Both the position numbers and the translations under genes were made by a program. Under the pieces are notes generated by a model. It saw only the letters and a program-made list of their open reading frames with translations, was not told the DNA's origin and did not search any database. Below, piece by piece: positions 1 through 64,000 of a stretch of 64,000 nucleotides of DNA (the stretch's first letter is position 1; the number at the start of each line of letters is the position of its first letter). The stretch lies in IMG/VR virus record IMGVR_UViG_3300023184_004198, positions 1-64,000 of that record. The stretch is one strand, 5' to 3'.

Positions 1-1
1 C

Positions 2-37
2 AACGTGATTGACCTCAAGCGCCTGGCAGGTCTTTAA
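2..37 (+). CDS. 3' end of upstream gene, probably prohead scaffold/core protein (partial)
   Basis: Frame reads ...NVIDLKRLAGL-stop immediately before the SD (AAGGAG) and ATG of the major capsid gene. Scaffold identity is inferred from position only. Confidence 0.55.
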   Translation, partial: NVIDLKRLAGL

Positions 38-56
38 TCTTAACAAGGAGACTTAA

Positions 57-1253
57 ATGTCACAAGAACTATTAGAAAGTCGTTGGGGCGAAACCAAAGA
101 GGCACTGTTAGAAGGTCTTAATGGAACCAAACGCAATAGCATGAATGTTATCCTCGAAAACACTCGTCGCTATTTGAAAGAGAATGCAACAGCAGGTAGT
201 ACTGCTGCTGGCAACATTGCAACACTTAACCGTGTTATTCTGCCAGTGATCCGTCGTGTTATGCCCACCGTTATTGCTAACGAGTTGGTTGGCGTTCAGC
301 CCATGACAGGTCCAGTTGGTCAAATCCACACCCTGCGTGTGCGTTATGCCAACAGCTTGACAGATACTTCCGCAGCCGCTACTTCTGTATCAGCTGGTGA
401 AGAAGCATTGAGCCCATTCAAAATTGCTCAAGCATACTCTACCGTTCCTAGCGGTACAAACACTGCTACCAACTACACTGGCGGCAACACAGCCACCATG
501 GAAGGTACTGGCGGTAAGCAAATCAGCGTTCAAATCCTGAAGCAAGCCGTTGAAGCTCGCACACGTAAGTTGCAAGCACGCTGGACATTTGAATCTGCAC
601 AAGACGCACAAGCCATGCATGGTATTGACGTTGAAGCAGAAATCATGGCAGCATTGGCTCAAGAGATTACCGCTGAGATCGACCAAGAGATTCTCTTGTC
701 ATTGCGCTCATTGGCCGCTACTGAGTTCACATACAACCAAGCTACCGTTTCTGGTACAGCAACATTCGTTGGTGACGAACACGCCGCTTTGGCTGTGTTG
801 GTTAACCGTGTTGCTAACTTGATTGCTCAACGCACACGTCGTGGCGCTGGTAACTACGCTGTGGTTTCTTCTGCTGCTTTGACAGTGTTGCAAAGTGCAA
901 CAACTTCTGCTTTTGCTCGCACCACAGAAGGTACATTTGAAGCACCTACCAACACCAAGTTTGTTGGTACATTGAACGGCTCTATGCGTGTGTTTGTCGA
1001 CAGTTATGCTGCTGACACACAAAGCGTATTGGTCGGTTACAAAGGTTCTTCAGAAGCAGACGCACCAGCATTCTACTGCCCATACATCCCATTGATGTCT
1101 TCAGGCGTTGTGTTGGATCCAAGCACATTCGAACCAGTGGTGTCATTCATGACACGTTATGGTTACATCGAATTGACCAACACTGCATCTAGCTTCGGCA
1201 ACGCTGGTGACTACGTTGGTGAGATCGCTGTGTCTAACCTTTCATTCTCCTAA
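57..1253 (+). CDS. gp23: Major capsid protein, T4 gp23-like
   Basis: 398 aa with gp23 motifs VGVQPMTGPVGQIHTLR, RKLQARWTFE, AEITAEIDQEIL, FYCPYIPL and FMTRYG. Possible prohead protease site YLKE/NATAG. Confidence 0.95.
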   Translation: MSQELLESRWGETKEALLEGLNGTKRNSMNVILENTRRYLKENATAGSTAAGNIATLNRVILPVIRRVMPTVIANELVGVQPMTGPVGQIHTLRVRYANSLTDTSAAATSVSAGEEALSPFKIAQAYSTVPSGTNTATNYTGGNTATMEGTGGKQISVQILKQAVEARTRKLQARWTFESAQDAQAMHGIDVEAEIMAALAQEITAEIDQEILLSLRSLAATEFTYNQATVSGTATFVGDEHAALAVLVNRVANLIAQRTRRGAGNYAVVSSAALTVLQSATTSAFARTTEGTFEAPTNTKFVGTLNGSMRVFVDSYAADTQSVLVGYKGSSEADAPAFYCPYIPLMSSGVVLDPSTFEPVVSFMTRYGYIELTNTASSFGNAGDYVGEIAVSNLSFS

Positions 1254-1285
1254 TCAGAGAATCCAACCCAGGGATGGGAAGGAAC

Positions 1286-1311
1286 AAAAAAGCACCCTCG
1301 GGTGCTTTTTT
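1286..1311. terminator. Bidirectional intrinsic terminator
   Basis: AAAAAAGCACC-CTCG-GGTGCTTTTTT lies between the convergent capsid and TPR-GT genes. Confidence 0.9.
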
Positions 1312-1316
1312 GTTGG

Positions 1317-2465
1317 CTATACTTTGAACCAAGTTAGATATTGTTCTATTTTTTTGGTAACACTGGACCAATCTCCCATTGAAGGTTGACGGAATATCCT
1401 TGTGCTAGGATACCAAGGACTTGAGTCTCGGTCTAACATCCAACGCCAATCTGTGGCAAACCACTGTAACATCAACCAGGTAGGTCTTCCCAGTGCACCT
1501 GCTAGATGTGTAATAGCAGTGTCTACGCTAATCACAACATCCAAACAAGTTATCAATGCCGCAGTGTCAGCAAAACTAGCAATGGCTCCTGGGTACATTG
1601 TGACTCCAGCCGCTGCTAGTGCCTGCGATTCTTCATCAGTGGCATCCACCTGCAGGTTGATCCACTCGTATTGCGGATTGTTTTTGACTAACTCCAGCAT
1701 GGTTTCAAATGGCACGCTTTTGTGTTGATTAAGCCAGGCATCTCTACGTCCCGACCATGAAAATCCAACCCGCATGCGTGTTTTAGGACCCATGCGTTGT
1801 AACCAGGCTTTGACATCAGTTTCTTGTGCATTGATATAACTGATAGGACGCGGCAAATTATCTAAAGTAATTCCCAATACTCCAGGAATACTCATGATAG
1901 GAACCCAATAATCAAACTCGGGCGGTTCATCAGTGTATCTGCCAACCCAGTTAATAATACTAGCATTGGCTAACAAAGGAATCATGCCATCCGTGACTTG
2001 AAACAAAATCTTTGCTCCTGCGGCATGCAAGTTAAACAAAAATCTGCAGAACTGTATATTGTCTCCATGTCCCTGTTCACCTATGACCAATATGGTTTTG
2101 TCTTTTAAATCTTGTCCAGTCCAACGAGGTTGAGCATGTTGTGGCAGCGATCCCGCTAGATGTTCATACTGCCAACGTGCTTCGTAGGCCGGCCATCCAC
2201 GAGCATAATCGCCCATGATCAAATAACTCACAGCCAAGTTAAAACGTGCTGTGACATTGTTGGGATCAAGTATGGCAGCATGTTCTAAAAATGGTATGCC
2301 ACGTCTTGGTTGGCCCATTTCTCTCATGACGTTGCCATAGTTGTTGAATGCTGCCGCAGAATCAGGATCTTGACACATGGCCAAAGTATAACACTGCAAT
2401 GCCTGTGCAGGTTGATTGTTGGCACGATATTGGTTGCCTTCTTCAATGAGTTGTGATGAGTCCAT
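1317..2465 (-). CDS. TPR-repeat protein with C-terminal GT-B (GT9-like) glycosyltransferase domain
   Basis: N-terminal TPRs (AAAFNNYGNVMREMG, ARFNLAVSYL), then ILVIGEQGHGDNIQFCRF, VGFSWSG and LDVVISVDTAITHLAGALGRPTW. Confidence 0.85.
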   Translation of the reverse strand: MDSSQLIEEGNQYRANNQPAQALQCYTLAMCQDPDSAAAFNNYGNVMREMGQPRRGIPFLEHAAILDPNNVTARFNLAVSYLIMGDYARGWPAYEARWQYEHLAGSLPQHAQPRWTGQDLKDKTILVIGEQGHGDNIQFCRFLFNLHAAGAKILFQVTDGMIPLLANASIINWVGRYTDEPPEFDYWVPIMSIPGVLGITLDNLPRPISYINAQETDVKAWLQRMGPKTRMRVGFSWSGRRDAWLNQHKSVPFETMLELVKNNPQYEWINLQVDATDEESQALAAAGVTMYPGAIASFADTAALITCLDVVISVDTAITHLAGALGRPTWLMLQWFATDWRWMLDRDSSPWYPSTRIFRQPSMGDWSSVTKKIEQYLTWFKV

Positions 2466-2469
2466 GAGA

Positions 2470-2475
2470 TATTTA
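2470..2475 (-). promoter_or_regulatory. T4-type late promoter box TAAATA, 4 nt before ATG
   Basis: Minus strand TAAATA-tctc-ATG (ATG at 2465). Confidence 0.7.
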
Positions 2476-2513
2476 CAGTATATACAGTGCGGTTTATTAT
2501 TTTAACTGATCCA

Positions 2514-2519
2514 TAAATA
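2514..2519 (+). promoter_or_regulatory. T4-type late promoter box TAAATA
   Basis: TAAATA upstream of the structured leader and the gene at 2608. Confidence 0.65.
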
Positions 2520-2525
2520 AAAGTC

Positions 2526-2600
2526 AACGCAATTCTGCGTTTTATGCGGCTTAACCCACCGCGTAGCGGCTAGAACCCGCATTGGGCTTCTATAAGGAGA
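2526..2600 (+). ncRNA. Candidate structured 5' leader RNA
   Basis: Stems AACGCA/TGCGTT (2526-2541), ATGCGG/CCGCAT (2544-2582) and CCGC/GCGG (2559-2569). Possible pseudoknot CCCA(2555-58)/TGGG(2583-86) just before SD AAGGAG. Confidence 0.4.
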
Positions 2601-2607
2601 AATCATA

Positions 2608-3408
2608 ATGGGAAGAGCTCTAAAAATTCAAAAAACAAATCCTGCCGGTGGTAATGGAGGTGCTTCAGTAAATGTGGATCAAGGCTTTCCACCTTTTTCA
2701 GCATTGACCAATCCTGAATATAACACACCAGTTCAAACTCTGGATGCAGCACAGTTTTTGGGCGTGGTTGGTGGCAGTTCAACAGACAGCACAGCAAGCA
2801 CAACTTATCCAGAAATAGCCGCAGTGGTCAACATTGCTTTGGCTGACGGTACCAGTACCACTGCTGGTGCAGGACGCATTGTGCGCCAAAAAGGCTCACA
2901 CAAGTTCTTGGTAGAATACACTGCTAGTTCAACCTCAGCAGGCAGTTTTATTGTGGGACAAGCATACAAGATTCTTTCTGTGGGCACCACAACTGACTGG
3001 AATGCTGTGGGTCACGGCGAAGGTTCGGCAGCAGTAGGCGATGAATTTACCGCTACAGCAGCTGGTTCTGGCAATGGCACAGCATACCCAATAGGCGTTT
3101 GCATTTTGTCAAACACAGGTACACCTGCCGCTGGATACATGAGTATTGCTTACAGTGTAGGCGACAGCTCTGCTGTGTATGCCAGTTATATCAGCAACAA
3201 GTGGGTACGTGACTGGTCTGGAATGACCTATGCCACATACGCTGACACCAACTACGGTGTTAACATTCAAAGCGGTGAAAATCAGTATGTTACCAACTTC
3301 TTCACAGACGAAGGCAACGTTACTGTATCTGGTGGCGAAATGGTGGGAACAACCTACACAACCAACGCTACTATTCAATTGGCTCAAATCGCCAACGTTA
3401 CTTCTTAA
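2608..3408 (+). CDS. Virion structural protein, function unknown
   Basis: 266 aa, rich in Gly/Thr/Ala/Ser, good SD, follows a late box in the morphogenesis region. Confidence 0.6.
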   Translation: MGRALKIQKTNPAGGNGGASVNVDQGFPPFSALTNPEYNTPVQTLDAAQFLGVVGGSSTDSTASTTYPEIAAVVNIALADGTSTTAGAGRIVRQKGSHKFLVEYTASSTSAGSFIVGQAYKILSVGTTTDWNAVGHGEGSAAVGDEFTATAAGSGNGTAYPIGVCILSNTGTPAAGYMSIAYSVGDSSAVYASYISNKWVRDWSGMTYATYADTNYGVNIQSGENQYVTNFFTDEGNVTVSGGEMVGTTYTTNATIQLAQIANVTS

Positions 3409-3424
3409 TTTGTAAAGTGATCGG

Positions 3425-3457
3425 ATCCTCCCTGATACATACAGGGAGGATTTTTTT
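3425..3457 (+). terminator. Terminator-like hairpin that also sequesters the next SD
   Basis: ATCCTCCCTG-atacata-CAGGGAGGAT followed by a T run. GGAGG (3445-3449) is in the 3' arm, 8 nt before ATG 3458. Confidence 0.75.
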
Positions 3458-4045
3458 ATGAGTGCAGCATTTGTATTGGGCAACGGTGTCAGCCGACTGG
3501 CAGTGAATTTAAATCAACTAAAGCAACGTGGAAAAATCTACGGATGTAATGCCTTGTACAGAGAATTTGCACCAGATGTGTTGGTCAGCACAGATCGAGG
3601 TATTGCACAAACTATTCAAAATTCTGGATATGCACAAAACAACACAATGTATACCAGAAAACCCTTGCCGGGACTGGGTGCTCGTACAGTGCCACAAAGT
3701 TATTTTGGTTACAGTTCAGGACCTATTGCAGTGGGGTTGGCTGCATTGGACAAACATCTAGCAGTATACCTCATTGGATTTGACATGGGCCCAATCGGCA
3801 ACAACAAGTTCAACAATGTGTATGCAGACACAGAATTTTATAGAAAAAGCATAAGTTTGCCCACATTTACTGGCAACTGGATCAGACAAATTGCAACCAT
3901 TTGTCGAGACTTCTCGGACACCAGTTTTCATCGCGTCATGGGCGATACCACTGCCAGTATTCCTGAACTAAACAATATTCCTAATTTAAAAAACATGCCC
4001 ATGTCAGACTTGCTTGACCGTATAAATAACACAAAGGACCTTTAA
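3458..4045 (+). CDS. GT42/GT29/Maf-like (sialyltransferase-fold) glycosyltransferase-like protein
   Basis: Motifs FVLGNGVSR...IYGCNALY and YSSGPIAVGLA...VYLIGFDM parallel, from memory, the CstII-type GNGPS...RCNQFY and TSG...IYLSGIDF motifs. Confidence 0.55.
   Translation: MSAAFVLGNGVSRLAVNLNQLKQRGKIYGCNALYREFAPDVLVSTDRGIAQTIQNSGYAQNNTMYTRKPLPGLGARTVPQSYFGYSSGPIAVGLAALDKHLAVYLIGFDMGPIGNNKFNNVYADTEFYRKSISLPTFTGNWIRQIATICRDFSDTSFHRVMGDTTASIPELNNIPNLKNMPMSDLLDRINNTKDL
4021..4028 (+). promoter_or_regulatory. Late promoter TATAAATA
   Basis: Exact T4 late consensus, 17 nt before ATG 4046. Confidence 0.7.
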
Positions 4046-5554
4046 ATGTCAACAGTCAAACGAGTCAGTGGCGACTACACACTAGAAACCATAAATGCAG
4101 GTGATTTAGTCACTCTACAAAGTACCAATGTAAACATTGTGGGCAATCTCACAGTGACAGGCAATGCTGTGTTGACTGGAAATATCAATGCCGACAAAAT
4201 TTTTAACGGCACCAGTAGTGTAGAAATTCCCACAATCAATGGCAATATCACATTCAATCCTGGTGGCGTCAGCAATATCATGGTGGTATCCCCTTCTGGT
4301 ACTACCTTTAGTGGTGTGGTAGCATTTACAGGCAATGTAGACGCAGGTAATCTCAACACCACCGGCGGTGTTTATACTGCCAGTGGTACTGGTGCTGGCA
4401 ATGTTTCAATTGTCAACGGCAACATGTTGATTGCCTACAGTTCTAATACTACCAGCAATCAAAACATTAGATTTCAAGATTCGAACATAGCAGTAACTTC
4501 AGTAGGTGCAAACATTGGTGGCATAGAATGGTTTACATCTGACGCCACAGGCGCTGGCGCTAGAATCACAGCAAGAATTCGTGCAGTGTACGAAGACAGT
4601 GATGGCAACGCTAACATTCAAATTCAAACTGGCAGTACCTCAACTCCCACGACAAGAATCACTGTGATTGGTAGTTCAGGCAATGTAGGTATAGCCAATG
4701 TGGCACCGTTGCATGCGTTAGCGGTAACTGGCACAGTGTATGGCTCTAGCACACTTACCGCAGTGGGTAATATCACCGGCGGCAACATTGTCACAGCAGG
4801 ACTTGTGACTGTGACTGGTAATGTAAATGGTGGAAACTTACAAACTGCAGGATTGATCACAGCCACTGGCAACGTCACTGGTGGTAATGTAATCAGTTTG
4901 GGTGCGTTGAGTGCAGGTGCTGCTGGTATAACTGCAACTGGTAATATTCGCGGCGGTAACATTGTCAGTGATGACCAAATTTCAGCCACTGGTAACGTAA
5001 ACGCTGCCAACTTTAATGCTACACAAAACTTCAGTACCACAGGCAATGTACGCAGTGGCACAGTAACAGCATCTGGAAATATTGTTGGATCCAATATTCA
5101 AATAACCGGCAACAGTTACGGCACGGGTATTGGAGTAGAAAACATTGTATGGCAACCAACCACTGTGGCATTTAACAGTGCTGTACAGGCCAACGTTGGT
5201 ACATTAGGCTTCTTTATGCTGGGTGGTTACACTTACAAATTTGAAGCATACTTGCCTATATTACCTGCTGGTGCTACCACAACTGGTTTCAGTACATATT
5301 TTGATGCAGGAACTTGTTATTACACTGTTGAAGCACAAACCACACAAACTTCGGCATTTAGCACATCGACCTCCAACGTTTCGGGCACAGCCGCAGCCAC
5401 TCAAGGCATGACTGGTACCACACCTAGAACAGCAAGAATCACAGGCACTATTTACAGCGCCGGCAATGCCAATGTTGCTATACAAGCACAAACCAGTGCT
5501 GCAAATATCAACATACAAAGTGGCGCATTCCTGACCTACACTAGATTATCCTAA
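4046..5554 (+). CDS. Tail fibre-like protein with GN(I/V)TGGN repeats
   Basis: 502 aa with a central TAxGN(I/V)TGGN(I/V) repeat block and a globular C-terminus. Confidence 0.7.
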   Translation: MSTVKRVSGDYTLETINAGDLVTLQSTNVNIVGNLTVTGNAVLTGNINADKIFNGTSSVEIPTINGNITFNPGGVSNIMVVSPSGTTFSGVVAFTGNVDAGNLNTTGGVYTASGTGAGNVSIVNGNMLIAYSSNTTSNQNIRFQDSNIAVTSVGANIGGIEWFTSDATGAGARITARIRAVYEDSDGNANIQIQTGSTSTPTTRITVIGSSGNVGIANVAPLHALAVTGTVYGSSTLTAVGNITGGNIVTAGLVTVTGNVNGGNLQTAGLITATGNVTGGNVISLGALSAGAAGITATGNIRGGNIVSDDQISATGNVNAANFNATQNFSTTGNVRSGTVTASGNIVGSNIQITGNSYGTGIGVENIVWQPTTVAFNSAVQANVGTLGFFMLGGYTYKFEAYLPILPAGATTTGFSTYFDAGTCYYTVEAQTTQTSAFSTSTSNVSGTAAATQGMTGTTPRTARITGTIYSAGNANVAIQAQTSAANINIQSGAFLTYTRLS

Positions 5555-5576
5555 AATAGCAAACAAGTCCTTTTGG

Positions 5577-5582
5577 TAAATA
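5577..5582 (+). promoter_or_regulatory. Late promoter box TAAATA
   Basis: Upstream of SD GAGGA and ATG 5605. Confidence 0.6.
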
Positions 5583-5604
5583 CATCAGAGGACATTGTAG
5601 ATCT

Positions 5605-8600
5605 ATGGCACAACAGATTATTGACATTGGTGCTGCTGCGAATGACGGCACTGGTGAACCATTACGCGATGCATTTAACGCTGTAAATGAAAACTTTACT
5701 GAGATTTATACTGCTGGCCCAGTAGGCAGCAATGTCGTCATCTCCGGTAATACCATCACCGTCACTGGTGTCAACAACAACCTAGTGCTCAAAGCCAATG
5801 GCATTGGCAATATTCAAGCAAATAGTTCAATCATGCCCAGTATTGATGCTGTGTATGACATCGGGGCTCCTACTGCAAGAATTGACACTGTTTATGCTGC
5901 ATATTTTGTAGGCAACGGACAAGGCATTACTGGAATTACCACAGCAGGTACCAGCATAAATTCTGGTACATCCAATGTAAAAATTGTCAGTGCAAACGGC
6001 AATGTAACTGTCAGTGTAAATGGCACATCAAATGTGGCTGTGTTTGGCAGCACTGACTCAAATATCAAAGGAAATCTAGCAGTTGGGAATCTTTCAACTG
6101 CAGGACAAATAACTGCCGCCAGCAATATCACTGGTGGTAATATTAGAACTGTTGGCTCAGTCAGCGCAACAGGCAATATCACAGGCAACTATATTTTAGG
6201 TAATGGTGCATTGTTGTCGGGCATTATTACTTCTGTATCTAACATCAACAACGGCAACAGCAACGTAAACATTCAAAATGCAGGCGCCAATGTTACTGTC
6301 AGTGTAAATGGCATAGCAAACACTGTGGTATTTGGTTCTGCGGCTACTACATTCACTGGTAATATTGTTCCTGGTGCCAACAATGTATACACTTTGGGTA
6401 CTGCTACTCAAAGATTTAAAAACATTTATCTGAGTGGTAACACAATCACTCTTGGTGATTCAACATTTACCGCCAACGCTGATTCTGTTATTTTAACCAA
6501 CCCTGTTGGTGGAACTTTTACCATACAAGGAACCAGTCAACTCAGTGGATCGTCTATTGTAAATGGTCTCAGTCAAATGGCCATTCCTGTGGCCAATGGC
6601 AATGTACAGGTAAGTGTGGGAACCACTGCCAATGCATTGGTGATCAGTGCCACCAACATGCAAAGCATTGGTAACATATTGGCCAACAATCAAATCAGTG
6701 CTGCTGGTAACATTGTGACCAGCGGTTTCTTTGTGGGTAACTTTGTGGGCAATGTCACTGGCAACCTTGTTGTGCCTGGCGTTAACACACAGATTCTTTA
6801 CAACAACTTTGGCAATGCTGGAGCCAGTGCTGCCTTTAGATTTGACAGCACCTCCAATGTGTTAACACTCACAGGTAACGCACAAGTTGGTAACGTTCGT
6901 ACTGTGGGACAAGTCAGTGCCACTGGCAATGTAACTGGCAACTACTTTATTGGTAACGGTTCCTTGTTGACTGGCATTGCTGCCACTTACAGCAATGCCA
7001 ATGTGGCAACATATTTGGCCAGTGGAACCAACACATCAAATATCATTACCACTGCCAATATTGCTGGTGGAAACTTATCTTTAACTGGTGCATTCTCTCC
7101 CAGTTCGTTTAGTTCTGCAGGCAATGTAACTGGTGGCAACCTAAGAACAGCAGGAGTAGTAAGTTCAGCAGGCAACATCATAACTGACGGATACTTTGTT
7201 GGTACGTTTGCTGGCAACATCACAGGCAATTTGACAGTACCTGGATCAAATACACAAGTTATTTTTAACAACGCTGGCAATGCTGGCGCTAGTGCTGGAT
7301 TTAGATTTGACACAGCAGGGCCTAACTTGCTCACAGTCAATGGCAACGTACAGACCATTGGCCTGTTGGCATCTAGCAATGTGTCAGCAGCCGGCAATAT
7401 ATTGGCAAACAATGTTGTCATAACTGGCCTGGTCAGTGCGGTAGGAAGCATATCAACCACAGGCAATATCACTGGCGGAAATATCAACACTGCTGGTCAA
7501 GTCACAGCCACCGCCAATGTAACAGGTGGCAATTTGATCACTGCTGGCACATTGTCTGTGGGCAGTACTGTTAGCGCAACAGGCAATATCACTGGCAGTA
7601 ATATTATTACTACAGGGTCAGTAAGTGCTGGCGGCGATGTCAGTTTACTAGGCAATGTGGATGGCGGCAATATTCGCACTGTTGGGCAAGTCACTGCCAC
7701 AGGTAATATCACCGGCGGCAACATTCTGTTTGGCATATTCAAATTACTTAATAATGGTGATGCACAAGTTGGTAATTTAACTGTCAGCAATGGTCCAGGT
7801 ATTGGCAACCTTCTTGTTGGTAATATTATAAGTGCAACTGGCAACATACTGACCGGCGGTAACGTCAGCGCAACTGCCAACGTTGTTGGCGGTAACTTGC
7901 TGGCTGGATCAGGCGTTATCACCACAACTGGCAACATCACAGGCGGCAATATATTGGCTGGTTCAGGCGTTATTAGTACTGGTGGCAACGTCAATGGAGC
8001 AATATTCAACGGCAATGTGGCATTTGGTACCGGCACAGTGTCGGGCACTGGCAACATCACTGGTGGTAACGTATTAGTTTCAGGTGTGTTGCTATCTACC
8101 AACACAGTTTCAGCAGCCGGTAATGTAATTGGCGGCAACATCAACACAGGTGGAAATATTTCTACTTCAGGCAATGTGATTGCCCAAGACATCAGAGTTG
8201 GTCCAGGCATAACTGGCGGTACCATAAGTGCATTGGGCAATATCACCAGTGCCAACTCATTGAATGCGGTTAGTTTGAGTTTGAGTGGTAATGTTGTATC
8301 ACCACTCAATATCACAGGCAATGTAACTAGTGGCAATATTGTTGCTGTGGCAGCAGTCAATGCTGTTTCAATTAGTGCAAGTGGCAACATCACCGGTGGT
8401 AACATACTTGGCGGAGCCAACGTTAATGCCACAACTCACACAGGTACCACCGTTTCAGTAACTGCTAATATCACAGGCGGTAACTTGAATGCTGCGGGAT
8501 TGAGTCTGAGTGGCAATGTTGTGTCACCACTCAATGTCACAGGTACCGTAACTGGCGGAAATATCATTAGCGTGGCAGCAATGTCAGCAGCCACAATGAC

Positions 8601-10872
8601 CACCACAGGAAATGCCGTAGTCGGCGGGGACTTGATTGTCAATGGTAATTTGACATATCTCAACATATCATCGTTCAATGTTGAAGATCCCATAATTGGT
8701 CTTGGGCGTGGACCCAACAACGCACCACTGATCTCTGATGACAACAAAGATCGCGGTACTGATTTATTTTATTTTGACACAACAGAAAAACAAGCCTTTG
8801 TTGGATTCAAAGACTCAACTGGTAAAATGTTTGCTGCAACTGATGTCAGCATCGCCAACGAAGTGGTCACAGTCAACAGTTATGGAAGTTTTGTAGTTGG
8901 GCAGTTAGAAGGTGCCACAGTAAGCACCACAGGCAATATAACAGGCAGTTACTTCATTGGCAACGGATCTACGTTAACTGGTGTAGTGGCCACAGCAATT
9001 GGTGTGTTGCCAAGTTTGAGTGTGACTGGCAATATCATCACAGGCAACTTGAATTCGTTAGGACAAGTAAGTGCAGTGGCCAATGTTGTTGGCGGTAATA
9101 TCAGTACCGCAGGATTGATCACAGCCACAGGTAATATCACAGGTGGCAACATTGCCACAGGTGGACAGATCACCGCAACCGGCAATATCACAGGTGGTAA
9201 CATCATGGGTGGTGCCAACGTCAATGCCACAACCCACACAGGTACCACAGTTTCAGTAACTGGTAATATAACTGGTGGTAATATTTTAGGTGGTGCTAAC
9301 GTTAATGCCACAACCCACACAGGTACCACAGTTTCAGTAACTGCTAATATCACTGGTGGAAATTTAAATTCTGCTGGATTGAGTTTGAGTGGCAATGTTG
9401 TATCACCATTCAATGTCACTGGTAATATCACCGGCGGCAATGTTATAACTCCAGGACTAATTACTTCAACTGGAAATATCACCGGCGGCAATATTATTTC
9501 TATTGCGGTAGTCAGTACAGTATCTATTGTTGCTACAGCAAACGTCTCTGGAGGCAACATTACCACAGCAGGACAAGTAAGTGCCACTGGCAACATAACT
9601 GGTGGCAATGTCATTACAACAGGTTTGGCCACGGTAACAGGTAATGTCATTGGTGGCAATGTTACCACTGTAGGACAAGTAAGCGCGACGGCTAATATCA
9701 CCGGTGGCAATTTAATCACTGGTGGCTTGGCCACAGTAACTGGTAATATCACAGGTGGCAACATCGCCACAGCCGGTTTAGTAACAGCAACTGGTAATAT
9801 TGTGTCTGGTGCACTGATTTCGGCCGCAGGCAATGTGTCAGCCGCAGGCAATGTATTTGCTCAATACATTTTTGGTAACTTGGTTGGCAGCATTTCTCTG
9901 TCTAGTTCTTCTAACAGTCAAATATTGTTCAACAGTGCAGGAATTATTACAGGCGATACAGGACTGACATTTGATTATGCAGCCAACGCACTCACTGTAG
10001 GCGGCGCCATAACAACTACCAATGGTGGAAGTTTAACAGTTGGTGGTGGTGCTACAATTACTGGAAACATTTCTACCACAATTGGCAACATTGGTGGCGG
10101 CAATATTTTGGCCACAACATTGGTCAGTGCTGGTGGCAATGTCACTGGTGGAAACATTACCACAGCAGGTTTAATAACTGCTACTGGAAATGTCACTGGT
10201 GGCAATGTTAATTCTGGCGGTTTAGCAAGCATAACTGGAAATGTCATTGGTGGTAACATATCCACAGCAGGTTTAATAACTGCCACTGGAAATGTCATCG
10301 GTGGCAATATCATCACATCTGCATTGGTACAAGGACTCACTGTAAGTGCTACTGCAAACGTGGTTGGTGGTAATGTCAGCACAGCCGGATTGATTACGGC
10401 CACTGGTAACATCACCGGTGGTAATTTAAACACTGGCGCACAAGTTGTAGCAACTGGTAATATCACTGGCGGCAACATCAATGCAATAGGACTGATTTCA
10501 GCAGTTGGCAACATTGTTGGTGGTAACTTGTCGGGTACCAGCATTGTTGGTACGTTGACCACAGCCGCACAAAACAACATCACCAGTGTGGGCACACTAA
10601 GCAGTCTTAATGTTACGGCTAATATTGTTGGCGGCAACATTAACACAGCAGGACTAGTATCGGCCACAGGCAACATCGTTAGCGGAAACTTAAACGCAGT
10701 GGGATTGAGTCTAAGTGGCAATGTAATCAGCGCAATCAATTTGACCGCAAACATAACAACAACTGCCAATGTCAACGCCAATAATATCAACGCTACAAGC
10801 ACGATAAATATCAACAACGCTAGGGTAGCAACCATAGATGACGCGGCTGCACTGGCAATAGCATTAGGATAA
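5605..10872 (+). CDS. Long fibre protein with gp9/gp10-like baseplate-attachment N-terminus and extensive GNITGGN repeats
   Basis: N-terminal IDIGAAANDGTGEPLRDAFNAVNENF resembles the T4 gp9/gp10 N-terminal motif. More than 20 NITG units in 1755 aa. Confidence 0.8.
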   Translation: MAQQIIDIGAAANDGTGEPLRDAFNAVNENFTEIYTAGPVGSNVVISGNTITVTGVNNNLVLKANGIGNIQANSSIMPSIDAVYDIGAPTARIDTVYAAYFVGNGQGITGITTAGTSINSGTSNVKIVSANGNVTVSVNGTSNVAVFGSTDSNIKGNLAVGNLSTAGQITAASNITGGNIRTVGSVSATGNITGNYILGNGALLSGIITSVSNINNGNSNVNIQNAGANVTVSVNGIANTVVFGSAATTFTGNIVPGANNVYTLGTATQRFKNIYLSGNTITLGDSTFTANADSVILTNPVGGTFTIQGTSQLSGSSIVNGLSQMAIPVANGNVQVSVGTTANALVISATNMQSIGNILANNQISAAGNIVTSGFFVGNFVGNVTGNLVVPGVNTQILYNNFGNAGASAAFRFDSTSNVLTLTGNAQVGNVRTVGQVSATGNVTGNYFIGNGSLLTGIAATYSNANVATYLASGTNTSNIITTANIAGGNLSLTGAFSPSSFSSAGNVTGGNLRTAGVVSSAGNIITDGYFVGTFAGNITGNLTVPGSNTQVIFNNAGNAGASAGFRFDTAGPNLLTVNGNVQTIGLLASSNVSAAGNILANNVVITGLVSAVGSISTTGNITGGNINTAGQVTATANVTGGNLITAGTLSVGSTVSATGNITGSNIITTGSVSAGGDVSLLGNVDGGNIRTVGQVTATGNITGGNILFGIFKLLNNGDAQVGNLTVSNGPGIGNLLVGNIISATGNILTGGNVSATANVVGGNLLAGSGVITTTGNITGGNILAGSGVISTGGNVNGAIFNGNVAFGTGTVSGTGNITGGNVLVSGVLLSTNTVSAAGNVIGGNINTGGNISTSGNVIAQDIRVGPGITGGTISALGNITSANSLNAVSLSLSGNVVSPLNITGNVTSGNIVAVAAVNAVSISASGNITGGNILGGANVNATTHTGTTVSVTANITGGNLNAAGLSLSGNVVSPLNVTGTVTGGNIISVAAMSAATMTTTGNAVVGGDLIVNGNLTYLNISSFNVEDPIIGLGRGPNNAPLISDDNKDRGTDLFYFDTTEKQAFVGFKDSTGKMFAATDVSIANEVVTVNSYGSFVVGQLEGATVSTTGNITGSYFIGNGSTLTGVVATAIGVLPSLSVTGNIITGNLNSLGQVSAVANVVGGNISTAGLITATGNITGGNIATGGQITATGNITGGNIMGGANVNATTHTGTTVSVTGNITGGNILGGANVNATTHTGTTVSVTANITGGNLNSAGLSLSGNVVSPFNVTGNITGGNVITPGLITSTGNITGGNIISIAVVSTVSIVATANVSGGNITTAGQVSATGNITGGNVITTGLATVTGNVIGGNVTTVGQVSATANITGGNLITGGLATVTGNITGGNIATAGLVTATGNIVSGALISAAGNVSAAGNVFAQYIFGNLVGSISLSSSSNSQILFNSAGIITGDTGLTFDYAANALTVGGAITTTNGGSLTVGGGATITGNISTTIGNIGGGNILATTLVSAGGNVTGGNITTAGLITATGNVTGGNVNSGGLASITGNVIGGNISTAGLITATGNVIGGNIITSALVQGLTVSATANVVGGNVSTAGLITATGNITGGNLNTGAQVVATGNITGGNINAIGLISAVGNIVGGNLSGTSIVGTLTTAAQNNITSVGTLSSLNVTANIVGGNINTAGLVSATGNIVSGNLNAVGLSLSGNVISAINLTANITTTANVNANNINATSTININNARVATIDDAAALAIALG
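9223..9343 (+). repeat. Exact 40-bp direct repeat with 81-nt period inside the fibre gene
   Basis: AATGCCACAACCCACACAGGTACCACAGTTTCAGTAACTG at 9223-9262 and 9304-9343. Confidence 0.9.
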
Positions 10873-10875
10873 CAA

Positions 10876-11208
10876 ATGGCAAATACTTTCACACGAAAAA
10901 CTTCACAAAATGTTGGTGCAAGCCCTGGCATAATTGGCAATTACACAGTTCCGGCAAGCACAACCACTATTGTGATTGGCCTGACTTGTACCAACACCAC
11001 AGGCAGTGCAATCACAGCCAATGTGTTCTTGGCCAATGCCAGTGCCAACACCTACATTGTGGCCAATGCGCCTATCAGTTCAGGCGCTTCGTTGATTCCC
11101 ATTGGTGGAGATCAAAAGATTGTGATGATCACCGGGGACAAAATATACGTGCAAAGCAGTGCTGCCACCAGTATTGATGCAATTTTGAGCATAATGGAAA
11201 TCACCTAA
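10876..11208 (+). CDS. Small fibre-associated structural protein
   Basis: 110 aa beta-rich ORF tightly packed between two fibre genes. Confidence 0.6.
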   Translation: MANTFTRKTSQNVGASPGIIGNYTVPASTTTIVIGLTCTNTTGSAITANVFLANASANTYIVANAPISSGASLIPIGGDQKIVMITGDKIYVQSSAATSIDAILSIMEIT

Positions 11209-14200
11209 TGAGTTATCTTGGTCTTCAACCCAACACACCACTGCTGAATACCAGTACTCAAACATTCAGTGGTAATTCAGTGGCCACACAGTTTACTCTG
11301 GCTAGATCAGTAGCATCAGCGTCAGACTTGGATGTGATGATTGGCAGCACACTACAAAGACCATTTACAGATTACATTGCTGGCAACGTAGTTTTACAGT
11401 TTATTAGTGCTCCTACTACTGGCACAAACAATATTACAGTTACCTATCGTGGTGGTGCGTTGAACAGTCTTGATCTCACAGCATCCACATTCAACGCTGG
11501 TACTGTGGCTGCACCTAGTGTGGTAAGTCTGGCTGCCAACAACACAGGCATCTACTGGGCCAATGCGTCATCAATGAGTGTGACAGTAAGTGGTACCAAT
11601 CGTGCCACGTTTATGGCTAATGCTACTAGTATCAGTACAGATACTGGAGCAATGATTGTAGATGGTGGACTGGGGGTTGATGGCAATGTCAATATTGGTG
11701 GCAGAGTTGCTATTGTTGACTCTACAGAAAGCACCAGTGTAAGCACAGGCAGTTTAAAAACAGCTGGCGGTGCAGGCATCACCGGCAACTTGAATGTGGG
11801 CGGTGACATCACTTGTGTGGGTGATTTTACAGTCAACGGCACATTCACTACCACAGGCACAGACAGTTTGGCGGTGACAGACCCATTTATCTTTTTGGCT
11901 AACAACAATCCTGGCGACACATATGACTCAGGTGTGATAACACAGTTTTATGACGGTGCTAATATTCGTTACAGTGGTTATTTCCGCGACATAACCGATG
12001 CCAAATACAAGTTGTTCACAAATTTGTTGACACAGCCTACTACCACGGTTGACACAACTGATCCCAGTTTTCGGTACACTGATTTAATCTTAGCCAATTT
12101 GAGTGCCACGGGCAATGTGTCAGGCACATATTTTGTTGGCAACGGCGCAGCACTTACCGGTATCTCAACCAGCACCAGTAACATTTTTAACGCTAACACC
12201 TCAGTGGCCATTGCCGCAGTCAACGCCAATGTGAACATAGTGGTCAACAGTGCTCAAATTGCCAATGTGTGGTCAGGCGGTATCAGTGTAGTAGGTGCAG
12301 TGGCTGCCAGTAGCACAGTCAGTGCTACTGGAAATGTCATTGCTGGCAATGTTACTACATCAGGAGTGGTTACAGCCACTGGCAATATTACATCTGCGGG
12401 AAACATATCAGCAGGCAATGTGTTGGTTGGTGGTGCAGTAAGTTCTGTGGGCAACGTCACAGGCGGCAACATAATTGGCACCACTGCTGTCAGCACAGGC
12501 GGCAATGTACAAGGCGGCAATTTACGCACCAATGGCATTGTATCAGCCGCTGGTGATGTATACGGCAATAATTTCAGTGCTACCACTGACGTTACTGCTG
12601 GAGGATTAATTTCTGCTGTTGGAGATATAACCGGTGCCAATTTGTTCACCGGTGGCGTGGTAAGCGCAACGGGCAATGTGTCAGGCAGTTATTTCATTGG
12701 CAATGGCGCTGCACTCACAGGTATTGATGCTACAAGTATTCAATTTGGTACCAGCAATGTTCGAGTTGTGAGTTCAGGCGGCAATGTGTCAGTTGGTGTT
12801 GGCGGTACTGCAAACGTGGCAGTGTTCAGCACTTTAGGCGCCAATGTCACTGGTTGGATTGGTGCAACTGGAAACTTGGGCGTGGCTGGTAATGTGGCAT
12901 TTACTGGAACTGTGCAAAACATCAACATGGGTACCAGTCAAACCACAGGCAACGTTACAATTGGTGGAGCCACTCAAACTGGCACAATTTTAATTGGCCA
13001 AAGCACAGCCAGTCAAACTGTAAACATTGGTCATGGTGTCACTGGCACAGGCAACACAAAAACAATTCAAATTGGCGAAAACGGTGCTGCTGGATCAACA
13101 ACACTCATTGATATTGGTCCTGCTACAGCAACCACAGCCGCAGGTACAGTGACATTCAACACTGCCACAGTGGTAGCAGTGGCCAACACTTCAGGTTCTG
13201 CACTCAGCGTGGCTGGTAATATCACTGGTGGTAACTTAAATACGTCTGGTTCAGGTGGCAACATCACTGGCGCCAACGTTATATCATCTACCAGTTTCAC
13301 AGCCACAGCCAACGTGGTTGGCGGCAATATTATCACAGCAGGTGCTGTATCAGCAGCCTCAGTCAGTGCCAGTGGCACAGTGATTGGTGCTGGTAATATT
13401 ACCGGTGCCAACTTCAATACTGGTGGTTTAGTCACAGCCACAGGCAACGTCACGGGCGGTAATATCAATACCGCTGGTTTGATTACTGCAACTGGCAATA
13501 TAACATCTGCTGCCAACGTAGCAGGCGGCAATATATTGGCAACCAGTTTGATACAAGGTGCCAACGTCAGCGCCACAGCAAATATTGTGGCCACAGCCAA
13601 TGTCAGTGGCGCATATTTCTTGGGCACCGGCATCAGTTTATCAGGTAACGTGATTTCTGGCATCAGCACCACTGCTAATATCACTGGATCTAATATCATT
13701 GCCACAGCCGCAATGAGTGCTGTGTCAGTATCGGCTAGCGGTAACATCACAGGTGGCAACGTTTTGGGCGGAGCCAATGTCAATGCCACAATACATACTG
13801 GCACCACCGTCTCAGTAACAGGTAATGTCACTGGTGGAAACATTATAACCGCAGGGGCTATGTCAGCAGCATCAGTCAGCGCCAGTGGCACAGTAACTGG
13901 AACAACTATCACTGGTACCAGTTTGAACATCAGCACCGGCACAGCCAATGTAGGCAGCATTACAAATGCCAATGCCAATGGTGTCGGCAACATTGGTAAC
14001 AGTACAATTTACTTTAACACAGTATTTGCCAAAGCAACATCGGCACAATACGCTGACTTGGCAGAATGGTACACAGCAGATGCTGACTACCCTCCAGGTA
14101 CAGTGCTGATATTTGGTGGTGACAAAGAAGTTACTCAAGCAATCGGTATTGGTGATGTGCGGGTGGCTGGCGTAGTAAGTACAAATCCAGCACACATCAT

Positions 14201-14423
14201 GAATGCCGGGCTTGAAGCTGAACATACAGCAGCCGTGGCACTGACAGGTCGTGTACCTACCTTGGTGGTTGGCCGAGTAACCAAAGGCGACATGATGGTC
14301 ACCGCTGGGGGTGGTAGAGCGCAAGCCTGTGCAGAACCTAGACTGGGATCAGTGATTGGTAAAGCTGTACAAGATCATCCTGGCGGTCAGGGTGTGATTG
14401 AAATTGTTGTAGGAAGAATGTAA
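11208..14423 (+). CDS. Long fibre protein with repeats and a C-terminal peptidase G2-like intramolecular chaperone domain
   Basis: GNITGGN repeats, then YADLAEWY...PGTVL...VAGVVSTNPAHIMN...VALTGRVP...KGDMMVT. Confidence 0.75.
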   Translation: MSYLGLQPNTPLLNTSTQTFSGNSVATQFTLARSVASASDLDVMIGSTLQRPFTDYIAGNVVLQFISAPTTGTNNITVTYRGGALNSLDLTASTFNAGTVAAPSVVSLAANNTGIYWANASSMSVTVSGTNRATFMANATSISTDTGAMIVDGGLGVDGNVNIGGRVAIVDSTESTSVSTGSLKTAGGAGITGNLNVGGDITCVGDFTVNGTFTTTGTDSLAVTDPFIFLANNNPGDTYDSGVITQFYDGANIRYSGYFRDITDAKYKLFTNLLTQPTTTVDTTDPSFRYTDLILANLSATGNVSGTYFVGNGAALTGISTSTSNIFNANTSVAIAAVNANVNIVVNSAQIANVWSGGISVVGAVAASSTVSATGNVIAGNVTTSGVVTATGNITSAGNISAGNVLVGGAVSSVGNVTGGNIIGTTAVSTGGNVQGGNLRTNGIVSAAGDVYGNNFSATTDVTAGGLISAVGDITGANLFTGGVVSATGNVSGSYFIGNGAALTGIDATSIQFGTSNVRVVSSGGNVSVGVGGTANVAVFSTLGANVTGWIGATGNLGVAGNVAFTGTVQNINMGTSQTTGNVTIGGATQTGTILIGQSTASQTVNIGHGVTGTGNTKTIQIGENGAAGSTTLIDIGPATATTAAGTVTFNTATVVAVANTSGSALSVAGNITGGNLNTSGSGGNITGANVISSTSFTATANVVGGNIITAGAVSAASVSASGTVIGAGNITGANFNTGGLVTATGNVTGGNINTAGLITATGNITSAANVAGGNILATSLIQGANVSATANIVATANVSGAYFLGTGISLSGNVISGISTTANITGSNIIATAAMSAVSVSASGNITGGNVLGGANVNATIHTGTTVSVTGNVTGGNIITAGAMSAASVSASGTVTGTTITGTSLNISTGTANVGSITNANANGVGNIGNSTIYFNTVFAKATSAQYADLAEWYTADADYPPGTVLIFGGDKEVTQAIGIGDVRVAGVVSTNPAHIMNAGLEAEHTAAVALTGRVPTLVVGRVTKGDMMVTAGGGRAQACAEPRLGSVIGKAVQDHPGGQGVIEIVVGRM

Positions 14424-14815
14424 TGAGTTATTTAGGTAATACACCACAGATTGGCCAGTATCGCAAAATGGATAACCTAGTGTTTGATGGAGTACAACAA
14501 ACATTTGACATCAACATTGGTGGAGTTCCGTTCAACCCGCCCACTGCGTATGCCATGATGGTGAGTTTGAATGGTGTAGTATTGAATCCTGGTGTTAGTT
14601 TTTCAATATCAGGATCACAGATTAGTTTTGCAACGCCTCCGGCAGCATTGACACCGTTCTTTGGTCTCATCTTTGGAGACACACTATATACAGGTACGCC
14701 CAGCGATGCCACTGTCACAAACAGCAAAATTGCAGCAGGTACAATCAATTACGACCGGTTCAGTGTCAACACTCAAGCAACGTTGACAGCAAATCAAATT
14801 ATATTTGGAGTTTAA
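14423..14815 (+). CDS. Small fibre-associated protein
   Basis: 130 aa. Its N-terminus (MSYLGNTP...FDGVQQTF...ISFATPP) is paralogous to the start of the 11208 protein (MSYLGLQP...FSGNSVATQF...LQFISAP). Confidence 0.6.
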   Translation: MSYLGNTPQIGQYRKMDNLVFDGVQQTFDINIGGVPFNPPTAYAMMVSLNGVVLNPGVSFSISGSQISFATPPAALTPFFGLIFGDTLYTGTPSDATVTNSKIAAGTINYDRFSVNTQATLTANQIIFGV

Positions 14816-14818
14816 GAA

Positions 14819-17800
14819 ATGGCAAGAAAAAGAATATACGAGTACGTATTCACACCAGGCACAGCAGGTCTAGGCACTGTACAAGTCCAGGATCGTATCA
14901 ACCTGGAGGACTTTTTGGCCATATACGATACCACAACCAACACGTCAATCTACAACTTTGGAGCACCCACACAGGGAGGCACAGTGAGTTTTAGCACAGG
15001 CACCATTGCTGGCCTGCCCAACGCTTATGCAGGTGTGACCACACTGAATCTGGACTTGGACACATCAACATTGAGTGCCAATGACAAACTGGCCATCTAT
15101 GTGGAAGATCGCAACATCAGCACACAACCCTGGGAATTTGGACTGGATGCCATTGGACGCAGTCGTGTGTCCAATCCTGAAAGTTTAATTGATGCTGACT
15201 TTGAATATGGCTTGCAAAATACCAAATGGCAGAACGTTTCAACCATCAACAATATTCCCAGTTTCTACGAAGATGTTGGTGCTGACTTGGTGTACAACAC
15301 CAACGGCTATGCTACATTGTTGAGCAGTACCAACTTGCTGACCAGCAACGTTGACACATCAGTTAACACTGCAGACGCTGGAACCCCACCATTTATTACC
15401 AATGATTACGCACTGCTGATCAGCCAAACACAAGGCAACGTCACACCATTTGTCACAAGTTACCTCACTGCCAACGTCAACAGTTCAGCAGAACGCACAT
15501 TCACTGTGGCATCAACCACAGGTCTATCTGCGCTGGACAACATTATGTTGATTGGTTTGCCTACTTCGGGCGGAACCACTATCGCCGTGGCGAATATTAC
15601 CAGTAATGCCACAACCACAGTCAATGTGACATCAGCAGCAGGTGCTGGTATTGTGGCTGGTACTTATGTTATTGCTCAAACTGCCACTGCCAACGTTTAT
15701 GAAGTCATGGCAGTGACTTCGGTATCAACCAATGCACTCACTGTGGTGCGTCAAAGCAATGGTACCAATCCCAGTGCCGCAAACATCAATATTGGTGCCA
15801 ATATATTTGTTGCCAGCACTATTGAAGTTGCACAAGTGCAAGAAGTCACTGACGGCACAACACTACAACTCAATCGTGGTTGGTACAACATTCCAGCAGC
15901 CAACACATTCCCCACAGGTACAGTGTTCCAGAAACTGAGTTCTAACGTGGAACTGGTCAAAATGACCACAGCCAGTACCGCAGTCAACGGCACACAAACC
16001 ATCAGCCGCACACAGTTCAATACCACAGCACTCACAACTGCAGGCATTGGATCACCCTTAATTCGCATGACTGGCATATTTTATGGTGGTTCAAACACAG
16101 TGCCCACGGTCACAGTCAACGTTACGGATACTCCACTGGATGCCAATGAATATGTCAGTTTACAAAATACTTCAGCAACCAATGCTGAAGGTATCAACAT
16201 TGTGTATCTGGGCGAAACCAACAACTTTGCATACTATCCACGAAGATCAATTGCAGTGGCACCTGGATATCCGCTGAATCAAACCGATACCGCAGTTCGT
16301 CAGGCTTTTCCTTATACTGGGGCTGACCTTGATATTGTTAGCATAGCCAGCGATGGCGGCAACCCCAGTATCATCACAGTGACCACACTGTATGCCCATG
16401 GATTGTTTCCAGGTTGCCCCATCACTGTGGACATGACTGCAGGCACAAACACTGCCTATGCCGAAGGTTCGTTTATTATCAATGCCATTCCCAGCACAAC
16501 AACATTCCAGTTTCAAGCCAAAACAGGTGCTGTAGTAAGTGGCAGTTTGTCTGGTGTAATCAATGTGCGAAGCAATGCTATATTCTTAGCCAGACCGTTT
16601 GATGGCGGTGTGCTCATGGGACCAGGCACGCCCACACGTGGAGCAAGTGCAACTCGTGTGACCAAAAAATACTTCCGCTACCAATCTGGTAAAGGCATCT
16701 TATTCAGCACAGGTACTGTGTTGGCACCCACATTAGATGTGTCCTCAGTCACATCCAGTGGCACTGCTATCAACAGCAATATCACAATCACAACAGATGC
16801 CGAGCATGGACTCAATGCTGGCGCGACCATTGCGCTAAGTGGTATTACCACGTCAGGCTATGATGACACTGGATATGTGGTCACAAGTATCACCAGCGAT
16901 ACTGCATTTGTGGTACAGGCGCAAAATGTACTAGGCAGTGCTACTCCTGTATTAGGGCAACAACCTCGTATCAACGTCACTGGCTGGAGCGGGTCATGTA
17001 TTCGTGCAGGCCTGTTCGACGATCAAAATGGCTTGTTCTGGGAAAACAATGGAGTTAGTGTAAATGCAGTACAACGTACCAGCACATTCCAAACAGCAGG
17101 CTTGGTCAACGTCAGCGTTGGCTCCAACCTGGTCACTGGCGACGGCAACTGCCGCTTCCAAGACCAATTGAATGTGGGTGACGTTGTGGTGATCCGAGGT
17201 ATGACACACAGTGTGGCGTCAATCACCAACAACAACAGAATGACCGTGGTGCCCACATTCCGTGGTGTCTCAAATCAAACTCGGGTCAAAATGGCCTTGC
17301 GCAATGAAATTCGTGTGCGCCAAGCAGACTTCAACATTGATCCGCTTGACGGCACAGGCGCATCAGGCTTTAATCTTGACGCCAGCAAAATGCAGATGTA
17401 TGCGTTGGAATATTCCTGGTATGGTGCTGGTACAGTTATCTGGATGTTGCGTGGACAAGATGGCAAGTTCAATTGGGCACACAGACGTCCCAACAACAAC
17501 TTGAACAATGAAGCATACATGCGTTCAGGTAACTTGCCTGCACGTTATGAAGCCATTAACGAAACTCCCGTGAACTCATTGAACGGTGCTATCACAGACA
17601 GTCAAACCACAATCACCCTGAGAGATGCCACAGACTATCCTCCGGCCAGTGTGACATATCCTTCGTATGTGATGATTGACAGTGAGGTCATCAAGTATTC
17701 AGGCAAGAATGGTAACGACTTAACTGGTTGCACACGTGGTGCAACATTTACACAGTGGGCTGAAGGTCAAAGTCGTAGTTATACCAGTAGTGCAGCCACC

Positions 17801-18775
17801 AGTCACTTGGACAATTCAGGTGTTATTTTGATCAGCAACACTTGTGTGCCCTTGGTAAGTCACTGGGGTTCAGCAGTTATCATGGACGGTAACTTCAACG
17901 GTGACGAAGGCTTCTCATTCACATACAATCGCAGCAACTACGGCTTGCCGGCCACAACAGGTGCCAGCCAGACTGCGTTCTTGATGCGCTTGGCACCCAG
18001 TGTTTCAAACAGTGTTATTGGTGACTTGGGTGTGCGTGATCTTATCAATCGTGCGCAGTTGACCCTGCAAACGCTGACAGTGAATGTGAGTGCGGGACGA
18101 TACATTGTGACAGGTATTTTGAATCCCAACAACATTGACTCGGCCAACACTGTGTGGGCTGGCCTGAACAATGCTGGCGGTGGTTTCCAGCCCAGTTTTA
18201 CACAGTTTGCTGTGGCTCCTCGATACAACAACGAAACCACAGGTGGTGTGCAGGCTGCACCACTCAATACCACAGGTGGTTTCTCGCGATCAGGCACCAT
18301 GGTCAGTTCAAGCAGTGTTAAAACATTCTCTGGGCTGAGTCTGACCAATGTATCCAGTTCAGGTTCAACAGCCAACGTCACAGTGACATTGCAGGCATTG
18401 AAAACTGCATATAGTGATACCACAACTGCACTCTCCATTCAAAATCCTGGCACAGGATATGCTGTGGGCGATACTGTGAAGATTCTTGGTAGTGCATTGG
18501 GCGGAACAAGTCCTGCCAACGACTTGTTCTTGACCGTGGCTGCGGTATCAGCAGACGTCACAGGCGGTGAACGACTGTTTGCCATACCAATTCAGGCCAC
18601 AGGTGTCAACAATTTGGATCTAACACAGATCAAGCAAATTGGACAAAGTTCAATTCCAGGTACAGGTACCTATCCCAACGGACCAGAAGTGCTGGCTGTG
18701 GTGATCACAGCACTGAGCACACAGTCCAGCCCGGTTGGTGAGATTCAGTTGAGTTTCCAAGAAAGCCAGGCCTAA
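14819..18775 (+). CDS. Large virion structural protein (1318 aa)
   Basis: Thr/Ser/Gly/Asn-rich multi-beta-domain ORF at the end of the fibre operon, with motifs DAIGRSRVSNPESLIDADFEYG and TKKYFRYQSGKG. Confidence 0.65.
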   Translation: MARKRIYEYVFTPGTAGLGTVQVQDRINLEDFLAIYDTTTNTSIYNFGAPTQGGTVSFSTGTIAGLPNAYAGVTTLNLDLDTSTLSANDKLAIYVEDRNISTQPWEFGLDAIGRSRVSNPESLIDADFEYGLQNTKWQNVSTINNIPSFYEDVGADLVYNTNGYATLLSSTNLLTSNVDTSVNTADAGTPPFITNDYALLISQTQGNVTPFVTSYLTANVNSSAERTFTVASTTGLSALDNIMLIGLPTSGGTTIAVANITSNATTTVNVTSAAGAGIVAGTYVIAQTATANVYEVMAVTSVSTNALTVVRQSNGTNPSAANINIGANIFVASTIEVAQVQEVTDGTTLQLNRGWYNIPAANTFPTGTVFQKLSSNVELVKMTTASTAVNGTQTISRTQFNTTALTTAGIGSPLIRMTGIFYGGSNTVPTVTVNVTDTPLDANEYVSLQNTSATNAEGINIVYLGETNNFAYYPRRSIAVAPGYPLNQTDTAVRQAFPYTGADLDIVSIASDGGNPSIITVTTLYAHGLFPGCPITVDMTAGTNTAYAEGSFIINAIPSTTTFQFQAKTGAVVSGSLSGVINVRSNAIFLARPFDGGVLMGPGTPTRGASATRVTKKYFRYQSGKGILFSTGTVLAPTLDVSSVTSSGTAINSNITITTDAEHGLNAGATIALSGITTSGYDDTGYVVTSITSDTAFVVQAQNVLGSATPVLGQQPRINVTGWSGSCIRAGLFDDQNGLFWENNGVSVNAVQRTSTFQTAGLVNVSVGSNLVTGDGNCRFQDQLNVGDVVVIRGMTHSVASITNNNRMTVVPTFRGVSNQTRVKMALRNEIRVRQADFNIDPLDGTGASGFNLDASKMQMYALEYSWYGAGTVIWMLRGQDGKFNWAHRRPNNNLNNEAYMRSGNLPARYEAINETPVNSLNGAITDSQTTITLRDATDYPPASVTYPSYVMIDSEVIKYSGKNGNDLTGCTRGATFTQWAEGQSRSYTSSAATSHLDNSGVILISNTCVPLVSHWGSAVIMDGNFNGDEGFSFTYNRSNYGLPATTGASQTAFLMRLAPSVSNSVIGDLGVRDLINRAQLTLQTLTVNVSAGRYIVTGILNPNNIDSANTVWAGLNNAGGGFQPSFTQFAVAPRYNNETTGGVQAAPLNTTGGFSRSGTMVSSSSVKTFSGLSLTNVSSSGSTANVTVTLQALKTAYSDTTTALSIQNPGTGYAVGDTVKILGSALGGTSPANDLFLTVAAVSADVTGGERLFAIPIQATGVNNLDLTQIKQIGQSSIPGTGTYPNGPEVLAVVITALSTQSSPVGEIQLSFQESQA

Positions 18776-19197
18776 GAACCAGCAGCAAGATAACGCTCTA
18801 CAGTGTCTATCTTGCTCTGCACTGCTTCTATGTTCACTGTTGACCACAGGCCAGGATGCATGGGTCTAGGCCATTGACCTCGATCAATCCAGGCATAGCC
18901 CATGTGTTCTTCATTGAGCACAGGCACAAACTCATCTGTGACAACACATACCCAGGTGTTGTATTCAAACTGACCATCTGCTGATGTGAATTTTTCCAGT
19001 GGAACCAAACGTTGATATTCAGGCATTGCACCCAGTTCTTCAATGCATTCACGTTCCATGGCACCCAACAATGTTTCGCCTGACTCTACTTTGCCGCCAG
19101 GCAGTCCCCATGAGCCAGGATGACGTGTGTCATTGCGCAACAGATACAAATACCGTCCAGTGGCGCTGCTACGGAACCAAACTCCCACTGCCTTCAA
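18772..19197 (-). CDS. NUDIX hydrolase
   Basis: Nudix box GGKVESGETLLGAMERECIEELG. Start placed at the TTG overlapping the upstream TGA (MKAVGVWF). Confidence 0.9.
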   Translation of the reverse strand: MKAVGVWFRSSATGRYLYLLRNDTRHPGSWGLPGGKVESGETLLGAMERECIEELGAMPEYQRLVPLEKFTSADGQFEYNTWVCVVTDEFVPVLNEEHMGYAWIDRGQWPRPMHPGLWSTVNIEAVQSKIDTVERYLAAGS

Positions 19198-20597
19198 AGC
19201 ACAATTCTCCAGGTGCCTCCTGGATATGCACCTTGGTAACTTTTGACCCAAGCATCACCCATCCAGCGATATTGAATGCCTGTGGTAAGGTTTGTGACAT
19301 ACTGTGTAGTATTGGTTTCTGTGGCGGCACGGAATACCACACGCCAGTAGTTGTTTGAGTATTGAATGATGTCATTGGCCTGCGCCACTAGCCCACGTCC
19401 ATTAGCACCAACCCATGCACTGGCAGGATTGGGATTGTCCAATGACCCTGTGTCTTCTGTGAGCAAATAGCGTTGGCCATCAATGGCACTGTCTAGCCCA
19501 TCTTGTGGACCAGAAGTCAATGGATTGATCACAGCATCAATAGGATCCAGTGTATTTTGTGGTGTGGTGTCAATGTCCACATCAAACAATAAAAATCTAT
19601 CGTCGTTGGGGTCTAATGCAATGGTACCCACAACTTCTGTCTCGTCAGGTTGTATCAATCGTATTTGACTGATGCCAGGACGCAATGATCCATACAAGTC
19701 AATCACTGCTGGCCACAACAAATTTGAATCAGGCACAATTTCAGTTGGAGCCAATGAATCATTACTGGGTTCTTCGGCAAGATACTTTTGTTGCAAACAC
19801 TGTAGTTTGTTGCCAATTAGCACAGCGGCATAGTTGAACGGAGTAATAACTTGTCTGGTGCCCATCAGCAGGTCTTCGTTGTCAATGGCGTTGTTCAAGT
19901 CACCTTGTGCATCGTACATTGACGCAATCACACGCTCAATCACACCCAGTTTCAACACTTTGGCAGGAGGTGATATCCAGATAGGCATGCTGAATTGCAG
20001 TGTGGCAATGTCAATGGGATTTTCTGTGCTAATGGGCACCGTGCGACTGCTCCAAGTGGTGCGATCCAGGTACATCACACTCAAACTGGTCCAGTCAATG
20101 TAGTTGTCAGTGCTTTGAATTTCCAAACTGGGATTGAACAGCGTTAGTATTTGTTCTAAAATTTGCAATTTTTGATTGGTATTTGATGTCCATATGTCCA
20201 AATTGATAGTGAGCTTGAATGGCACAGGCATCAATCGTTCAATAGTAAACGCATTGCCTTGTGTGGTTTCATAAGTTTCAGTGGCAGGGTCGTAAGTTTG
20301 TTGACGCACGTTGATTCTGCTGACAAAGTAAGGGTCTTGCATGCGACTTTGTTCATAGTCCAGGCCAGTGATATAAAAAGTCATCAATGGAGTAGAGGGC
20401 AAACTGTTACGACTGTTTTCTTGTATGATAGTTTGAGCATTACGTGTAGCATCGCCATATCGCACAGGCACACGAATCAAGGCGGCAGCATTTACTCCGT
20501 CGTTTTCGTTGGCATACTCTACTTGAAATCCTGAAAAGATTCTGGTGAATTGCAGTAAGAATCTGCGTATTTGTTCATCGTAAAAAAATTGCTGAAT
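19194..20597 (-). CDS. gp15: Tail sheath stabiliser/terminator, gp15-like, with C-terminal extension; probable ATT start
   Basis: gp15-like core VPVRYGD...PLMTFYITGLDYEQSR...PVPFKLTINLDIWT...LEQILTLFNP. The frame is open 39 codons upstream of the track start, to ATT-CAG-CAA-TTT-TTT-TAC behind SD GGAG. Confidence 0.7.
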   Translation of the reverse strand: MQQFFYDEQIRRFLLQFTRIFSGFQVEYANENDGVNAAALIRVPVRYGDATRNAQTIIQENSRNSLPSTPLMTFYITGLDYEQSRMQDPYFVSRINVRQQTYDPATETYETTQGNAFTIERLMPVPFKLTINLDIWTSNTNQKLQILEQILTLFNPSLEIQSTDNYIDWTSLSVMYLDRTTWSSRTVPISTENPIDIATLQFSMPIWISPPAKVLKLGVIERVIASMYDAQGDLNNAIDNEDLLMGTRQVITPFNYAAVLIGNKLQCLQQKYLAEEPSNDSLAPTEIVPDSNLLWPAVIDLYGSLRPGISQIRLIQPDETEVVGTIALDPNDDRFLLFDVDIDTTPQNTLDPIDAVINPLTSGPQDGLDSAIDGQRYLLTEDTGSLDNPNPASAWVGANGRGLVAQANDIIQYSNNYWRVVFRAATETNTTQYVTNLTTGIQYRWMGDAWVKSYQGAYPGGTWRIVL

Positions 20598-20611
20598 TTT
20601 AATTCTCCTGG

Positions 20612-21952
20612 TTAGGTGCCAGGCGGTAAGAAGCCACCTTGATCACCATTGTCTGCTCGGGGGCGAAGAATTTCGCTCAAACTCTGACGACTTGGAATGT
20701 TACCCAGGTCTTTGGTGCTGACAGTAGCAGTGTTATTTACGAAGCCACTACGCAGTGTTTTATTTGTTGGACCATTGTTGAGATTGGTGCGAACTTTGTC
20801 ATCGACTTTGACCCAACGTGCGCCATCATAACGGAATAACCGATTGGGTTTGTAATCTAGGCGTAGCACATAAGCACCTGCCACAGGATTGGGTGGGAAG
20901 TTCACCGCAGGAGTAACTGGCAAACCATTGGGTGCCGCACCGCCACCAGTGAGGTAACCGGCAGCATATCCTTCTCCTGTGGGAGTAACACTGCCACCAC
21001 CTTGTGTACCGTCTACTGTGGTAGTTTCATCAGCGGTCAAACTGGTAGGATTGGCTGGTGTACCTGTCAACGTAGTAGGCTCAATGTAGAATGTGGTATT
21101 GTCGTAACCTGACAGCGGCACTTCTGCGTCTGCTTGTGCCAAGATGGCGTCATTGATTTCGGTGTCTTTGTTGCGTGTGCCTTGAACATCGCTGATGGTA
21201 CTTGGTGTGTACTCTTGCCAAAACGTAGTATTTGTAATATCGGTATCAGCAGGCACATTGCTTTGTGCTTGGTAATAAGTGTTACCATAGTTTACAATGG
21301 TACCAGTGGGATAAAAATTGCCCGGATCCCATATATTTTCTGCCACAAAAGGCTTGTTGGTAATTTGGTTGAACTCTTGTTGATCCTTCATGGGTGTGCA
21401 TTTCACACGCCACAAGTGCGGCAACCAAGTTACTGAAAAGCCTTCTGAAGCATAGTCAGCATCTTGAATCACGTAGTATCTGGGCAAGGCTCGTGGTATG
21501 TTTTGATTCAGTGGATGATAGTCTTTGAGATTGGGAATCTCTATCACATCACCGTTCATGAGTTTGCGACCAAATGTGTCAATCATGTCGTTGTAGTGAA
21601 ACGTCATGAATATGGTGTCATTGTTTAAAAACAAACCAAATTGAGTCAAATCAAAGTCCACGTCCTGGGTGTTGTACACACCGCGCATGACATACACATC
21701 AGGGTCATACACTCGGTCGCGGTTTTCCAGCAACAGCAGGTCTTGAATGTTTAGCACATCCACAGTTTCATATGTGGGCTGTGTGGCGTCAAAGTTGCCA
21801 CTCAATGCTGAATCATTGCCTCCGGCCTGCGGTCCTTTGTACTTGTGAACATAAATGTCCAAGCCGCCCACAGTGTACATTTCACTGATGGTGCGGTCCA
21901 GGAATTGATAATCTCTGGTGCGATTTGGGCGGTATAGGGATAAGCGTGGCAT
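20612..21952 (-). CDS. gp14: Neck/head-closure protein, gp14-like, with accessory domains
   Basis: LLLLENRDRVYD...DLTQFGLF...IFMTFHYNDM...GDVIEIPNL...HLWRVKCTP pattern, adjacent to gp15- and gp13-like genes. Confidence 0.65.
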   Translation of the reverse strand: MPRLSLYRPNRTRDYQFLDRTISEMYTVGGLDIYVHKYKGPQAGGNDSALSGNFDATQPTYETVDVLNIQDLLLLENRDRVYDPDVYVMRGVYNTQDVDFDLTQFGLFLNNDTIFMTFHYNDMIDTFGRKLMNGDVIEIPNLKDYHPLNQNIPRALPRYYVIQDADYASEGFSVTWLPHLWRVKCTPMKDQQEFNQITNKPFVAENIWDPGNFYPTGTIVNYGNTYYQAQSNVPADTDITNTTFWQEYTPSTISDVQGTRNKDTEINDAILAQADAEVPLSGYDNTTFYIEPTTLTGTPANPTSLTADETTTVDGTQGGGSVTPTGEGYAAGYLTGGGAAPNGLPVTPAVNFPPNPVAGAYVLRLDYKPNRLFRYDGARWVKVDDKVRTNLNNGPTNKTLRSGFVNNTATVSTKDLGNIPSRQSLSEILRPRADNGDQGGFLPPGT

Positions 21953-21956
21953 GGTA

Positions 21957-21964
21957 TATTTATA
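21957..21964 (-). promoter_or_regulatory. Late promoter TATAAATA, 4 nt before ATG
   Basis: Minus strand TATAAATA-tacc-ATG (ATG at 21952). Confidence 0.8.
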
Positions 21965-21990
21965 GTACTTTGGGTTTACCTTTTCAGTGC

Positions 21991-22019
21991 TTGACCAATA
22001 ATGCCGTTTCTGCTATAAT
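21991..22019 (+). promoter_or_regulatory. Sigma70-type early promoter
   Basis: TTGACC-N17-TATAAT with an extended -10 TG, upstream of SD AAGGAG and ATG 22047. Confidence 0.8.
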
Positions 22020-22046
22020 TACGTATAAATTCACTAAGGAGCCCTG

Positions 22047-23180
22047 ATGAACGCAACACGAGCCGCTGTCAAGCCAATGAATCCTCGCAGTCCTGATACC
22101 AAATACACAGGACTGGAACCCACATGGCGTGTGCAACCCACAGACGATCGCACCAGCCAACTCAGTGCTGCCTTTTCGTGGTATAACTATTTTTATGGCA
22201 AGAAAGATGCTCGCGAAATGCTGGTGGCATACCTGGAACATCACGGACGCAAAGCAGATGTCCGCGCCCTCAAAGGCGTGCCAGACTCAGCAGTTCGACT
22301 GACCACTGCATGGTTGTGCCGCATGAGCATGGTGGGACTGGAACTCACTGATTCAGAGCAAGTTAGATTAGAAGGCTATATTCAAGAAATTCTAAAAGCC
22401 CGTGAGCCTGAAGTAGTAGTGGAGGCCGCACCCGTAGTAGCCAAGCCCAACATTCAAGATCGCCTGCGTGAAAAGGTATCAGAGTGTGCAGGTGAACTGG
22501 ATGGCATGTTTGATGAGTTTGTGATCAACGGTGCCAAGATGAGTGCGGACTACAAACCCATCACAGTGATCCGTGGCATGAACGTGGCACCACAAATGAT
22601 TTCAGACATTGCCAACTTGTGGAAGCAAAAACTCGCAGAGTTTGAAACTGCTATTGAGGGCAAGGATCCACAAGTTGTAGAGGGCTACAGCAATTTCTCT
22701 AAAATTCAAATGCGCAACATTGTGAAGTTCTGCGAAGCAGTGATCAATGACTGTGGCGCCTATGTACAGATCAAGAAGGTCGAACGCAAACCGCGCAAGG
22801 TCAAGTCAGTGCCACCTGAGAAACGGGCTGCCAAGTTTAAAGTGCTCATGGATTTTCCCGAGCTCAAGCTCAAAGGTTTTCCAGCCGCAAGTTTGGTGGA
22901 CAAAGCCGAAGCATGGTTGTATGACACCAAAAAGCGCAAGTTGATCCATCTTGTGGCTGACAGCCATACACAGGCGTTTACTGTAAAAAGCAACAGCATC
23001 ATTGGTTTCAGCACTGTGGAGACCATGCAAAAAACTGTGCGCAAGCCAGCAGATGTTGTTAAGGCTGTGCAAGCCGCAGGCAAACCGGCAGCACGTAAAA
23101 TCTACAAAGATCTCTCTACAACAGAAACTCCGTTCAACGGACGTGGTACGGAGAACTTGATGATCCTAAAAGCCTGGTAA
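22047..23180 (+). CDS. Hypothetical phage protein (early-expressed)
   Basis: 377 aa ORF with SD and sigma70 promoter. I cannot assign a function. Confidence 0.6.
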   Translation: MNATRAAVKPMNPRSPDTKYTGLEPTWRVQPTDDRTSQLSAAFSWYNYFYGKKDAREMLVAYLEHHGRKADVRALKGVPDSAVRLTTAWLCRMSMVGLELTDSEQVRLEGYIQEILKAREPEVVVEAAPVVAKPNIQDRLREKVSECAGELDGMFDEFVINGAKMSADYKPITVIRGMNVAPQMISDIANLWKQKLAEFETAIEGKDPQVVEGYSNFSKIQMRNIVKFCEAVINDCGAYVQIKKVERKPRKVKSVPPEKRAAKFKVLMDFPELKLKGFPAASLVDKAEAWLYDTKKRKLIHLVADSHTQAFTVKSNSIIGFSTVETMQKTVRKPADVVKAVQAAGKPAARKIYKDLSTTETPFNGRGTENLMILKAW

Positions 23181-23183
23181 ATA
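23178..23183 (+). promoter_or_regulatory. Late promoter box TAAATA
   Basis: Overlaps the stop codon of the 22047 gene, upstream of the gp13-like gene. Confidence 0.6.
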
Positions 23184-23202
23184 CAGGGACTTGGAGTCCC
23201 AC

Positions 23203-23973
23203 ATGCCAGAACAGCAACAACAATCACTGTCCACACTGAAGCAAAACTTAATTGAATATGTCAAACTTCAGTTGGGCGGTGATATCATTGACCTAGAACT
23301 AGATCCTTCACACTACGAAGCGGCTTATCAAAAAACCATTGGCACTTATCGCCAACGAGCCAACAACGCCTATGAAGAGAGTTATAGTTTCATGCAGTTG
23401 GTTTCGGACGTTAACATTTACGAACTGCCCCAAGAAGTTGTAAGTGTGCGTCAAATATTCCGCAGAACATTTGGCGATAGTTCAGGACCGTTTGCATCAA
23501 ACTTTGATCCGTTTGCACAGGCTTCAATCAATGTGTACTTGATGAACTTCAACGTGGCGGGTGGTTTGGCCACTTACGATTTCTATACTCAATACATTGA
23601 ACTGGCTGGGCGCATGTTTGGTGCGTACATGAACTATACTTGGAATCCAGTTACCAAAAAACTGCAACTGATCCGTGATCCCAAAGGTTCAGGAGAAACT
23701 GTGTTGTTGTGGACCTACAACTTGAAGCCTGAATTTAATTTGCTCAGCGACTACCAAATCTCGCAATGGATCCGTGACTACATGGTGGCCAACTGCAAAA
23801 TGATCATTGGCGAAGCACGTGAGAAATTTGGCACTATTGCCGGACCGCAAGGTGGCGGTAGTTTAAATGGTGCAGCCATGAAGTCAGAAGCCAAAGTAGA
23901 AATGGACTTGTTGATCAATCAATTGGTAATGTATGTGGATGGAAGTCAGCCTCTTACATTTGTTATTGGCTAA
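23203..23973 (+). CDS. gp13: Neck/head-tail adaptor, gp13-like
   Basis: LIEYVKLQLGGDIIDLELD...YELPQEVVSVRQIF...WIRDYMVANCKMIIGEAREKF...GGSLNG. Start placed at the ATG behind GGAG. Confidence 0.8.
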   Translation: MPEQQQQSLSTLKQNLIEYVKLQLGGDIIDLELDPSHYEAAYQKTIGTYRQRANNAYEESYSFMQLVSDVNIYELPQEVVSVRQIFRRTFGDSSGPFASNFDPFAQASINVYLMNFNVAGGLATYDFYTQYIELAGRMFGAYMNYTWNPVTKKLQLIRDPKGSGETVLLWTYNLKPEFNLLSDYQISQWIRDYMVANCKMIIGEAREKFGTIAGPQGGGSLNGAAMKSEAKVEMDLLINQLVMYVDGSQPLTFVIG

Positions 23974-23999
23974 ACTGCATACACTTTTTTCTAAAATCC

Positions 24000-24008
24000 T
24001 GCTATAAT
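24000..24008 (+). promoter_or_regulatory. Extended -10 sigma70 promoter
   Basis: TGcTATAAT, 5 nt before ATG 24014. Confidence 0.6.
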
Positions 24009-24013
24009 GTGGC

Positions 24014-24535
24014 ATGGACTTAATGATCGACATCGAAGGTTTGGCAACAGGCCCTGAGACCACAATATTGACCATTGCGGCACAGGCATTTGACCCTCTT
24101 GGCAAGGGCTACTACGAGCACAAGTATTATGCCCGAGTTGATCTCGAAAGCCAAGAAAATCGCACCATTGAACAAGGCACCATAGACTGGTGGGCCACAC
24201 AACCCGCTGCCGCACGTGACGAAGCCTTCAATGAGGTGGGACGTATTCCCTTGGACCAAGCCCTGGATGAGCTTCATAAACTTTGCTGGAAATGCAATCG
24301 TATCTGGATGAATGGTCCCACATACGATGCCAACATCCTGGAGCATGCCTACAAGAGTTATGGTAAACCACTACCTTGGCAATATTATAAGATCTGTGAT
24401 GCAAGGACGGTATATAAGCTGTATCCAGGGTTGCCCAAGCCGCCTACCAGTCATCATGCGCTGGAAGACTGCCGCAGACAAATTGACTTGTTACAAGCAA
24501 CCTTGGCACATTTAAACATCAAAGAACTGGCATGA
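24014..24535 (+). CDS. DEDDh 3'-5' exonuclease (DUF5051/DexA-like)
   Basis: MIDIEGL...WMNGPTYD...HHALEDCRRQ catalytic pattern. Confidence 0.85.
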   Translation: MDLMIDIEGLATGPETTILTIAAQAFDPLGKGYYEHKYYARVDLESQENRTIEQGTIDWWATQPAAARDEAFNEVGRIPLDQALDELHKLCWKCNRIWMNGPTYDANILEHAYKSYGKPLPWQYYKICDARTVYKLYPGLPKPPTSHHALEDCRRQIDLLQATLAHLNIKELA

Positions 24536-25182
24536 TCATTGGAATTTGTGGATTTATTGGCTCGGGCAAAGATACCATTGCAGACTATCTTGTGAATCTA
24601 CATCACTTCCGACGTGAAAGTTTTGCCAACACACTCAAAGATGCTGTAGCACAGGTGTTTGGCTGGGACAGAACCATGCTGGAAGGCCGCACAAAACAGG
24701 CCCGTGAGTGGCGAGAACAAGTGGATCCTTGGTGGGCCCAACGCCTGGGCATACCACACCTAACTCCCCGTTATATTCTACAACAGTGGGGCACAGAAGT
24801 GTGCCGTAAGAACTTTCACGATGATATCTGGATTGCCAGCTTGGAAAACAAACTGCGCAATTCCAAAGACGATGTTGTCATAAGTGATTGCAGATTTCCC
24901 AACGAAATCCGTGCTATCAAACAATCAGGTGGCATAGTGGTGCGTGTTGTTCGTGGTCCTGAGCCTAAGTGGTATGATGCGGCTGTAAGTGTAAACCGTG
25001 GTCCCAACGGCAACAGTACCTGGGCCTTGAGTGGACGAAAATTAGAACAACTAGGTGTGCATGCTAGTGAAACATCATGGGTAGGCACTAATTTTGATGT
25101 AGTACTAGACAACAACGGCACACTAGATGACTTGTATCAGCAGGTCAAGCGTCTGGTTCAAGATCACCCGCCCGCCATGTGA
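24532..25182 (+). CDS. gp1: Deoxynucleoside monophosphate kinase
   Basis: P-loop GICGFIGSGKDT, FANTLKD, LQQWGTEVCR and VISDCRFPNE. Confidence 0.9.
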   Translation: MIIGICGFIGSGKDTIADYLVNLHHFRRESFANTLKDAVAQVFGWDRTMLEGRTKQAREWREQVDPWWAQRLGIPHLTPRYILQQWGTEVCRKNFHDDIWIASLENKLRNSKDDVVISDCRFPNEIRAIKQSGGIVVRVVRGPEPKWYDAAVSVNRGPNGNSTWALSGRKLEQLGVHASETSWVGTNFDVVLDNNGTLDDLYQQVKRLVQDHPPAM

Positions 25183-25489
25183 CTTCTACTCGGGCTATTT
25201 CTTCCACACAGTTACGACAAACTGTGCGTAAGTTTCTTACAGTGGCATTATTGAGATCTCCATCAATGTGATACACCAATAACTGACTAGCAAACCTGGC
25301 TTTAAACCCGCATCTATCACATGCGGGTTTTTTCTTGTACCCTGCGGACTTCCAACGTGGTTCCCTAGGCTTGATTCCTTTGCCCTTGCGCTGACAAGTC
25401 TCACATCTACTGCGATAGTGCGTGACATCTTCTCGAATGTAGTTCACAGCACAAGGACGTTGATTGCAGGCTCGACAAATGGGTCTCAT
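25145..25489 (-). CDS. Small Zn-binding HNH endonuclease-like protein
   Basis: CxxC pairs plus HIDGDLNN...NLRTVCRNC. ATG 25489 lies 4 nt after a TAAATA box. Confidence 0.7.
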   Translation of the reverse strand: MRPICRACNQRPCAVNYIREDVTHYRSRCETCQRKGKGIKPREPRWKSAGYKKKPACDRCGFKARFASQLLVYHIDGDLNNATVRNLRTVCRNCVEEIARVEVTWRAGDLEPDA

Positions 25490-25493
25490 GGAG

Positions 25494-25499
25494 TATTTA
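25494..25499 (-). promoter_or_regulatory. Late promoter box TAAATA, 4 nt before ATG
   Basis: Minus strand TAAATA-ctcc-ATG (ATG at 25489). Confidence 0.7.
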
Positions 25500-25554
25500 G
25501 TACCTGGACCTTTGCCAAAGGGTGCTGTAAACTGGGTTTTTTTGGGTATGCCAA

Positions 25555-25560
25555 TAAATA
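25555..25560 (+). promoter_or_regulatory. Late promoter box TAAATA
   Basis: Upstream of the sheath gene SD AAGGA. Confidence 0.65.
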
Positions 25561-25585
25561 TCAATAACTTGAAAAGGAACCAACC

Positions 25586-28500
25586 ATGGCACTAGTATCA
25601 CCAGGCGTAGAAGTAACAGTAATTGACGAGAGTCAGTATATCCCTTCTGCTGTCAACACAGTACCCTATTTTTTAATCGCCACAGCACAGAACAAAGCTG
25701 ATGCAGCTGGCGTTGGTGTAGCAGCAGGCACAACCGCTGCCAACGCAAATAAAACTTATCTCATTACCAGTCAGCGAGATTTGGCAGCCACATTTGGTGT
25801 GCCATTCTTTTACAATACCACAACTGGTACCCCCATCAATGGTTACGAACTCAATGAGTACGGTTTGCTGGCAGCATACTCGGCACTGGGTGTTACAAAT
25901 CGTGCTTATGTACAGCGTGTAGACATTGACCTAACCGAACTCACAGCCAGTTTGACTCGTCCCACTGGTAATGCCAACAACGGTACATACTGGTTAGACA
26001 CCAGCACCAGTCTCTGGGGCATTTTTGAGTGGGATCAAACAGCCGCGACATTCACCAATCAAGTGCCTATTGTGATCACAGACACAGCAGATGTGGTAGA
26101 CTATGCTGGCGGAGACTACACACCACTCAGTACCATTGGCAGCATTGGCGACTATGCTGTGAGCGCAGTGAGTTTAAACAATGAAAACTGGTACAAAAAT
26201 ACCAGCAATGATTGGGTATTATTGGGCTCTGATGCATGGAAAAATTCTTGGGCCACAGTACAGGGCACAAATTCAGTGACTGGTAGTGGATTGACCATTG
26301 GTTCTAACATGTACATCAATGGTACATTGGCCACAGTTGGTGCTACCAACACTGTGGCAGGTTTTGCCGCAGTTATCAATGCATTGAACATTACAGGTGT
26401 TACTGCTGCTTCTGTCAGCAACAAACTCACTTTGTATGCAGACAGCGCCGCAACCAATGACGGATCCACAGACAATGGTGGTGTGATCAGTATTCAAACA
26501 GGTACCATTGGCGGTGCTGCATTGTTGACTACTTTGGGTATTGCTGCCATTGAATATCGTGCTCCAAGTTATTTCCCAGGCTATAGTTATCAAGCTCCTC
26601 GTTGGAGAATCACAGATGTAGCACCTGCACCCACAGGATCTGTATGGCAAAATGTCAGCACAGCCAGCACTGGTATGAATTTAAAAATGAAAAAATACAG
26701 TGCTGCATTGGACACCTGGGTAGCACAAAGCACTCCTGCATACGTATATGATGGGGCAGCAAATTATGGACTTGACCCCACAGGTGGTGGTAAAAATATT
26801 CCTGTCGGTAGCACTTATGTGCAATACAACAACGAAGCGTATAACACTACCCCTAACCCCAATGCTACTTTTATGATTCTTGAAAGAATAGCACTGGGCG
26901 CCACTGTTGTCACTGGTGATACAACTCCAGGTAGCAATGGAGACAGTTTGTTCACAAGTGGCAATCAATTTAATATCTTTGCAACCTCAGCAGGAACAGA
27001 TGTCACTGCTGGACCTTACAGCGTGACTTTGAGTGGCACAAGTGTTGCATCATTTATCACCGATGTAAGTGCTGCCAATGTTCCTTATGTGAGTGCCAGT
27101 GTTAACAGTGCTGGGAACATTGTGTTTACACACAGCCAAGGTGGTGCAATTTACCTAGACAACATAACCGGTTCACCAGTTACCACTGCTGGATTTACCA
27201 CAGCCACACCAAAAGTTCGTCAAGATCAATCTGCTGGAATTTTGGTATTGAGCAATTGGGTCACAACTGATTTGTTCAACTATACTGCAAGTGATGTTGC
27301 ACCAGATCAAAATCCAGCTGATGGTCGTTTGTGGTATTACAGCAGTATCAGTGATGTAGACATCATGATTCAGGACAATGGAACATGGCAAGGTTATCAA
27401 AATGTCACAAACGACACTCGTGGTTTTGACTTGACACTGACCAATGCATCTGGTCCTATTATTGCTGCCACAGAACCAATGACACAAAACGATGCAGCTG
27501 AAAGCCCACTGCAATATGGTGATTTGTGGATTGACTCAAGTGATCTTGAAAACTATCCCAAGTTGTATCGTTGGGAACAGGTCAGTGGAACAGATCAATG
27601 GGTCTCAGTTGACACCACAGATCAAATCACATCAAACGGTATTTTATTTGCAGACGCACGTTGGGCACCAAACGGCACAACTGATCCAGTGGCAGATCCA
27701 TTCCCCACAATTGAAAGTTTGTTGATCAGCGATTATTTGGATCTGGATGCACCCGATCCCGCATTGTATCCCCAAGGTATGTTGTTGTTCAACACACGCC
27801 GTTCAGGCTACAATGTCAAGAGTTTCCAAAGCAATTACTTTAATTCAACCACGTTCCCTGACGACACACTGCCTGCGGTGACCAATACCTGGCTCACTGC
27901 ATCAGGCAACAAAGATGACGGGGCTATGTACGCTGGACGGCTGGCACAACGCAAGTTGATTGTGGCTGCCATGAAGTCAGGCATAGACACAAGTTTGGCT
28001 GCACGTGAAGAACAAAATCAATTCAACTTGATTGCTGCACCTGCTTATCCTGAACTGTTGACCAATTTGGTTGCACTCAGCAACGAACGTGCTAACACAC
28101 TGTTTGTTGTGGGCGATACTCCAATGCGTTTGTCAAACAGTGGTACTGATCTAGTAACACATGCTACCAACAACAATGGACTTGGCGTACCAACAGAAGA
28201 TGGATTGACTATTGGTTCAGCCTATGCTGCTGTGTTCTATCCTTCATGTCAGACCACTGACTTGTCAGGCAACACAGTTGTTGCACCACCCACACACATG
28301 ATGGTACGCACAATCCTGCGCAGTGATGCGGTGAGTTATCCATGGTTGGCACCTGCTGGCACACGTCGTGGTGTAGTAGATAATGCTAATGCAATTGGTT
28401 ACATCAATGCACAAACTGGCGAATTCGTGCAGTTGGCTGTGGGTCAAGGTGTACGTGATATATTGTATGAAAACAACATCAACCCAATTACCTTTATTCC

Positions 28501-28882
28501 AGGTATTGGTATCACAAACTTTGGTAACAAAACACGTCAAGGTGCTACCACAGCCCTGGATCGTATCAACGTTGCACGACTGATCTGCTTCTTGCGTGGT
28601 CGCTTAGAAGAAATTGGTAAACTGTATTTGTTTGAACCCAATGATCAAATTACACGCAATGAGATCACCAACACTGTGAACAGTTTGATGATTGACCTTG
28701 TGGCCAAACGTGCTATCTATGACTATTTGGTTGTGTGCGACTTGAGTAACAACACTCCTGCACGTATTGACCGTAATGAGTTGTGGGTCGACGTTGCTAT
28801 TGAACCAGTCAAAGCAGTTGAATTTATCTATATTCCATTGCGTATCAAGAACACTGGAGAAATTTCAGGACTCAATGCTTGA
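25586..28882 (+). CDS. gp18: Contractile tail sheath protein
   Basis: MALVSPGVEVTVIDES...; C-terminal YPWLAPAGTRRG, LYENNINPI, GNKT, ALDRINVARL, FEPND and IEPVKAVEFIYI. Confidence 0.95.
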   Translation: MALVSPGVEVTVIDESQYIPSAVNTVPYFLIATAQNKADAAGVGVAAGTTAANANKTYLITSQRDLAATFGVPFFYNTTTGTPINGYELNEYGLLAAYSALGVTNRAYVQRVDIDLTELTASLTRPTGNANNGTYWLDTSTSLWGIFEWDQTAATFTNQVPIVITDTADVVDYAGGDYTPLSTIGSIGDYAVSAVSLNNENWYKNTSNDWVLLGSDAWKNSWATVQGTNSVTGSGLTIGSNMYINGTLATVGATNTVAGFAAVINALNITGVTAASVSNKLTLYADSAATNDGSTDNGGVISIQTGTIGGAALLTTLGIAAIEYRAPSYFPGYSYQAPRWRITDVAPAPTGSVWQNVSTASTGMNLKMKKYSAALDTWVAQSTPAYVYDGAANYGLDPTGGGKNIPVGSTYVQYNNEAYNTTPNPNATFMILERIALGATVVTGDTTPGSNGDSLFTSGNQFNIFATSAGTDVTAGPYSVTLSGTSVASFITDVSAANVPYVSASVNSAGNIVFTHSQGGAIYLDNITGSPVTTAGFTTATPKVRQDQSAGILVLSNWVTTDLFNYTASDVAPDQNPADGRLWYYSSISDVDIMIQDNGTWQGYQNVTNDTRGFDLTLTNASGPIIAATEPMTQNDAAESPLQYGDLWIDSSDLENYPKLYRWEQVSGTDQWVSVDTTDQITSNGILFADARWAPNGTTDPVADPFPTIESLLISDYLDLDAPDPALYPQGMLLFNTRRSGYNVKSFQSNYFNSTTFPDDTLPAVTNTWLTASGNKDDGAMYAGRLAQRKLIVAAMKSGIDTSLAAREEQNQFNLIAAPAYPELLTNLVALSNERANTLFVVGDTPMRLSNSGTDLVTHATNNNGLGVPTEDGLTIGSAYAAVFYPSCQTTDLSGNTVVAPPTHMMVRTILRSDAVSYPWLAPAGTRRGVVDNANAIGYINAQTGEFVQLAVGQGVRDILYENNINPITFIPGIGITNFGNKTRQGATTALDRINVARLICFLRGRLEEIGKLYLFEPNDQITRNEITNTVNSLMIDLVAKRAIYDYLVVCDLSNNTPARIDRNELWVDVAIEPVKAVEFIYIPLRIKNTGEISGLNA

Positions 28883-28887
28883 TCAAA

Positions 28888-28911
28888 AATGACCGGTTTT
28901 GACCGGTCATT
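28888..28911 (+). terminator. Hairpin after the sheath gene
   Basis: AATGACCGGT-tttg-ACCGGTCATT. Confidence 0.6.
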
Positions 28912-28919
28912 GAATTAGG

Positions 28920-28925
28920 TAAATA
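28920..28925 (+). promoter_or_regulatory. Late promoter box TAAATA
   Basis: Upstream of the tube gene SD AGGAG. Confidence 0.65.
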
Positions 28926-28947
28926 AAAACAACAGGAGATATAACAA

Positions 28948-29574
28948 ATGGCAGTTTCATCATTACAGAGAATGACAGTACCCTTGGCAAGTGACCAAAG
29001 CTCACCAACCCAAGGTCTGTTGATGCCCAAGCTCAAATATCGCTTTAGAGTGATGTTTGAAAATTTTGGTGTGAGCACACCAAGAACAGAAATGACCAAG
29101 CAAGTAGTAAGTTTTGCTCGTCCCAATTTGACATTTGACAACATAGAAATTCCAATCTACAATTCAAAATTGAACTTGGCTGGCAAACACACATGGGCAC
29201 CTACTTCATGTGAAATTCGTGACGATGCATCAGGTGCAGTGAGCAAGTTGGTTGGTGAACAACTACAAAAGCAAATGGACTTTTTGGAAATGAGTAGTGC
29301 ATCATCGGGCATTGACTACAAGTTTACAACCAAGGTTGAAATACTTGACGGCGGCAATGGTGCTAACACTCCTGTGGTGCTTGAAACTTGGGAATTGTAC
29401 GGCTGTTACCTTGCTGGCGCTGACTATGGTGCGTTGAACTACAGTGAAAATGCTCCAGTGACAATTACCATGAGCATTGTATACGACAACGCCAACCAGA
29501 CACCAACAGGTACTGGGGTTGGTACTGAAATTGGTAGAACCTTAGGCGATGTGATAACCGGCGCAGGTGTCTAA
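28948..29574 (+). CDS. gp19: Tail tube protein
   Basis: Follows the sheath gene. PKLKYRFRV...ARPNLTF...LAGKHTW...WELYGC...LNYSE...ITMSIVYD gp19 fold pattern. Confidence 0.85.
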   Translation: MAVSSLQRMTVPLASDQSSPTQGLLMPKLKYRFRVMFENFGVSTPRTEMTKQVVSFARPNLTFDNIEIPIYNSKLNLAGKHTWAPTSCEIRDDASGAVSKLVGEQLQKQMDFLEMSSASSGIDYKFTTKVEILDGGNGANTPVVLETWELYGCYLAGADYGALNYSENAPVTITMSIVYDNANQTPTGTGVGTEIGRTLGDVITGAGV

Positions 29575-29576
29575 AC

Positions 29577-30815
29577 ATGTCGTTTTTTGGGCAGGACTTT
29601 CTCAAAGGTATAGACCCAAACTTTGGTGCTAATTTAAAAAATGGTTTCTTAGGCAACAATGTCTTGCGTGACTACCAACACGCAAGTCGCACTTTTACCA
29701 CCAACGCTTACGAACTCAAGCCTCGATACAAGTTTCTCTTCCATGTTAGTTTTACACTTAATCTAGCAGAAGTTCCTTACTTGCGGGGCGCATTTGACAA
29801 TGATGACATAACCAATCTCAGCCTAGCAGTTAAAACCATTGACTTGCCAAAATACAACATTGAAACTGAAACTTTAAATCAGTACAATCGCAAAAGAATC
29901 ATACAGAAAAAACTCAACTATGATCCAATAAGTGTGACTTTTCATGACACCAGTGGTGATTTGATTCGCAAGATGTGGTATTACTACATGAACTATTACT
30001 ACAAAGATTCTTCACAGCGATATCTTGATCCCAACAATACCAATGGAGCCAACGGGTTTGATGCACAACGTCAAGCAGGATTCGGTTACAATGCCAGAGA
30101 CATCTATGCCAAGGAACGTGTGGGCAATGTCAACGACTGGGGATACATTGGCGAAGCATTCAATGACGGAAGCACTGCTGGCGCTGCTGGCGGTAAGCCT
30201 GCATTCTTTAGAGACATAAGAGTCTACGGTATGGACCAACGCAAATTTGCCGAGTATGTGTTGATTAATCCCTTGATTACCAATTGGAGTCACGATCAGT
30301 ACAATTATGCTGAAGGTGGTGGTACCATGCAAAATTCAATGACCATTGCCTACGAAACTGTGAAATACTATTCAGGTGCTGTGGGCAAGGCACAATCGGG
30401 TGGTGATCCCAATGTACAAGGTTTTGCCACAGATGCACACTATGACAAAACACTGAGCCCTATTGCCAGACCAGGCTCAAACGCCACAGTGTTTGGTCAA
30501 GGCGGCTTGTTGGAAACAGGCGCAGGCATCATTGGCGACTTGCAAAGTGGCAGTGTGTTGGGACTCATTGGTGCTGCACAAAAAGCCGGGCGACTCAACC
30601 AAACATTCAAAGGTAAAAATCTTGCTGCCATTGCCAAGAGCGAGGCTGTGGCGCTGGGCACTCAGACTCTGCAACAAGGTTTGCCTGCCGCCACAAGAGC
30701 AGTGGCTAACAAGGCTGATGGTTGGATATTCCCCACACAAACGTTTAATAGAAACAACACAGGTACCAATCAAACACAGGCAGAGACCAATAGATTATTA
30801 AATACAAGACGATGA
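29577..30815 (+). CDS. Tube-fold baseplate protein (gp54/gp48-like)
   Basis: AVKTIDLPKYNIETETLNQYNRKR...YDPISVTFHD...ITNWSHDQYNY...MTIAYE, a second gp19-like fold. Confidence 0.65.
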   Translation: MSFFGQDFLKGIDPNFGANLKNGFLGNNVLRDYQHASRTFTTNAYELKPRYKFLFHVSFTLNLAEVPYLRGAFDNDDITNLSLAVKTIDLPKYNIETETLNQYNRKRIIQKKLNYDPISVTFHDTSGDLIRKMWYYYMNYYYKDSSQRYLDPNNTNGANGFDAQRQAGFGYNARDIYAKERVGNVNDWGYIGEAFNDGSTAGAAGGKPAFFRDIRVYGMDQRKFAEYVLINPLITNWSHDQYNYAEGGGTMQNSMTIAYETVKYYSGAVGKAQSGGDPNVQGFATDAHYDKTLSPIARPGSNATVFGQGGLLETGAGIIGDLQSGSVLGLIGAAQKAGRLNQTFKGKNLAAIAKSEAVALGTQTLQQGLPAATRAVANKADGWIFPTQTFNRNNTGTNQTQAETNRLLNTRR

Positions 30816-31171
30816 GCACTGTAAATTATAATAATCCCAATGTAGATTTGACTGTTAAAGTTTTTGATCGATTCTATGCTTATGAAGCCAATGTGCCTGC
30901 GGCAGAGTATGATATTGTGTACAGTTATTTTTTGAGTGTGATGAGCACTCGTCAGGCTGCCGGCAACTTCACTGTGAGTTTGTTTAGAGTGGCAGAAAAT
31001 ACCGGCATATCACCTCTGACATTGTTGGATGAATTCAAAGGCACAAATGGCATAAATCTCAGCGCCAGTTTGGCTTATTATCTCAATGCTGTGCGCAGTG
31101 CTGCCACACTGTTGGGTGTGGGTGTTGCAGTGGTACCTAACTTTTATCAGGCTAGAAACGTACTGCTATGA
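30812..31171 (+). CDS. Hypothetical structural-module protein
   Basis: 119 aa, with TAAATA at 30799-30804 upstream. Confidence 0.55.
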   Translation: MSTVNYNNPNVDLTVKVFDRFYAYEANVPAAEYDIVYSYFLSVMSTRQAAGNFTVSLFRVAENTGISPLTLLDEFKGTNGINLSASLAYYLNAVRSAATLLGVGVAVVPNFYQARNVLL

Positions 31172-31599
31172 GTCGTTGGGCGCAAGGCAACTATGTCATA
31201 ATAAATCGTGAAAAGTACGCAGGCAACGGCACACCGCGTTACAGATCAGGTTGGGAACTGAGTTTTATGAAATTTTGCGACACCAATGATCATGTGTTGC
31301 AATGGGCAAGCGAAAGTATTGCTATTCCATATCGTCATCCCATTACAGGCAAGGTCACACAGTATATTCCAGATTTTTTGATCACTTATCGCAACAGGGA
31401 CAACACTGTGCGAGCAGAGTTGATTGAGATCAAACCCAAAAGTCAAAGTGTAATTGAGTCAAAGATGAACAGCAGAGATCGTGCTGTGGTAGCCATCAAT
31501 TATGCCAAGTGGGACGCCGCTACCAAATGGGCTAGAAAAAACGGCCTGACTTTTAGAGTGATCACAGAAACCGATATGTTTCACAACGGTCGTGCTTGA
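31168..31599 (+). CDS. gp4: Head completion nuclease, gp4-like (TnsA-N fold)
   Basis: YRSGWELSFMKFCD...WASESIAIPY...YIPDF...LIEIKPKSQ...NYAKWDAA...FRVITE. Confidence 0.9.
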   Translation: MSRWAQGNYVIINREKYAGNGTPRYRSGWELSFMKFCDTNDHVLQWASESIAIPYRHPITGKVTQYIPDFLITYRNRDNTVRAELIEIKPKSQSVIESKMNSRDRAVVAINYAKWDAATKWARKNGLTFRVITETDMFHNGRA

Positions 31600-31603
31600 C
31601 CAC

Positions 31604-31609
31604 TAAATA
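31604..31609 (+). promoter_or_regulatory. Late promoter box TAAATA, 4 nt before ATG
   Basis: TAAATA-gggc-ATG (ATG at 31614). Confidence 0.7.
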
Positions 31610-31613
31610 GGGC

Positions 31614-32135
31614 ATGACCCGTAAACTCGAAGAACTTTTTGAATTACCCCCATCTGAACATGCACCAACAGTAGATGCCGGATCCCCACCCCCAGAAGAT
31701 CTGCGTAGCCAATTGCAGACACTGGACGAAAACATAGACAAAATTGATCAGGCCTTGCCAGGTGTACGTGGGCTAGAAGCCAACGACGAAGAAATGGACG
31801 GCCTAGCCGACTTGGCCAAAAGCAGTTACAATGATCTCATGGACCTGGGCATGCAAGTAGATTCAAGATTTGCCAGTGAAATCTTTTCAGTGGCATCAAA
31901 CATGCTAGGTCACGCCATCACAGCAAAAACTGCCAAAATGGACAAAAAACTCAAAATGATTGATCTACAGTTGAAGAAGATGCGACTGGACCAACAACAA
32001 GCGGCAATGGATGCCAAAGCAGCAGAAGCAGGCGGCGGCGAAGCCATGCAAACTGCACAAGGCATGGTGTTGAGCCGCAATGATCTTTTGGAACGTTTGT
32101 TGGCCAGCAAAGATCAAAAAGATAAAAAAGAATAA
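31614..32135 (+). CDS. Probable terminase small subunit (gp16-like)
   Basis: 173 aa helical protein with an acidic N-terminus, coiled coil and terminal SRNDLL motif. The assignment rests on overall pattern only. Confidence 0.45.
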   Translation: MTRKLEELFELPPSEHAPTVDAGSPPPEDLRSQLQTLDENIDKIDQALPGVRGLEANDEEMDGLADLAKSSYNDLMDLGMQVDSRFASEIFSVASNMLGHAITAKTAKMDKKLKMIDLQLKKMRLDQQQAAMDAKAAEAGGGEAMQTAQGMVLSRNDLLERLLASKDQKDKKE

Positions 32136-32155
32136 ATATGTTACAGGAACCTGAT

Positions 32156-32764
32156 ATGAAAAATTTTGCCCATTACCTCGCCGAAAGCGAACGTACATAC
32201 AACTATCGTATCAAAATACTGGGCAAACCGTCCGGTGATTTGGTATCGCAGTTGAAGAAAAAGTTGGATCAATTTGATCCTGTTAAAATGAGTGATCCTC
32301 GTACCACTCCTATACAGATCATTCCCACTGACTTTCCCAACAACAAAAATGACTCAGTAACAATGTTTGACGTGAGTTTCAAGTATCCAGCCATTGAACC
32401 ACAGATCAAACAACTAGCACAGTTGCTGGGACTTGACCCCAATCACATCATCATGCAGACCACACCACACGTGGATGGCCTGGTAGATGAGTATGAAAAA
32501 ATTGATGCTGAAAACAAAGACTTGTTGGGTGACACAGACTATCCTGCTCCTGACGCAGAACAAAAGGCATTGAAGAAAGACTACTCAACTGGTCCTTATG
32601 ATCATGCTGTGTTGAAAAATGCGTACCGTTCAGATTTCACCGTGGCTGGCGGCAAAACACCCGCAGCCAAAACCACAAATGATATTCCAACGGGCAATAA
32701 AAGCCCAATGAGCAAGATCACTCGTCCACCCAAGCCAGCCACTGGCGCTAACCCAAGAGGATAA
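32156..32764 (+). CDS. Probable head-associated protein with CTS-like N-terminus
   Basis: TAAATA at 32133-38 and SD AGGA put the start at MKNFAHYLAE. Confidence 0.55.
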   Translation: MKNFAHYLAESERTYNYRIKILGKPSGDLVSQLKKKLDQFDPVKMSDPRTTPIQIIPTDFPNNKNDSVTMFDVSFKYPAIEPQIKQLAQLLGLDPNHIIMQTTPHVDGLVDEYEKIDAENKDLLGDTDYPAPDAEQKALKKDYSTGPYDHAVLKNAYRSDFTVAGGKTPAAKTTNDIPTGNKSPMSKITRPPKPATGANPRG

Positions 32765-32769
32765 TACAA

Positions 32770-35700
32770 ATGAGTTTCTTTTACGATTTAAACAAAAAAC
32801 TAGACGCCATCCGCCAAACACCAAGCAAGACACATGGTCAATTGAATGAGCGTGATATGGGCAAACACAACAATGCCACCACAGGGTTCAAAGCATTGGC
32901 TGACAAAGCCGGCAAAGAATACGGCAGCAAGGCTGCTGGTGAGCGTGTGGCTGGTGCTGTCAAAGCCAAGATGGCCAAGGCCGGCAAACTAGAAGAAGAA
33001 GAAGGCATGAGCCGTGCTGCCAAAGGTTATGAAAAGTACGGCAAAAAAGGTATGGAAGCGTTGGCCAAAGCCGGACGTGAAGGCAAAGCACTAGACCCTG
33101 TTAGAAAAAAATACGACAAGTATGACAATAAAGAAGTGTCTGAAGACTTTGGTCCAGGTACTGCAGGTCGTAACAGAAATCAAGCAGGCCCAGAGTATTC
33201 CTTCAGCCCAGATACTAAAAACTATAAGACTCCAAATCTTGATAGAAATACTGAAATAGACCGAAAAGGATATGTGACAGATTGGAACAAAGAGATTGTC
33301 AACACAACAATGGGTCCGGATACTCGCGGTAACCAAGCACACATTGGTGCATATACGTCTGATGGTCAAGGTCAAACCAAATATGTAGACAGAACAACAC
33401 CTGGTGTTATCAACAAAATCAAAGACAAACTGGGTTGGGACATGCCTGATCCAGCATATGGTCCAAGACCAGACGAAACACAACGTTTAGCCAAACGTTA
33501 TCCCAAGCCAACACAAGAAAGTGGTGGGCCTGCTCCTGCAAAATCAATGGTTGACAAGCAAGCATCCACAGCAGGACGTACTCCGCCATATGTGCCTCCC
33601 AAGGCCAGCAAGCCAGCCCCCAAGGACAACGGCATGGGTCGTATTGTGCAAGGTACATGGCAAGCAGACCCCAAAGGAACAGTTAAAGCACCTAGTGGTG
33701 ATCCTGAAGGCGTACCAGAATCTAGTGCTCCAATGACACCCAAACAAAAGTCATTTGCCAAGCTGGCACCACCTGCAGACAAAATCACTTTTGCTGACAA
33801 GATTGCTGGCGCCAAAAAAGAAGTTGACGAAATGCTGGGCGATGTGGCTGCTGAGGCAATGAGAGCCGCGCTGGGCAAAGGCAAGCAAACTGTTCAAGGC
33901 ATGGCCGAAGATCAACCCACACATTTTGAAGTGCATTACAAAGACAATCAAAAAGGCCGTACAGCAAAAACCAAAGTCAAAGGGTCTGATGCCAAACAAG
34001 CAAAAGCAGCTTGGAATGACTGGAACAGCAGCAACACACCAGGCCGTTTTACTTTTGTGGCAGTAAAACCTGTGGCCGCTGAGATGGACGAAGGCAATGC
34101 ATTTGACTACAAGTCACCAAGAGATGCTGCACCCAAGGTTGGTAGTGTTGAACGTGGCCACAAGCACGACATTGAGCACACAGCCACAGGTCGTAAAGTC
34201 ACACGCCGTGTGGATGACCAAGGTCATTCAGTTGGTGCCGACGACGAAACAGATACACAACAAGGACCACGTGGACGTGGACGTCCAAAAGGCACTAAAG
34301 GTGCTATTGGTGCCAAAGGCCCGTCAGGTCGTTCTAAGTTGATGACCAAAGAAGGCGATCAAGACATCACTGACCAAGGTGAATACGATCAAGAAGGCGA
34401 CATGGCCAAAGACGACATCAAGACCATTGTGCGTCATGCACAGGCCTTGAGCCGAGTATTAGGCGACAACGACAACTTGCCAGAATGGGTACAATCAAAA
34501 CTGGCCAAGATTGAAGGCATGATGATCAGCATTGACGAGTACATGCAGAATCAAGCCAGCGATGATAGTGAAGAAGAACCCATTGCTGAAAAAGCAGTGA
34601 GCAAGAAACAACAACGTTTCATGGGCATGGTTCACGCAGCACAAAAAGGTGAAAAGCCTGCCAGCAAAGAAGTTGGCAAAGTGGCCAAAACCATGAAGAA
34701 AAAAGATGCTGAAGATTTTGCCAGCACCAAGCACAAAGGCTTGCCTGAAAAAGTCAAGAGCAAAAAGAAAGAAGAAGTTGATGAAAACTCTGAAGAAGGC
34801 AGATTGATTACTAAACAAACTGGTCCAGGACAGACTTCAACTAGTTCAACCACTGGCCGAGTCAGTGCCACAATGGACAAAGGCCAAGTCACTGTTAAAC
34901 CAGCCAAGTCTGGCGGCGTCAGTTACGGCAAAGGCATTTACGACTCAATGAATCGTGAATTAGAACTGATGATTGCTGAATCAATGAGCGTGAACATGAG
35001 CGACTCAACAGAAGGCAACAAGAGTCTGACTGTTACAGCCACAGATGACGATGCAATGAAACTGGCTATGATACTTAAATCAGCAGGCCTTGGTGGCGGC
35101 GACGCACACTCACACGGCGAAGAAGCATGTGATACCTGCGGCATGACAGATTGTGGTTGCGGTGATGTACAAGAAGCGGTGGATGAAAATGCTCCTGATT
35201 GGCCCACCAACACTGAACAGGCTGACAGCAACTTTGGTTATGCTGGTGGATTGAACAAGCCCAAAGCAGACATTGCTGGCGATGGACAATCAACTGTGCC
35301 TGTTGTGGCTACCCGTCCACACAATGATGATCTACGCAGAATCAGAGAAATGGCTGGGATCAAAAATGAAGAACACATTGATCTAGGACCAACATCTCCT
35401 GAAGTTGCTGCCATGTCAAAAGACGAAGTTGATGCTGCATTGAGATTAGGAATGAGCCCAGATATTTCTGGCATGGATCCCGACGAAGTAAATGCACAAT
35501 TTGGCGATAGCAACGATACCCAGTACGAAGACAGCATTCAACGCATGCGTGAAATGGCCGGTATCAAAGAATGGGAAGTTAAACTAGACTCACCACCAAG
35601 AACTGGTGCTTATCCACACGAACTGTATGGCAAAGATAGAGAGAGATATGATGCTGTACAAACAGGATCTGGCCCAGAAAGTCAGAAAGTGCAACAATAC

Positions 35701-36222
35701 TATCAGAATAAAAACGCAGGCAGTTATGATTCTGGACAAAAATACACCGACGAACGTGATGCAGATTACGCAGATAGATTAAATGCTGCACGTGCAGGAA
35801 GAATAGCCAACAATGAATTAACACCTGGTGAATGGATACAAAAAGGAACAAATGCTGTAAGAAAAGCATTTGGCGGACAAGATAAACCACTACAGCCGGC
35901 TAAGACAGTGGTAGACCTTGATGGCCCATCAAACTATCCAAGCGCGAGATATGTTGGCAGTGATGACGCAAATATAAAACGTTACTTAGATCCAAAGGCT
36001 GATGCAGCGTATAAAGCAAGACAAAAGGCATTGTTCCCAGACGATTTTAAAGAAGGAAAGGGCGACGGCAACTTAGCCAACAACGCTAAACCATATGACA
36101 AAGTCACACAGGGTGATGTTATTGCTGGACGTCTTGGCAAAGACGAAAAAGGCGGCAAAGAAAAACAAGTTGAAGAAAGCATTTTTGCTCTCACCAACCA
36201 ATGGAAAGCATACAAGGGGTAA
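32770..36222 (+). CDS. Modular capsid-internal protein (1150 aa) containing a DUF3008-like module
   Basis: Charged, low-structure modules separated by hydrophobic-x-Glu sites. Includes KAVSKKQQRFMGMVHAAQKG...KHKGLPEK (DUF3008-like) and two REMAGIK motifs. Confidence 0.55.
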   Translation: MSFFYDLNKKLDAIRQTPSKTHGQLNERDMGKHNNATTGFKALADKAGKEYGSKAAGERVAGAVKAKMAKAGKLEEEEGMSRAAKGYEKYGKKGMEALAKAGREGKALDPVRKKYDKYDNKEVSEDFGPGTAGRNRNQAGPEYSFSPDTKNYKTPNLDRNTEIDRKGYVTDWNKEIVNTTMGPDTRGNQAHIGAYTSDGQGQTKYVDRTTPGVINKIKDKLGWDMPDPAYGPRPDETQRLAKRYPKPTQESGGPAPAKSMVDKQASTAGRTPPYVPPKASKPAPKDNGMGRIVQGTWQADPKGTVKAPSGDPEGVPESSAPMTPKQKSFAKLAPPADKITFADKIAGAKKEVDEMLGDVAAEAMRAALGKGKQTVQGMAEDQPTHFEVHYKDNQKGRTAKTKVKGSDAKQAKAAWNDWNSSNTPGRFTFVAVKPVAAEMDEGNAFDYKSPRDAAPKVGSVERGHKHDIEHTATGRKVTRRVDDQGHSVGADDETDTQQGPRGRGRPKGTKGAIGAKGPSGRSKLMTKEGDQDITDQGEYDQEGDMAKDDIKTIVRHAQALSRVLGDNDNLPEWVQSKLAKIEGMMISIDEYMQNQASDDSEEEPIAEKAVSKKQQRFMGMVHAAQKGEKPASKEVGKVAKTMKKKDAEDFASTKHKGLPEKVKSKKKEEVDENSEEGRLITKQTGPGQTSTSSTTGRVSATMDKGQVTVKPAKSGGVSYGKGIYDSMNRELELMIAESMSVNMSDSTEGNKSLTVTATDDDAMKLAMILKSAGLGGGDAHSHGEEACDTCGMTDCGCGDVQEAVDENAPDWPTNTEQADSNFGYAGGLNKPKADIAGDGQSTVPVVATRPHNDDLRRIREMAGIKNEEHIDLGPTSPEVAAMSKDEVDAALRLGMSPDISGMDPDEVNAQFGDSNDTQYEDSIQRMREMAGIKEWEVKLDSPPRTGAYPHELYGKDRERYDAVQTGSGPESQKVQQYYQNKNAGSYDSGQKYTDERDADYADRLNAARAGRIANNELTPGEWIQKGTNAVRKAFGGQDKPLQPAKTVVDLDGPSNYPSARYVGSDDANIKRYLDPKADAAYKARQKALFPDDFKEGKGDGNLANNAKPYDKVTQGDVIAGRLGKDEKGGKEKQVEESIFALTNQWKAYKG

Positions 36223-36225
36223 ACA

Positions 36226-36414
36226 ATGAGTTCAAACAACATGATGAGACCCTACAGTGAAGTAGCAGCAGAAATTGCACAGCGCAACGCCAACAATTAT
36301 GTGCCACCCGCTGTACCAAGCGTGAAACAAACACCTGTGGAAATTCCAGGTGTGATGTATCAAGCACGAGAACTATTTCAACCCATAGTTTCCAAACCTG
36401 AAGGTGACAAATAA
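36226..36414 (+). CDS. Small hypothetical protein
   Basis: 62 aa, tightly packed; its stop overlaps the next ATG. Confidence 0.55.
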   Translation: MSSNNMMRPYSEVAAEIAQRNANNYVPPAVPSVKQTPVEIPGVMYQARELFQPIVSKPEGDK

Positions 36415-36761
36415 TGGCAACCACAGTACAAGTTGTAAACGCAATTGGCAACACTCTTTGGACCACAGACAAAGTGGAATTTGCTACGTCACTGAGTAAT
36501 GTGACGTTTCAAGTCAGTGCAGTGCAGTTGACTTATGCACAGGCCAACGGCACGCCTGCCAACGCTACAATGACCACTCCTGTGGGCAACTTGTATGCCA
36601 ATGCTATCAGTGTTCCAGGCAACACAGTGTCACAGTACTATGTGGGTGCTGGCAATTATTTGAACATTCTCACAGGTACTGGTGGCTTCACCGCCACAGC
36701 ACTGGGCACTGCAACCAGTGCCACAGCAGCCAGCAATGGCATAGCAACTCCAGCATCATAA
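36414..36761 (+). CDS. Hypothetical Thr/Ala-rich protein, possibly virion decoration
   Basis: 115 aa beta-rich ORF in the late operon. Confidence 0.55.
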   Translation: MATTVQVVNAIGNTLWTTDKVEFATSLSNVTFQVSAVQLTYAQANGTPANATMTTPVGNLYANAISVPGNTVSQYYVGAGNYLNILTGTGGFTATALGTATSATAASNGIATPAS

Positions 36762-36762
36762 T

Positions 36763-37134
36763 ATGAGAGCACAAGAGTTCGTCACTGAAGACAAAGTTGG
36801 TAAAATCAGCAGACGACTTGACACGGCCACAGTGGGCCTGCACAAGTTTCGTGACATGCAATTTGCTGACCGCGTGTATGAACTCAATCGTATCATGATG
36901 GCCGTGGCTTCAACTGACGGCACTTTTGTGCCCGACCTAGATGGCGAATCCTGGGCCGGGCGCAACAACATTGCCGCACCGTACACTCCTGAAGAACAAG
37001 ACATGCTGAAAATGGCCTACAAGGCCATTGGCAGCCACCATGAAGATTTGAATCACGGTGACTTGCGCAGTCAAGAACATCCTGCGGTGAACACCACTAG
37101 TCCTGTGTCAGCGTTCAAAGGCTACCCACGATGA
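36763..37134 (+). CDS. Probable internal head protein with CTS-like N-terminus (paralog A)
   Basis: Starts MRAQEFVTE and ends SPVSAFKGYPR. Confidence 0.55.
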   Translation: MRAQEFVTEDKVGKISRRLDTATVGLHKFRDMQFADRVYELNRIMMAVASTDGTFVPDLDGESWAGRNNIAAPYTPEEQDMLKMAYKAIGSHHEDLNHGDLRSQEHPAVNTTSPVSAFKGYPR

Positions 37135-37631
37135 GCATGCATTCTGCAGCCGAAGTTGATGCTCATATCAAATCTTGGATAGAGCATGTCAGCCAGCCAC
37201 AGGAAAAATTAGACAACTTGCCCGTGTGTCCTTTTGCTAAAAAAGTAGAATATAAACTAATTGACACAAACTTAGATCAATTGGGTATGCCAAACCATGA
37301 TTTGAAATTGATAATTTATATTTTACCTGATGAAGTTTCTGAACAGCAAATGGCCGATCGTTGTTTAGCATTGAACAAGCAATACCCAGATTATGTGTTT
37401 TTACCAGACCACAAAAACAAGCGCACTTATATCAATAATATATTGACCAACAACTGCAAATATAATTTGGTCATGTGCCAACCTAAAGAAGAAATTGAAA
37501 AAAGCAGAGAAAGTCTGTTAAAAACAAATTATTACACATTTTTCAATAACAAATATTGGAATCAAGAGTGTGTATATGAATCCATTGTGCCTAACAACCA
37601 CTGGAGCAAAACAGTGGAGCCAGCCACATGA
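37131..37631 (+). CDS. Hypothetical protein, DUF1415-like CPFA motif
   Basis: WIEHVSQP...LPVCPFAKK; visibly more AT-rich than its neighbours. Confidence 0.5.
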   Translation: MSMHSAAEVDAHIKSWIEHVSQPQEKLDNLPVCPFAKKVEYKLIDTNLDQLGMPNHDLKLIIYILPDEVSEQQMADRCLALNKQYPDYVFLPDHKNKRTYINNILTNNCKYNLVMCQPKEEIEKSRESLLKTNYYTFFNNKYWNQECVYESIVPNNHWSKTVEPAT

Positions 37632-38014
37632 GAGCACGAGAGTTTATCACAGAACAAGCAACGCTGCCTCCTGAGCAAGCAGATCCCATGAATCATGTGT
37701 TTGTGTTGCCTGGAGTAAAATCCAGTGATCCATATCAAATCTATCGACTGGGTGTGGCCATGGCCCGTGCCAGAAGTGATGCTGGCTCAGATGGCATTGC
37801 CGACAACTTTCCAGCCTGGTCTCCTCAAGCTGCATTTGGAGAAGAAGCAGTAGTTGGTGGGTTTAACGCCACTATTGAACCCATAATTGATCAGGCATTG
37901 AAAATGGCCGGCTTGCCTGACAAAAAAATACAAATCAGCACACCCAACAGCCTGGAACCTGCGTCTGTTCAGAAACAAAGCCCTGTGCGGCCATTCGCTG
38001 GCTACCCCCGTTAA
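37628..38014 (+). CDS. Probable internal head protein with CTS-like N-terminus (paralog B)
   Basis: Starts MRAREFITE and ends SPVRPFAGYPR. Confidence 0.55.
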   Translation: MRAREFITEQATLPPEQADPMNHVFVLPGVKSSDPYQIYRLGVAMARARSDAGSDGIADNFPAWSPQAAFGEEAVVGGFNATIEPIIDQALKMAGLPDKKIQISTPNSLEPASVQKQSPVRPFAGYPR

Positions 38015-38073
38015 CTAATTCACCTTTTAACAATAGCTCTTATTTCACTAAATAAAGCAACTTAGGAATTCTA

Positions 38074-38679
38074 ATGGCCAACCCGCCTCCACCATACGAC
38101 AACATCACAGGCATTAGCCGTGCTGTGATGAAAGACACCGCACAGATTACTGTGCAAAATTATAATGGCGTTGCTCGTCCTGGCGAACTTGTAGTTGATC
38201 AAATTACTGACAATCTTTATGTGGGCAACATCAATGGTAACTTGACCCTGGTGGGATTTGGGTCAGGATTATCAACTCCCACTGCATTTAATCCACAGTT
38301 TACAGACGCATCAGGTACCACTGCTGGTACCACAGTGACTGGTGCCTACACCTTGATTGGCCCGCTGTGTTATTTTAGAGTTTACGCAGACTTCAGCACC
38401 ACCACCAACTTTGGCACCCTAGGTTATCAAATCACATTGCCATTTGCCAGTGTGCAAACCATGCGCATTGCTGGAGGCACCTTGCATCAGGTGTCTGGAG
38501 CAGGTTCACCGGCCCTGTTTCACATTGCTGGTATCACAGACAACGCAGTCAGCACCACAGTTCACAAGTTGTATTATTCAGGCAGCACCACAGATCTGCC
38601 CTGGAAGTACAATACTCCAACATCCTGGGCACAACCTGACAGCCACTTTGACATCTCAGGCATTTACCAAATAGCCTAA
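38074..38679 (+). CDS. Short fibre/decoration-like protein
   Basis: PGELVVDQITDNLYVGN resembles fibre N-terminal (Mtd-N-like) motifs. TAAATA at 38049-38054. Confidence 0.45.
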   Translation: MANPPPPYDNITGISRAVMKDTAQITVQNYNGVARPGELVVDQITDNLYVGNINGNLTLVGFGSGLSTPTAFNPQFTDASGTTAGTTVTGAYTLIGPLCYFRVYADFSTTTNFGTLGYQITLPFASVQTMRIAGGTLHQVSGAGSPALFHIAGITDNAVSTTVHKLYYSGSTTDLPWKYNTPTSWAQPDSHFDISGIYQIA

Positions 38680-38681
38680 CA

Positions 38682-38687
38682 TAAATA
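38682..38687 (+). promoter_or_regulatory. Late promoter box TAAATA, 5 nt before ATG
   Basis: TAAATA-ttaat-ATG (ATG at 38693). Confidence 0.65.
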
Positions 38688-38692
38688 TTAAT

Positions 38693-39499
38693 ATGAAAAA
38701 ACTTTTATTTGTGCTGTTGCTCACAGCCGTTAATCTAGCACAGGCCTGGGACCAAACAGCCCCACTTGACCCTGCTCGCTGTCAAACACACAATCCTTAT
38801 GGTTGGGCACAAACCTCAAAACCGGTCACAGCCATTTGCCGCAGAGCATACTTTGTGGCCTATGATGCGGCTGCAAAGATTCCCAACTATGTCACATACA
38901 CATTGACCCCACCCAATGCACTAGGATGCTGGCCAAGAACCAATGCGTTTGTGGCAGATGCAAGTGTGCCCAACGGACCAAGACCAGATGACTACGCTGG
39001 CACCGGCTACGACAAAGGCCATGCCGCTCCTGATGGCGACTTATCTTGGGACCAACAAGTGGAATATGAGTCATTCCTAATGACCAACATGTACCCACAA
39101 CTGGGTGGATTGAATCGTGGCATTTGGAAACTGTTGGAAACGTCAGTGCGTGGCTGGACTGTGCAACAAAATCAGGTGTATACAATCTATGTGGGTGCTG
39201 TGTATGACACTGCCACTGACAAAAAGATTGGCAACGGTGTTGTGGTGCCCACAGGTTTCTACAAGATTGTGATCAATCAAGCCACAGGTGCCATGGCTGG
39301 CTGGTATTTCCGACACGAAGGAGGACAAGGCAATGACTTGACCAAGGCTCGTGCTGCCGTCTCTGCTATTGAAAACAAAGCAGGTGTGAAGTTTGCTTAT
39401 CCTGCCAATGCACGCGAACTGCCCATTGGACAAGAATGGCCTGTGGACTTTGGTGCGTTGACCAATGCCAAACGCCAAAAATGCAAGAGCGCCGACTGA
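38693..39499 (+). CDS. DNA/RNA non-specific endonuclease (NucA/Endonuclease_NS) with signal peptide
   Basis: MKKLLFVLLLTAVNLAQA signal; YDKGHAAP...SFLMTNMYPQLGGLNRGIWKLLE...VVVPTGFYKIV. Confidence 0.9.
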   Translation: MKKLLFVLLLTAVNLAQAWDQTAPLDPARCQTHNPYGWAQTSKPVTAICRRAYFVAYDAAAKIPNYVTYTLTPPNALGCWPRTNAFVADASVPNGPRPDDYAGTGYDKGHAAPDGDLSWDQQVEYESFLMTNMYPQLGGLNRGIWKLLETSVRGWTVQQNQVYTIYVGAVYDTATDKKIGNGVVVPTGFYKIVINQATGAMAGWYFRHEGGQGNDLTKARAAVSAIENKAGVKFAYPANARELPIGQEWPVDFGALTNAKRQKCKSAD

Positions 39500-39500
39500 C

Positions 39501-39514
39501 ACCGTAAATACGGT
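39501..39514 (+). promoter_or_regulatory. Late promoter box TAAATA within an inverted repeat, 4 nt before ATG
   Basis: ACCGT-AAAT-ACGGT then ATG 39515; TAAATA at 39505-39510. Confidence 0.7.
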
Positions 39515-40654
39515 ATGAGCAACTTCTATTGTGCAGCCCCCTGGCGTGGTTTGCACATCAATCCCCGCGGTGATGTTAAAACTTGTTGTGCTGGCAACCC
39601 CAACATGTTGGGCAATCTCAATGGTCAAACAATAGAGCAAATACTCAACTCAGACTTGATGGCTGGTATACGCACCAGTTTGGCACAAGGACAAGCACAC
39701 GACTATTGTTCAAACTGTGTACGTGCAGAACGTTTTGGTGCAGACTCAGAACGTGCCTGGCACAACAATGTAAACCCTGATTTTGATTATAGCACAGCAG
39801 GCAAAGAATATCACTATCCTGTGATAGTGGATGTGCGTTGGAACACCACTTGCAATTTCAGTTGTAACTATTGTGATCCCAGTGCCAGTAGCAAATGGGC
39901 ACAACTAAAACAAGTACCATTCAAGTCAGGTACAAGACCATACTATGAACAAGTGTGTAACTTCTTGGAACAGTATCATGATCACATACATGAAGTTGCC
40001 TTGGTAGGTGGCGAACCATTATTGCTGCCTGAGAACGAACGTCTGTTAGATGTCATTCCAGAGTCTGCTATTGTTACACTGATCACAAACTTGAATGTGG
40101 ACTTGCAGAATAATCGAATATTCCGCAAACTGTCTGAACGCAACAGAGTAGGTTGGAGCATGAGCTTTGATAACATTGGTGAACGATTTGAATACGTGCG
40201 CTATGGCGGATCTTGGACCATGTTGCAAGAAAATTTAAAAGTCATAAAAAGTCTACACCGTGATCGAGGACACTGGGGCGGTGTGCATGCAGTGTACAAC
40301 ATCTACAATGCCACACGATTGTGTGAATTCAGACAATTTGTTGAGGACACCAATAACACAGTGCTGTGGCAAAACTTGTTTCAACCGGAATACCTTGATC
40401 CATTTTTGCATGGAGTGGATGTGGCTCAAGCAGCGGCTGCAGAGATACGTGAGTTATACGGCATGAACATTGCCACACCTGCAGAACGTGTTTTCTTTGA
40501 TCAAGCACTCAGCAAGTATGATTCTATAACTACTGTACAGCCCAAGATTACCGCACAGTTTAAAAGACACATACAAGCAATTGAAACACAATACCATCCC
40601 AGCACAGCAGGCGAGTTTGCAAGACTATGGCCGGAGATTGCACAATGCTTGTGA
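39515..40654 (+). CDS. Radical SAM protein with N-terminal twitch domain (#1)
   Basis: CAAPW...KTCC...CSNC at the N-terminus, then CNFSCNYC and GGEP. Confidence 0.9.
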   Translation: MSNFYCAAPWRGLHINPRGDVKTCCAGNPNMLGNLNGQTIEQILNSDLMAGIRTSLAQGQAHDYCSNCVRAERFGADSERAWHNNVNPDFDYSTAGKEYHYPVIVDVRWNTTCNFSCNYCDPSASSKWAQLKQVPFKSGTRPYYEQVCNFLEQYHDHIHEVALVGGEPLLLPENERLLDVIPESAIVTLITNLNVDLQNNRIFRKLSERNRVGWSMSFDNIGERFEYVRYGGSWTMLQENLKVIKSLHRDRGHWGGVHAVYNIYNATRLCEFRQFVEDTNNTVLWQNLFQPEYLDPFLHGVDVAQAAAAEIRELYGMNIATPAERVFFDQALSKYDSITTVQPKITAQFKRHIQAIETQYHPSTAGEFARLWPEIAQCL

Positions 40655-41184
40655 CACCGGTAGACAACGAAAACAATTTATTCCGTGTAGAGCATGCTGT
40701 GAGTGCAGAACTGGCTGCCAAAGTTGTAGCCACGGACTGGTTGTCGTTGCCTTGGCAACGCCAGGAAGGCCAAGAAAACTGGGCACGTAGACGTATAACA
40801 GACAGTGCTATACCTTGGATTGATCAGTGGCATCAAGAAATCAGCAGTCAATGGTCAACAATAGAACAATCAGTGGGTAGACAGTTGCATCCTTACTTTG
40901 GCACAGCCTGGTGGCTGGATGAACCTGGATTTACATGCAGTATGCACACTGATGGTGAGTTACCGGGCAGTATGCACCTAATTTGGCGTGGTACAGGAAC
41001 TGCATTTTATTGGCATAAAGATCCTGCGACCCTGCGCTATCAAACACCCGAACAGCCCAATGCTGGTTATGTCATGATCAATCAAGCAGACAGCATAGGA
41101 TATAGACGACTGTTGTGGCATGCCATGCTCACACCGTCAGACTCTTATAGAGTAACTTCATACACATGGATACACCCACAATGA
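40645..41184 (+). CDS. 2OG-Fe(II) oxygenase-like protein
   Basis: HxD (SMHTDG) plus a distal His (LWHAM) and YRVT in a double-stranded beta-helix pattern. Confidence 0.6.
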   Translation: MLVTPVDNENNLFRVEHAVSAELAAKVVATDWLSLPWQRQEGQENWARRRITDSAIPWIDQWHQEISSQWSTIEQSVGRQLHPYFGTAWWLDEPGFTCSMHTDGELPGSMHLIWRGTGTAFYWHKDPATLRYQTPEQPNAGYVMINQADSIGYRRLLWHAMLTPSDSYRVTSYTWIHPQ

Positions 41185-42317
41185 TTTCTTCAAGCCCTAC
41201 ATTTTGCCCTGCGCCCTGGACCAGTCTTAACATTGATCAAGCTGGTAGAGTAAGTCCTTGTTTTCACTGTGTTGAAGTGATGGGCAACGTCAAAATAAAC
41301 ACCATACAAGAAGTTATCACAGGCCCAGAATTTGTCAAGATGAAACAATCAATGGCAAGTGGAGAATGGTTTTCTGGCTGCTCATGGTGCAAACGACTAG
41401 AAGAAACCACAGGAGTCAGCGGCAGAACTACACGACGTGCAAGCAAAGAAACCATAGATCAAATAGACTCTGACCCTGAATTTTTCAAATTAGAACATCT
41501 TGTGGTCAACTGGAGCAACTTGTGCAACCTTGCTTGTGTGTATTGCAATCCTGAAACCAGCACAGCATGGCAAAGCATAAAAAAAATTCCCATCAATCAT
41601 GTCAAAAACGAACACGCAGATTTAATTGAACTGGCCCGCACACAAGGGCACAACATTCAAGGGCTGAGCTTGGGTGGTGGCGAGCCGTTGTTGCAAAAAG
41701 GACTAGAACAGTTTTTAAACTACATTGATGCCAGCAAAGTCAGTGTCATGGTCACTACCAATTTGAGCATGGACCTTGAACACAATGCCATTTATCAACG
41801 ATTAAAAACTTGGCCCAATGTAAGTTGGATGATCAGTTTTGACAATGCTGACAAAGACAAATTTGAATATGTGCGGCACGGTGCAAGCTGGGCACAATTT
41901 GTTGACAACATACAAGTCATGAAACGCGATCGACAAAAAATTCAAGCACACCCGGCATATTCAATCTATTGTGCGTTAGATTTGATGGAATATTATGATT
42001 TTTGTGTCGAACAACAGTTAGATATTTTTTGGTGCGAGTTAAATCATCCTATGGAACTGGATATGCGTCGCCAATCTAATAGACTGCGACAACTTGCAGT
42101 GGAAGAAATTGATCGCGTTGTAACCAAATACAAAGATTGTCAGCAATTGGCCACGGATGTATTGCAACGATATCGCATGACTCTCATTGACAACAGTTAT
42201 TTAAACAACAAAAATTTTATACCAAACATTTTAAAATGGCATAAAACTACTGAAGCAACTTTGAACAAAAGTACAAAATTCGTCGACTTATGGCCTTTGT
42301 TGGCTCAACAATTATAG
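41181..42317 (+). CDS. Radical SAM protein with N-terminal twitch domain (#2)
   Basis: CPAPW...PCFHC...CSWC, CNLACVYC and GGGEP. Confidence 0.9.
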   Translation: MISSSPTFCPAPWTSLNIDQAGRVSPCFHCVEVMGNVKINTIQEVITGPEFVKMKQSMASGEWFSGCSWCKRLEETTGVSGRTTRRASKETIDQIDSDPEFFKLEHLVVNWSNLCNLACVYCNPETSTAWQSIKKIPINHVKNEHADLIELARTQGHNIQGLSLGGGEPLLQKGLEQFLNYIDASKVSVMVTTNLSMDLEHNAIYQRLKTWPNVSWMISFDNADKDKFEYVRHGASWAQFVDNIQVMKRDRQKIQAHPAYSIYCALDLMEYYDFCVEQQLDIFWCELNHPMELDMRRQSNRLRQLAVEEIDRVVTKYKDCQQLATDVLQRYRMTLIDNSYLNNKNFIPNILKWHKTTEATLNKSTKFVDLWPLLAQQL

Positions 42318-42324
42318 GAATGAT

Positions 42325-43077
42325 ATGAAAAAGAATAAAACACTATGGCATTTTGGTACAAAATCAGCCGGACAAACATTTCGATGGATGCCCACAGACA
42401 CTGAAGAAAGTTTTCAAAGACTGATACAAAACGAAGAATACCTTGAGTATTTTCGTAACAAAGGCTGGTTGGATCCCGATGCTATAACATATCGTATAAA
42501 CAGTGCTGGATTCAGGTCTGAAGAGTTTGATCCGCAAGCAGCCAGCATGGTTTCACTGGGGTGCAGTTATACCATTGGTATCGGTCTGCCTGAGCAAGCC
42601 ACATGGAGTTATCTAGTATCGCAGGCCTTGGGGTTGAAAAACTATAATTTAGCATGGGGTGGCACCAGTGCAGACACTTGTTTTATGATAGCCGATCATT
42701 GGTTACCAATATTAAAACCAAAGTTGGTGGTAATGACCGCACCTCCCAAACACCGATTTGATTTGATAACAGAAAAAAATCATCACAGTCATGACACCTA
42801 TCTGCCTAGCAGTGAAATTGGTGGAGCAGATCAAGATGGTTTTGTCAAAACTTGGTTTTTGAATGATCGCAATGCTGACTTAAATAATGCACGTAATCGA
42901 TTTGCAGTAGAAGGTCTGTGTGCTAGATTGGGCATACGGTGTTTGACCTATAACGCTCATGATTGGTTTGCCAAAAGTCGAGATGAAGTAGAATATGCCA
43001 GGGATCGCATGCATGCTGGACCTCGAGGACATCAGACATTTGCAGAAAGAATATTACATGATTGCACCACCAAGTAA
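42325..43077 (+). CDS. SGNH/GDSL-like hydrolase or acyltransferase
   Basis: SLGCSYTIG block I, NLAWGGTS and a terminal DRMHAGPRGH (DxxH). Confidence 0.6.
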   Translation: MKKNKTLWHFGTKSAGQTFRWMPTDTEESFQRLIQNEEYLEYFRNKGWLDPDAITYRINSAGFRSEEFDPQAASMVSLGCSYTIGIGLPEQATWSYLVSQALGLKNYNLAWGGTSADTCFMIADHWLPILKPKLVVMTAPPKHRFDLITEKNHHSHDTYLPSSEIGGADQDGFVKTWFLNDRNADLNNARNRFAVEGLCARLGIRCLTYNAHDWFAKSRDEVEYARDRMHAGPRGHQTFAERILHDCTTK

Positions 43078-44647
43078 AAATTTAGAAACAGTGCTGGTCA
43101 AGGCACCGCACCGCAAAGAAGTATACACAGAAGATGAACTTGTAGAGTTTGCAAAGTGCGCTGATCCTGTTACTGGCCCGTTGTATTTCATGGATAACTT
43201 TTTCTTTATTCAGCATCCCACACGCGGCAAGATGTTGTATCATCCATTTGAGTATCAAAAGCGACTGATTGCTACATATCACAACTACCGATATTCAATA
43301 TCCTTGATGCCTCGACAAACAGGCAAGTCAACGTCGGCCGCTGGTTACTTGTTGTGGTACGCAATGTTTGTGCCAGATTCAACCATCCTTGTGGCTGCAC
43401 ACAAATACACAGGCGCACAAGAGATCATGCAACGTATTAGATACGCATATGAACTGTGCCCTAATCATATCCGAGCAGGTGCTACCAGTTACAACAAGAA
43501 TTCATTGGAATTTGAAAACGGATCACGTATTGTAGCGCAGACCACAACAGAAACAACAGGACGGGGTATGAGTATTTCACTCTTGTACGCTGATGAGTTT
43601 GCATTTGTGCGACCCACTATTGCTAGAGAGTTTTGGACTTCTATTTCACCTACCTTGGCCACAGGTGGTAAGGCTATTATTACAAGTACTCCCAACTCGG
43701 ACGAAGATCAATTCGCATACCTGTGGAAAGGTGCCAACAAGACCATGGACGAACATGGCAACACCACTGAACTGGGCATCAATGGGTTCCGTGCATTTAG
43801 AAGCAACTGGCGTGAGCACCCTGACAGAGATGAGCAGTGGGGACTAGAGCAACTAGCACAGTTGGGTGAAGATCGATTTCGTAGAGAAATGGAATGTGAA
43901 TTTGTTATCAACGACGAAACACTAATTGCTCCTACCAAACTCTTGGACCTGGAAGGCATAGAGCCTCAGCGCAGAACTGGCCAAGTGCGTTGGTACAAAA
44001 CTCCAGTCAAAGACAAAATATACATCGTGGCGTTGGATCCTAGTTTAGGCACTGGTGGTGATCCTGCTGCCATACAGGTATTTGAAGCAGATACCACAGA
44101 ACAAGTGGCTGAATGGCGGCACAATCGCACAGACATTCCCACACAAGTAAAACTGCTGGCAGACATTGTAAAAGAGTTATACGATATCACAAAAGACGAC
44201 AAAAAGATCTATTACAGTGTGGAAAACAATACCATTGGCGAAGCTGCCTTGATAAGCATAAACGAGTATGGGGAAGAAAACATACGAGGATATTTTTTGA
44301 GCGATAACAGTGTAACAGGCACAACTGGGCGTAGATTCCGCAAAGGATTCAACACCACAAACAAAGCCAAGCTCACTGCCTGCAACAAGTTCAAAATTTT
44401 AGTGGAATCAGGACGCATGAAACTGTATAGCAGACCCTTGATTTCGGAACTCAAAACTTTTGTTGCCCATGCCGGTAGTTATGCTGCTAAACCTGGGGAA
44501 ACGGACGATCTTGTAATGGGTTCACTGTTGGCAGTGCGCATGCTGATGATGTTGCAAACATATCATGCAGAATTGGATTCGCACATGAAAGATCATGGCG
44601 ACAATATCATAGAACCTATGCCTTTTATAGTTAGTATGGCACGCTAA
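43058..44647 (+). CDS. gp17: Terminase large subunit
   Basis: PRQTGKS Walker A, LLYADEFAF Walker B, ITSTPN, ALDPSLG and HDD-type ETDDLVM nuclease motif. Confidence 0.95.
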   Translation: MIAPPSKNLETVLVKAPHRKEVYTEDELVEFAKCADPVTGPLYFMDNFFFIQHPTRGKMLYHPFEYQKRLIATYHNYRYSISLMPRQTGKSTSAAGYLLWYAMFVPDSTILVAAHKYTGAQEIMQRIRYAYELCPNHIRAGATSYNKNSLEFENGSRIVAQTTTETTGRGMSISLLYADEFAFVRPTIAREFWTSISPTLATGGKAIITSTPNSDEDQFAYLWKGANKTMDEHGNTTELGINGFRAFRSNWREHPDRDEQWGLEQLAQLGEDRFRREMECEFVINDETLIAPTKLLDLEGIEPQRRTGQVRWYKTPVKDKIYIVALDPSLGTGGDPAAIQVFEADTTEQVAEWRHNRTDIPTQVKLLADIVKELYDITKDDKKIYYSVENNTIGEAALISINEYGEENIRGYFLSDNSVTGTTGRRFRKGFNTTNKAKLTACNKFKILVESGRMKLYSRPLISELKTFVAHAGSYAAKPGETDDLVMGSLLAVRMLMMLQTYHAELDSHMKDHGDNIIEPMPFIVSMAR

Positions 44648-44650
44648 ATA
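44645..44650 (+). promoter_or_regulatory. Late promoter box TAAATA
   Basis: Overlaps the gp17 stop codon, 7 nt before ATG 44658. Confidence 0.6.
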
Positions 44651-44657
44651 CACAACT

Positions 44658-47297
44658 ATGACAATGGAAGCATTACCTCAAGATCTAGCAGATTTCTTGG
44701 TCACACGCAATTTTGACCCAGAATATTTCAACAAAAAAGGCGATCCCTCAGAAGCCAGCGAAGCCACTACCATGAAATTTGACTATGTTGCTGGTTCGGG
44801 CAAAAACTATGGCACAGCAGTATGTGTGATTGCTGATGATGAGCTCAGTTTGTTCTACGGAGACAATCTGGGCCGTGGCATGGAACCCGAAGACAAACAA
44901 GAGTGGTTTGACTTCTTAGAACAACTCAGCAACACTGCTGCCAGCCATGGTGCAACATGGAGTCCTACAGAAATCAACAAACTCAAACACACCTTGGCTG
45001 GTATTGCTGCTATCAAAGAAGGGTTGTTTGAAGGCTACTACGGCAATCGCAAGGTCAGTTACATGGGCGAACAAACTCAAGCTCGCTTGGTAATCAACCA
45101 CAATCGTGTGCTGGGCGAAAACGACAAGCGTTATCGCTATGTGGAAAGCCTGTATATTGAAACAGCAGATCAAGAACGTTTTCGACTGCCATTCAAAAGT
45201 CTAGCAGCCGGCAGAGCCATGCTGGAACATGTACGTCAAGGCGGACGTCCTTACGACATTCGTGGCAATCACATCACAGAGATAGTGAGCGAAATGGCTG
45301 TGCTCAGTCGTTTCAACCGTGCGCAACACCATCGTGTGTACGAAGGTGTCACACAAGAACTTGTGGAAAGCGCACAGCAATACTATCATAACCTACAAGA
45401 AACCATGAAGCATCTTGGCAGCCCACGCGGCTATCGAGCATACTTTGAAAGCTGGGCTCCTGACCAAGTTGGTGAAGCCGAAGCCCTAGTAGAAAATCTA
45501 CGCGACCTGTTTGTAGAACAAACATTGGATGCTAGAATTGAAGCTGCCTTGCCCACACTGGCCAAGATACAAAAACAAGGAAACAACATGAAAGAAGCGC
45601 AAATATTTGAAAACTGGGTCAACCAGTTGAGCGAAGGAACTTGGGCATTGCCAGAAACTCCTGAGCAAATGGAAAAACTCAACCAACTCATGAGTGGCGA
45701 ACTTATTGTTGGTCCAGATGCCACCAATGCCACAGAGCAGTTGTATGACATTGTGGGCGATGATGAACTGTTTGATATTTTGAACGACTTGGCTGACCGT
45801 AGTGAAGGTCGCGCCAATGTTTGGGACGACTCAGATGTACAACGCAGACTGGCTGAACTGGGCATTCAAACCCCTCAGAGCACACAAGCAGAACCTGCTG
45901 ACGTTGAACAAGACACAGCACCCCCAATGATGGAAACTCGCGAAATCCGTAACAAAAAAGGCAGATTACTAGGAACATGGGATGGTCGCGTGTTCACCAT
46001 GGATCCTGAAACAGAACAAATATGGGCTGAAGAAAATGGTCCAGAATGGGTTGAAGATTTTAAAGCCAAAAAAACAGCAGAACTACAACAGCAATCAGCG
46101 CCATCTGAAGACATGATCAAATACTATGCCAACGAATTGGAAAAATATGATGTCCAGGCTGGCCAACCAAGACAGTCTAGACAACAGTATTATGATCTAG
46201 CGGCACAGATGGTATCAGGTGCCCTGGCGGAAGGCGAAGAAGCAGACAACCCCAAGTACAGCATGTCTAACCCAGGAAAACTCAGCAATGACGAATACAA
46301 AGATAGTTTGAATCGTCGATACGGTCAACCTGATTTGGATACTTCAAAGTTCAACAAGTCACATCAAGATTACTATGATCGGAACCCCAGTTTCAAACAA
46401 AGCGGAAAAGAAATTGTCAGTCCTGGTGACGGACGTCTTGCTTCAAAAGTTGTGCCAGCAGTGACTGATACAAACGTAGGTCGTATCCCAATGAACACAC
46501 CCGGTGGTAGTGCCATGCGCGGAGGTGGAGGTATGGGCGGAGGCACAGGACTCGGTGGTAGAAAACCAGGAGATGACTGGAGACTCAATATGCTGAAATT
46601 AGAGAACGCCGACTTGGCCCGCATGTTACAACATGCTGGCGTACCACTGCAAGAAGGTGTGCTGACTGATTCAACAGGCAGCACACTGGAACACATCAAA
46701 GACACATACAAGCGTGACGTCAAAGACTTCATGCAAACTGGCGAAATGAGTCGTCATTTGGAGCAAGTATTGTATGATTATTACTATGACGATATGCCAT
46801 ATGGCGCGAAAACTGGTGAAGACATAGATACATCTGAATGGATCAGTGATCGTTTTGCCGAAGATCTTGGCATGAATGAAAACCTAATCACCCCAATGAT
46901 CATGCCAGTAAGCGAAGGATCATGCAACATGACCATGGAAGGTTCTTACTGCCCAGAACACGGCCTGGCTGAATGTGGTGGCATGTATGAAGATGAGTAC
47001 ATACCACGTGTTGAAATCCGTGGTTTTGGTCCTGATTTTGAAGACCTTCCAGCAGGAAAAAAACTAATCAATCCAATGCAGCCACGTGTCCATAATGCGC
47101 TGTCTCCACTCACACCTGGAGACAGTAGTCCAATGCCTCCAGTGGCCAATGTTGACTTGACAGTGGATGAAGGCAACGATGATCCAATCAATTCAAACTC
47201 CGCCATTACTGGAAGTTATTATGAGGGCAAGGAATACCAATCTCAAGAAGGCGATGCACTTTTGGCAAGAATAAAATCACTGGCTTTGCTCAAATGA
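44658..47297 (+). CDS. Large acidic late protein, probably head-internal and modular
   Basis: 879 aa with a globular N-terminal third, then modules bounded by hydrophobic-x-Glu sites. Ends LLARIKSLALLK. Confidence 0.5.
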   Translation: MTMEALPQDLADFLVTRNFDPEYFNKKGDPSEASEATTMKFDYVAGSGKNYGTAVCVIADDELSLFYGDNLGRGMEPEDKQEWFDFLEQLSNTAASHGATWSPTEINKLKHTLAGIAAIKEGLFEGYYGNRKVSYMGEQTQARLVINHNRVLGENDKRYRYVESLYIETADQERFRLPFKSLAAGRAMLEHVRQGGRPYDIRGNHITEIVSEMAVLSRFNRAQHHRVYEGVTQELVESAQQYYHNLQETMKHLGSPRGYRAYFESWAPDQVGEAEALVENLRDLFVEQTLDARIEAALPTLAKIQKQGNNMKEAQIFENWVNQLSEGTWALPETPEQMEKLNQLMSGELIVGPDATNATEQLYDIVGDDELFDILNDLADRSEGRANVWDDSDVQRRLAELGIQTPQSTQAEPADVEQDTAPPMMETREIRNKKGRLLGTWDGRVFTMDPETEQIWAEENGPEWVEDFKAKKTAELQQQSAPSEDMIKYYANELEKYDVQAGQPRQSRQQYYDLAAQMVSGALAEGEEADNPKYSMSNPGKLSNDEYKDSLNRRYGQPDLDTSKFNKSHQDYYDRNPSFKQSGKEIVSPGDGRLASKVVPAVTDTNVGRIPMNTPGGSAMRGGGGMGGGTGLGGRKPGDDWRLNMLKLENADLARMLQHAGVPLQEGVLTDSTGSTLEHIKDTYKRDVKDFMQTGEMSRHLEQVLYDYYYDDMPYGAKTGEDIDTSEWISDRFAEDLGMNENLITPMIMPVSEGSCNMTMEGSYCPEHGLAECGGMYEDEYIPRVEIRGFGPDFEDLPAGKKLINPMQPRVHNALSPLTPGDSSPMPPVANVDLTVDEGNDDPINSNSAITGSYYEGKEYQSQEGDALLARIKSLALLK

Positions 47298-47337
47298 TAT
47301 AAATACACTTGACACGTAGACAAGAAGCGCATATACT
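47298..47337 (+). promoter_or_regulatory. Tandem late (TATAAATA) and sigma70 (TTGACA-N17-TATACT) promoters for gp32
   Basis: TATAAATA at 47298-47305, TTGACA at 47309-14 and TATACT at 47332-37. Confidence 0.85.
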
Positions 47338-47370
47338 ACTACAGTGTTTGCGCTTTTTTGTTTGTGTCAC

Positions 47371-47418
47371 AGGCAACTAAGATCTAAACATTTAGATAGG
47401 CAACATAACATAGGCAAC
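47371..47418 (+). repeat. Three AGGCAAC repeats and a small hairpin in the gp32 leader
   Basis: AGGCAAC at 47371, 47398 and 47412; ATCTAA/TTAGAT stem at 47382-47397. Confidence 0.6.
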
Positions 47419-47437
47419 TTATCAAGGAGAAAAAACT

Positions 47438-48433
47438 ATGGCATCATTAGCAGAAATCAGAGCAAGACTACAGGCAGCAGAGGGTAACAAAGGTGGGCAA
47501 TCCACCGGTGGAGACAATTCAATTTATCCACATTGGAACATGGAAGAAGGGCAAAGTGCAACACTGCGATTCCTTCCCGATGCAAATATAAAAAACACAT
47601 TTTTCTGGCAAGAACGAGCAATGATTCGTTTACCATTCGCTGGCATCAAAGGCGAAGGTGATTCTAAACAAGTGTACGTGCAAGTACCTTGTGTGGAAAT
47701 GTGGGGCGAAGCATGTCCTATCTTGGCAGAAGTACGCACCTGGTTCAAGGACAAGAGCCTTGAAGAAATGGGTCGCAAATACTGGAAGAAACGTTCATAC
47801 ATTTTCCAAGGATTTGTGCGTGAGAACCCACTGGCCGACGACAAGACACCAGAGAATCCAATCCGACGTTTCATCATCGGACCACAAATCTTTGCCACCA
47901 TCAAAGGTGCGCTGATGGATCCTGAATTGGAAGAAATGCCCACAGACACACTGCGTGGTTTGGACTTCCGTATCACTAAAACCAGCAAGGGTGGCTATGC
48001 TGATTACAGTACAAGCAAGTGGGCACGTAAAGAATCAGCATTAACTGAAGCCGAACAAGCCGCAGTTGCCGCACATGGTGCGTTTGACTTGAGCACATTC
48101 CTGCCTAAGAAGCCAGGCGATGTCGAACTCAAAGTCATCAAAGAGATGTTCGAAGCAAGTGTGGATGGACAGCCTTACGACACAGAGCGTTGGGGTCAAT
48201 ACTTCCGTCCTGCTGGTGTTCAAGCACCCGGCGGTGCCGGAGCCGCACATGCTGACGAGGATACTCCTGCGCCAGCAGCCAAGCCTGTTGCCAAAGCAGC
48301 GCCTGCTCCAGCAGACAATGGGTTTGATGACGACGACACTCCCACAGCAGCCGCACCAGTGGCCAAGCCTGCAGCCAGTGGACAAAATGCCCAGGACATC
48401 CTGGCCATGATTCGTAGCCGTCAAGCCAAGTAA
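47438..48433 (+). CDS. gp32: Single-stranded DNA-binding protein
   Basis: LRFLP...CVEMWGEACP...YWKKRSYIFQGFV...FIIGPQIF...GLDFRITKT...YADYSTSKW, with an acidic Ala/Pro tail. Confidence 0.9.
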   Translation: MASLAEIRARLQAAEGNKGGQSTGGDNSIYPHWNMEEGQSATLRFLPDANIKNTFFWQERAMIRLPFAGIKGEGDSKQVYVQVPCVEMWGEACPILAEVRTWFKDKSLEEMGRKYWKKRSYIFQGFVRENPLADDKTPENPIRRFIIGPQIFATIKGALMDPELEEMPTDTLRGLDFRITKTSKGGYADYSTSKWARKESALTEAEQAAVAAHGAFDLSTFLPKKPGDVELKVIKEMFEASVDGQPYDTERWGQYFRPAGVQAPGGAGAAHADEDTPAPAAKPVAKAAPAPADNGFDDDDTPTAAAPVAKPAASGQNAQDILAMIRSRQAK

Positions 48434-49053
48434 TGCGAACGGCTCTGGACACAGAGCTGTTTCCAAAACTGTGTGAAGTGGTAGAAATGCCACTTCACAA
48501 TCAATGGGTTTATCTGATTCAGAAGAATGGAAACAGTAGTTTGCGGATTCAGCAGTCAAGAGACAATCTTGCTGTGTTCACCAATGACGAAATAAGTGCT
48601 CTTGATTATGTAGATGTGTATATCCGTAATCCCAGAGCCAGGTATGTCAGTGGCATCAACACTTACTTGCAACATCTTCAACGCGACCACCCTGAGTTAG
48701 ATTACAACACCGCATTTTGGTTTGCCCGACGTTATAAATTTTTAAACACACACTACTTGCCGCAATTTCATTGGTTGGCAAATCTCAGCCAGTATTTGCG
48801 CACAGATACAAAAATACGTTTTAGAGATTTTAAAAATTTCAGTCTGATTGTCAATATAAATCATGACGCATACATAACAAAACCAACACAGGTTTTTGTT
48901 GAAAAATTATTTCAAGATGACAAGTCAATCGAACTTTGGTTGTTCTTGGATCAAATTTTGTTGGATCTAGCAGGCCAAGAAATGACCTGGACACAATTGT
49001 TAGATCATTACCAACGTTACCACCCTGATATTATAAAATATGTATTGCCCTAG
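48433..49053 (+). CDS. Sulfotransferase family 2-like protein
   Basis: IQKNGNSSL (5'-PSB-like loop), YIRNPRARYVSG (3'-PB-like) and HYLPQ. Confidence 0.55.
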   Translation: MRTALDTELFPKLCEVVEMPLHNQWVYLIQKNGNSSLRIQQSRDNLAVFTNDEISALDYVDVYIRNPRARYVSGINTYLQHLQRDHPELDYNTAFWFARRYKFLNTHYLPQFHWLANLSQYLRTDTKIRFRDFKNFSLIVNINHDAYITKPTQVFVEKLFQDDKSIELWLFLDQILLDLAGQEMTWTQLLDHYQRYHPDIIKYVLP

Positions 49054-50017
49054 ACTAGATCATTTTGTTCGTTTTAATTTTGATGGATCAGTTGGTCGTT
49101 GTGGTCATATGACCGCAGCACCGCAGTTTGAAACACTGCAACAAATGGATTCCAGCGATTGGCTTGCAAAGATTCGTACTTCAATGAGCCAAGATGTTTG
49201 GCCGGAAGAATGTGTTCGTTGCAAAGAAGTTGAAATCATTGGTAATAAAAGTGTTAGACAACAATCATTGGATAGACATGCACCGCTGTTGGATGTTAGA
49301 TCCGATTATCTTGTGCTGGGCGGCGTACTAGACAATGTGTGCAACAGTGCATGCCAAACTTGCAATGAAACACTCAGCACCAAGATAGGTAGTTTGCATT
49401 CAAAAGAATACACCAAAATCAACAACACCGCGTTGATTGACACATTGCCAGTGGAACGCATTGTGCAAATGGACATCAACGGTGGTGAGCCTAGTACCAG
49501 TCCTAACTATTTAAAACTGTTGGAAAATTTACCGCCCAACGTCAAACATGTACGAGTCAATACCAATGGCAGCAGATTAATCACAGTGCTGCCTAAATTA
49601 ATTGAACGTGGCATCAAAGTCACTGTGACCGTGAGCCTGGATGGCATTGATCGTAGACACGATTATGTAAGGTGGCCCATCAAATGGCAGGATGTTGAAC
49701 AAAACATTCAAGCATATCAAACCATGGGCTTGCATGAATTAAATACCTGGACCACAGTGAGCGCATTAAACATTGGTGATTTGAAGAACATTTTTTCTTA
49801 TGTACAACAGAACAATTTAAAAAATTCTTGGGCATTGTTAGAAAATCCTTCTGTGCTGAGTGTAAAGTACAGCAATCATTTAACAAGGCAAGCAGATGTG
49901 CCAGACGAACTAAAATCCGTTGTAGCACAAGGACCAGACAACACTGTGGAATTACAGTTGTGGACCACAGCACAAGATCAGTTGCGTGGCATCAAACTCT
50001 GGGATTATTTTCAATGA
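49040..50017 (+). CDS. Radical SAM protein with N-terminal twitch domain (#3)
   Basis: CPRL...GRCGH...CVRC, CNSACQTC, NGGEP and RVNTNGS. Confidence 0.9.
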   Translation: MYCPRLDHFVRFNFDGSVGRCGHMTAAPQFETLQQMDSSDWLAKIRTSMSQDVWPEECVRCKEVEIIGNKSVRQQSLDRHAPLLDVRSDYLVLGGVLDNVCNSACQTCNETLSTKIGSLHSKEYTKINNTALIDTLPVERIVQMDINGGEPSTSPNYLKLLENLPPNVKHVRVNTNGSRLITVLPKLIERGIKVTVTVSLDGIDRRHDYVRWPIKWQDVEQNIQAYQTMGLHELNTWTTVSALNIGDLKNIFSYVQQNNLKNSWALLENPSVLSVKYSNHLTRQADVPDELKSVVAQGPDNTVELQLWTTAQDQLRGIKLWDYFQ

Positions 50018-50589
50018 AAATAGCCATCACAGGTCATACCGCAGGTATAGGTCAGGCATTTGCAAAAATTCTTTCAGGCCGTGGACATGAAATCATAGGC
50101 CTAAGCAAACGACATGGCGACAACATTAGAAACACTGTTAAAATTTTAGAAAAAATAACACCCTGTGACATGTTCATAAACAATGCACAGGCCGGATATG
50201 CTCAGACTGAATTGTTGTATGCTGTGTGGCAAGCCTGGCAAGATCAACCAGGCAAATACATATGGTGCATTGGCACAATGATGACACAGTCACCAGTGGA
50301 TCAGGCCGTACCAGGATACAGCGACCTAGTAATGAGTCAATATCGAAATCAAAAAATTGCATTGGATGATGCAATAACCCAACTGCGCAACAAAAAACAC
50401 ATGCCAGTTATTACCATGATCAGACCAGGTGCAATAGCCACACAACCTGACCAACTGTCTGAATGGCCTTATTGTGATGTTGATACATGGGCCGATACAG
50501 TGGTGTCAACCATGGTGCTGGCCAACAAACAAGGCATGCGATACAATGAACTGGCATTGTGTGCTGCCAAGAACTCAATGCCTTTGTAA
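50014..50589 (+). CDS. Short-chain dehydrogenase/reductase-like protein
   Basis: MKIAITGHTAGIGQAF Rossmann motif, FINNA, YxxxK (YRNQK) and MIRPG. Confidence 0.8.
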   Translation: MKIAITGHTAGIGQAFAKILSGRGHEIIGLSKRHGDNIRNTVKILEKITPCDMFINNAQAGYAQTELLYAVWQAWQDQPGKYIWCIGTMMTQSPVDQAVPGYSDLVMSQYRNQKIALDDAITQLRNKKHMPVITMIRPGAIATQPDQLSEWPYCDVDTWADTVVSTMVLANKQGMRYNELALCAAKNSMPL

Positions 50590-51746
50590 TGGATGCCAAA
50601 CAAATATTAACCAACCGTGCATTTTGTCCTGTGCCGTGGACTGGCATCATGTACAACTTTGACGGCACAGTTAAAAACTGTATTCGCAGTGCTGAACCCA
50701 TTGGCAACATCAACAACAATACCATTGAAGAAATTCTAAGAGATGATTATCTAATCAAATCAGACATGCATGCTGGGATAAAATTTGGTCGCTGTGATCC
50801 TTGCTACAATTTAGAACAAGATAAAAACAATTTCAATATCATAAGTGACAGAGTGTTTTATCTCAAAGAATTGCGCGATGTAGACAATACTTTGTATGAT
50901 ACCGCCAACCATGCTTTGCACACTGTGGACATACGCTGGAGCAATCTATGTAATTTTGCCTGTGTGTACTGCAATCCAGAATTCAGTAGCAAATGGGCCA
51001 GCGAGCGCAACATAGTCATACACACTCCAGAGGACCAAAAACGTGAAGCATTCAAACAATACATTTTTGATCGTGCTGGGCAACTCAAACATGTGTATCT
51101 AGCCGGTGGTGAACCGCTGTTGATGAAAGAGAATTTGGAATTTTTAGAACTGTTAAAAAAGGTCAATCCAAAGATCAATCTCAGAGTCAACACCAATCTC
51201 AGCAAAGTAGACACACGCATATTTGATTTGATCTGCGAATTTAAAAATGTGCATTGGATTGTGAGCATAGAGGCTTTGGAAGCAGAATACGAATACATAC
51301 GGCATGGCGGGGCATGGCAAGATTTTGTGGATAACTTGCAAGTTATCAAACACCTGAATCACAAAATATCATTCAACATGTTACACTTTTTGTTAAACCA
51401 TTTCAGTATTTTTGATTGTGTGGATTACCTATCTGGACAAGGATTTCACAACAACAGTTTTATAATTGGGCCAGTGACCGGACCGGCATACCTAAATATT
51501 AGACATCTGCCGGACAATGTGTTAAACTCAGTGAAGAAGATGCTGTCAGATCGTGTTGCTCAACAACCAGGTTATTTGTTGGAAAACGGTTACAAAAACA
51601 TGTTGACACATCTAGATCAGCCGTTTGAAAAAGATCTAGCAGGGTCCTTTGAAAAAATAGCCGACATGGATCAACGGCGTAAATTAGACAGCAGAGCAAT
51701 TTTTAAAGATTTATACAAGGAAGAAAATCATGGGAAAACCATTTGA
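50589..51746 (+). CDS. Radical SAM protein with N-terminal twitch domain (#4)
   Basis: CPVPW...KNC...CDPC, CNFACVYC and AGGEP. Confidence 0.9.
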   Translation: MDAKQILTNRAFCPVPWTGIMYNFDGTVKNCIRSAEPIGNINNNTIEEILRDDYLIKSDMHAGIKFGRCDPCYNLEQDKNNFNIISDRVFYLKELRDVDNTLYDTANHALHTVDIRWSNLCNFACVYCNPEFSSKWASERNIVIHTPEDQKREAFKQYIFDRAGQLKHVYLAGGEPLLMKENLEFLELLKKVNPKINLRVNTNLSKVDTRIFDLICEFKNVHWIVSIEALEAEYEYIRHGGAWQDFVDNLQVIKHLNHKISFNMLHFLLNHFSIFDCVDYLSGQGFHNNSFIIGPVTGPAYLNIRHLPDNVLNSVKKMLSDRVAQQPGYLLENGYKNMLTHLDQPFEKDLAGSFEKIADMDQRRKLDSRAIFKDLYKEENHGKTI

Positions 51747-52785
51747 CGTAAGCAAGTTCCGTAAGGAAATTACCAAAAGCATTGACGGACTGTCAATTGG
51801 CTTTAACGATCCCACAGACTGGATCTCAACAGGCAATTATGCACTAAACTATTTGATCTCAGGCGATTTCAATCGCGGCATTCCCCTAGGCAAGGTCACG
51901 GTGTTTGCTGGCGATTCTGGCGCAGGCAAATCATACATTTGTTCAGGCAATATCATCAAGAATGCACAAGAGCAAGGTATTTTTGTTGTGCTGATTGATA
52001 GTGAGAACGCCTTGGACGAAGATTGGCTCAAAGCTTTGGGTGTGGACACAAGCGAAAGCAAACTGTTGAAACTTTCAATGGCCATGATTGATGACGTGGC
52101 CAAGACCATATCAACATTCATGAGCGACTACAAAGCATTACCCGAAGGCGAACGTCCCAAGGTCATGTTTGTGATTGACAGCTTGGGCATGTTGTTGACT
52201 CCCACAGACGTAAACCAGTTTGATGCAGGCGAAATGAAGGGTGACCTTGGTCGTAAACCCAAAGCTCTCACTGCCTTGGTGCGTAACTGTGTGAACATGT
52301 TTGGTTCATACAATGTAGGTTTGGTTTGTACCAATCACACATACGCAAGTCAGGACATGTTTGACCCCGATGATAAAATCAGTGGTGGACAAGGCTTTAT
52401 CTACGCCAGTTCAATTGTTGTGGCCATGAAGAAGATGAAGCTCAAAGAGGACGAAGACGGCAACAAAGTGTCAGATGTCAACGGTATTCGTGCAGGCTGT
52501 AAGGTTATGAAAACACGCTATGCCAAGCCTTTTGAAGGTGTGCAGGTCAAGATTCCTTACACCACAGGTATGAGTCCTTACTCAGGCTTGGTGGACTTGA
52601 TTGAAAAGAAAGAATTGCTCAAGCGTGAAGGCAACAGCCTGGTGTTTACCACGTCAGATGGCGAGATCATCAAGAAGTTCCGCAAAGCCTGGGAAAAGAA
52701 CGATGATGGTTGCTTGGACAAAGTCATGGCAGACTTCAAGAACATCAAGTCAGAGGTAAGTACGTCTGACGCTGTTGAAGAATAA
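51730..52785 (+). CDS. uvsX: RecA/UvsX-like recombinase
   Basis: WISTGNYALNYLISG, GDSGAGKS Walker A, IDSENALD, VIDSLG and SGGQGFIYASS. Confidence 0.95.
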   Translation: MGKPFDVSKFRKEITKSIDGLSIGFNDPTDWISTGNYALNYLISGDFNRGIPLGKVTVFAGDSGAGKSYICSGNIIKNAQEQGIFVVLIDSENALDEDWLKALGVDTSESKLLKLSMAMIDDVAKTISTFMSDYKALPEGERPKVMFVIDSLGMLLTPTDVNQFDAGEMKGDLGRKPKALTALVRNCVNMFGSYNVGLVCTNHTYASQDMFDPDDKISGGQGFIYASSIVVAMKKMKLKEDEDGNKVSDVNGIRAGCKVMKTRYAKPFEGVQVKIPYTTGMSPYSGLVDLIEKKELLKREGNSLVFTTSDGEIIKKFRKAWEKNDDGCLDKVMADFKNIKSEVSTSDAVEE

Positions 52786-52792
52786 ACACAAA

Positions 52793-53491
52793 ATGAATAA
52801 AACCGTACAAGTAACTGATGCCAATCCTGTGGTTGAAATACGTTCAAAATATCCCAAACTTTATGTCATGTGGGTAATTGGTATACGGTGTAATTTTGCT
52901 TGTAGTTATTGCCCCGATGTTTGGCATGATAAACACAGCCCACATAAAACGTTGGATGAATTAAAAGATGCTTGGCGCAAACTTGTACAACAGGCACAAA
53001 ATAATTCTAAGAGATTGTCTGTGAGTATTCTTGGTGGTGAACCCACACTGAATCCAAATTTGTTATCTTTTTTGCAATGGGTAAAAGTATACTATCGTCA
53101 ACATAATGTTGAAGTAGCAGTTTATTCCAATGGCACTGCTTCACTTGATGATTACAAAAAATTAAGCAAATATTGTAATTTTAATTTTTCCACTCATAGT
53201 GAATTTATGAACGAATCTAAGTTTTTTTCCACTGTAACAAGTTTGTCTCAATATGTTAAAGAACAGAATATAAATTGTCATGTAAATGTGTTGGTCATGG
53301 ATGAAGAGTGGAACAAAGACCGAACAGTAGAATACATTGCATATCTCAAAGAAAATAATATAAATTATCAAGTATCTCCAGTTGAGCCAGTGTGGCAACC
53401 GGGAACAAATTGGCCCGAACAAAATATAAAGTCCAGTGCCGGGACAAAAAAAACAAACAAGGTAAATTTTTATGACCGTATTTCTAACTGA
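52793..53491 (+). CDS. Radical SAM protein (#5), core domain only
   Basis: CNFACSYC, LGGEPTLNP, YSNG and FSTHSE. No auxiliary cluster domain in this ORF. Confidence 0.85.
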   Translation: MNKTVQVTDANPVVEIRSKYPKLYVMWVIGIRCNFACSYCPDVWHDKHSPHKTLDELKDAWRKLVQQAQNNSKRLSVSILGGEPTLNPNLLSFLQWVKVYYRQHNVEVAVYSNGTASLDDYKKLSKYCNFNFSTHSEFMNESKFFSTVTSLSQYVKEQNINCHVNVLVMDEEWNKDRTVEYIAYLKENNINYQVSPVEPVWQPGTNWPEQNIKSSAGTKKTNKVNFYDRISN

Positions 53492-53792
53492 ATCACCAAA
53501 CAGTGATTGTACAGCGATTCTAGCAGATGGCACTGAAATTGATATCGAATCTTGGGACTTATGGCGCAATAATATTGCTTATTTTCAAGGTTGGAATTGT
53601 GCAGCCGGCATGGATAGTATAGTAGTTGAAAGTGATTTTCAAGTTTGGTCAGGAGTTTGTAGAAATAATAATCTAGGAAATTTAATGGATGAAAATTTTT
53701 CATTACTAAAGGAACCAACTGTATGTGTAAAAAATCAGTGTACTACTTGTATTGCTGATTTAATCAACGATAAAAAAATGTCAAAGGAATAA
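53472..53792 (+). CDS. Cys-rich SPASM/twitch-like stand-alone protein
   Basis: FQGWNCAAG...SGVCRNNNLGNL...VCVKNQCTTCIAD; overlaps the 3' end of radical SAM #5. Confidence 0.6.
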   Translation: MTVFLTESPNSDCTAILADGTEIDIESWDLWRNNIAYFQGWNCAAGMDSIVVESDFQVWSGVCRNNNLGNLMDENFSLLKEPTVCVKNQCTTCIADLINDKKMSKE

Positions 53793-53793
53793 A

Positions 53794-54057
53794 ATGTCAA
53801 CAGAAGTAGCAAGCGAAATTTGGGGCGAATTAAAACGATACGTTAATGTAGTAGATCGTATAGATGCTGCTGAGAGCATAGTGTCTATCTTGATTGATCA
53901 TGACTACGACGTAGAAGAAATTCGTGATGCCTTTAAAGGAGATTCAGACATTAAAAAAGCCTTGACTGCGTACTTAGACCATGACAAAGATTACGCAGAA
54001 GAAGAGGAAGAAGAGTTTGATGATGAAGACAACTACAATCAAGAAGATGATTACTGA
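53794..54057 (+). CDS. Small acidic hypothetical protein
   Basis: 87 aa with a Glu/Asp-rich C-terminus and SD AAGGA. Confidence 0.65.
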   Translation: MSTEVASEIWGELKRYVNVVDRIDAAESIVSILIDHDYDVEEIRDAFKGDSDIKKALTAYLDHDKDYAEEEEEEFDDEDNYNQEDDY

Positions 54058-55235
54058 TGTCTGCAGACAGAGATTACTATTGCTCTTATAAATTTAAATA
54101 TTTAAAGATTGATTTGGTATCCAATGCCACATATAACTGTCATGCGGCAAAGCAGCATAACATTGACTTCCAATGGTTATCTAAGAACAAAGGAAATTTA
54201 TTCAATACTGATATTAATGTTTCAGAAAGAAACATGATGTTGGTTAATCAACGAAATCGTAGTTGTGAAGAAATTTGTTGGCCACTAGAAGATCAAGGAG
54301 CCATAAGTCCTCGATTGTGGCAAAATGGACAGATCAAAACACATACCAAAGTCCACACACAACCCGAAATATTAGAAATAAAACTAAATGACAATTGCAA
54401 CTTGTCTTGCTCTTATTGTTGTAAAGAATACAGCAGTGCTTGGCGAAGAGACTTGTTTAACAATGGTCAATACAATGTTGACGTCAATGAAAGATACAAA
54501 CTCACGGACCGTGACAAATTGATGTTTAAAATAAGTCAGAATGAAGTTAAAAACACTGATCGTTTTCAACAGTTGTTGTATGAAATAAAAAACTTCAGCA
54601 AAAAACTTGAAGAAATAGTTATAACAGGTGGTGAGCCATTGCTTGACAATCAACTGTTTGACATAATAGAAGCAGTGTCAGACGGTTCAGCAAAAATTAA
54701 CATATACACCGGCATGGGAGTGGATTATAAAAGATTTACAAGAATGTTAGATCGAATTAAACAAGTACCCAATGCCATGATATCGGTCAGTGCAGAATGT
54801 ACAGATAAATTTTATGAGTTCAATAGGTTTGGTAGTCAGTGGCATGATTTTTTAGAAAAAATAAAAGTATTGATTGATTCGCAGATTGAATTTAGATTCA
54901 GCACATGCATTACCAATTTAACAGTGATTGATTTGGCATCTTTTATAAGACAATTTGCCAATTGCCGTATAGGTTTGGTTTTTGCACATCAGCCCGGCAT
55001 GATGGCTCCATATGTATTGGACCCAAGTACCAAACAACAGATCATACAAGACATTCAATCGTTGCCTGATCATTATCGGACTCAGATTACACAGTCCATA
55101 CAGGCCGATCCCAGTGAAACACAACGGCAACAAATGTCAGAATTTTTAAAAGAATATGCTGCTCGTAGACATCTTGACCTGAGCATTTACCCATCAAGTT
55201 TTTTAGAATGGTTGGATATCCATGTGGTACAGTAA
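54057..55235 (+). CDS. Radical SAM protein with N-terminal twitch-like domain (#6)
   Basis: YCSYKF...NCHAA...CEEIC, CNLSCSYC and TGGEP. Confidence 0.9.
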   Translation: MSADRDYYCSYKFKYLKIDLVSNATYNCHAAKQHNIDFQWLSKNKGNLFNTDINVSERNMMLVNQRNRSCEEICWPLEDQGAISPRLWQNGQIKTHTKVHTQPEILEIKLNDNCNLSCSYCCKEYSSAWRRDLFNNGQYNVDVNERYKLTDRDKLMFKISQNEVKNTDRFQQLLYEIKNFSKKLEEIVITGGEPLLDNQLFDIIEAVSDGSAKINIYTGMGVDYKRFTRMLDRIKQVPNAMISVSAECTDKFYEFNRFGSQWHDFLEKIKVLIDSQIEFRFSTCITNLTVIDLASFIRQFANCRIGLVFAHQPGMMAPYVLDPSTKQQIIQDIQSLPDHYRTQITQSIQADPSETQRQQMSEFLKEYAARRHLDLSIYPSSFLEWLDIHVVQ

Positions 55236-55674
55236 AGTAGTAGCAGATCTTGGCAACATACCTGACTTCATTGCACACTTTGAGTCAGAGTTAACGGATG
55301 CCAAGCGTGACTGCAAGATTGGTGGCCTGGTAGAGAAGAACATCACTGCACTACCGGGCATTACCGAGCACAGGTTCAATCAATTACAAGAGATCGAAGC
55401 GGTGTTGAACTTTCTCAACATTCAACTGCGCAAAATACGCACCAAACATTTCAAAAAGTACTTGGAAGGTTATGCTCGTGCGCTGACAGCACGTGATGCT
55501 GAAAAGTACGTGGACGGTGAAGAAGAAGTTGTGGACTTTGAAACCATCATCAACGAAGTAGCACTGTTACGTAATCGTTGGCTGGGTATCATGAAGGGTT
55601 TGGATACCAAGCAATGGCAAATGGGTCACGTGGTGCGACTGCGCACAGCAGGTATGGAAGATATTACAGTCTAA
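55222..55674 (+). CDS. uvsY: Recombination mediator UvsY-like
   Basis: Helical ~150 aa with FKKYLEGYARAL...AEKYVDGEEEV...LGIMKGLDTKQWQM, located near uvsX. Confidence 0.75.
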   Translation: MWYSKVVADLGNIPDFIAHFESELTDAKRDCKIGGLVEKNITALPGITEHRFNQLQEIEAVLNFLNIQLRKIRTKHFKKYLEGYARALTARDAEKYVDGEEEVVDFETIINEVALLRNRWLGIMKGLDTKQWQMGHVVRLRTAGMEDITV

Positions 55675-55675
55675 C

Positions 55676-55789
55676 ATGACCAATCAAGAACGCTGGCAAA
55701 GAGATTTGGAAGAAATAGAATTCTTTTTGCTAATATTCTTCATTGAAGCCTGGACAGCTTTTTGGTGGTGCATGAGTCATGTCAGTTAA
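55676..55789 (+). CDS. 37-aa putative single-pass membrane protein (not in the ORF track)
   Basis: MTNQERWQRDLEEIEFFLLIFFIEAWTAFWWCMSHVS exactly fills the gap between uvsY and the next late box. Confidence 0.45.
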   Translation: MTNQERWQRDLEEIEFFLLIFFIEAWTAFWWCMSHVS

Positions 55790-55792
55790 ATA
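55787..55792 (+). promoter_or_regulatory. Late promoter box TAAATA, 5 nt before ATG
   Basis: TAAATA-ttcac-ATG (ATG at 55798). Confidence 0.7.
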
Positions 55793-55797
55793 TTCAC

Positions 55798-56562
55798 ATG
55801 AAAATTGTAATAGTCACAGGTGGATTTGATCCACTACATTCTGGGCACATTGCTTATTTTGAAGCAGCCCGAGCCCTGGGCGATAGACTAGTGGTTGGTA
55901 TCAACTCCGATGCGTGGCTCACACGCAAAAAAGGTCGCCCATTCATGCCCATGGCAGAACGGCGTGCCATCATTGAAAATCTACGCATGGTAGACAAAGT
56001 AATTGAGTTTGATGACGCTGATAACACAGCCATAGATGCTATACGTGTTGCTCGTACATATTATACCATGCCCAGATCCCAATTTATATTTGCCAATGGC
56101 GGTGATCGCACAGCAGACAACATACCAGAAATGGTGTTTGATGATGTAGACTTCCAATTTGGTGTAGGTGGCGAAAACAAAATGAATTCAAGTTCATGGA
56201 TACTTATAGAATGGAAGACACCGCGAACTGATCGAGCCTGGGGATATTATCGTGTGCTACACGAAGTAGGCGCCAATACCAAACTCAAAGAACTCACTGT
56301 GATGCCCAAACAATGTTTGAGCATGCAACGCCATGACAGTCGTGCAGAATTTTGGTTTGTGGCTGAGGGAGAAGCCACTGTGTATACTTTGGATCAAGCC
56401 AGCACCGACCAGGAAGTCAAATGCAGTCTTGTCATGCACGAACACACTTTTATCAACATCAATGAATGGCATCAACTGTGTAATGAAACTGATCAACCAC
56501 TAAAGTTGATTGAAATACAATACGGCGACCGTTGTGTTGAGGAAGATATCGAACGCAGATGA
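55798..56562 (+). CDS. HIGH-family cytidylyltransferase fused to a mannose-6-phosphate isomerase type II-like cupin
   Basis: TGGFDPLHSGH...VVGINSD...FANGGDR, followed by RAWGYYRVL...LSMQRHDSRAEFWFV...HQLCN...LIEIQYG. Confidence 0.85.
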   Translation: MKIVIVTGGFDPLHSGHIAYFEAARALGDRLVVGINSDAWLTRKKGRPFMPMAERRAIIENLRMVDKVIEFDDADNTAIDAIRVARTYYTMPRSQFIFANGGDRTADNIPEMVFDDVDFQFGVGGENKMNSSSWILIEWKTPRTDRAWGYYRVLHEVGANTKLKELTVMPKQCLSMQRHDSRAEFWFVAEGEATVYTLDQASTDQEVKCSLVMHEHTFININEWHQLCNETDQPLKLIEIQYGDRCVEEDIERR

Positions 56563-57242
56563 AACCTATTCCTGTATTTGTAGGATATGATCCTAGAGAA
56601 GCCATAGCATATCACACATGCGTGAACAGCATTATTAGGCATGCCAGCCAACCTGTTGCTATCATACCTGTGGCATTGAACCTGTTTCAAGACTACGATG
56701 AAACACACACTGATGGTTCAAATCAATTTATCTACAGCCGCTTTCTTGTACCACACTTGATGGATTATCATGGATGGGCAATATTCATTGACGGTGATAT
56801 GATCTTGCGTGGGGATATTGTGGAGTTATGGGAGTGTAAAAATCTTGCCAAGGATGTCATGGTGGTCAAACATGACTACAAAACACGCATGACTGAAAAG
56901 TATCTTGGCAGTAAGAACGAAGATTATCCACGCAAGAACTGGTCAAGTGTGATCTTGTGGAACTGCAACAGTTTCCCAAATCGCAAGCTCACACCTGAGT
57001 TTATACAAAATTCAACAGGCGCAGAACTGCATAGATTTACCTGGATTGATGATGAACGCATTGGAGAACTACCTCCAGAATGGAACTGGCTGGATGTTGA
57101 ATACGACTGGAACCCCAATGCCAAACTAGTACACTATACCTTGGGCACACCTTGCTTTCATGAATTTGCTGCTCGTGGAAGTTTTTGCAACGAATGGCAC
57201 GGTGAACGAATGTTAACTACCTACTGTGAACAAAGAAAATAA
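56559..57242 (+). CDS. GT-A glycosyltransferase, GT8-like
   Basis: FVGYDPRE...FIYSRFLVP...FIDGDM...KNWSSVILWN...EWNWL...VHYTLGTP. Confidence 0.85.
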   Translation: MKPIPVFVGYDPREAIAYHTCVNSIIRHASQPVAIIPVALNLFQDYDETHTDGSNQFIYSRFLVPHLMDYHGWAIFIDGDMILRGDIVELWECKNLAKDVMVVKHDYKTRMTEKYLGSKNEDYPRKNWSSVILWNCNSFPNRKLTPEFIQNSTGAELHRFTWIDDERIGELPPEWNWLDVEYDWNPNAKLVHYTLGTPCFHEFAARGSFCNEWHGERMLTTYCEQRK

Positions 57243-57243
57243 T

Positions 57244-58206
57244 ATGGATGATGAAGAACTAGTACAACCAGAACAACACGAATTTGACCTACTGCTACCT
57301 GAAATAAAAGAAATATTTTATAATATAATAAGATACAGAGCAGATCCGGCTGGCGAATACTATGGTATAACCCTTGATACTATTGTGTCAAAGATTCGTG
57401 CTTTGGATACCAATGCCATACATGCTATTGACAGTGAATACAGATATGAAAGAAAAGGATATATGTACGATCCTATATTAGAAAGTTTTGTGCGTGGCTG
57501 CGGAGGCCAAATAACCACATGGAGTAAAACTGAAACAACTCCTACTCCTGTGGTACTACGTGGCATTACCAAACGCAAACAAATGGATGCTTGTCGTGCC
57601 ACAGGCAAAGACTTTTATTACATTGACACTGGCTATTTTGGCAATGGCAAGAAAAAATTATATCATAGAATCACAAAAAACAATGTGCAAAATTTTGGTC
57701 CTATTGTAGAACGTCCCAGTGACAGACTCGATTGCACCGGAGTCAAAATAAAAAAGGTACGTGCCGACGGCAGTCGAATACTCTTGGCACCACCCAGTCA
57801 AAAACTGTTGAATCTTTACAATATAGATCTTGAAACATGGTTAGAACAAACTCTAAGCGAAATTGGTGCCCACACCGACAGAGAAGTGGTTATACGCCGC
57901 AAGCAAGGACGCAGTACCAGAGTCAACGATGACACCATAGAAATGGCCCTGGACCAAGACATATATTGTTTGATAACTTATTCCAGTATTGCAGCCGGCG
58001 AAGCCATACTGCACGGCAAACCTGCTATTACCCTTGGACCCAATGCTGCTTCGGCAATTTGTAGCACTGCTATTTCGGAAATAGAAAATGTCAAAACACC
58101 AAGTCTTGACGAAATCTCAGCATGGGCTAGACACATAGCATATTGTCAATTCACCGAAGCAGAAATGCGTGATGGCACAGCATGGAGAATATTACAGGGT
58201 GGTTGA
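57244..58206 (+). CDS. Capsule_synth/KpsS-like GT-B protein (paralog 1)
   Basis: YYIDTGYF...ILLAPPS...VVIRRK...ITYSSIAAGEAILHGKPAI...IAYCQFT. Confidence 0.55.
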   Translation: MDDEELVQPEQHEFDLLLPEIKEIFYNIIRYRADPAGEYYGITLDTIVSKIRALDTNAIHAIDSEYRYERKGYMYDPILESFVRGCGGQITTWSKTETTPTPVVLRGITKRKQMDACRATGKDFYYIDTGYFGNGKKKLYHRITKNNVQNFGPIVERPSDRLDCTGVKIKKVRADGSRILLAPPSQKLLNLYNIDLETWLEQTLSEIGAHTDREVVIRRKQGRSTRVNDDTIEMALDQDIYCLITYSSIAAGEAILHGKPAITLGPNAASAICSTAISEIENVKTPSLDEISAWARHIAYCQFTEAEMRDGTAWRILQGG

Positions 58207-59125
58207 CGTAGTAGTTTACATCAGCAGTGTGGCCAATCCACAAAAACATTCTAGAAAAATCCAATGCTTGGAGAGTTTTGCTGAAGGTGTGCGAGCAACT
58301 GGGCACACAGTCACGGTGGAATGGGAACACAGATATACACCCAGTCGATTGGCTGTGATTTTAGGTTGGGCTACCACCAACACAGGCGGTCGTAATATCA
58401 CATTACGAAAACAAATCATACCAGAACAGCGTAGACTGGGATTCCACACCATGTGCATAGATGCCAGTTGTTGGAAATATCTTGACGATGCCAGCGGCTA
58501 TCTGCGATACAGCCTCGGTGGACCATTTTACGATCGTGCTGAGTATGCAAACAAAAACAGTGATGCTACCAAATGGATGGAGATAAGTCGTAGGTTAGGA
58601 GTGCAATTAAAACCGCCCAAGGATAATTCTTCAGGACACATCTTGATCTGCATGCAACGAGATGGCGGCTTTGCAATGAAAACCTTGGATCCCATGTCAT
58701 GGTTGCAACAAAAGGTACAACAGATTAGATCTGTCAGTTCTAGGCAAATTTATGTGCGGCCGCACCCAGGACAATACAACATGACAGACTTTGCTGCATA
58801 TACCAATAAAATGGGCAAGAGACAGAATATAGTCATACTTGAGCCTACTCACAGCAGATTAATTGACAACTTACAAGGCGCACATTCAGCGGTATTTTTC
58901 AACAGTTCGGCTAGTGTGGCAGCGGCATGCGAAGGCATACCTGTGTTTGCAGACGACGCCAGCTGTGTGGCCTGGGCAGTGGCCAACAAGGATGTCAGTA
59001 AAATTGAAACGCCTGATGTATTTGCCAGGGAACAGTGGATGTATGATCTAGCAGCCGCACATTGGAGTGACGATGATGCTAGAGCTGGCCGTATCTATCA
59101 AAAGTTTTTGCCGTATCTTACTTAA
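58199..59125 (+). CDS. Capsule_synth/KpsS-like GT-B protein (paralog 2)
   Basis: ILICMQ...YVRPHPG...VFFNSSASVAAACEGIPVF...LAAAHWS; GTG start. Confidence 0.55.
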   Translation: MVDVVVYISSVANPQKHSRKIQCLESFAEGVRATGHTVTVEWEHRYTPSRLAVILGWATTNTGGRNITLRKQIIPEQRRLGFHTMCIDASCWKYLDDASGYLRYSLGGPFYDRAEYANKNSDATKWMEISRRLGVQLKPPKDNSSGHILICMQRDGGFAMKTLDPMSWLQQKVQQIRSVSSRQIYVRPHPGQYNMTDFAAYTNKMGKRQNIVILEPTHSRLIDNLQGAHSAVFFNSSASVAAACEGIPVFADDASCVAWAVANKDVSKIETPDVFAREQWMYDLAAAHWSDDDARAGRIYQKFLPYLT

Positions 59126-59131
59126 TAGTAA

Positions 59132-59812
59132 TTATCTATGATTTACTTCCACAAATTCATACTTACCAGTAAATGATTCCGGAATGTCTTGCCAAGTGCC
59201 AGACAATTGGTCACTTATCCACTGCTCGTAGTAAGGACGGTCTTTGAACCACCAGAACAAATCACTGCCGGACCAGTCTGAGTAAAAACTACGAAAGAAC
59301 GCTCTATCTCGAGGCACACAAAAATATGCAGGATCGTATATGGTCTTTTTGCCTTTGGCCACACGTTGAAAGTTTAGCCCAATAAAACAAAACTTTTCAG
59401 CATGCCCTTGCAAAGTTTCACGCACCCAGGTCATGTCATCGTCGGGTATGCTGTTTAGCACCTGTGTGCATATCACCCCGTCAAATTTTGCATCTGGCGG
59501 TGGTGGTGTTTCAAATTCTGGCACACAAGGATCATAACAATAGACACTGACACCTAGATATTGATCAAACGTCTGCCATTGATCGGGAGCCAGTTCCATT
59601 CCTTGATTGCCTCCATATGGCAATCGTTCTTTGTATTGCAGTCCTTTGCCGCATCCGTAGTCTAAAATATTTTTTGCTCCATAACGATCTACCAGATCCT
59701 TGATACACTTTTGGTATTTTACAACATCATAACCAGCCCAACTTTTGTTGCTGGCTTGAAACTCACGACCCAGTCGCACTGATTCTTCATAATATTGGCT
59801 AGGGCTTGTAAT
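59132..59812 (-). CDS. Class I SAM-dependent methyltransferase; probable ATT start
   Basis: ILDYGCGKG, YDPCVPEF and FDGVICTQVL. The frame extends 11 codons upstream of GTG 59779 to an ATT behind SD GGAG. Confidence 0.75.
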   Translation of the reverse strand: MTSPSQYYEESVRLGREFQASNKSWAGYDVVKYQKCIKDLVDRYGAKNILDYGCGKGLQYKERLPYGGNQGMELAPDQWQTFDQYLGVSVYCYDPCVPEFETPPPPDAKFDGVICTQVLNSIPDDDMTWVRETLQGHAEKFCFIGLNFQRVAKGKKTIYDPAYFCVPRDRAFFRSFYSDWSGSDLFWWFKDRPYYEQWISDQLSGTWQDIPESFTGKYEFVEVNHR

Positions 59813-59813
59813 T

Positions 59814-60500
59814 TTATTTCTCCAAATTTATTGTGGTAGATAATTTTTTGATATTATCATCTTTCGTATACAGCGGATGCAATCTTGCAATAGTAGGACG
59901 GCAATGGCTCACGGACATAATATTTGTGCCTAGCAACCAGTCAGTTGGAAGAAAACCATTGGCTTTGACCCAATCAATCAATCTTGCCGCGGCATGTGGT
60001 TTGATGATGTAAGCGTAGGCCCCAAACGTGTTCCAGCCAGCGGCAGTTTCATGATTGCCACCACCGTGTTCACCATTTTGAATGGTCCAGATTGATGATG
60101 CATCAGTTGAGTGTGTGTCCAACCAGTGTTCATACGAATCGCTGTAAGGATTTCCAGAATCTAATTTAATGACATCATCAAACAAGTCTAAAATGTTGTC
60201 TGGCAGTGGCTTGATAAAATATCCATCATGTTCTAGCACAAGATATGGGATATTGTGTTTGACACAATCCAGCCACAAGTAATAATGACTTAAAAAACAA
60301 CCAATTATTCCCACTCGCCCTTTTTTGAATTTTCCCAAGGGTCGTAGACCCAACAAATCCAAATGACCGTCTGCATCAAACCCGTTTATAGCATCAAATA
60401 CTTCAACAGATATCCCAAACTTTGCGGCCTGTTCTATGCAATCCTGTGCTACTGTTTGAGACAGCTGATGATTTTGTAACACTATTATTTTTGTTCGCAT
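59814..60500 (-). CDS. Glycosyltransferase family 25-like
   Basis: VEVFDAING...IGCFLSHYYLW...YLVLEHDG...GAYAYIIKP...PTDW. Confidence 0.85.
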   Translation of the reverse strand: MRTKIIVLQNHQLSQTVAQDCIEQAAKFGISVEVFDAINGFDADGHLDLLGLRPLGKFKKGRVGIIGCFLSHYYLWLDCVKHNIPYLVLEHDGYFIKPLPDNILDLFDDVIKLDSGNPYSDSYEHWLDTHSTDASSIWTIQNGEHGGGNHETAAGWNTFGAYAYIIKPHAAARLIDWVKANGFLPTDWLLGTNIMSVSHCRPTIARLHPLYTKDDNIKKLSTTINLEK

Positions 60501-61141
60501 GTGTATATCCAATCAGATTCGTTCAGTGTATCAACATGTGTGTAACCCAAGGATGCCAGTAAGTCTTTGGTTTTTTGATTGATGTTGTCTCCAAATCTAT
60601 TCAGATATTTACTTGGAGGTGGATCCCACATTTCAATGGCTATAACTGGTTTGAATTTTTTGATAGTAGACACAGCGCCGCTGAGAGCAAAATATTCATA
60701 GCCTTCTATATCCAAGTGTATCAAATCACATGCTGTCAATCCCAAATTATCTATCAAATAGATTGGATAAATCCCATCACCGTTGATAAAACTTTTTCCT
60801 CTACTTTTGGATTTGATATGAAGATCGACCAATCCAGGATCACTACCAAGACATCCTTGAGATTTAACTATATTTCCTTCAGGGCAATTCATTGCTAAAC
60901 AATAGAAATTTAGCCAGTCTGGTTCAAAAGTATAAACAGCATTAAAAATTTTTGAATATTGTTTTGGATACATACCGCAGTTGCCGCCAGCTTGCACCAC
61001 AACTTTTTTGTCATCAACGTAACTGGATATTCGGCCAGGCAAATCAAAATTTTCTAATAAAAATTTCCAAGTATTGGTATCATCTTTTGGCCAATACCAT
61101 CCTTCTTTAATTTCTACTAGATCAAGTGCAGTTATGGCCAC
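60485..61141 (-). CDS. FkbM-family methyltransferase
   Basis: VVQAGGNCG...VYTFEPD...LIHLDIEGYE...KPVIAIE. Confidence 0.85.
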   Translation of the reverse strand: MAITALDLVEIKEGWYWPKDDTNTWKFLLENFDLPGRISSYVDDKKVVVQAGGNCGMYPKQYSKIFNAVYTFEPDWLNFYCLAMNCPEGNIVKSQGCLGSDPGLVDLHIKSKSRGKSFINGDGIYPIYLIDNLGLTACDLIHLDIEGYEYFALSGAVSTIKKFKPVIAIEMWDPPPSKYLNRFGDNINQKTKDLLASLGYTHVDTLNESDWIYTCEQK

Positions 61142-61782
61142 CCCATGATCCAGTCGTCACGTATTTGCTCCAGTTTGATCATGCCCCAGGCTTGCAATAA
61201 TTCTACTGCTGCAAACTGACCGTATTGCTTGCTGTAAGCATCATGTGGTTTTTGTTCTATCACTATCACAGGTCTACAACGGCGAATGGTTTGTTCAGCG
61301 CCTTGCAAGATACGATACTCGTATCCCTCGCAGTCAATTTTGATATAACTGACATCATGAAAATTCAATGTATCCAGTCGAACAACTTGCACATCGCCAG
61401 TGCCCATGGTAGCAGGATCTAGATGGCTGTGCCCAGAATTTTTCTCCGTGATGATCATGGTTCCTTGTGTGTCTTGATCACCTAAGGCAATTGGCTGAAC
61501 TTCAAAGTTCGTGCCTCGCACATTTTGTTCCAGGCATTCTCTAAACAAGGCCACTGGTTCAAATGCTATCACACGAGCAAAACTGCCAACAAAGTCACGA
61601 CTCCACAAGCCCACATTGGCACCAATGTCTAGGGCCAGGTCTCGTTTTTTGCACAGTTCAATGCTTCGACGTCGCACAGCAACTTGATATTCAGCCGGGA
61701 GACCTTTGTCTACACTTTTCCTTAACATCTTTGGAAGATGTGTTTCAAAGTCCGGGAATTTCCATCCATAATGCTCAACCAT
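61132..61782 (-). CDS. FkbM-family methyltransferase
   Basis: LDIGANVG...VIAFEP...IKIDCEGYE...RPVIVIE. Confidence 0.9.
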   Translation of the reverse strand: MVEHYGWKFPDFETHLPKMLRKSVDKGLPAEYQVAVRRRSIELCKKRDLALDIGANVGLWSRDFVGSFARVIAFEPVALFRECLEQNVRGTNFEVQPIALGDQDTQGTMIITEKNSGHSHLDPATMGTGDVQVVRLDTLNFHDVSYIKIDCEGYEYRILQGAEQTIRRCRPVIVIEQKPHDAYSKQYGQFAAVELLQAWGMIKLEQIRDDWIMGWP

Positions 61783-62578
61783 TTAATATCTCCTCAGTTT
61801 GTTTAATTATACGTTCTGCTGAACCGTTCTTGAATTCGTCTATGTGAAACTGCGCATAGGCCAAATGATACGCCCAGGCCAACACTTGATCTCGATCTGG
61901 AAACCATGGATTGTCTATGTGAGTCAAGTCTGTGTTGCTGACAGGTTTGGCAGCATTTGACGGTGCTAATGCAAACACAGGCACACCTGCTAAGATGGCT
62001 TCTGTGCCTGCTATTGAGTTGAATGTTACTACAGCATGTACATCATCCAAGGCTTTTTCCACACGATTGGTTTTTCTGTCTGTTCGACTTCGATTGCGTT
62101 CACGGATCACAATGGGCCTATCAGTGTGTTGTTTGATAGTGGCAACGGTTTCTGCCAACCAAGTATCCAGCTCTATGTCGTAAAACTTACAAGGCTTTTC
62201 ATCTGGAGCAACAATCAGTATTGTGCTGCCGCGTCGACGATTGGCTGCTTCTAATCCCAGTTGGTTCCAACGATCACTGGGCCGCGGTATGACTTGATCA
62301 TGTTGCAAATTGTTGGGCACTATTCTATGCCAGTGTTTCCATCCATGCGGATTTTTGAAACTGGGACGATTGCCCAAGTAACCTGAGTCCATGTATCTAA
62401 ATGGTCTGTTATCTGCCCAGCACTGTTTGATGATTTTGTGCTTCATTATGCCACGTAGCATGAGTGGCTCTGTGCTGTCCTCGTAACGCCATGACTCCAA
62501 TGGAGTAGACTCAACACCAAGTCCATGTGCATACATGTCGATGTATTCGTCATCACCATTCTTGCTCAAAAATATCAT
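61775..62578 (-). CDS. Capsule_synth/KpsS-like GT-B protein (paralog 3)
   Basis: RYMDSGYL...ILIVAP...IVIRER...VVTFNSIAGTEAILAGVPVF...LAYAQFH. Confidence 0.55.
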   Translation of the reverse strand: MIFLSKNGDDEYIDMYAHGLGVESTPLESWRYEDSTEPLMLRGIMKHKIIKQCWADNRPFRYMDSGYLGNRPSFKNPHGWKHWHRIVPNNLQHDQVIPRPSDRWNQLGLEAANRRRGSTILIVAPDEKPCKFYDIELDTWLAETVATIKQHTDRPIVIRERNRSRTDRKTNRVEKALDDVHAVVTFNSIAGTEAILAGVPVFALAPSNAAKPVSNTDLTHIDNPWFPDRDQVLAWAYHLAYAQFHIDEFKNGSAERIIKQTEEILNG

Positions 62579-63357
62579 CGCCAGTATGTTTCTTTTCTTG
62601 GTGCCACTAGATCTGACAAGTTGCTGCGGCCACTGCCTTTGCGTTTGCCTTTAAGATGATCAATATATCCTCCCCAATCACAGTTGATCAAGGGGTGACC
62701 CTCGCCCATTTGCAAGTGTGCTGTCCAATTGAGTTCTGCCAGTCCACTGCGAGCTTTTACCGCATCAAACACAAAACTGTCGTGCCATTCTTTCAGAGTA
62801 AAGATGCCATTCTCAGCGTCATCATACATGCGTTGAAACTCTGCCAAGAACTTTTGCACAGGTTCTCTGGTTAGATTCATACCGTATAGGCCACATTCAC
62901 TGAATTTGTTACTGCGACCTGCATAACACAGTTCACGATCTGCAGGAAAGAACTGATCCAATCGTTGCACAGTGATTGGTGAGTGGCATACCATGTCAGC
63001 GTCCATCCAAATCAACCAGTCTGTTTGGGCATGTTTGGCAGCATGAAATATAGCATACACTTTGTGACTGAATCTCACTGCTTGCCATTTGAATGATTTA
63101 CGTTCGCTACCAGGGCCATTATCGCCATTGGCCTTGGGCACGTTGCGCCATTTGTTTTTGAATGCCACAAGATCAGCACTTGCCCCTTCCAAGTCCAACA
63201 CTTGTAAATTGGGCGCTGATGTTTTAACACGACACCCTTCGGCGTATACTCGGAGCATGACATCCCGGGGCCATGTTTGTAAAAAAGTGTCAATCATGCG
63301 CCGACCGTAGGTATTGTAACCGTCGGCATTAAAAGTGGTAACTACAGTGTATTTCAT
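62575..63357 (-). CDS. GT-A glycosyltransferase-like protein
   Basis: VVTTFN...RFSHKVYAI...LIWMDAD...SECGLYGMN...WHDSFVFD...DHLKG. ATG 63357 lies 5 nt after TAAATA. Confidence 0.75.
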   Translation of the reverse strand: MKYTVVTTFNADGYNTYGRRMIDTFLQTWPRDVMLRVYAEGCRVKTSAPNLQVLDLEGASADLVAFKNKWRNVPKANGDNGPGSERKSFKWQAVRFSHKVYAIFHAAKHAQTDWLIWMDADMVCHSPITVQRLDQFFPADRELCYAGRSNKFSECGLYGMNLTREPVQKFLAEFQRMYDDAENGIFTLKEWHDSFVFDAVKARSGLAELNWTAHLQMGEGHPLINCDWGGYIDHLKGKRKGSGRSNLSDLVAPRKETYWR

Positions 63358-63362
63358 AAGCG

Positions 63363-63368
63363 TATTTA
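63363..63368 (-). promoter_or_regulatory. Late promoter box TAAATA, 5 nt before ATG
   Basis: Minus strand TAAATA-cgctt-ATG (ATG at 63357). Confidence 0.7.
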
Positions 63369-63370
63369 CA

Positions 63371-64000
63371 GTGATCAAATCCATAGCCTATTTTCCTGCC
63401 CAGTGTGCGCTAAATTCCAAACCTGTAATGGCAGCGTTTTTGGATTGTTGTCAAGCCGCAGGTATACAAACACAAGAGAATTCCCGGACTGCTGATGCCG
63501 CAGTGATTTGGTCAGTGTTGTGGCACGGTAGGATGCGGCCTAATCAACAGGTGTACGAACACTATCGCAGCCAAAACAAGCCTGTGATTGTGATAGATGT
63601 TGGTGCGCTGTATCGTGGGCAGACTTGGAAATTGGCAGTTAATCATATCACTCGGGATGGGTATTATGGACATTATGACAATTTGGATTGGGGTCGACCC
63701 AGACAATTGCAAATCAGTTTGGCCACACAAGTCAATCCAGGACCAGAAATCATCATTGCCGCACAACATCAAAAAAGTCTACAGGTTGCTGGAATTGGTA
63801 ACATGGAATCATGGGTGTTGATGCAAATTCAACAACTACGTAACTCTACTGATCGTCCCATACGCATACGTGCGCACCCACGTAGTCCACTACGCATGCC
63901 ATACATACCCGACAACGTCACAATAGAAGTTGCACAGCCTGTGGCCAACACTTACGACAACTTTGACATGCACTTCAACTGTCATGCTGTGGTAAATCAC
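63371..64000 (+). CDS. Capsule_synth/KpsS-like GT-B protein (paralog 4), 3'-truncated by the window; not in the ORF track
   Basis: Open frame from GTG: MIKSIAYFPAQCALNSK...IVIDVGAL...IIIAAQH...IRIRAHPRS...HAVVNH, with no stop before the window end. Confidence 0.65.
   Translation, partial: MIKSIAYFPAQCALNSKPVMAAFLDCCQAAGIQTQENSRTADAAVIWSVLWHGRMRPNQQVYEHYRSQNKPVIVIDVGALYRGQTWKLAVNHITRDGYYGHYDNLDWGRPRQLQISLATQVNPGPEIIIAAQHQKSLQVAGIGNMESWVLMQIQQLRNSTDRPIRIRAHPRSPLRMPYIPDNVTIEVAQPVANTYDNFDMHFNCHAVVNH

What the first reader, a model, noticed from the sequence alone, without database searches (positions are those of the whole stretch)
2465..63368. Late boxes sit 4-5 nt before ATG at eight genes: probable leaderless late mRNAs
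Seen: TAAATA-N4-ATG at 2465(-), 21952(-), 25489(-), 31614 and 39515; TAAATA-N5-ATG at 38693, 55798 and 63357(-). N7 spacing occurs at 30812 and 44658, and a sigma70 TGcTATAAT-N5-ATG at 24014. There is no room for an SD between box and ATG. Established: T4 late transcripts start a few nt downstream of TATAAATA. Inference: these mRNAs start at or next to the AUG. High-demand genes (capsid, sheath, tube, gp32) keep an SD, suggesting a two-tier translational programme and a host tolerant of leaderless translation.
Basis: partly seen in the sequence, partly recalled or inferred. Interest (0 to 1): 0.7.

Follow-up and report, generated by a model that had tools for sequence, protein, structure and literature searches.

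The report
Late promoter boxes abutting start codons
In this uncultured freshwater jumbo phage and its close relatives, about half of the T4-like late promoter boxes, and some ordinary sigma-70 promoters, sit so close to the start codon that the mRNA should begin at or within three bases of the AUG; this probable leaderless design is conserved in dozens of relatives but absent from T4 and the cultured cousins tested.

Summary
Across the 212-kb phage record, the distance from TAAATA to an ORF-opening ATG is bimodal: 25 sites at N4-N8, 2 at N9-N16 and 26 at N17-N26. The N17-N26 class carries a Shine-Dalgarno (SD) leader. The same pattern appears in four related genomes (pooled gap P = 2e-17).

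Both classes share the same flanks and have no -35 element. Nine of 25 short sites head divergent transcription units. Spacing at short sites is conserved within one base: 12/12, 78/80 and 57/57 relatives at three window genes.

An internal calibrator agrees. Canonical TTGACC-N17-TATAAT promoters abut ATGs at N6, the known sigma-70 start offset.

T4, PA5oct, Vibrio phage 2.275.O, Serratia phage BF and Sinorhizobium phage Phosso lack the short class.

Two caveats apply. No transcription start site could be mapped, because metatranscriptome contigs were uninformative. The gp55-like late sigma gene is not on this truncated contig, but it lies 14-18 kb upstream of the capsid gene in all six related records checked.

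Verdict: probable leaderless or near-leaderless late (and some early) mRNAs. This is a new variant of known kinds and is not shown experimentally.

The parts
2463..2475 (-). TAAATA-N4-ATG at the head of the leftward gene 1317-2465 (382 aa, phrog_36377, function unknown). It is divergent from 2608-3408(+).
   Evidence: All 12 relatives (52-69% aa identity) keep the box at N4 or N5 while the flanks have diverged. The upstream neighbour lies on the opposite strand, 142 nt away.
21950..21962 (-). TAAATA-N4-ATG (here the full TATAAATA) at the head of the leftward unit 20612-21952 (virion structural protein, phrog_11591). It is divergent from an early sigma-70 promoter serving 22047(+).
   Evidence: Orthologues: G003 N7; G001 N20 and G002 N21, which are in the leadered spacing class but without a clear SD.
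25487..25499 (-). TAAATA-N4-ATG for the 114-aa HNH-like gene 25145-25489. It is divergent from the sheath gene.
   Evidence: Conserved as C3 N4, G002 N5 and G003 N5.
31604..31616 (+). TAAATA-N4-ATG for the 173-aa gene 31614-32135, inside a 14-nt intergenic gap.
   Evidence: 76 of 80 relatives have N4 and 2 have N5. G002 has switched to N20 with an AAGGAG leader.
39505..39517 (+). TAAATA-N4-ATG for the radical-SAM gene 39515-40654.
   Evidence: C3 orthologue has N4.
38682..38695 (+). TAAATA-N5-ATG for the nuclease gene 38693-39499 (phrog_14168, aligned from residue 1).
   Evidence: No exact TAAATA box in C3 or G001, so this is a weaker site.
55787..55800 (+). TAAATA-N5-ATG for the 254-aa gene 55798-56562 (heptose kinase/adenylyltransferase-like).
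   Evidence: C3 N5 and G003 N5.
63355..63368 (-). TAAATA-N5-ATG at the head of the leftward six-gene unit 59132-63357.
   Evidence: No box in C3 or G003, so this is a weaker site.
44645..44660 (+). TAAATA-N7-ATG for the 879-aa virion protein gene. The TAA of the box is the stop codon of the terminase large-subunit gene 42995-44647.
   Evidence: All 57 relatives have exactly N7, with an A conserved at the 5th base after the box. Predicted leader is 3 nt.
30799..30814 (+). TAAATA-N7-ATG before 30812-31171.
   Evidence: No box in C3, G002 or G003. Possibly a chance match or a lineage-specific site.
24000..24016 (+). Extended -10 TGcTATAAT, then N5, then the ATG of the exonuclease-like gene 24014-24535. 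This is a probable leaderless sigma-70 transcript.
   Evidence: Orthologues: G003 TTGACA-N17-TATACT-N6-ATG; C3 TAGACA-N17-TACAAT-N6-ATG.
25555..25588 (+). Contrast class: TAAATA-N25-ATG with an AAAGGAA leader before the tail sheath gene 25586-28882.
28920..28950 (+). Contrast class: TAAATA-N22-ATG with an AGGAG leader before the tail tube gene 28948-29574.
4023..4048 (+). Contrast class: TATAAATA-N17-ATG with an AAGGA leader before 4046-5554.
   Evidence: N17 in 3/3 relatives.
5577..5607 (+). Contrast class: TAAATA-N22-ATG with an AGAGGA leader before the 1755-aa gene 5605-10872.
   Evidence: Spacing varies from N18 to N24 in 9 relatives.
21991..22049 (+). Early-type promoter TTGACC-N17-TATAAT with an AAGGAGCC leader before 22047-23180. 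It shows that this phage uses canonical sigma-70 promoters and SD sites.
   Evidence: The same cassette recurs at about 65, 145 and 148-149 kb of the record.

Best explanation
TAAATA, usually with C three bases before it and a pyrimidine after it, and with no -35 partner, is the -10-type late promoter of this jumbo phage. A phage gp55-family sigma factor bound to host RNA polymerase core presumably reads it. Transcription starts at the 5th or 6th base after the box, preferring an A that follows a pyrimidine. In one class of sites (N17-N26) this gives a short leader in which the Shine-Dalgarno sequence begins 3-4 nt after the start. In the other class (N4-N8, about half of the sites) the first transcribed base is the A of the AUG (N4, N5), or lies one to three bases before it (N6-N8). 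These mRNAs are therefore leaderless or nearly so. They must be translated by the SD-independent route in which the ribosome recognises a 5'-terminal AUG. A handful of canonical sigma-70 promoters in the same genomes are placed the same way (-10, N6, ATG), so early genes use this route too. What is shown: the motif, the two spacing classes, their conservation, the lack of SD, the genomic contexts, and the absence of the short class in T4 and cultured relatives. What is inferred: the start site, the sigma that reads the box, late timing, and the mode of translation.
For: Spacing distribution:
- It is bimodal with an empty N9-N16 zone in G000, in G001-G003 and in C3. Pooled counts are 89/28/131, gap P = 2e-17, and the pattern is specific to TAAATA among its 15 permutations.

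Both classes look like the same promoter:
- They share the same flanks: C at -3 in 15/25 and 14/27 sites; G after the box in only 1/25 and 1/27.
- There is no upstream element; the maximum information content is 0.10 bit.

Translation signals:
- Anti-SD pairing has a median of -0.7 kcal/mol for the short class, -5.6 for the long class and -2.4 for random sequence.
- A pyrimidine precedes the ATG in 15/15 N4-N5 sites.

Position of the start site:
- In leadered sites A rises to 0.54/0.49/0.59 at positions 5-7 after the box, Y4-A5 is the commonest dinucleotide, and SD G residues begin at positions 8-9.
- 12/14 N7 sites have A at position 5, and 57/57 orthologues of 44658 keep it.
- The T4 box spans -13 to -6, so +1 is the 6th base after it (PMC2988020).

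Conservation of spacing:
- 12/12 relatives have N4-5, 78/80 have N4-5 and 57/57 have N7. A leadered site drifts between N18 and N24.
- Orthologues switch between the short class and the N20-21 spacing class, with a clear SD in some cases. Only one case fell between the classes: N11 at the 85121 orthologue in G002.

Genomic context:
- 9/25 short sites head divergent units, against 10/27 long sites.
- Two back-to-back N4 boxes fill a 36-nt divergent gap at 211323-211358.
- Terminator-box-N4-ATG arrangements occur at the 85121 and 195757 orthologues.

Calibrator:
- TTGACC-N17-TATAAT-N6-ATG occurs at 123982 and 137494, with a TATAAT-to-ATG peak at N6.

Sigma factor and literature:
- A late sigma (phrog_12791, to which T4 gp55 also matches) lies 14-18 kb upstream of the capsid gene in 6/6 related records.
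- ATAAATA was already predicted as the late promoter, with a gp55-like sigma, in phage CBB (PMC5259590).
Against: - No transcription start site is known for this phage or any close relative. Metatranscriptome contigs cover only the capsid gene and are fragmentary.
- The late sigma gene is not in the 212-kb record. The capsid gene sits at the contig's first bases, so the sigma is presumed to lie off the end.
- By strict T4 numbering an N4 site would start at the U of AUG. The model therefore needs a start one base closer than in T4.
- Twelve of the 25 short sites lie 6-17 nt behind a same-strand gene. They could also be translated from read-through transcripts by coupling.
- Many other genes of this phage also lack a strong SD (37% at or below -4.5 kcal/mol with crude start calls), so a missing SD is not unique to this class.
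- Three of the listed window sites are not conserved.
- Start-codon usage does not discriminate: 90% ATG in both classes.
Confidence: 0.7

Rival explanations
1. The boxes are late promoters, but the ATG-adjacent genes are mainly translated from longer read-through transcripts, by termination-reinitiation coupling or by SD-independent, S1-dependent initiation. The transcript from the adjacent box either starts inside the ORF or contributes little. The close spacing would then reflect genome compaction.
For: 12/25 short sites lie 6-17 nt behind a same-strand gene. At 44645 the box contains the upstream stop codon. RNA contigs bridge the sheath-tube junction. Many genes lack a strong SD.
Against: 9/25 short sites head divergent units and have no same-strand gene upstream. 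One pair shares a 36-nt gap. Some sites follow intrinsic terminators. T4 and PA5oct are equally compact, yet their late-box distances do not peak at N4-N8; the T4 octamer is never closer than N13. Compaction does not predict an empty N9-N16 zone, one-base conservation of spacing, or the conserved A at position 5.
Confidence: 0.14
2. When it lies 4-8 nt before an ATG, TAAATA acts on the RNA as an A/U-rich ribosome-binding or enhancer element occupying the usual SD position. It would not be acting as a promoter there.
For: The N4-N8 window coincides with the usual SD-to-AUG spacing. A/U-rich S1-binding enhancers are known (general knowledge).
Against: The hexamer has the same DNA flanks as in the leadered class, where it lies upstream of a true SD. 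Other A4T2 hexamers are not enriched at N4-N8. Canonical sigma-70 -10 boxes with proper -35 partners show the same behaviour at their own offset, N6, which an RNA element does not explain.
Confidence: 0.06
3. The motif marks an endoribonuclease processing site that trims longer transcripts to AUG-proximal 5' ends.
For: Primer-extension 5' ends cannot tell initiation from processing; this caution is raised for T4 in PMC2988020.
Against: The motif has the sequence and position of the T4-family late promoter. It heads divergent units and follows terminators. No candidate nuclease was linked to it.
Confidence: 0.03
4. The pattern is a chance or compositional artefact of an A/T-rich upstream bias.
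For: The N5 count in the window alone is only marginal: 5 of 100 shuffles reach 3.
Against: Searches show strong enrichment, motif specificity, replication in five genomes and deep conservation.
Confidence: 0.01

Closest known systems
Phage T4 late promoters (TATAAATA read by gp55, with gp33 and the gp45 clamp)
   Same: An A/T box at the -10 position, no -35 element, placement before structural genes on either strand, and a gp55-family sigma encoded near the SbcCD-like genes upstream of the head genes in relatives.
   Different: Only the hexamer core is conserved here, with C at -3. The clade's sigma ORF is about 300-325 aa against 185 aa in T4. No gp45-type clamp was found. In T4 the octamer is never closer than N13 to an ORF-opening ATG and the mode is N28. 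Here half of the boxes sit at N4-N8.
Predicted ATAAATA late promoter of Rak2-like jumbo phages (CBB, GAP32) and the PA5oct group
   Same: The same broad phage group (capsid 62-66% identical). The same motif lies before structural genes, with a gp55-like sigma (PMC5259590).
   Different: Those papers describe no leaderless arrangement. PA5oct, Vibrio phage 2.275.O, Serratia phage BF and Sinorhizobium phage Phosso show no N4-N8 enrichment.
Leaderless mRNAs of bacteria and phages (lambda cI from PRM; mycobacterial and mycobacteriophage transcripts)
   Same: The promoter's -10 element is placed so that +1 is the A of the AUG, there is no SD, and translation starts from a 5'-terminal AUG (general knowledge; PMC4633059 for mycobacteria).
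   Different: Here the arrangement is tied to a phage-specific -10-only late promoter. It serves about half of the recognisable late units in a jumbo myovirus whose other genes use strong SD sites. No start site has been measured.

Membership tests
T4-type (gp55-dependent) late promoter | Conserved A/T box of the TATAAATA type upstream of late/structural genes | tested here: met
   TAAATA lies before the sheath, tube and virion protein genes and is enriched and motif-specific. The full octamer is not enriched.
T4-type (gp55-dependent) late promoter | No -35 element | tested here: met
   In 80 sites the maximum information content is 0.10 bit from -45 to -6. Only C at -3 stands out (49%).
T4-type (gp55-dependent) late promoter | Phage encodes a gp55-family sigma factor | tested here: inconclusive
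   It was not found in the 212-kb record. That record starts at the capsid gene and is estimated 61% complete. It is present 14-18 kb upstream of the capsid gene in 6/6 related records, including one whose capsid is 96% identical.
T4-type (gp55-dependent) late promoter | Dependence on the gp33 co-activator and gp45 sliding clamp | tested here: inconclusive
   phrog_223 (gp45) is absent from G000 and G006 and gives a weak match in G001 (E = 5.9e-4). gp33 was not searched. The CBB authors also found neither.
T4-type (gp55-dependent) late promoter | Transcription starts about 6 nt after the box | not testable with these tools
   Only Logan contigs of metatranscriptomes were available and no start sites could be read from them. 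Indirect evidence: A enrichment at positions 5-7, and A conserved at position 5.
Leaderless mRNA | The 5' end of the transcript is at, or within a few nt of, the AUG | not testable with these tools
   Inferred from promoter geometry only. The sigma-70 calibrator at N6 supports the geometry argument.
Leaderless mRNA | No Shine-Dalgarno sequence before the start codon | tested here: met
   Median anti-SD duplex energy is -0.7 kcal/mol, and 4% of sites are at or below -4.5. The leadered class has -5.6 and 68%.
Leaderless mRNA | The adjacent ATG is the true start codon | tested here: met
   PHROG alignments begin at residues 1-5. The first codons are conserved in orthologues.
Sigma-70 promoter giving a leaderless transcript (site 24014) | -35 and -10 hexamers at 17-bp spacing, with the ATG at the 7th base after the -10 | tested here: met
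   The window copy has an extended -10 and N5. Orthologues have TTGACA-N17-TATACT-N6-ATG and TAGACA-N17-TACAAT-N6-ATG.

The most novel reading that the evidence does not exclude
A widespread, uncultured freshwater lineage of Rak2/PA5oct-like jumbo phages has rebuilt roughly half of its late transcription units, and several early ones, as leaderless mRNAs. Its cultured relatives tested here do not show this. That would imply either a host whose ribosomes favour 5'-terminal AUGs, or a phage-driven shift of the translation apparatus late in infection that separates enzymes and minor virion proteins (leaderless) from bulk structural proteins (SD-led). These phages do encode a ribosomal protein bS21 behind a late box.
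Probability: 0.15. Interest if true: 0.8.

Novelty: new variant of a known kind. Interest (0 to 1): 0.58.

Why it matters
If transcripts really start at the AUG, this phage clade would be a natural case in which one promoter type feeds two translation-initiation routes within one infection programme. Orthologous genes switch between the routes during evolution. That would make three questions testable:
- How start-site selection by a gp55-type sigma is set.
- How well the unknown host translates leaderless mRNA.
- Whether phages use leader architecture to set protein stoichiometry or timing.

There is also a practical point for annotation. Gene callers that rely on SD models mis-place starts at such sites. 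Here the longest-ORF call was wrong at 55798 and 63357, and at 32138 it fell on an ATG overlapping a box while the orthologue-supported start is the SD-led ATG at 32156. The box-to-ATG rule could be used to find starts and promoters in the many metagenomic relatives.

Tried and rejected
1. Direct RNA evidence. Two run searches found only metatranscriptomes kept as assembled contigs. Laid on 1-6000 and 25700-31699, they covered the capsid gene heavily, from many micro-diverse relatives, and almost nothing else. No start positions emerged.
2. Late sigma in the phage's own record. phrog_234, phrog_12791 and the PA5oct sigma protein all gave nothing. It was also not within 10 kb upstream of the capsid in 80 related loci. 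It was found further upstream in larger related records.
3. Start-codon usage as a test of leaderless translation. ATG makes up 90% of starts in both classes, so the test is uninformative.
4. A link between phage-encoded ribosomal protein bS21 and the short class. It is rejected as a discriminator because PA5oct and Vibrio phage 2.275.O also encode bS21 but lack the short class.
5. Host inference from MAG bins that hold related capsid genes. The labels are inconsistent: Haliscomenobacter, Thiotrichaceae, Polynucleobacter, Legionellales, Chitinophagales and others. A Bacteroidota host fits poorly with the canonical TTGACC/TATAAT promoters and AAGGAG sites of the early genes, so no host is claimed.
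6. Literature. No paper in the held library links gp55-type late promoters or jumbo phages of this group to leaderless mRNAs. phiKZ showed none, and AR9 has long leaders.
7. Pfam gp32 (PF08804) found nothing. The SSB was identified by PHROG instead.

Full report
**What the window is.** The 64-kb window is the first part of a 212,614-bp IMG/VR virus record. The record is 44.6% G+C, linear, and estimated 61% complete. It is a jumbo myovirus found in lake and other freshwater metagenomes. Its major capsid protein (57-1253) is 62-66% identical to those of Vibrio phage 2.275.O, Pseudomonas phage PA5oct, Sinorhizobium phage Phosso and the Serratia/Erwinia/Yersinia Rak2-like phages.

Genes identified in the window:
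- sheath: 25586-28882
- tube: 28948-29574
- terminase large subunit: 42995-44647
- gp32-like SSB: 47438-48433
- UvsX-like recombinase: 51730-52785
- several radical-SAM proteins and virion proteins

**The observation.**
- TAAATA-N4-ATG occurs five times against 0.68 expected, and none of 100 shuffles reached five.
- The N5 form occurs three times against 0.68 expected.
- The T4 octamer TATAAATA is not the recurring element: it occurs three times and is not enriched.

I measured the distance from each TAAATA to the next ATG that opens an ORF of at least 60 aa, on both strands of the whole record. The distribution is bimodal: 9, 6, 4, 4, 2 sites at N4-N8, two sites in all of N9-N16, and 26 sites at N17-N26. 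The reversed sequence gives 0-1 per bin. Of the 15 hexamers with the same composition, only TAAATA and its one-base shifts behave this way.

**Replication.** I fetched three related metagenomic phage records whole:
- G001: 303 kb, 37% G+C
- G002: 223 kb
- G003: 175 kb

I also fetched a 148-kb contig, C3. It is collinear with the window at 67-85% nucleotide identity and has a capsid protein 96% identical. All four show the same two peaks and the same gap. Pooled counts are 89 short, 28 in the gap and 131 long. The probability of so empty a gap under a uniform distribution is 2e-17.

**Both classes look like one promoter type.**
- They share C at -3 (15/25 and 14/27) and a pyrimidine, almost never G, right after the box.
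- Nothing is conserved further upstream; the maximum is 0.10 bit over 40 positions in 80 sites. This is the signature of the -10-only late promoters of T4 (PMC2988020).
- The long class carries a true SD. Median pairing energy with the anti-SD is -5.6 kcal/mol, and 68% of sites are at or below -4.5. The short class has less pairing than random sequence (-0.7 against -2.4).
- Nine of the 25 short sites head divergent transcription units, as do 10 of the 27 long sites. In the window these are 2465(-), 21952(-), 25489(-) and 63357(-).
- Outside the window, two boxes lie back to back in a 36-nt divergent gap (211323-211358), each four bases from its own ATG.
- In relatives, the orthologues of 85121 and 195757 have an intrinsic terminator, then the box, then N4, then the ATG.

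**Where would transcription start?** The T4 box spans -13 to -6, so +1 is the sixth base after it. In the leadered class of the two 45%-G+C genomes:
- A rises from about 0.25 at positions 1-3 to 0.54, 0.49 and 0.59 at positions 5-7.
- The commonest dinucleotide is pyrimidine-4/A-5.
- The G residues of the SD begin at positions 8-9.

All 15 N4 and N5 sites of the record have a pyrimidine just before the ATG. Twelve of 14 N7 sites have an A at position 5. These points agree on a start at the fifth or sixth base after the box. That base is the A of the AUG at N4 and N5 sites. It leaves 1-3 nt of leader at N6-N8.

The empty N9-N16 zone is what this model predicts. Such leaders are too long for 5'-terminal AUG recognition and too short to hold an SD at working distance.

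**An internal calibrator.** The same genomes hold canonical sigma-70 promoters, for example TTGACC-N17-TATAAT with AAGGAGCC leaders. Distances from TATAAT or TATACT to ORF-opening ATGs peak at exactly N6: nine sites in G001, four in G002 and several in G000. Many of these sites have a proper -35 at 17 bp, such as 123982 and 137494 in G000. N6 puts the A of the ATG at the seventh base after the -10. By general knowledge of sigma-70 promoters, that is the canonical sigma-70 start.

Its orthologues read TTGACA-N17-TATACT-N6-ATG (G003) and TAGACA-N17-TACAAT-N6-ATG (C3). So two different promoter types each abut ATGs at their own expected start offset. This is hard to explain by an RNA-level role for the box.

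**Conservation.**
- Gene 1317-2465(-): all 12 relatives with 52-69% protein identity keep the box at N4 (3) or N5 (9), while the surrounding intergenic sequence has diverged.
- Gene 31614: 76 of 80 relatives (66-93% identity) have N4 and two have N5.
- Gene 44658: all 57 relatives have exactly N7, with the spacer ending in ACT. The TAA of the box serves as the stop codon of the terminase gene.
- By contrast, the leadered site before 5605 drifts between N18 and N24.
- Orthologues also switch class. 31614 is N20 with AAGGAG in G002. 21952 is N7 in G003 and N20-21 in G001 and G002. 44658 is N21 in G002. Only one orthologue fell in the forbidden zone (N11, the 85121 orthologue in G002).
- Three listed sites (38693, 63357(-), 30812) have no exact box at the orthologous start in the relatives examined and should be regarded as weaker.

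**Negative controls.**
- T4: the octamer is never closer than N13 to an ORF-opening ATG and the mode is N28. TAAATA-N4-ATG does not occur at all.
- PA5oct and Vibrio phage 2.275.O: no N4-N8 peak and no N6 peak for TATAAT.
- Serratia phage BF and Sinorhizobium phage Phosso: no enrichment of the short pattern.

So the short class is not a by-product of compact phage genomes or of the promoter family as such. It is a property of this freshwater lineage.

**The sigma factor.** T4 gp55 matches PHROG families 234 and 12791. Neither family, nor the PA5oct late sigma, finds anything in the 212-kb record. In PA5oct the gene lies about 15 kb upstream of the capsid gene, next to the SbcCD-like genes. In all five large related virus records, and in C3, a 299-325-aa phrog_12791 ORF lies 14-18 kb upstream of the capsid gene. 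The capsid gene is at bases 57-1253 of this record. The sigma gene is therefore most likely just off the contig's end, but that is an inference. A gp45-type clamp was not found.

**Which genes use which route.**
- Short-class genes: three radical-SAM proteins, two metallophosphoesterases, a nuclease, an HNH protein, a peptidase, a spanin-like protein, a heptose-kinase-like protein, four minor virion proteins and several unknowns.
- Sigma-70 short-class genes: a primase, an endonuclease and an exonuclease.
- SD-led genes: capsid, sheath, tube and SSB.

**What is missing.** No primary 5' end was seen. The available metatranscriptomes are stored as short contigs. They cover the capsid gene at high depth, from many related strains, and hardly anything else. 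Late timing is inferred from gene content and from the prediction made for phage CBB. The PA5oct transcriptome paper reports only sigma-70-type promoters. I found no paper in the held library that connects this promoter family or this phage group with leaderless mRNAs.

**Verdict.** The leaderless interpretation is the best explanation (about 0.7), resting on geometry, statistics and comparative evidence rather than on measurement. The main rival is that these genes are mostly expressed from read-through transcripts by coupling. It remains possible for the sites that lie inside same-strand gene runs. It does not account for the divergent heads, the terminator-preceded sites, the spacing gap, the one-base conservation or the sigma-70 parallel.

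The elements themselves are known kinds: a T4-family late promoter and leaderless mRNA. Their systematic combination, conserved in one clade and absent from T4 and the cultured relatives tested, is a new variant.

Noticed in passing
G000 (same record, outside the window): 75499, 123982, 137494, 171389; window 24003: Canonical sigma-70 promoters, some with TTGACC at 17 bp, whose -10 hexamer lies 5-6 nt before the ATG of primase-, endonuclease-, dioxygenase-like and exonuclease genes. These are probable leaderless early transcripts. The same N6 peak occurs in G001 and G002.
   Followed up: partly
G000:C1:211320-211361 (outside the window): Two TAAATA boxes lie back to back in a 36-nt divergent intergenic gap. 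Each is exactly four bases from its own ATG.
   Followed up: partly
G000:C1:111080-111304 (outside the window): A 74-aa ribosomal protein bS21 homologue (Pfam PF01165, 70 bits) lies behind a late box at N24. It is also present in G001, G003, PA5oct and Vibrio phage 2.275.O, but not in T4 or Serratia phage BF. It therefore does not track the short-spacing class.
   Followed up: partly
window 39515-40654, 41166-42317, 49040-50017, 54057-55235; G000 133281-134639, 210336-211322: At least six radical-SAM domain proteins are encoded in one phage record. Three of them lie behind N4-N6 boxes. Their function is unknown.
   Followed up: no
window 44645-44650: The TAA of this box is the stop codon of the terminase large-subunit gene. 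The hexamer and the N7 spacing to the next gene are identical in 57 of 57 relatives.
   Followed up: yes
window 32133-32158: The longest ORF starts at an ATG that overlaps the box (TAAATATG, 32138). Orthologues in G002 and G003 support the ATG at 32156 instead, at N17 with an AGGA-type leader.
   Followed up: partly
L178/L179 (NZ_JBBAKG010000003.1 and ...001.1): A 6.9-Mb RefSeq MAG labelled Haliscomenobacter sp. holds two large jumbo-phage contigs (148 and 183 kb) whose capsid proteins are 96% and 89% identical to this phage's. Other relatives sit in MAGs with many unrelated labels. These bins are not reliable host evidence.
   Followed up: partly
window 57-1253: Capsid-gene transcripts from many closely related variants are abundant in freshwater and estuary metatranscriptomes, with summed word depth in the thousands. 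This suggests an active and micro-diverse phage lineage in nature.
   Followed up: no
window 36763-37134 and 37628-38014; G000 204075: Three small genes begin with nearly the same seven codons (MRAQEF then V or I). This suggests a paralogous family of small proteins.
   Followed up: no
window 47298-47437: A full TATAAATA lies about 130 nt upstream of the SSB gene. It is followed by a TTGACA-type element and a long leader with AAGGAG, so the SSB gene may be served by more than one promoter class.
   Followed up: no

What the first reader, a model, noticed from the sequence alone, without database searches (positions are those of the whole stretch)
2526..2600. Compact structured leader with possible pseudoknot abutting the SD
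Seen: a GC-rich island in an AT-rich spacer between a late box and ATG 2608, with three stems and a loop (CCCA) complementary to TGGG just upstream of AAGGAG. An alternative hairpin, AGAACCC/GGGCTTCT, is mutually exclusive with the main stem. Inference: a cis-regulatory RNA (translational switch or protein-binding operator) of a type I cannot name.
Basis: partly seen in the sequence, partly recalled or inferred. Interest (0 to 1): 0.6.

Follow-up and report, generated by a model that had tools for sequence, protein, structure and literature searches.

The report
Known freshwater-2 phage leader RNA
The flagged stretch is a canonical copy of the already catalogued 'freshwater-2' RNA motif: a three-hairpin leader, apparently at the very start of the late mRNA for a probable abundant virion protein of uncultured giant T4-like water phages. 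Its function is still unknown, and comparison with relatives does not support the proposed pseudoknot or switch hairpin.

Summary
Window 2525-2610 (+) matches Rfam RF02980 (freshwater-2 RNA) over the whole model at 69.7 bits (gathering score 49.9, E 1e-10). It is the only copy in the 212.6-kb viral record. The linker element occurs only in a sub-clade.

New context found here:
- Every leader examined lies 4-10 nt behind a T4-type late-promoter box.
- Every leader precedes one unnamed protein family (N-terminus MGR[P/A][L/I]K, tandem SH3/Tudor-like barrels).
- That gene usually follows the major capsid gene directly.
- The only cultured homologue found (Agrobacterium phage Atu_ph07 gp498) is a heavily detected virion protein, and its gene lacks the RNA.

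Best guess, which is inferred and not shown: P1 is a 5'-terminal protective hairpin, and the invariant P2 with the P3 loop is a protein-binding operator, probably bound by the gene's own product. The kind of element is already known. Its mechanism is still open.

The parts
2512..2519 (+). T4-type late-promoter-like box CATAAATA. The predicted transcript start is about 2525.
   Evidence: Seen in the sequence. An NNTAAATA box was found in 101 of 101 unique leaders, and in the 97 with a recognisable P1 the hairpin begins 4-10 nt (two outliers: 15 and 18 nt) behind it. The start site is inferred from knowledge of T4 late promoters (box at about -13 to -6). It was not measured.
2525..2610 (+). Full match to Rfam RF02980, freshwater-2 RNA
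   Evidence: cmscan gives 69.7 bits against a gathering score of 49.9, E 1.1e-10, model positions 1-84 of 84. It is the only copy in the 212,614-base record.
2526..2541 (+). P1 hairpin (6 bp, loop AUUC). Its sequence is free to vary, and it should lie at the 5' end of the mRNA.
   Evidence: Three pairs covary in alignment A4. Many unrelated stem sequences occur across the family. RNAalifold predicts it independently.
2543..2565 (+). P2 hairpin: UAUGCGG/CCGCGUA with an invariant U.G third pair. The loop is 2550-2558 and ends in the C-run CCCA (2555-2558).
   Evidence: 100% paired in 77 gene-ascertained leaders. Six pairs are invariant, and the sixth pair occurs as GC 47, AU 25, UA 5. The C-run ends 0-2 nt from the 3' end of the loop in 146 of 151 unique leaders.
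2566..2580 (+). P3 hairpin (4 bp) directly abutting P2, with the conserved loop CUAGAAC (2570-2576).
   Evidence: 100% paired, and all four pairs covary with up to five pair types. Natural loop variants are CUGGAAC, CUAAAAC and CUGAAAC. A sister class has an 8-nt loop, NNUAGAAC.
2581..2591 (+). Sub-clade-specific linker element AUUGGGCUUCU.
   Evidence: Conserved as AUNGGRCUUCU in the window's clade only. Pseudoknot and alternative-hairpin tests. Function unexplained.
2594..2599 (+). Shine-Dalgarno AAGGAG, 8 nt before the ATG. It is unpaired in the consensus fold.
2608..3408 (+). Gene for a 266-aa protein (P0001) of an unnamed family with N-terminus MGR[P/A][L/I]K. It is probably an abundant head-module virion protein. 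UGGG 2609-2612 is complementary to the P2-loop C-run.
   Evidence: - The ORF and its translation.
- No Pfam or PHROG match.
- 1693 metagenomic relatives.
- The gene follows gp23 in 63 of 63 loci that hold gp23 and in a 354-kb relative.
- Homology to Atu_ph07 gp498: hhalign 98.1%. That protein is a virion protein with 23 peptides and 75.5% coverage.
3423..3453 (+). Intrinsic-terminator-like hairpin (12 bp plus a T run) closing the one-gene transcription unit.

Best explanation
Window 2525-2610 is a canonical member of the known RNA family freshwater-2 (Rfam RF02980). It is the 5' leader of a one-gene late transcription unit of an uncultured jumbo T4-like phage.

Layout:
- A T4-type late box ends 6 nt before P1, so the mRNA should begin with P1 at its extreme 5' end.
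- P2 and P3 follow as two directly abutting hairpins.
- An unpaired linker, a strong Shine-Dalgarno and the ATG of a 266-aa protein come next, and a terminator closes the unit.
- The protein belongs to an unnamed family that normally sits right behind the major capsid gene. Its cultured homologue is a heavily detected virion protein.

Most likely mode of action (inferred, not shown):
- P1, whose sequence varies freely, is a 5'-terminal hairpin that protects the mRNA.
- The sequence-invariant P2 helix (with its invariant U.G pair and right-justified C-run in the loop) and the conserved P3 loop (YURRAAC) form a specific protein-binding operator.
- The strict one-to-one link between the RNA and this one protein family, paralogues included, makes the gene's own product the most likely binder. 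Free, unassembled protein would then lower its own translation.
- The ribosome-binding site is open in the consensus fold, so the default state is ON.

My confidence in each layer: membership of freshwater-2, 0.98. Leader of a late mRNA for a head-module virion protein, about 0.8. Protein-binding operator, about 0.5. Autogenous control, about 0.3-0.35.
For: Shown:
- Full-length RF02980 match above the gathering score.
- P1, P2 and P3 are supported by covariation in 77 leaders ascertained through the protein: 168 double-change cells against 46.6 in shuffles, and P3 100% paired with all pairs covarying. RNAalifold finds the same three stems and leaves the SD and AUG unpaired.
- A late box in 101 of 101 unique leaders, with P1 starting 4-10 nt after it in nearly all.
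- A terminator behind the gene.
- All 151 unique leaders precede an ORF beginning MG(R/N)(P/A) or MAR(P/A). (Four rows tallied as MGLL are the linker mini-ORF; the real start follows it.) Codon choice varies, so this conservation is at the protein level.
- Contigs with two motif copies carry them in front of two paralogues.
- In 63 of 63 loci that contain a gp23 homologue, it lies upstream on the same strand, often directly adjacent. The gene order is portal, protease, gp23, this gene.
- The family is homologous to Atu_ph07 gp498 (hhalign 98.1%, E 1e-13). That protein was found in all 13 gel slices with 23 peptides and 75.5% coverage (PMC6102473 Table S5).

Inferred:
- An invariant helix sequence beside freely covarying P1 and P3 stems points to sequence-specific recognition.
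- Exclusive linkage to one gene family is the pattern seen in autogenous operators such as T4 genes 32 and 43 and ribosomal-protein leaders (my knowledge).
- The protein core is a pair of small SH3/Tudor/KOW-like barrels. That fold class often binds nucleic acids, but the matches are weak (Z at most 4.6).
Against: - There is no experimental datum of any kind. No RNA-seq run could be listed, so the transcript start is a prediction.
- Nothing shows that the protein binds RNA. The fold matches are generic and below the level that indicates function.
- The two Atu_ph07 homologues have no freshwater-2 RNA, so the protein family does not need the RNA.
- No conserved structure that would occlude the SD or AUG gained covariation support, so how repression would work is not explained.
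- A strong promoter, strong SD and terminator also fit a purely constitutive, high-output design.
- P2 and P3-loop invariance is partly inflated by my pattern-based sampling. It does hold in the protein-ascertained set.
Confidence: 0.35

Rival explanations
1. Passive high-expression leader. The three hairpins only protect the 5' end of the late mRNA from 5'-end-dependent decay and keep the ribosome-binding site open. No regulator is involved.
For: - P1 should lie at the predicted 5' end.
- The SD and AUG are unpaired in the consensus fold.
- The SD is strong, the gene has its own terminator, and the cultured homologue is a very abundant virion protein.
- 5'-terminal stabiliser hairpins are well known, for example in ompA and T4 gene 32 mRNA (my knowledge).
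Against: - A stabiliser needs structure, not sequence. Yet six of seven P2 pairs, including a U.G pair, and the P3 loop are invariant, while the P1 and P3 stems drift freely.
- A general enhancer would be expected in front of other late genes such as gp23. Instead the motif occurs once in 212 kb, and always before this one family.
Confidence: 0.25
2. Operator for a different trans-acting factor: a dedicated phage late-gene regulator, or a conserved host component such as a ribosomal protein, the 30S subunit or an RNase.
For: The same conservation pattern as for the main explanation. The motif is conserved across phages whose downstream proteins have diverged to about 25-30% identity, which a universally conserved partner would explain.
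Against: - It does not explain why only this gene family carries the motif, paralogues included.
- No candidate regulator gene was identified. The only constant neighbours are gp23 and a 195-aa protein of unknown function.
Confidence: 0.2
3. A conformational switch (riboswitch or thermosensor) alternates between P3 and the UAGAACCC/GGG-C-UUCUA hairpin, and/or a pseudoknot forms between the P2-loop C-run and a downstream UGGG (in the linker at 2583-2586, or at the start codon at 2609-2612) to gate translation.
For: - In the window the alternative hairpin is 2.5 kcal/mol more stable than P3.
- The C-run is right-justified in the P2 loop, as in an H-type pseudoknot.
- A sliding scan of the last four loop bases peaks sharply on U-GGG of the start codon: 85% of cells pair, and 56 of 101 leaders form a full 4 bp.
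- One lineage shows an A-U to G-C double change with the linker.
- GCC-containing loops are enriched in natural AUGGC leaders: 5 of 19 against 2 of 126.
Against: - The alternative hairpin has no compensatory change and does no better than shuffles. Natural loop variants break it.
- The linker pseudoknot does no better than shuffles in close relatives (70.9% against 71.4%). It has counter-examples such as L223, and most of the family lacks the linker element.
- For the start-codon pseudoknot the target is fixed by the Met-Gly codons. In 19 natural Ala-2 leaders the loop fits its own start better in 3, worse in 9, and equally in 7.
- There is no multi-stem junction with conserved unpaired bases of the kind ligand pockets have.
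Confidence: 0.12

Closest known systems
Rfam RF02980, freshwater-2 RNA motif (Weinberg et al. 2017, NAR 45:10811, PMC5737381; described in its supplement, which I could not read)
   Same: Everything tested matches: the full-length covariance-model match, the three hairpins, the conserved P2 sequence and P3 loop, the position directly before an SD and ATG, and a phage/aquatic metagenome origin.
   Different: Nothing structural differs. Added here: the late-promoter box, the single downstream protein family, its place behind gp23, and a sister class with an 8-nt P3 loop. As I recall the family's public description, it says only that the downstream genes lack known domains and that phages are the likely carriers.
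T4 gene 32 mRNA leader (5' pseudoknot plus unstructured operator, autogenous translational repression)
   Same: A structured element at the 5' end of a T4-like phage mRNA, linked to a single gene. It would work the same way if free protein feeds back on translation.
   Different: It is a different structure with no sequence relation. Gene 32 is not a late structural gene, and its pseudoknot is experimentally established, whereas here no pseudoknot is supported. This is a resemblance in proposed logic only.
Autogenous ribosomal-protein leaders, and the T4 gene 43 and regA operators
   Same: A cis element found only in front of the gene or operon whose product binds it. The binding-site sequence is conserved while the flanking helices vary.
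   Different: Those operators usually overlap or occlude the SD or AUG. Here the conserved part ends 13 nt before the SD, and no occluding structure is supported.
5'-terminal stabiliser hairpins (ompA 5' UTR and similar)
   Same: A hairpin within a few nucleotides of the predicted transcript start, whose sequence is free to vary (P1).
   Different: P2 and P3 carry invariant sequence that a stabiliser does not need.

Membership tests
Rfam RF02980 freshwater-2 RNA | Covariance-model score at or above the curated gathering score (49.9 bits) | tested here: met
   69.7 bits, E 1.1e-10, model positions 1-84 of 84, not truncated.
Rfam RF02980 freshwater-2 RNA | Three tandem hairpins (6 bp, 7 bp and 4 bp in the model), with P2 and P3 abutting | tested here: met
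   P1 2526-2541, P2 2543-2565, P3 2566-2580. Covariation in relatives. Independent RNAalifold consensus.
Rfam RF02980 freshwater-2 RNA | Conserved P2 sequence UAUGCNG/CNGCGUA and P3 loop UAGAAC | tested here: met
   The window has UAUGCGG/CCGCGUA and CUAGAAC.
Rfam RF02980 freshwater-2 RNA | Lies directly upstream of a protein-coding gene, with AAGGAG and AUG at the 3' end of the model | tested here: met
   SD 2594-2599, ATG 2608, ORF of 266 aa.
Rfam RF02980 freshwater-2 RNA | Aquatic/freshwater metagenomic, probably phage, origin (as I recall the family description) | tested here: inconclusive
   The window is an IMG/VR virus record with T4-type capsid genes, and all relatives come from viral or metagenome contigs. 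I did not look up the sample habitats.
H-type pseudoknot translational operator (T4 gene 32 type) | A second helix between the hairpin loop and a downstream segment, maintained in relatives | tested here: inconclusive
   Loop with linker: 70.9% of cells pair, against 71.4% in shuffles, with one lineage-level double change and with counter-examples. Loop with start codon: 87% pair, but the target is invariant, and natural AUGGC variants fit their own start better in 3, worse in 9 and equally in 7.
Riboswitch / two-state RNA switch | Mutually exclusive alternative helix conserved by covariation | tested here: not met
   The alternative hairpin has 0 compensatory changes, 500 of 500 shuffles score as well, and natural P3-loop variants create A.C mismatches in it.
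Riboswitch / two-state RNA switch | Ligand binding | not testable with these tools
   Needs in-line probing or a binding assay.
Autogenous translational operator | The cis element is linked exclusively to the gene of its binder | tested here: met
   151 of 151 unique leaders precede the same protein family. Contigs with two copies carry them before two paralogues.
Autogenous translational operator | The gene product binds the leader RNA and lowers translation | not testable with these tools
   Needs gel shift, toeprinting or a reporter assay. The fold evidence is only a generic SH3/Tudor/KOW-like barrel.

The most novel reading that the evidence does not exclude
Freshwater-2 is an assembly-coupled autogenous operator. 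The abundant head-module protein, through its conserved basic N-terminus and SH3/KOW-like barrels, binds the invariant P2/P3 element of its own late mRNA when it is not taken up by capsids. Binding stabilises a 3-4 bp H-type pseudoknot between the right-justified C-run of the P2 loop and the U-GGG of the start codon, which shuts initiation. In the window's sub-clade, the linker copy AUNGGR acts as a competing decoy. This would be the first translational feedback loop described for a late structural gene of a T4-like jumbo phage, and it would assign a function to an orphan Rfam motif.
Probability: 0.12. Interest if true: 0.6.

Novelty: already known. Interest (0 to 1): 0.3.

Why it matters
The element itself is not new. 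It is a canonical member of an RNA family described in 2017.

What this analysis adds is context that makes the orphan motif testable:
- It appears to mark the 5' end of a late mRNA.
- It is tied to a single, very widespread but unnamed protein family: 1693 relatives in metagenomes, and most likely a major virion component of uncultured jumbo T4-like phages.
- Its conservation pattern points to a specific binding partner.

If the binder is the gene's own product, this would be a case of translational feedback on a phage structural gene.

For the scan, the lesson is that a reader working from sequence alone found a genuine conserved RNA and drew its three stems correctly. The extra pseudoknot and switch features it added were over-reading.

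Tried and rejected
- **Thermodynamic significance.** Fold z-scores of -0.75 and -1.23 give no evidence either way.
Rejected as a family feature.
No covariation.
- **Start-codon pseudoknot (my own idea).**
  - The sliding scan gave a striking peak, but the target is invariant.
  - I fetched natural AUGGC leaders with a looser pattern. Most of those hits were chance and were filtered out. The 19 real ones do not support co-adaptation.
- **P3 loop as an anticodon-like or T-loop-like motif, and kissing between loops.** Considered by eye only. The 8-nt loop class and the variable P1 and P2 loops give no consistent pairing, so I dropped it.
- **Mini-ORF in the linker (AUN GGR CUU CUN UAA).** It has an AUG in only 4 leaders, no SD in front of it, and the stop is not always in frame. 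Left unexplained.
- **Naming the protein.**
  - Pfam and PHROGs gave nothing.
  - tblastn against 50,697 phage records found nothing for three family members and one weak Atu_ph07 hit.
  - A PDB sequence profile gave nothing.
  - Foldseek against PDB gave nothing, and VIA-align reached Z at most 4.6.
  - The protein atlas gave nothing.
- **Resemblance of the motif I(I/V)RQ(K/R)G(S/T)K(F/Y) to ribosomal protein bL27.** I recalled this from memory, and the PDB profile search did not bear it out.
- **The motif in cultured phages.** blastn with leaders of three variant classes found no copy of the motif. RF02980 scored below its cut-off in Atu_ph07, XbC2 and Kaldavass.
- **RNA-seq.** No run could be listed.
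- **Not used.** The large representative-protein search and complex prediction. No claim in this report rests on them.

Full report
**1. What is in the sequence**

The 142-base spacer 2466-2607 lies between two diverging genes. One is a minus-strand gene (1317-2465) for a TPR plus glycosyltransferase-9-like protein. The other is a plus-strand ORF, 2608-3408.

- CATAAATA at 2512-2519.
- Three hairpins: P1 2526-2541, P2 2543-2565 and P3 2566-2580.
- CCCA at 2555-2558 in the P2 loop, UGGG at 2583-2586, AAGGAG at 2594-2599 and ATG at 2608.

The structured part has 52% G+C (63% in P2-P3), against 27% in the rest of the spacer.

Single-sequence folding is not significantly better than shuffles, with z = -0.75 and -1.23. 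Thermodynamics alone therefore proves nothing.

**2. Identification**

A scan of Rfam 15 gives a full-length match to RF02980, freshwater-2 RNA (type Cis-reg), at 2525-2610. The score is 69.7 bits against a gathering score of 49.9, with E = 1.1e-10.
- It is the only family above threshold in the 64-kb window.
- It is the only copy in the whole 212,614-base IMG/VR virus record, which CheckV estimates at 61% complete.

The family was published among the 224 candidate RNAs of Weinberg et al. 2017 (PMC5737381). The main text does not mention it, and the supplement is not held. What I say about its published description comes from memory of the Rfam entry.

**3. The phage**

The window encodes a T4-type major capsid protein at 57-1253 (Pfam Gp23, E 3e-96). 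Its nearest cultured relatives, at about 71% DNA identity over part of that gene, are the 367-kb jumbo phages Xanthomonas XbC2 and Erwinia Kaldavass.

A 354-kb metagenomic relative has the gene order portal, prohead protease, a 362-aa gene of unknown function, gp23, (TPR/GT9 on the other strand), this gene, a 195-aa gene, a 495-aa gene and a giant gene of at least 2135 aa.

**4. Relatives of the leader**

- Searching viral contigs with the downstream protein gave 32 loci. Of these, 31 carried the motif by a strict pattern, and the 32nd (L017) carries a 3-bp P3 variant.
- A profile search gave 80 more loci, all with the motif.
- A DNA pattern that I mistyped by one N fetched 111 contigs of a sister class, in which the P3 loop is 8 nt (NNUAGAAC).
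- In all I collected 151 unique leaders.

**5. The three stems are real**

I used 77 distinct leaders ascertained through the protein, so they are not biased by an RNA pattern.
- P3 is paired in 100% of cells and all four pairs covary, with up to five pair types.
- P2 is paired in 100%. Six pairs are invariant, including a U.G third pair, and the sixth pair occurs as GC 47, AU 25 and UA 5.
- P1 is 86% paired, with three covarying pairs.
- Overall there are 168 double-change cells, against 46.6 expected from shuffles (0 of 500 shuffles reach the observed value). Sliding the partners by one to three columns drops pairing from 91% to 29-51%.

RNAalifold predicts the same three stems on its own and leaves the SD and AUG unpaired. 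Across the wider family, P1 has dozens of unrelated stem sequences.

**6.

CCCA/UGGG can pair in the window (-4.1 kcal/mol as a bare duplex).
- In close relatives only the two central C-G pairs are constant.
- 70.9% of cells pair, which equals the shuffled expectation of 71.4%.
- One lineage shows an A-U to G-C double change (CCCG with CGGA). However, leaders such as L223 combine CCCA with CGGA, and all four bases occur in front of the GG.
- Across the family only 31.5% of cells pair, because the linker element AUNGGRCUUCU is confined to the window's sub-clade.

The pseudoknot is therefore not a family feature, and it is at best marginal in this clade.

**7.

UAGAACCC with GGG-C-UUCUA is 2.5 kcal/mol more stable than P3 in the window, and single-sequence folding picks it.
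- In the 77 relatives it has no compensatory change, and every one of 500 shuffles does as well.
- Its upper pairs are broken wherever the P3 stem has drifted.
- Natural P3-loop variants (CUAAAAC, CUGAAAC) put A.C mismatches into it.

Evolution has maintained P3, not this helix.

**8. A second pseudoknot candidate, tested and left open**

The C-run of the P2 loop ends 0-2 nt from the 3' side of the loop in 146 of 151 leaders, although loop length ranges from 4 to 14 nt. That is the geometry of an H-type pseudoknot.
- I slid the last four loop bases along everything downstream. This gives one sharp peak, on U-GGG of the AUG-GGN start: 85% of cells pair, and 56 of 101 leaders form a full 4 bp. 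The SD and linker reach at most 45%.
- The target is fixed by the Met-Gly codons, so covariation cannot be read there.
- I therefore fetched natural leaders whose second codon is Ala (AUGGC) and obtained 19 unique ones. Their loops fit their own start better than AUGGG in 3 cases, worse in 9 and equally in 7. GCC-containing loops are nevertheless enriched, 5 of 19 against 2 of 126.

I score this as inconclusive. It may be no more than complementarity between two independently conserved short runs.

**9. Promoter and transcription unit**

- All 101 unique leaders of the first set have an NNTAAATA box. In the 97 with a recognisable P1, the hairpin begins 4-10 nt behind the box (two outliers at 15 and 18 nt); in the window it begins 6 nt behind it.
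- In T4 the late promoter TATAAATA lies at about -13 to -6 (my knowledge). On that basis the transcript should start at about 2525, with P1 at its very 5' end.
- A 12-bp terminator-like hairpin with a T run follows the gene at 3423-3453.
- The start site is an inference. No RNA run could be listed for this sequence.

**10. The gene behind the RNA**

- Every leader precedes an ORF beginning MG(R/N)(P/A)(L/I/V)K or MAR(P/A). Codons vary synonymously, so the conservation is at the protein level.
- The proteins range from 127 to 466 aa. They share the N-terminal peptide and a core with the motif I(I/V)RQ(K/R)G..(F/Y).V.
- No Pfam or PHROG family matches. The family has 1693 metagenomic relatives, all unnamed.
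- AlphaFold models give pLDDT 77 for the window protein and 88 for a 135-aa member. They show small SH3/Tudor/KOW-like barrels.
- PDB matches are weak and generic (Z at most 4.6). BFVD matches are only to uncharacterised phage proteins, including one from Atu_ph07.
- In 63 of 63 loci that contain a gp23 homologue, that gene lies upstream on the same strand, most often directly adjacent. A homologue of the 195-aa protein follows in 50 of 54 loci.
- The family profile matches Agrobacterium jumbo phage Atu_ph07 gp498 over residues 1-110 (hhalign 98.1%, E 1.2e-13). In that phage's virion proteome, CDS 498 (35.16 kDa) was found in all 13 gel slices with 23 unique peptides and 75.5% coverage. Those are the highest values in the part of Table S5 that I read (PMC6102473).
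- That gene has a GATAAATA box but no freshwater-2 RNA. A second Atu_ph07 paralogue exists.

The protein is therefore most likely an abundant, head-module virion component, perhaps a decoration or surface-fibre protein. That last step is my inference.

**11. How it probably works**

Three patterns bear on mechanism.
- P1 and P3 keep their structure but not their sequence. P2 keeps its sequence, and the P3 loop and the P2-loop C-run are conserved. This pattern points to a specific partner rather than to a mere stabilising fold.
- The RNA is found only in front of this one protein family, once or twice per genome, and before each paralogue when there are two. That is the signature of autogenous operators.
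- The ribosome-binding site is open in the consensus fold.

My best reading is as follows. P1 protects the 5' end. P2 and P3 are a protein-binding operator, most likely for the gene's own product, which would couple synthesis to consumption by assembling capsids.

I put about 0.5 on 'protein-binding operator' and about 0.3-0.35 on 'autogenous'.

The rivals are a passive stabiliser or enhancer (0.25), another trans factor (0.2) and a conformational or pseudoknot switch (0.12). None can be settled without experiments.

**12. Cultured phages**

- blastn of leaders from three variant classes against 50,697 GenBank phage records found no copy of the motif.
- RF02980 scores at most 22.6 bits in Atu_ph07, XbC2 and Kaldavass.

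Within these limits, the family still has no cultured carrier.

**13. Verdict**

The element is real, conserved and structured, but it is an already described RNA family. The mechanism remains unknown.

What is new here:
- The late-promoter context.
- The single associated protein family and its likely virion role.
- A sister class with an 8-nt P3 loop.
- A negative or inconclusive test of three candidate extra helices.

Noticed in passing
window 2581-2591, and the same place in L074, L161, L173, L197, L356: The sub-clade linker element AUNGGRCUUCU varies only at positions 3, 6 and 12, which looks like codon third positions. In four unique leaders it starts with AUG and reads M-G-L-L-stop, with the UAA overlapping the Shine-Dalgarno. 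No SD precedes it, and the stop is not always in frame. In L074 the element (AUGGGAC) matches the consensus start of the family (AUGGGAC; L074's own gene begins AUGGGUC).
   Followed up: partly
window 2527-2499, minus strand: A sigma-70-like promoter (TTGACT, 17 nt, TAAAAT; 10 of 12 matches) points at the divergent TPR/GT9 gene (1317-2465). Its -35 hexamer is the reverse complement of the bases just before and at the start of P1. The conserved TTGTCAAC in front of P1 in relatives reads TTGACA on the other strand.
   Followed up: no
window 1317-2465 (-); 16 of the 111 pattern-derived loci: A TPR plus glycosyltransferase-9-like gene is inserted on the opposite strand between gp23 and the leader in this sub-clade. 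In most other loci the leader follows gp23 directly.
   Followed up: partly
window 3458-4045, 4046-5554, 5605-10872: The gene order behind the motif gene is conserved: a 195-aa protein (phrog_30607, unknown function; present downstream in 50 of 54 loci), then a 502-aa and a 1755-aa protein with faint beta-solenoid (FapA) matches. These may be fibre or surface proteins.
   Followed up: partly
L034, L096, L106, L121, L123: These contigs carry two freshwater-2 copies, each in front of a different paralogue. One paralogue is about 297 aa and starts MG(N/R)(A/P)LKIRK. The other is 420-463 aa and starts MGRPLKI(A/S)K.
   Followed up: partly
proteins P0134, P0141, P0169 (relatives of L103:4051-4455): JGI names three 134-136-aa family members 'selenocysteine-specific translation elongation factor'. 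This is probably a spurious transfer from a small beta-barrel domain, and no Pfam domain is on record for them.
   Followed up: no
window 4022-4028, 10804-10810, 25554, 32132, 38681, 47299: Seven of the eight ATAAATA boxes in the window are on the plus strand, and one lies 18 nt before ATG 4046. The total count is no more than chance (8 against 8.2 expected), so the box alone does not define late promoters here.
   Followed up: no
L145 (Atu_ph07 360882-361862) and W01:337360-337614: Atu_ph07 has two members of the protein family. gp498 is among the best-detected virion proteins but is annotated as hypothetical. Its leader has a GATAAATA box and AAGGAG but no structured RNA.
   Followed up: yes

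What the first reader, a model, noticed from the sequence alone, without database searches (positions are those of the whole stretch)
3458..4045. Sialyltransferase/Maf-like gene heading the fibre operon
Seen: LGNGVSR, YGCNALY, SSG and YLIGFD motifs in a 195-aa ORF directly upstream of the repeat fibres. Established (from memory): CstII (GT42) and flagellin Maf proteins share GNGPS/CN/SG/GxD motifs and transfer CMP-nonulosonic acids. Inference: it may cap virion glycans, or modify fibres directly, with Kdo or sialic-type sugars drawn from host pools.
Basis: partly seen in the sequence, partly recalled or inferred. Interest (0 to 1): 0.65.

Follow-up and report, generated by a model that had tools for sequence, protein, structure and literature searches.

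The report
Minimal Maf/sialyltransferase-like enzyme in phage
A small gene between the capsid gene and the fibre genes of a freshwater jumbo phage encodes a stripped-down relative of the bacterial enzymes that attach sialic-acid-type sugars to flagella and surface sugars; thousands of aquatic phages carry it, and none of these copies has a known function.

Summary
The ORF (3458..4045, +, 195 aa) is real.

- **Sequence:** a profile of the family finds only GT42 sialyltransferases (CstI/CstII) among solved structures, E 1e-7 to 9e-6.
- **Structure:** a confident AlphaFold model (pLDDT 95.8) matches the catalytic domain of the flagellin glycosyltransferase Maf best (Z 13.1), then CstII (10.3). 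The related pyrophosphokinases match less (Z 8-9.7) and over fewer residues.
- **Differences from known enzymes:** it lacks the GT42 catalytic histidine and Maf's flanking domains. It is a new minimal variant, not a member of either family.
- **Context:** capsid gene, TPR-glycosyltransferase, orf266, this gene, then fibres, conserved in about 80 related loci. In other lineages the homologue sits in the head module, not beside fibres.
- **Expression:** a conserved, covarying terminator hairpin that buries its ribosome-binding site lies directly upstream. A late-promoter-like box lies inside its 3' end. So it does not head the fibre operon.
- **Donor:** no CMP-sugar pathway is encoded, so any donor would come from the host.

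Virion glycosylation with a Kdo or sialic-type sugar is plausible but untested.

The parts
3458..4045 (+). 195-aa minimal Maf/GT42-like (DUF115 superfamily) putative glycosyltransferase, called GT42L here
   Evidence: ORF. Family conservation. Profile hits to CstI/CstII only. AF2 model pLDDT 95.8. Maf Z 13.1, CstII Z 10.3.
3423..3457 (+). Terminator-like hairpin (12-bp stem, 7-nt loop) plus a run of 7 T, ending 1 nt before the ATG. Its 3' arm contains the GGAGG Shine-Dalgarno (3445-3449) of the gene.
   Evidence: Scan, sequence. Present at the same place in related loci of 47-90% protein identity. 5 of 7 consensus pairs show compensatory double changes in 45 sequences.
4021..4038 (+). T4-late-promoter-like box (TATAAATA 4021-4028) and AAGGA Shine-Dalgarno (4034-4038) for the fibre gene, embedded in the last codons of GT42L
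   Evidence: The ATAAATA core and AAGGA are kept at nucleotide level in most of 77 related loci. 4 of the 8 ATAAATA boxes in the window lie 18-89 nt upstream of structural-gene starts.
2608..3408 (+). orf266: conserved Ser/Thr/Gly-rich protein of unknown fold, always paired upstream of GT42L. A candidate abundant virion protein and candidate acceptor.
   Evidence: Synteny in about 70 of 80 loci. Alignment A2. AF2 pLDDT 73.8 with no PDB match above Z 4.2. S+T 22%. It has its own ATAAATA box at 2513 and the terminator after it.
1317..2465 (-). TPR + GT9-like (GT-B) glycosyltransferase, with the architecture of protein O-glycosyltransferases (OGT, FlmG)
   Evidence: Pfam TPR families and Glyco_transf_9 at 3.2e-7. 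TPRs most like OGT/SPINDLY TPRs. Heptosyltransferase I model at 1.3e-5. Present in most but not all related loci. FlmG architecture from PMC7591256.
57..1253 (+). gp23-type major capsid protein
   Evidence: PF07068 at 3.2e-96, phrog_138.
4046..5554 (+). First repeat fibre / beta-solenoid protein (502 aa). Its start abuts the GT42L stop.
   Evidence: Weak FapA beta-solenoid hit. S+T 24%, G 14%, N 11%.
5605..10872 (+). Second repeat fibre protein (1755 aa)
   Evidence: No Pfam family. Conserved downstream of GT42L in related loci.
59132..63384 (-). Distal cluster of glycan-building genes: SAM methyltransferase, GT25, two FkbM methyltransferases, a weak DUF6716-like GT, and GT2. It shows that the phage builds glycans of its own.
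   Evidence: Pfam hits, GT2 also. The genes beyond it are replication genes.

Best explanation
GT42L is a soluble, single-domain enzyme of the Maf/GT42 (DUF115) superfamily. It is reduced to the nucleotide-sugar-binding catalytic core. The most likely reaction is transfer of a CMP-activated 2-keto-3-deoxy sugar acid (Kdo or a nonulosonic acid) from the host pool onto a hydroxyl of a phage structural protein, or onto a glycan already attached to one. The neighbouring TPR-GT9 enzyme and the distal GT25/GT2/FkbM cluster could build such a glycan.

Candidate acceptors are orf266, the capsid protein and the Ser/Thr-rich fibres. The enzyme would be made late and in small amounts, by read-through of the terminator that closes the orf266 transcript, with its ribosome-binding site partly masked by that hairpin.

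Shown: homology and fold, conserved motif residues, synteny, the hairpin with covariation, and the absence of a phage-encoded CMP-sugar pathway.

Inferred: the donor class, the catalytic roles of D46, S87 and D109, the acceptor, and the expression logic.
For: 1. Sequence: a family profile hits only GT42 sialyltransferases in the PDB, with the GNGxS / CN..Y / SSG / GxD blocks aligned. 18 of 58 members weakly hit PF01973 and 13 of 58 hit PF06002. There is a weak hit to the sialyltransferase PHROG.
2. Structure: pLDDT 95.8. Maf 5mu5 gives Z 13.1 over 165 of 195 residues and CstII with its donor analogue gives Z 10.3 over 172 residues. MptE and the TPKs align only 118-130 residues, with MptE reaching only to residue 161. 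Foldseek's top hits are CstII/CstI.
3. Residues shown essential in Maf enzymes are Glu/Asp, Ser and Asp, with Ser to Asp spaced 23 residues apart in CbMaf. The family has a conserved D46, an SSG serine at position 87 (glycine G88 invariant) and an invariant D109, with S87 to D109 spaced 22 residues apart.
4. Maf enzymes can use CMP-Neu5Ac and CMP-Kdo (abstract).
5. Late or structural context recurs. It is capsid gene - orf266 - GT42L - fibres in 80 loci. It is portal - p80 - GT42L - acidic scaffold-like protein - protease - scaffold - capsid gene in a second lineage. It lies within about 2 kb of the capsid gene in HTVC008M, L106 and L115.
6. Other glycosylation genes are present: TPR-GT9 next door, the GT25/GT2/FkbM cluster, and sugar epimerase/dehydratases in relatives.
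7. No PF02348, PF03102 or PF00793 is found in G000, and no PF02348 or PF03102 in a 99%-complete relative, so a host donor would be needed.
8. Phage virion glycosylation has a precedent in mycobacteriophages (Freeman et al. 2023, cited in PMC12619734).
Against: - No biochemical data exist for any family member.
- The GT42 catalytic His (H188/H202) has no conserved counterpart.
- The mapping of D46, S87 and D109 onto the Maf residues rests on spacing and motif order, not on a residue-level superposition.
- The same fold is used by ATP-dependent pyrophosphokinases (Z 8-9.7).
- The 195-aa protein has no acceptor-binding domain.
- The complex prediction with orf266 gave no answer.
- In pelagiphage Mosig and several other contigs no capsid gene is nearby, so the link to virion genes is frequent but not universal.
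- TPR-GT9 is missing from the more distant loci that keep GT42L.
- Metatranscriptome contigs barely touch the gene, which is not informative either way.
Confidence: 0.45

Rival explanations
1. Same enzyme class (a CMP-sugar or other nucleotide-sugar transferase), but the acceptor is not the virion. It would modify a host envelope glycan (lipo-oligosaccharide, capsule or O-antigen, as CstII does) or a host or phage non-structural protein, for example to block superinfection or remodel the receptor.
For: Its closest sequence relatives in the PDB act on lipo-oligosaccharide. Several homologues are not next to virion genes (Mosig; L109, L111-L113, L118). The minimal protein has no protein-binding domain.
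Against: The gene sits repeatedly inside head or late structural modules in several lineages. It is a soluble protein with no membrane segment in the model. Lytic jumbo and T4-like phages gain little from seroconversion.
Confidence: 0.2
2. It is not a glycosyltransferase but a MptE/thiamine-pyrophosphokinase-type enzyme. It would transfer pyrophosphate (or another group) from ATP to a small molecule such as a pterin or vitamin precursor.
For: Archaeal HPPK (MptE) scores Z 9.3-9.7 and the TPKs Z 8-8.8. Some members weakly hit the Pfam model named MptE-like. The GxGxS and GxD blocks are common to the whole superfamily. Conserved D40, D46 and D109 could bind Mg.
Against: The profile search of the PDB finds GT42 chains but neither MptE nor a TPK. 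The kinases align over only 118-130 residues and miss the C-terminal third, whereas Maf and CstII cover 165-173. The C30-N31 block matches CstII. The position in head and fibre modules gives no metabolic logic. PF01973 is also the Maf domain.
Confidence: 0.12
3. It glycosylates phage DNA, adding a sugar to a hypermodified base as protection against restriction.
For: In the pelagiphages the homologue lies among recombination and replication genes (UvsY/UvsW; gp59/gp32). Phage GTs that decorate DNA are well known (cited).
Against: No ThyA-type pyrimidine hydroxymethylase is found in G000 or in three relatives, one of them 99% complete. The UvsY-UvsW spot in T4-like phages is simply downstream of the head module. 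No known DNA glycosyltransferase has this fold or uses a CMP-sugar (my knowledge).
Confidence: 0.05
4. It is a non-catalytic head-assembly or prohead-core protein that merely keeps an enzyme-like fold.
For: In one lineage it occupies a slot between the portal gene and an acidic scaffold-like gene, upstream of the protease gene, where T4 (from memory) has prohead core genes.
Against: The invariant residues are exactly the nucleotide-binding and active-site blocks of the superfamily. There is no N-terminal targeting peptide, since the fold starts at residue 3. Expression behind a terminator with a masked ribosome-binding site suits an enzyme, not a stoichiometric structural protein.
Confidence: 0.05

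Closest known systems
Maf (motility-associated factor) flagellin nonulosonic-acid O-glycosyltransferases, e.g. Magnetospirillum magneticum Maf (PDB 5MU5), Clostridium botulinum CbMaf, Geobacillus GkMaf
   Same: It is the best structural match: Z 13.1, rmsd 3.2 over 165 of 195 residues against the central catalytic domain 272-513. It has the same order of a GxGxS loop, an acidic residue after strand 3, a conserved Ser and a GxD Asp. The Ser-to-Asp spacing is 22 against 23. Maf enzymes O-glycosylate Ser/Thr of a filament protein in the cytoplasm with CMP-activated ulosonic acids, including Kdo.
   Different: At 195 aa against about 600, it lacks the N- and C-terminal domains that flank the Maf catalytic domain. 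It does not reach the PF01973 threshold. It is encoded by phages with no flagellin or nonulosonic-acid synthesis genes nearby. The residue equivalence is inferred, not superposed.
GT42 sialyltransferases CstII / CstI (Campylobacter jejuni) and the Pasteurella multocida enzyme (PDB 1RO7, 2P2V, 9C08)
   Same: They are the only significant sequence-profile hits in the PDB (E 1e-7 to 9e-6), with the N-terminal GNGxS and C-N..Y blocks and the SSG / GxD blocks aligned. Structural match is Z 9.3-10.3 over up to 173 residues. A long loop after GxD lies where CstII has its lid.
   Different: There is no conserved histidine equivalent to the catalytic base H188/H202. It is about 60-90 residues shorter. 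It does not reach the PF06002 threshold. GT42 enzymes act on lipo-oligosaccharide galactose or sialic acid, whereas the context here is virion genes.
MptE-type 6-hydroxymethyl-dihydropterin pyrophosphokinase (PDB 8SD5) and thiamine pyrophosphokinases
   Same: It shares the Rossmann-like core and the glycine-rich first loop. Z is 8-9.7.
   Different: Only 118-130 residues align, and for MptE the C-terminal part beyond residue 161 is not shared. They are not found by the sequence profile. There is no metabolic context.
Mycobacteriophage virion glycosylation (Freeman et al. 2023, PMC10527164, as cited in PMC12619734)
   Same: Phage-encoded glycosyltransferases sit beside the structural genes and decorate capsid and tail proteins.
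   Different: Those enzymes are of other GT families and use other sugars (my knowledge). Nothing comparable has been reported for aquatic myoviruses or with a Maf/GT42-type enzyme: literature searches found no paper on phage DUF115/MptE-like proteins.
FlmG (Caulobacter) and OGT-type TPR glycosyltransferases. This applies to the neighbouring gene 1317..2465, not to the finding itself.
   Same: N-terminal TPR domain plus a C-terminal GT-B domain. FlmG uses its TPRs to bind flagellin and transfers pseudaminic acid.
   Different: Homology to FlmG itself was not tested. The GT domain here is GT9-like and the protein is shorter (382 against 596 aa).

Membership tests
GT42 (CAZy) / Pfam PF06002 CST-I | Sequence reaches the family model's curated threshold | tested here: not met
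   P0001 has no Pfam hit at E <= 1. 13 of 58 relatives hit PF06002 only weakly, best E 8.6e-5.
GT42 (CAZy) / Pfam PF06002 CST-I | Variant GT-A / Rossmann-like fold of CstII | tested here: met
   Foldseek top hits are CstII/CstI, E 2.7e-4, prob 1.0, TM 0.49-0.56. VIA Z 9.3-10.3 with 157-173 residues aligned.
GT42 (CAZy) / Pfam PF06002 CST-I | Donor-site sequence blocks: GNGPS loop, C-N after strand 2, (T/S)SG, GxD | tested here: met
   HMMER aligns these blocks between the family profile and CstII/9C08. The positions are invariant or 96-100% conserved.
GT42 (CAZy) / Pfam PF06002 CST-I | Catalytic base histidine (H188 in CstII, H202 in CstI) | tested here: not met
   No position has His in more than 28% of 120 family sequences. 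The site aligned with H188 is T138 here and is variable.
GT42 (CAZy) / Pfam PF06002 CST-I | Two lid tyrosines that contact the donor phosphate (Y156, Y162; role and numbering from memory) | tested here: inconclusive
   Y122 and Y128 are conserved in 94-98% of sequences and are also 6 residues apart in the loop after GxD. HMMER does not align them to Y156/Y162.
GT42 (CAZy) / Pfam PF06002 CST-I | Transfers sialic acid from CMP-Neu5Ac | not testable with these tools
   This needs an enzyme assay.
Maf flagellin glycosyltransferases (Pfam PF01973, MAF_flag10/DUF115) | Central catalytic domain fold | tested here: met
   5mu5 residues 272-513, Z 13.1, rmsd 3.2, 165 aligned, about 3 Z units above the next family.
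Maf flagellin glycosyltransferases (Pfam PF01973, MAF_flag10/DUF115) | Sequence reaches the PF01973 threshold | tested here: not met
   There is no hit for P0001 or in the whole record. 18 of 58 relatives hit weakly, best E 3.6e-4.
Maf flagellin glycosyltransferases (Pfam PF01973, MAF_flag10/DUF115) | Essential acidic, Ser and acidic residues (E324/D415 in MmMaf; D272, S334, D357 in CbMaf) | tested here: inconclusive
   D46 (96%), S87 and D109 (99%) occur in the same order and with matching Ser-to-Asp spacing. No residue-level superposition was available.
Maf flagellin glycosyltransferases (Pfam PF01973, MAF_flag10/DUF115) | Flanking N- and C-terminal domains that give a protein of about 600 aa | tested here: not met
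   The protein is 195 aa and the fold fills residues 3-190. Longer relatives exist elsewhere: P0136 at 435 aa and the L090 protein at 571 aa.
Maf flagellin glycosyltransferases (Pfam PF01973, MAF_flag10/DUF115) | Encoded with flagellin and nonulosonic-acid biosynthesis genes | tested here: not met
   It sits in a phage structural locus. No NeuB or CMP-sugar synthetase was found in G000 or in 5 relatives.
MptE / thiamine pyrophosphokinase | Full-length structural and sequence similarity to the kinases | tested here: not met
   Z is 8-9.7 over only 118-130 residues (MptE reaches only to residue 161). They are absent from the profile hits at E <= 10.
MptE / thiamine pyrophosphokinase | ATP-dependent pyrophosphoryl transfer | not testable with these tools
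   This needs an enzyme assay.
GT29 eukaryotic sialyltransferases | Fold and sialylmotifs L, S, III and VS | tested here: not met
   There is only a distant fold match, Z 7.0-7.5, and no sequence hit.

The most novel reading that the evidence does not exclude
Many aquatic myoviruses, from freshwater jumbo phages to SAR11 pelagiphages, use a minimal Maf-like transferase to coat capsid-associated proteins or fibres with acidic Kdo or sialic-like sugars taken from the host's CMP-sugar pool. This would be a widespread and so far unseen 'sialylation' of phage particles. It would change virion charge, stickiness, recognition by grazers and receptor mimicry.
Probability: 0.22. Interest if true: 0.8.

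Novelty: new variant of a known kind. Interest (0 to 1): 0.55.

Why it matters
The family is very large: thousands of sequences and 952 clusters at 50% identity. It is almost exclusively viral and has no Pfam model and no function. It occurs in cultured pelagiphages (HTVC008M, Mosig) that infect the most abundant marine bacterium.

If it is an ulosonic-acid transferase acting on virions, it would extend phage virion glycosylation from mycobacteriophages to the dominant aquatic myoviruses. It would also define the smallest known catalytic unit of the Maf/GT42 superfamily, one that works without the GT42 histidine. Such a unit could be useful for glyco-engineering. The hypothesis is directly testable because host-phage pairs carrying homologues are in culture.

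Tried and rejected
- **Direct family assignment.** Pfam and NCBIfam scans of the protein alone gave nothing. Single-sequence PDB search gave only a chance malate dehydrogenase hit.
- **Residue-level link to Maf through sequence.** P0136 against the PDB and the L090 571-aa protein against the PDB did not reach 5mu5. A homologue search with the N-terminal domain of P0136 returned only more unannotated phage proteins. The Maf residue mapping therefore remains an inference from spacing.
- **Complex prediction of GT42L with orf266.** No answer, score 0.00. This is not evidence either way.
- **Fold of orf266.** The model is moderate (pLDDT 73.8) and only SH3/Tudor-like scraps match at Z <= 4.2. The atlas features search gave nothing named. 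hhalign found no relation between orf266 and the acidic protein that follows the homologue in the T4-like lineage.
- **Donor pathway genes.** PF02348, PF03102, PF00793 and PF01973 were absent from the record, and PF02348 and PF03102 from relatives.
- **ThyA-type hydroxymethylase (DNA-modification rival).** Absent.
- **Expression.** Only contigs of metatranscriptomes were available. They cover the capsid gene heavily and this gene hardly at all, but contigs cannot rank expression.
- **Literature.** No paper on phage DUF115/MptE-like proteins was found. The 'moraphage' paper describes a different lineage. No open paper on the MptE structure was found.
- **Cellular genomes.** All 21 hits are in metagenome-assembled genomes of unrelated phyla. 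Those checked carry phage head genes, so they look like mis-binned phage contigs, not bacterial homologues.
Full report
**Setting.** The window is the first 64 kb of a 212.6-kb IMG/VR virus record that CheckV rates 61% complete. A relative of 345 kb is 99% complete, so this is a jumbo myovirus. It has a gp23-type major capsid protein (PF07068, 3.2e-96), a T4-like tail sheath and a gp15 homologue. DNA runs that hold 76-93% of the sampled words of the first 6 kb come from lake and freshwater metagenomes.

**Observation.** The ORF at 3458..4045 (+) is 195 aa with an ATG start.

- The gene has 3766 near homologues in metagenomes and 952 representative clusters at 50% identity.
- In a 58-sequence alignment at 30-56% identity to the query, G8, N9, G10, R13, C30, N31, G88, G107, D109 and Y128 are invariant.
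- In 120 sequences the same positions, plus S12, Y34, D46, N119, N120, Y122, T125 and W141, are 88-100% conserved.

**What it is related to.** Alone, the protein hits no Pfam or NCBIfam model. It belongs to phrog_30607 (unknown function) and hits a sialyltransferase PHROG weakly.

- A profile of the family searched against all PDB sequences finds only GT42 sialyltransferases (P. multocida 9C08, CstII, CstI) at E 1.1e-7 to 9e-6. The next hits are at E > 0.1. The aligned blocks are the N-terminal GNGxS loop with the C-N..Y block, and the SSG / GxD region.
- Among the 58 relatives, 18 weakly hit PF01973 (the Maf/MptE domain) and 13 hit PF06002 (CST-I).
- AlphaFold2 gives a very confident model, pLDDT 95.8 and pTM 0.92.
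- Foldseek's top PDB hits are CstII and CstI.
- An exhaustive structural alignment ranks the catalytic domain of Magnetospirillum Maf first (Z 13.1, rmsd 3.2, 165 residues). CstII with its donor analogue follows (Z 10.3, 172 residues), then CstI (9.7), archaeal HPPK/MptE (9.3-9.7, only 130 residues, ending at residue 161), SteA, thiamine pyrophosphokinases (8-8.8) and GT29 sialyltransferases (about 7).

The kinases of the same superfamily are a real but weaker alternative.

**Where it differs.** GT42 enzymes use a histidine base, H188 in CstII and H202 in CstI. No family position holds His in more than 28% of sequences, and the residue aligned to H188 is a variable Thr/Tyr.

In Maf enzymes the essential residues are E324 and D415 (M. 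magneticum), or D272, S334 and D357 (C. botulinum). The family has a conserved D46, an SSG serine at position 87 and an invariant D109. The Ser-to-Asp spacing is 22, against 23 in CbMaf and 22 in CstII (CstII numbering from memory). I infer that these residues are equivalent, but I could not make a residue-level superposition.

The protein is only the catalytic core. It lacks Maf's flanking domains.

- Longer relatives exist. One is a 435-aa fusion of a canonical PF01973 domain with this domain (P0136).
- Another is a 571-aa protein whose C-terminal domain has the GNGPS and CN motifs (hhalign prob 84.5%). Its gene overlaps the start of a family member.
- The family is essentially viral. All 21 'genome' hits are metagenome-assembled genomes of unrelated phyla, and several carry phage head genes.
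- The only cultured carriers found are the pelagiphages HTVC008M and Mosig.

**Context.** In 80 related IMG/VR loci (47-90% identity) the order is capsid gene, TPR-GT9 on the opposite strand (in most loci), orf266, GT42L, then fibres. The orf266-GT42L pair is nearly universal.

- In a second lineage, whose capsid protein is 74-77% identical, the homologue (34-39% identical) lies between the portal gene with a small ORF and an acidic scaffold-like gene. This is upstream of the prohead protease, scaffold and capsid genes.
- In HTVC008M, L106 and L115 it lies within about 2 kb of the capsid gene.
- In Mosig and several other contigs no capsid gene is nearby.

The recurrent link is therefore to the head and late structural module rather than to fibres specifically.

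The neighbour at 1317..2465 (-) combines OGT-like TPRs with a GT9-like GT-B domain. This is the architecture of protein O-glycosyltransferases such as FlmG. At 59.1-63.4 kb the phage carries a cluster with GT25, GT2, two FkbM methyltransferases and a SAM methyltransferase. Relatives carry up to three sugar epimerase/dehydratases. The phage clearly builds glycans.

It encodes no CMP-sugar synthetase, NeuB or KdsA, and a 99%-complete relative also lacks the synthetase and NeuB. It has no ThyA-type hydroxymethylase that would point to DNA glycosylation.

**Expression anatomy.** Between the orf266 stop (3406-3408) and the GT42L ATG lies a 12-bp hairpin (3423-3453) followed by seven T's that end 1 nt before the ATG. 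Its 3' arm contains the GGAGG ribosome-binding site.

- The hairpin is present at the same place across the lineage. It shows compensatory double changes in 5 of 7 consensus pairs.
- The last codons of GT42L carry a TATAAATA box 18 nt before the fibre ATG, plus an AAGGA ribosome-binding site. Their core is kept at nucleotide level in most of 77 loci.
- Four of the eight ATAAATA boxes in the window lie 18-89 nt upstream of structural-gene starts: orf266, the first fibre, orf110 and the sheath.

I read this as follows. orf266 is a strongly expressed, terminated late unit. The fibre genes have their own late promoter. GT42L is made in small amounts by read-through, as suits an enzyme. It does not 'head' the fibre operon.

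Metatranscriptome data were available only as contigs. They cover the capsid gene and little else, and they cannot test this reading.

**Mechanism proposed.** The protein is a cytoplasmic, late, low-abundance transferase. It would bind a CMP-activated ulosonic acid from the host pool and transfer it to Ser/Thr hydroxyls of a virion protein, or to a glycan primed by the TPR-GT9 enzyme. CMP-Kdo is present in any Gram-negative host. Maf enzymes accept CMP-Kdo and CMP-Neu5Ac. D46 or D109 would replace the GT42 histidine as base.

Candidate acceptors are orf266 (22% Ser+Thr), the capsid protein and the fibres (23-24% Ser+Thr). A complex prediction with orf266 gave no answer, and the fold of orf266 is unassigned.

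- **Shown:** family, fold, conserved residues, synteny, hairpin, absence of donor genes.
- **Inferred:** donor, acceptor, catalytic residues, expression level.

**Rivals.** The alternatives are the same chemistry on a host envelope glycan or a non-virion protein (0.2), a pyrophosphokinase-type reaction (0.12), DNA glycosylation (0.05) and a non-catalytic head-assembly role (0.05).

**Novelty.** I found no paper on phage DUF115/MptE-like proteins. Virion glycosylation is documented for mycobacteriophages with other enzymes. I rate this a new variant of a known kind. It is a minimal, His-less, phage-specific branch of the Maf/GT42 superfamily. It fails two defining features of GT42 (model threshold, catalytic His) and three of Maf (model threshold, flanking domains, flagellar context), yet most likely works like them. 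Interest is 0.55.

Noticed in passing
window 3423-3457 (+): A conserved intrinsic-terminator-like hairpin plus T-run lies between orf266 and GT42L. Its 3' arm doubles as the GT42L Shine-Dalgarno. Compensatory changes are seen across 45 related loci.
   Followed up: yes
window 2513-2519, 4021-4028, 10804-10810, 25554-25560 (+); also 21957-21964 (-) and 47298-47305 (+): (T)ATAAATA boxes like T4 late promoters sit just upstream of orf266, the first fibre gene, orf110 and the sheath gene. Four of the 8 ATAAATA boxes fall in upstream windows that make up about 8% of the sequence. The exact 8-mer alone is not enriched (14 of 100 shuffles reach 3).
   Followed up: partly
window 1317-2465 (-): A TPR + GT9-like glycosyltransferase lies between the capsid gene and orf266 on the opposite strand. 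It has the architecture of OGT and FlmG. It is present in most related loci but is lost in the more distant ones.
   Followed up: partly
window 2608-3408 (+): orf266 belongs to a conserved family that starts with MGRPLKIQK-like residues and has variable insertions. It is Ser/Thr/Gly-rich and matches no known fold (best Z 4.2). It is probably an abundant virion protein.
   Followed up: partly
window 59132-63384 (-): A cluster of six glycan-related genes: SAM methyltransferase, GT25, two FkbM-type methyltransferases, a weak DUF6716-like GT and GT2. Replication genes follow it beyond 64 kb (UvsW, primase, DnaB).
   Followed up: partly
window 50559-53491 (+): Two radical-SAM genes, one with a SPASM domain, flank a RecA/UvsX-like gene. 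A third radical-SAM/SPASM gene lies at G000 68.2-69.5 kb (L104 5216-6544).
   Followed up: no
L084 8001-8594, L088 7001-7603, L107/L108 8001-8552: In a related T4-like lineage the homologue sits between the portal gene plus an 80-aa ORF and a very acidic scaffold-like protein, ahead of the prohead protease. The gene moved within the head module while staying linked to it.
   Followed up: yes
L090 2394-4741; protein P0136: Pairs of DUF115-type domains occur. In L090 a 571-aa protein with a C-terminal GNGPS/CN domain overlaps the start of a family member, and an HD-domain phosphohydrolase follows. P0136 is a 435-aa fusion of a PF01973 domain with this family.
   Followed up: partly
L105 (Haliscomenobacter MAG contig, 148 kb) and L106-L125: All hits in the species-genome collection are contigs of metagenome-assembled genomes from many phyla. 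L105 carries the full portal-to-fibre layout of this phage lineage, so it is a mis-binned phage contig and at best a weak host hint (Bacteroidota).
   Followed up: partly
window 32001-36000: There is a strong AT skew (0.30) over the 1150-aa ORF at 32770..36222. It was not examined.
   Followed up: no
L002 (HTVC008M gp096) and L003 (Mosig_00142): The cultured SAR11 myophages carry a 276-281-aa version of the family with an insertion after residue 67. It is annotated as hypothetical. These phages offer an experimental system.
   Followed up: partly
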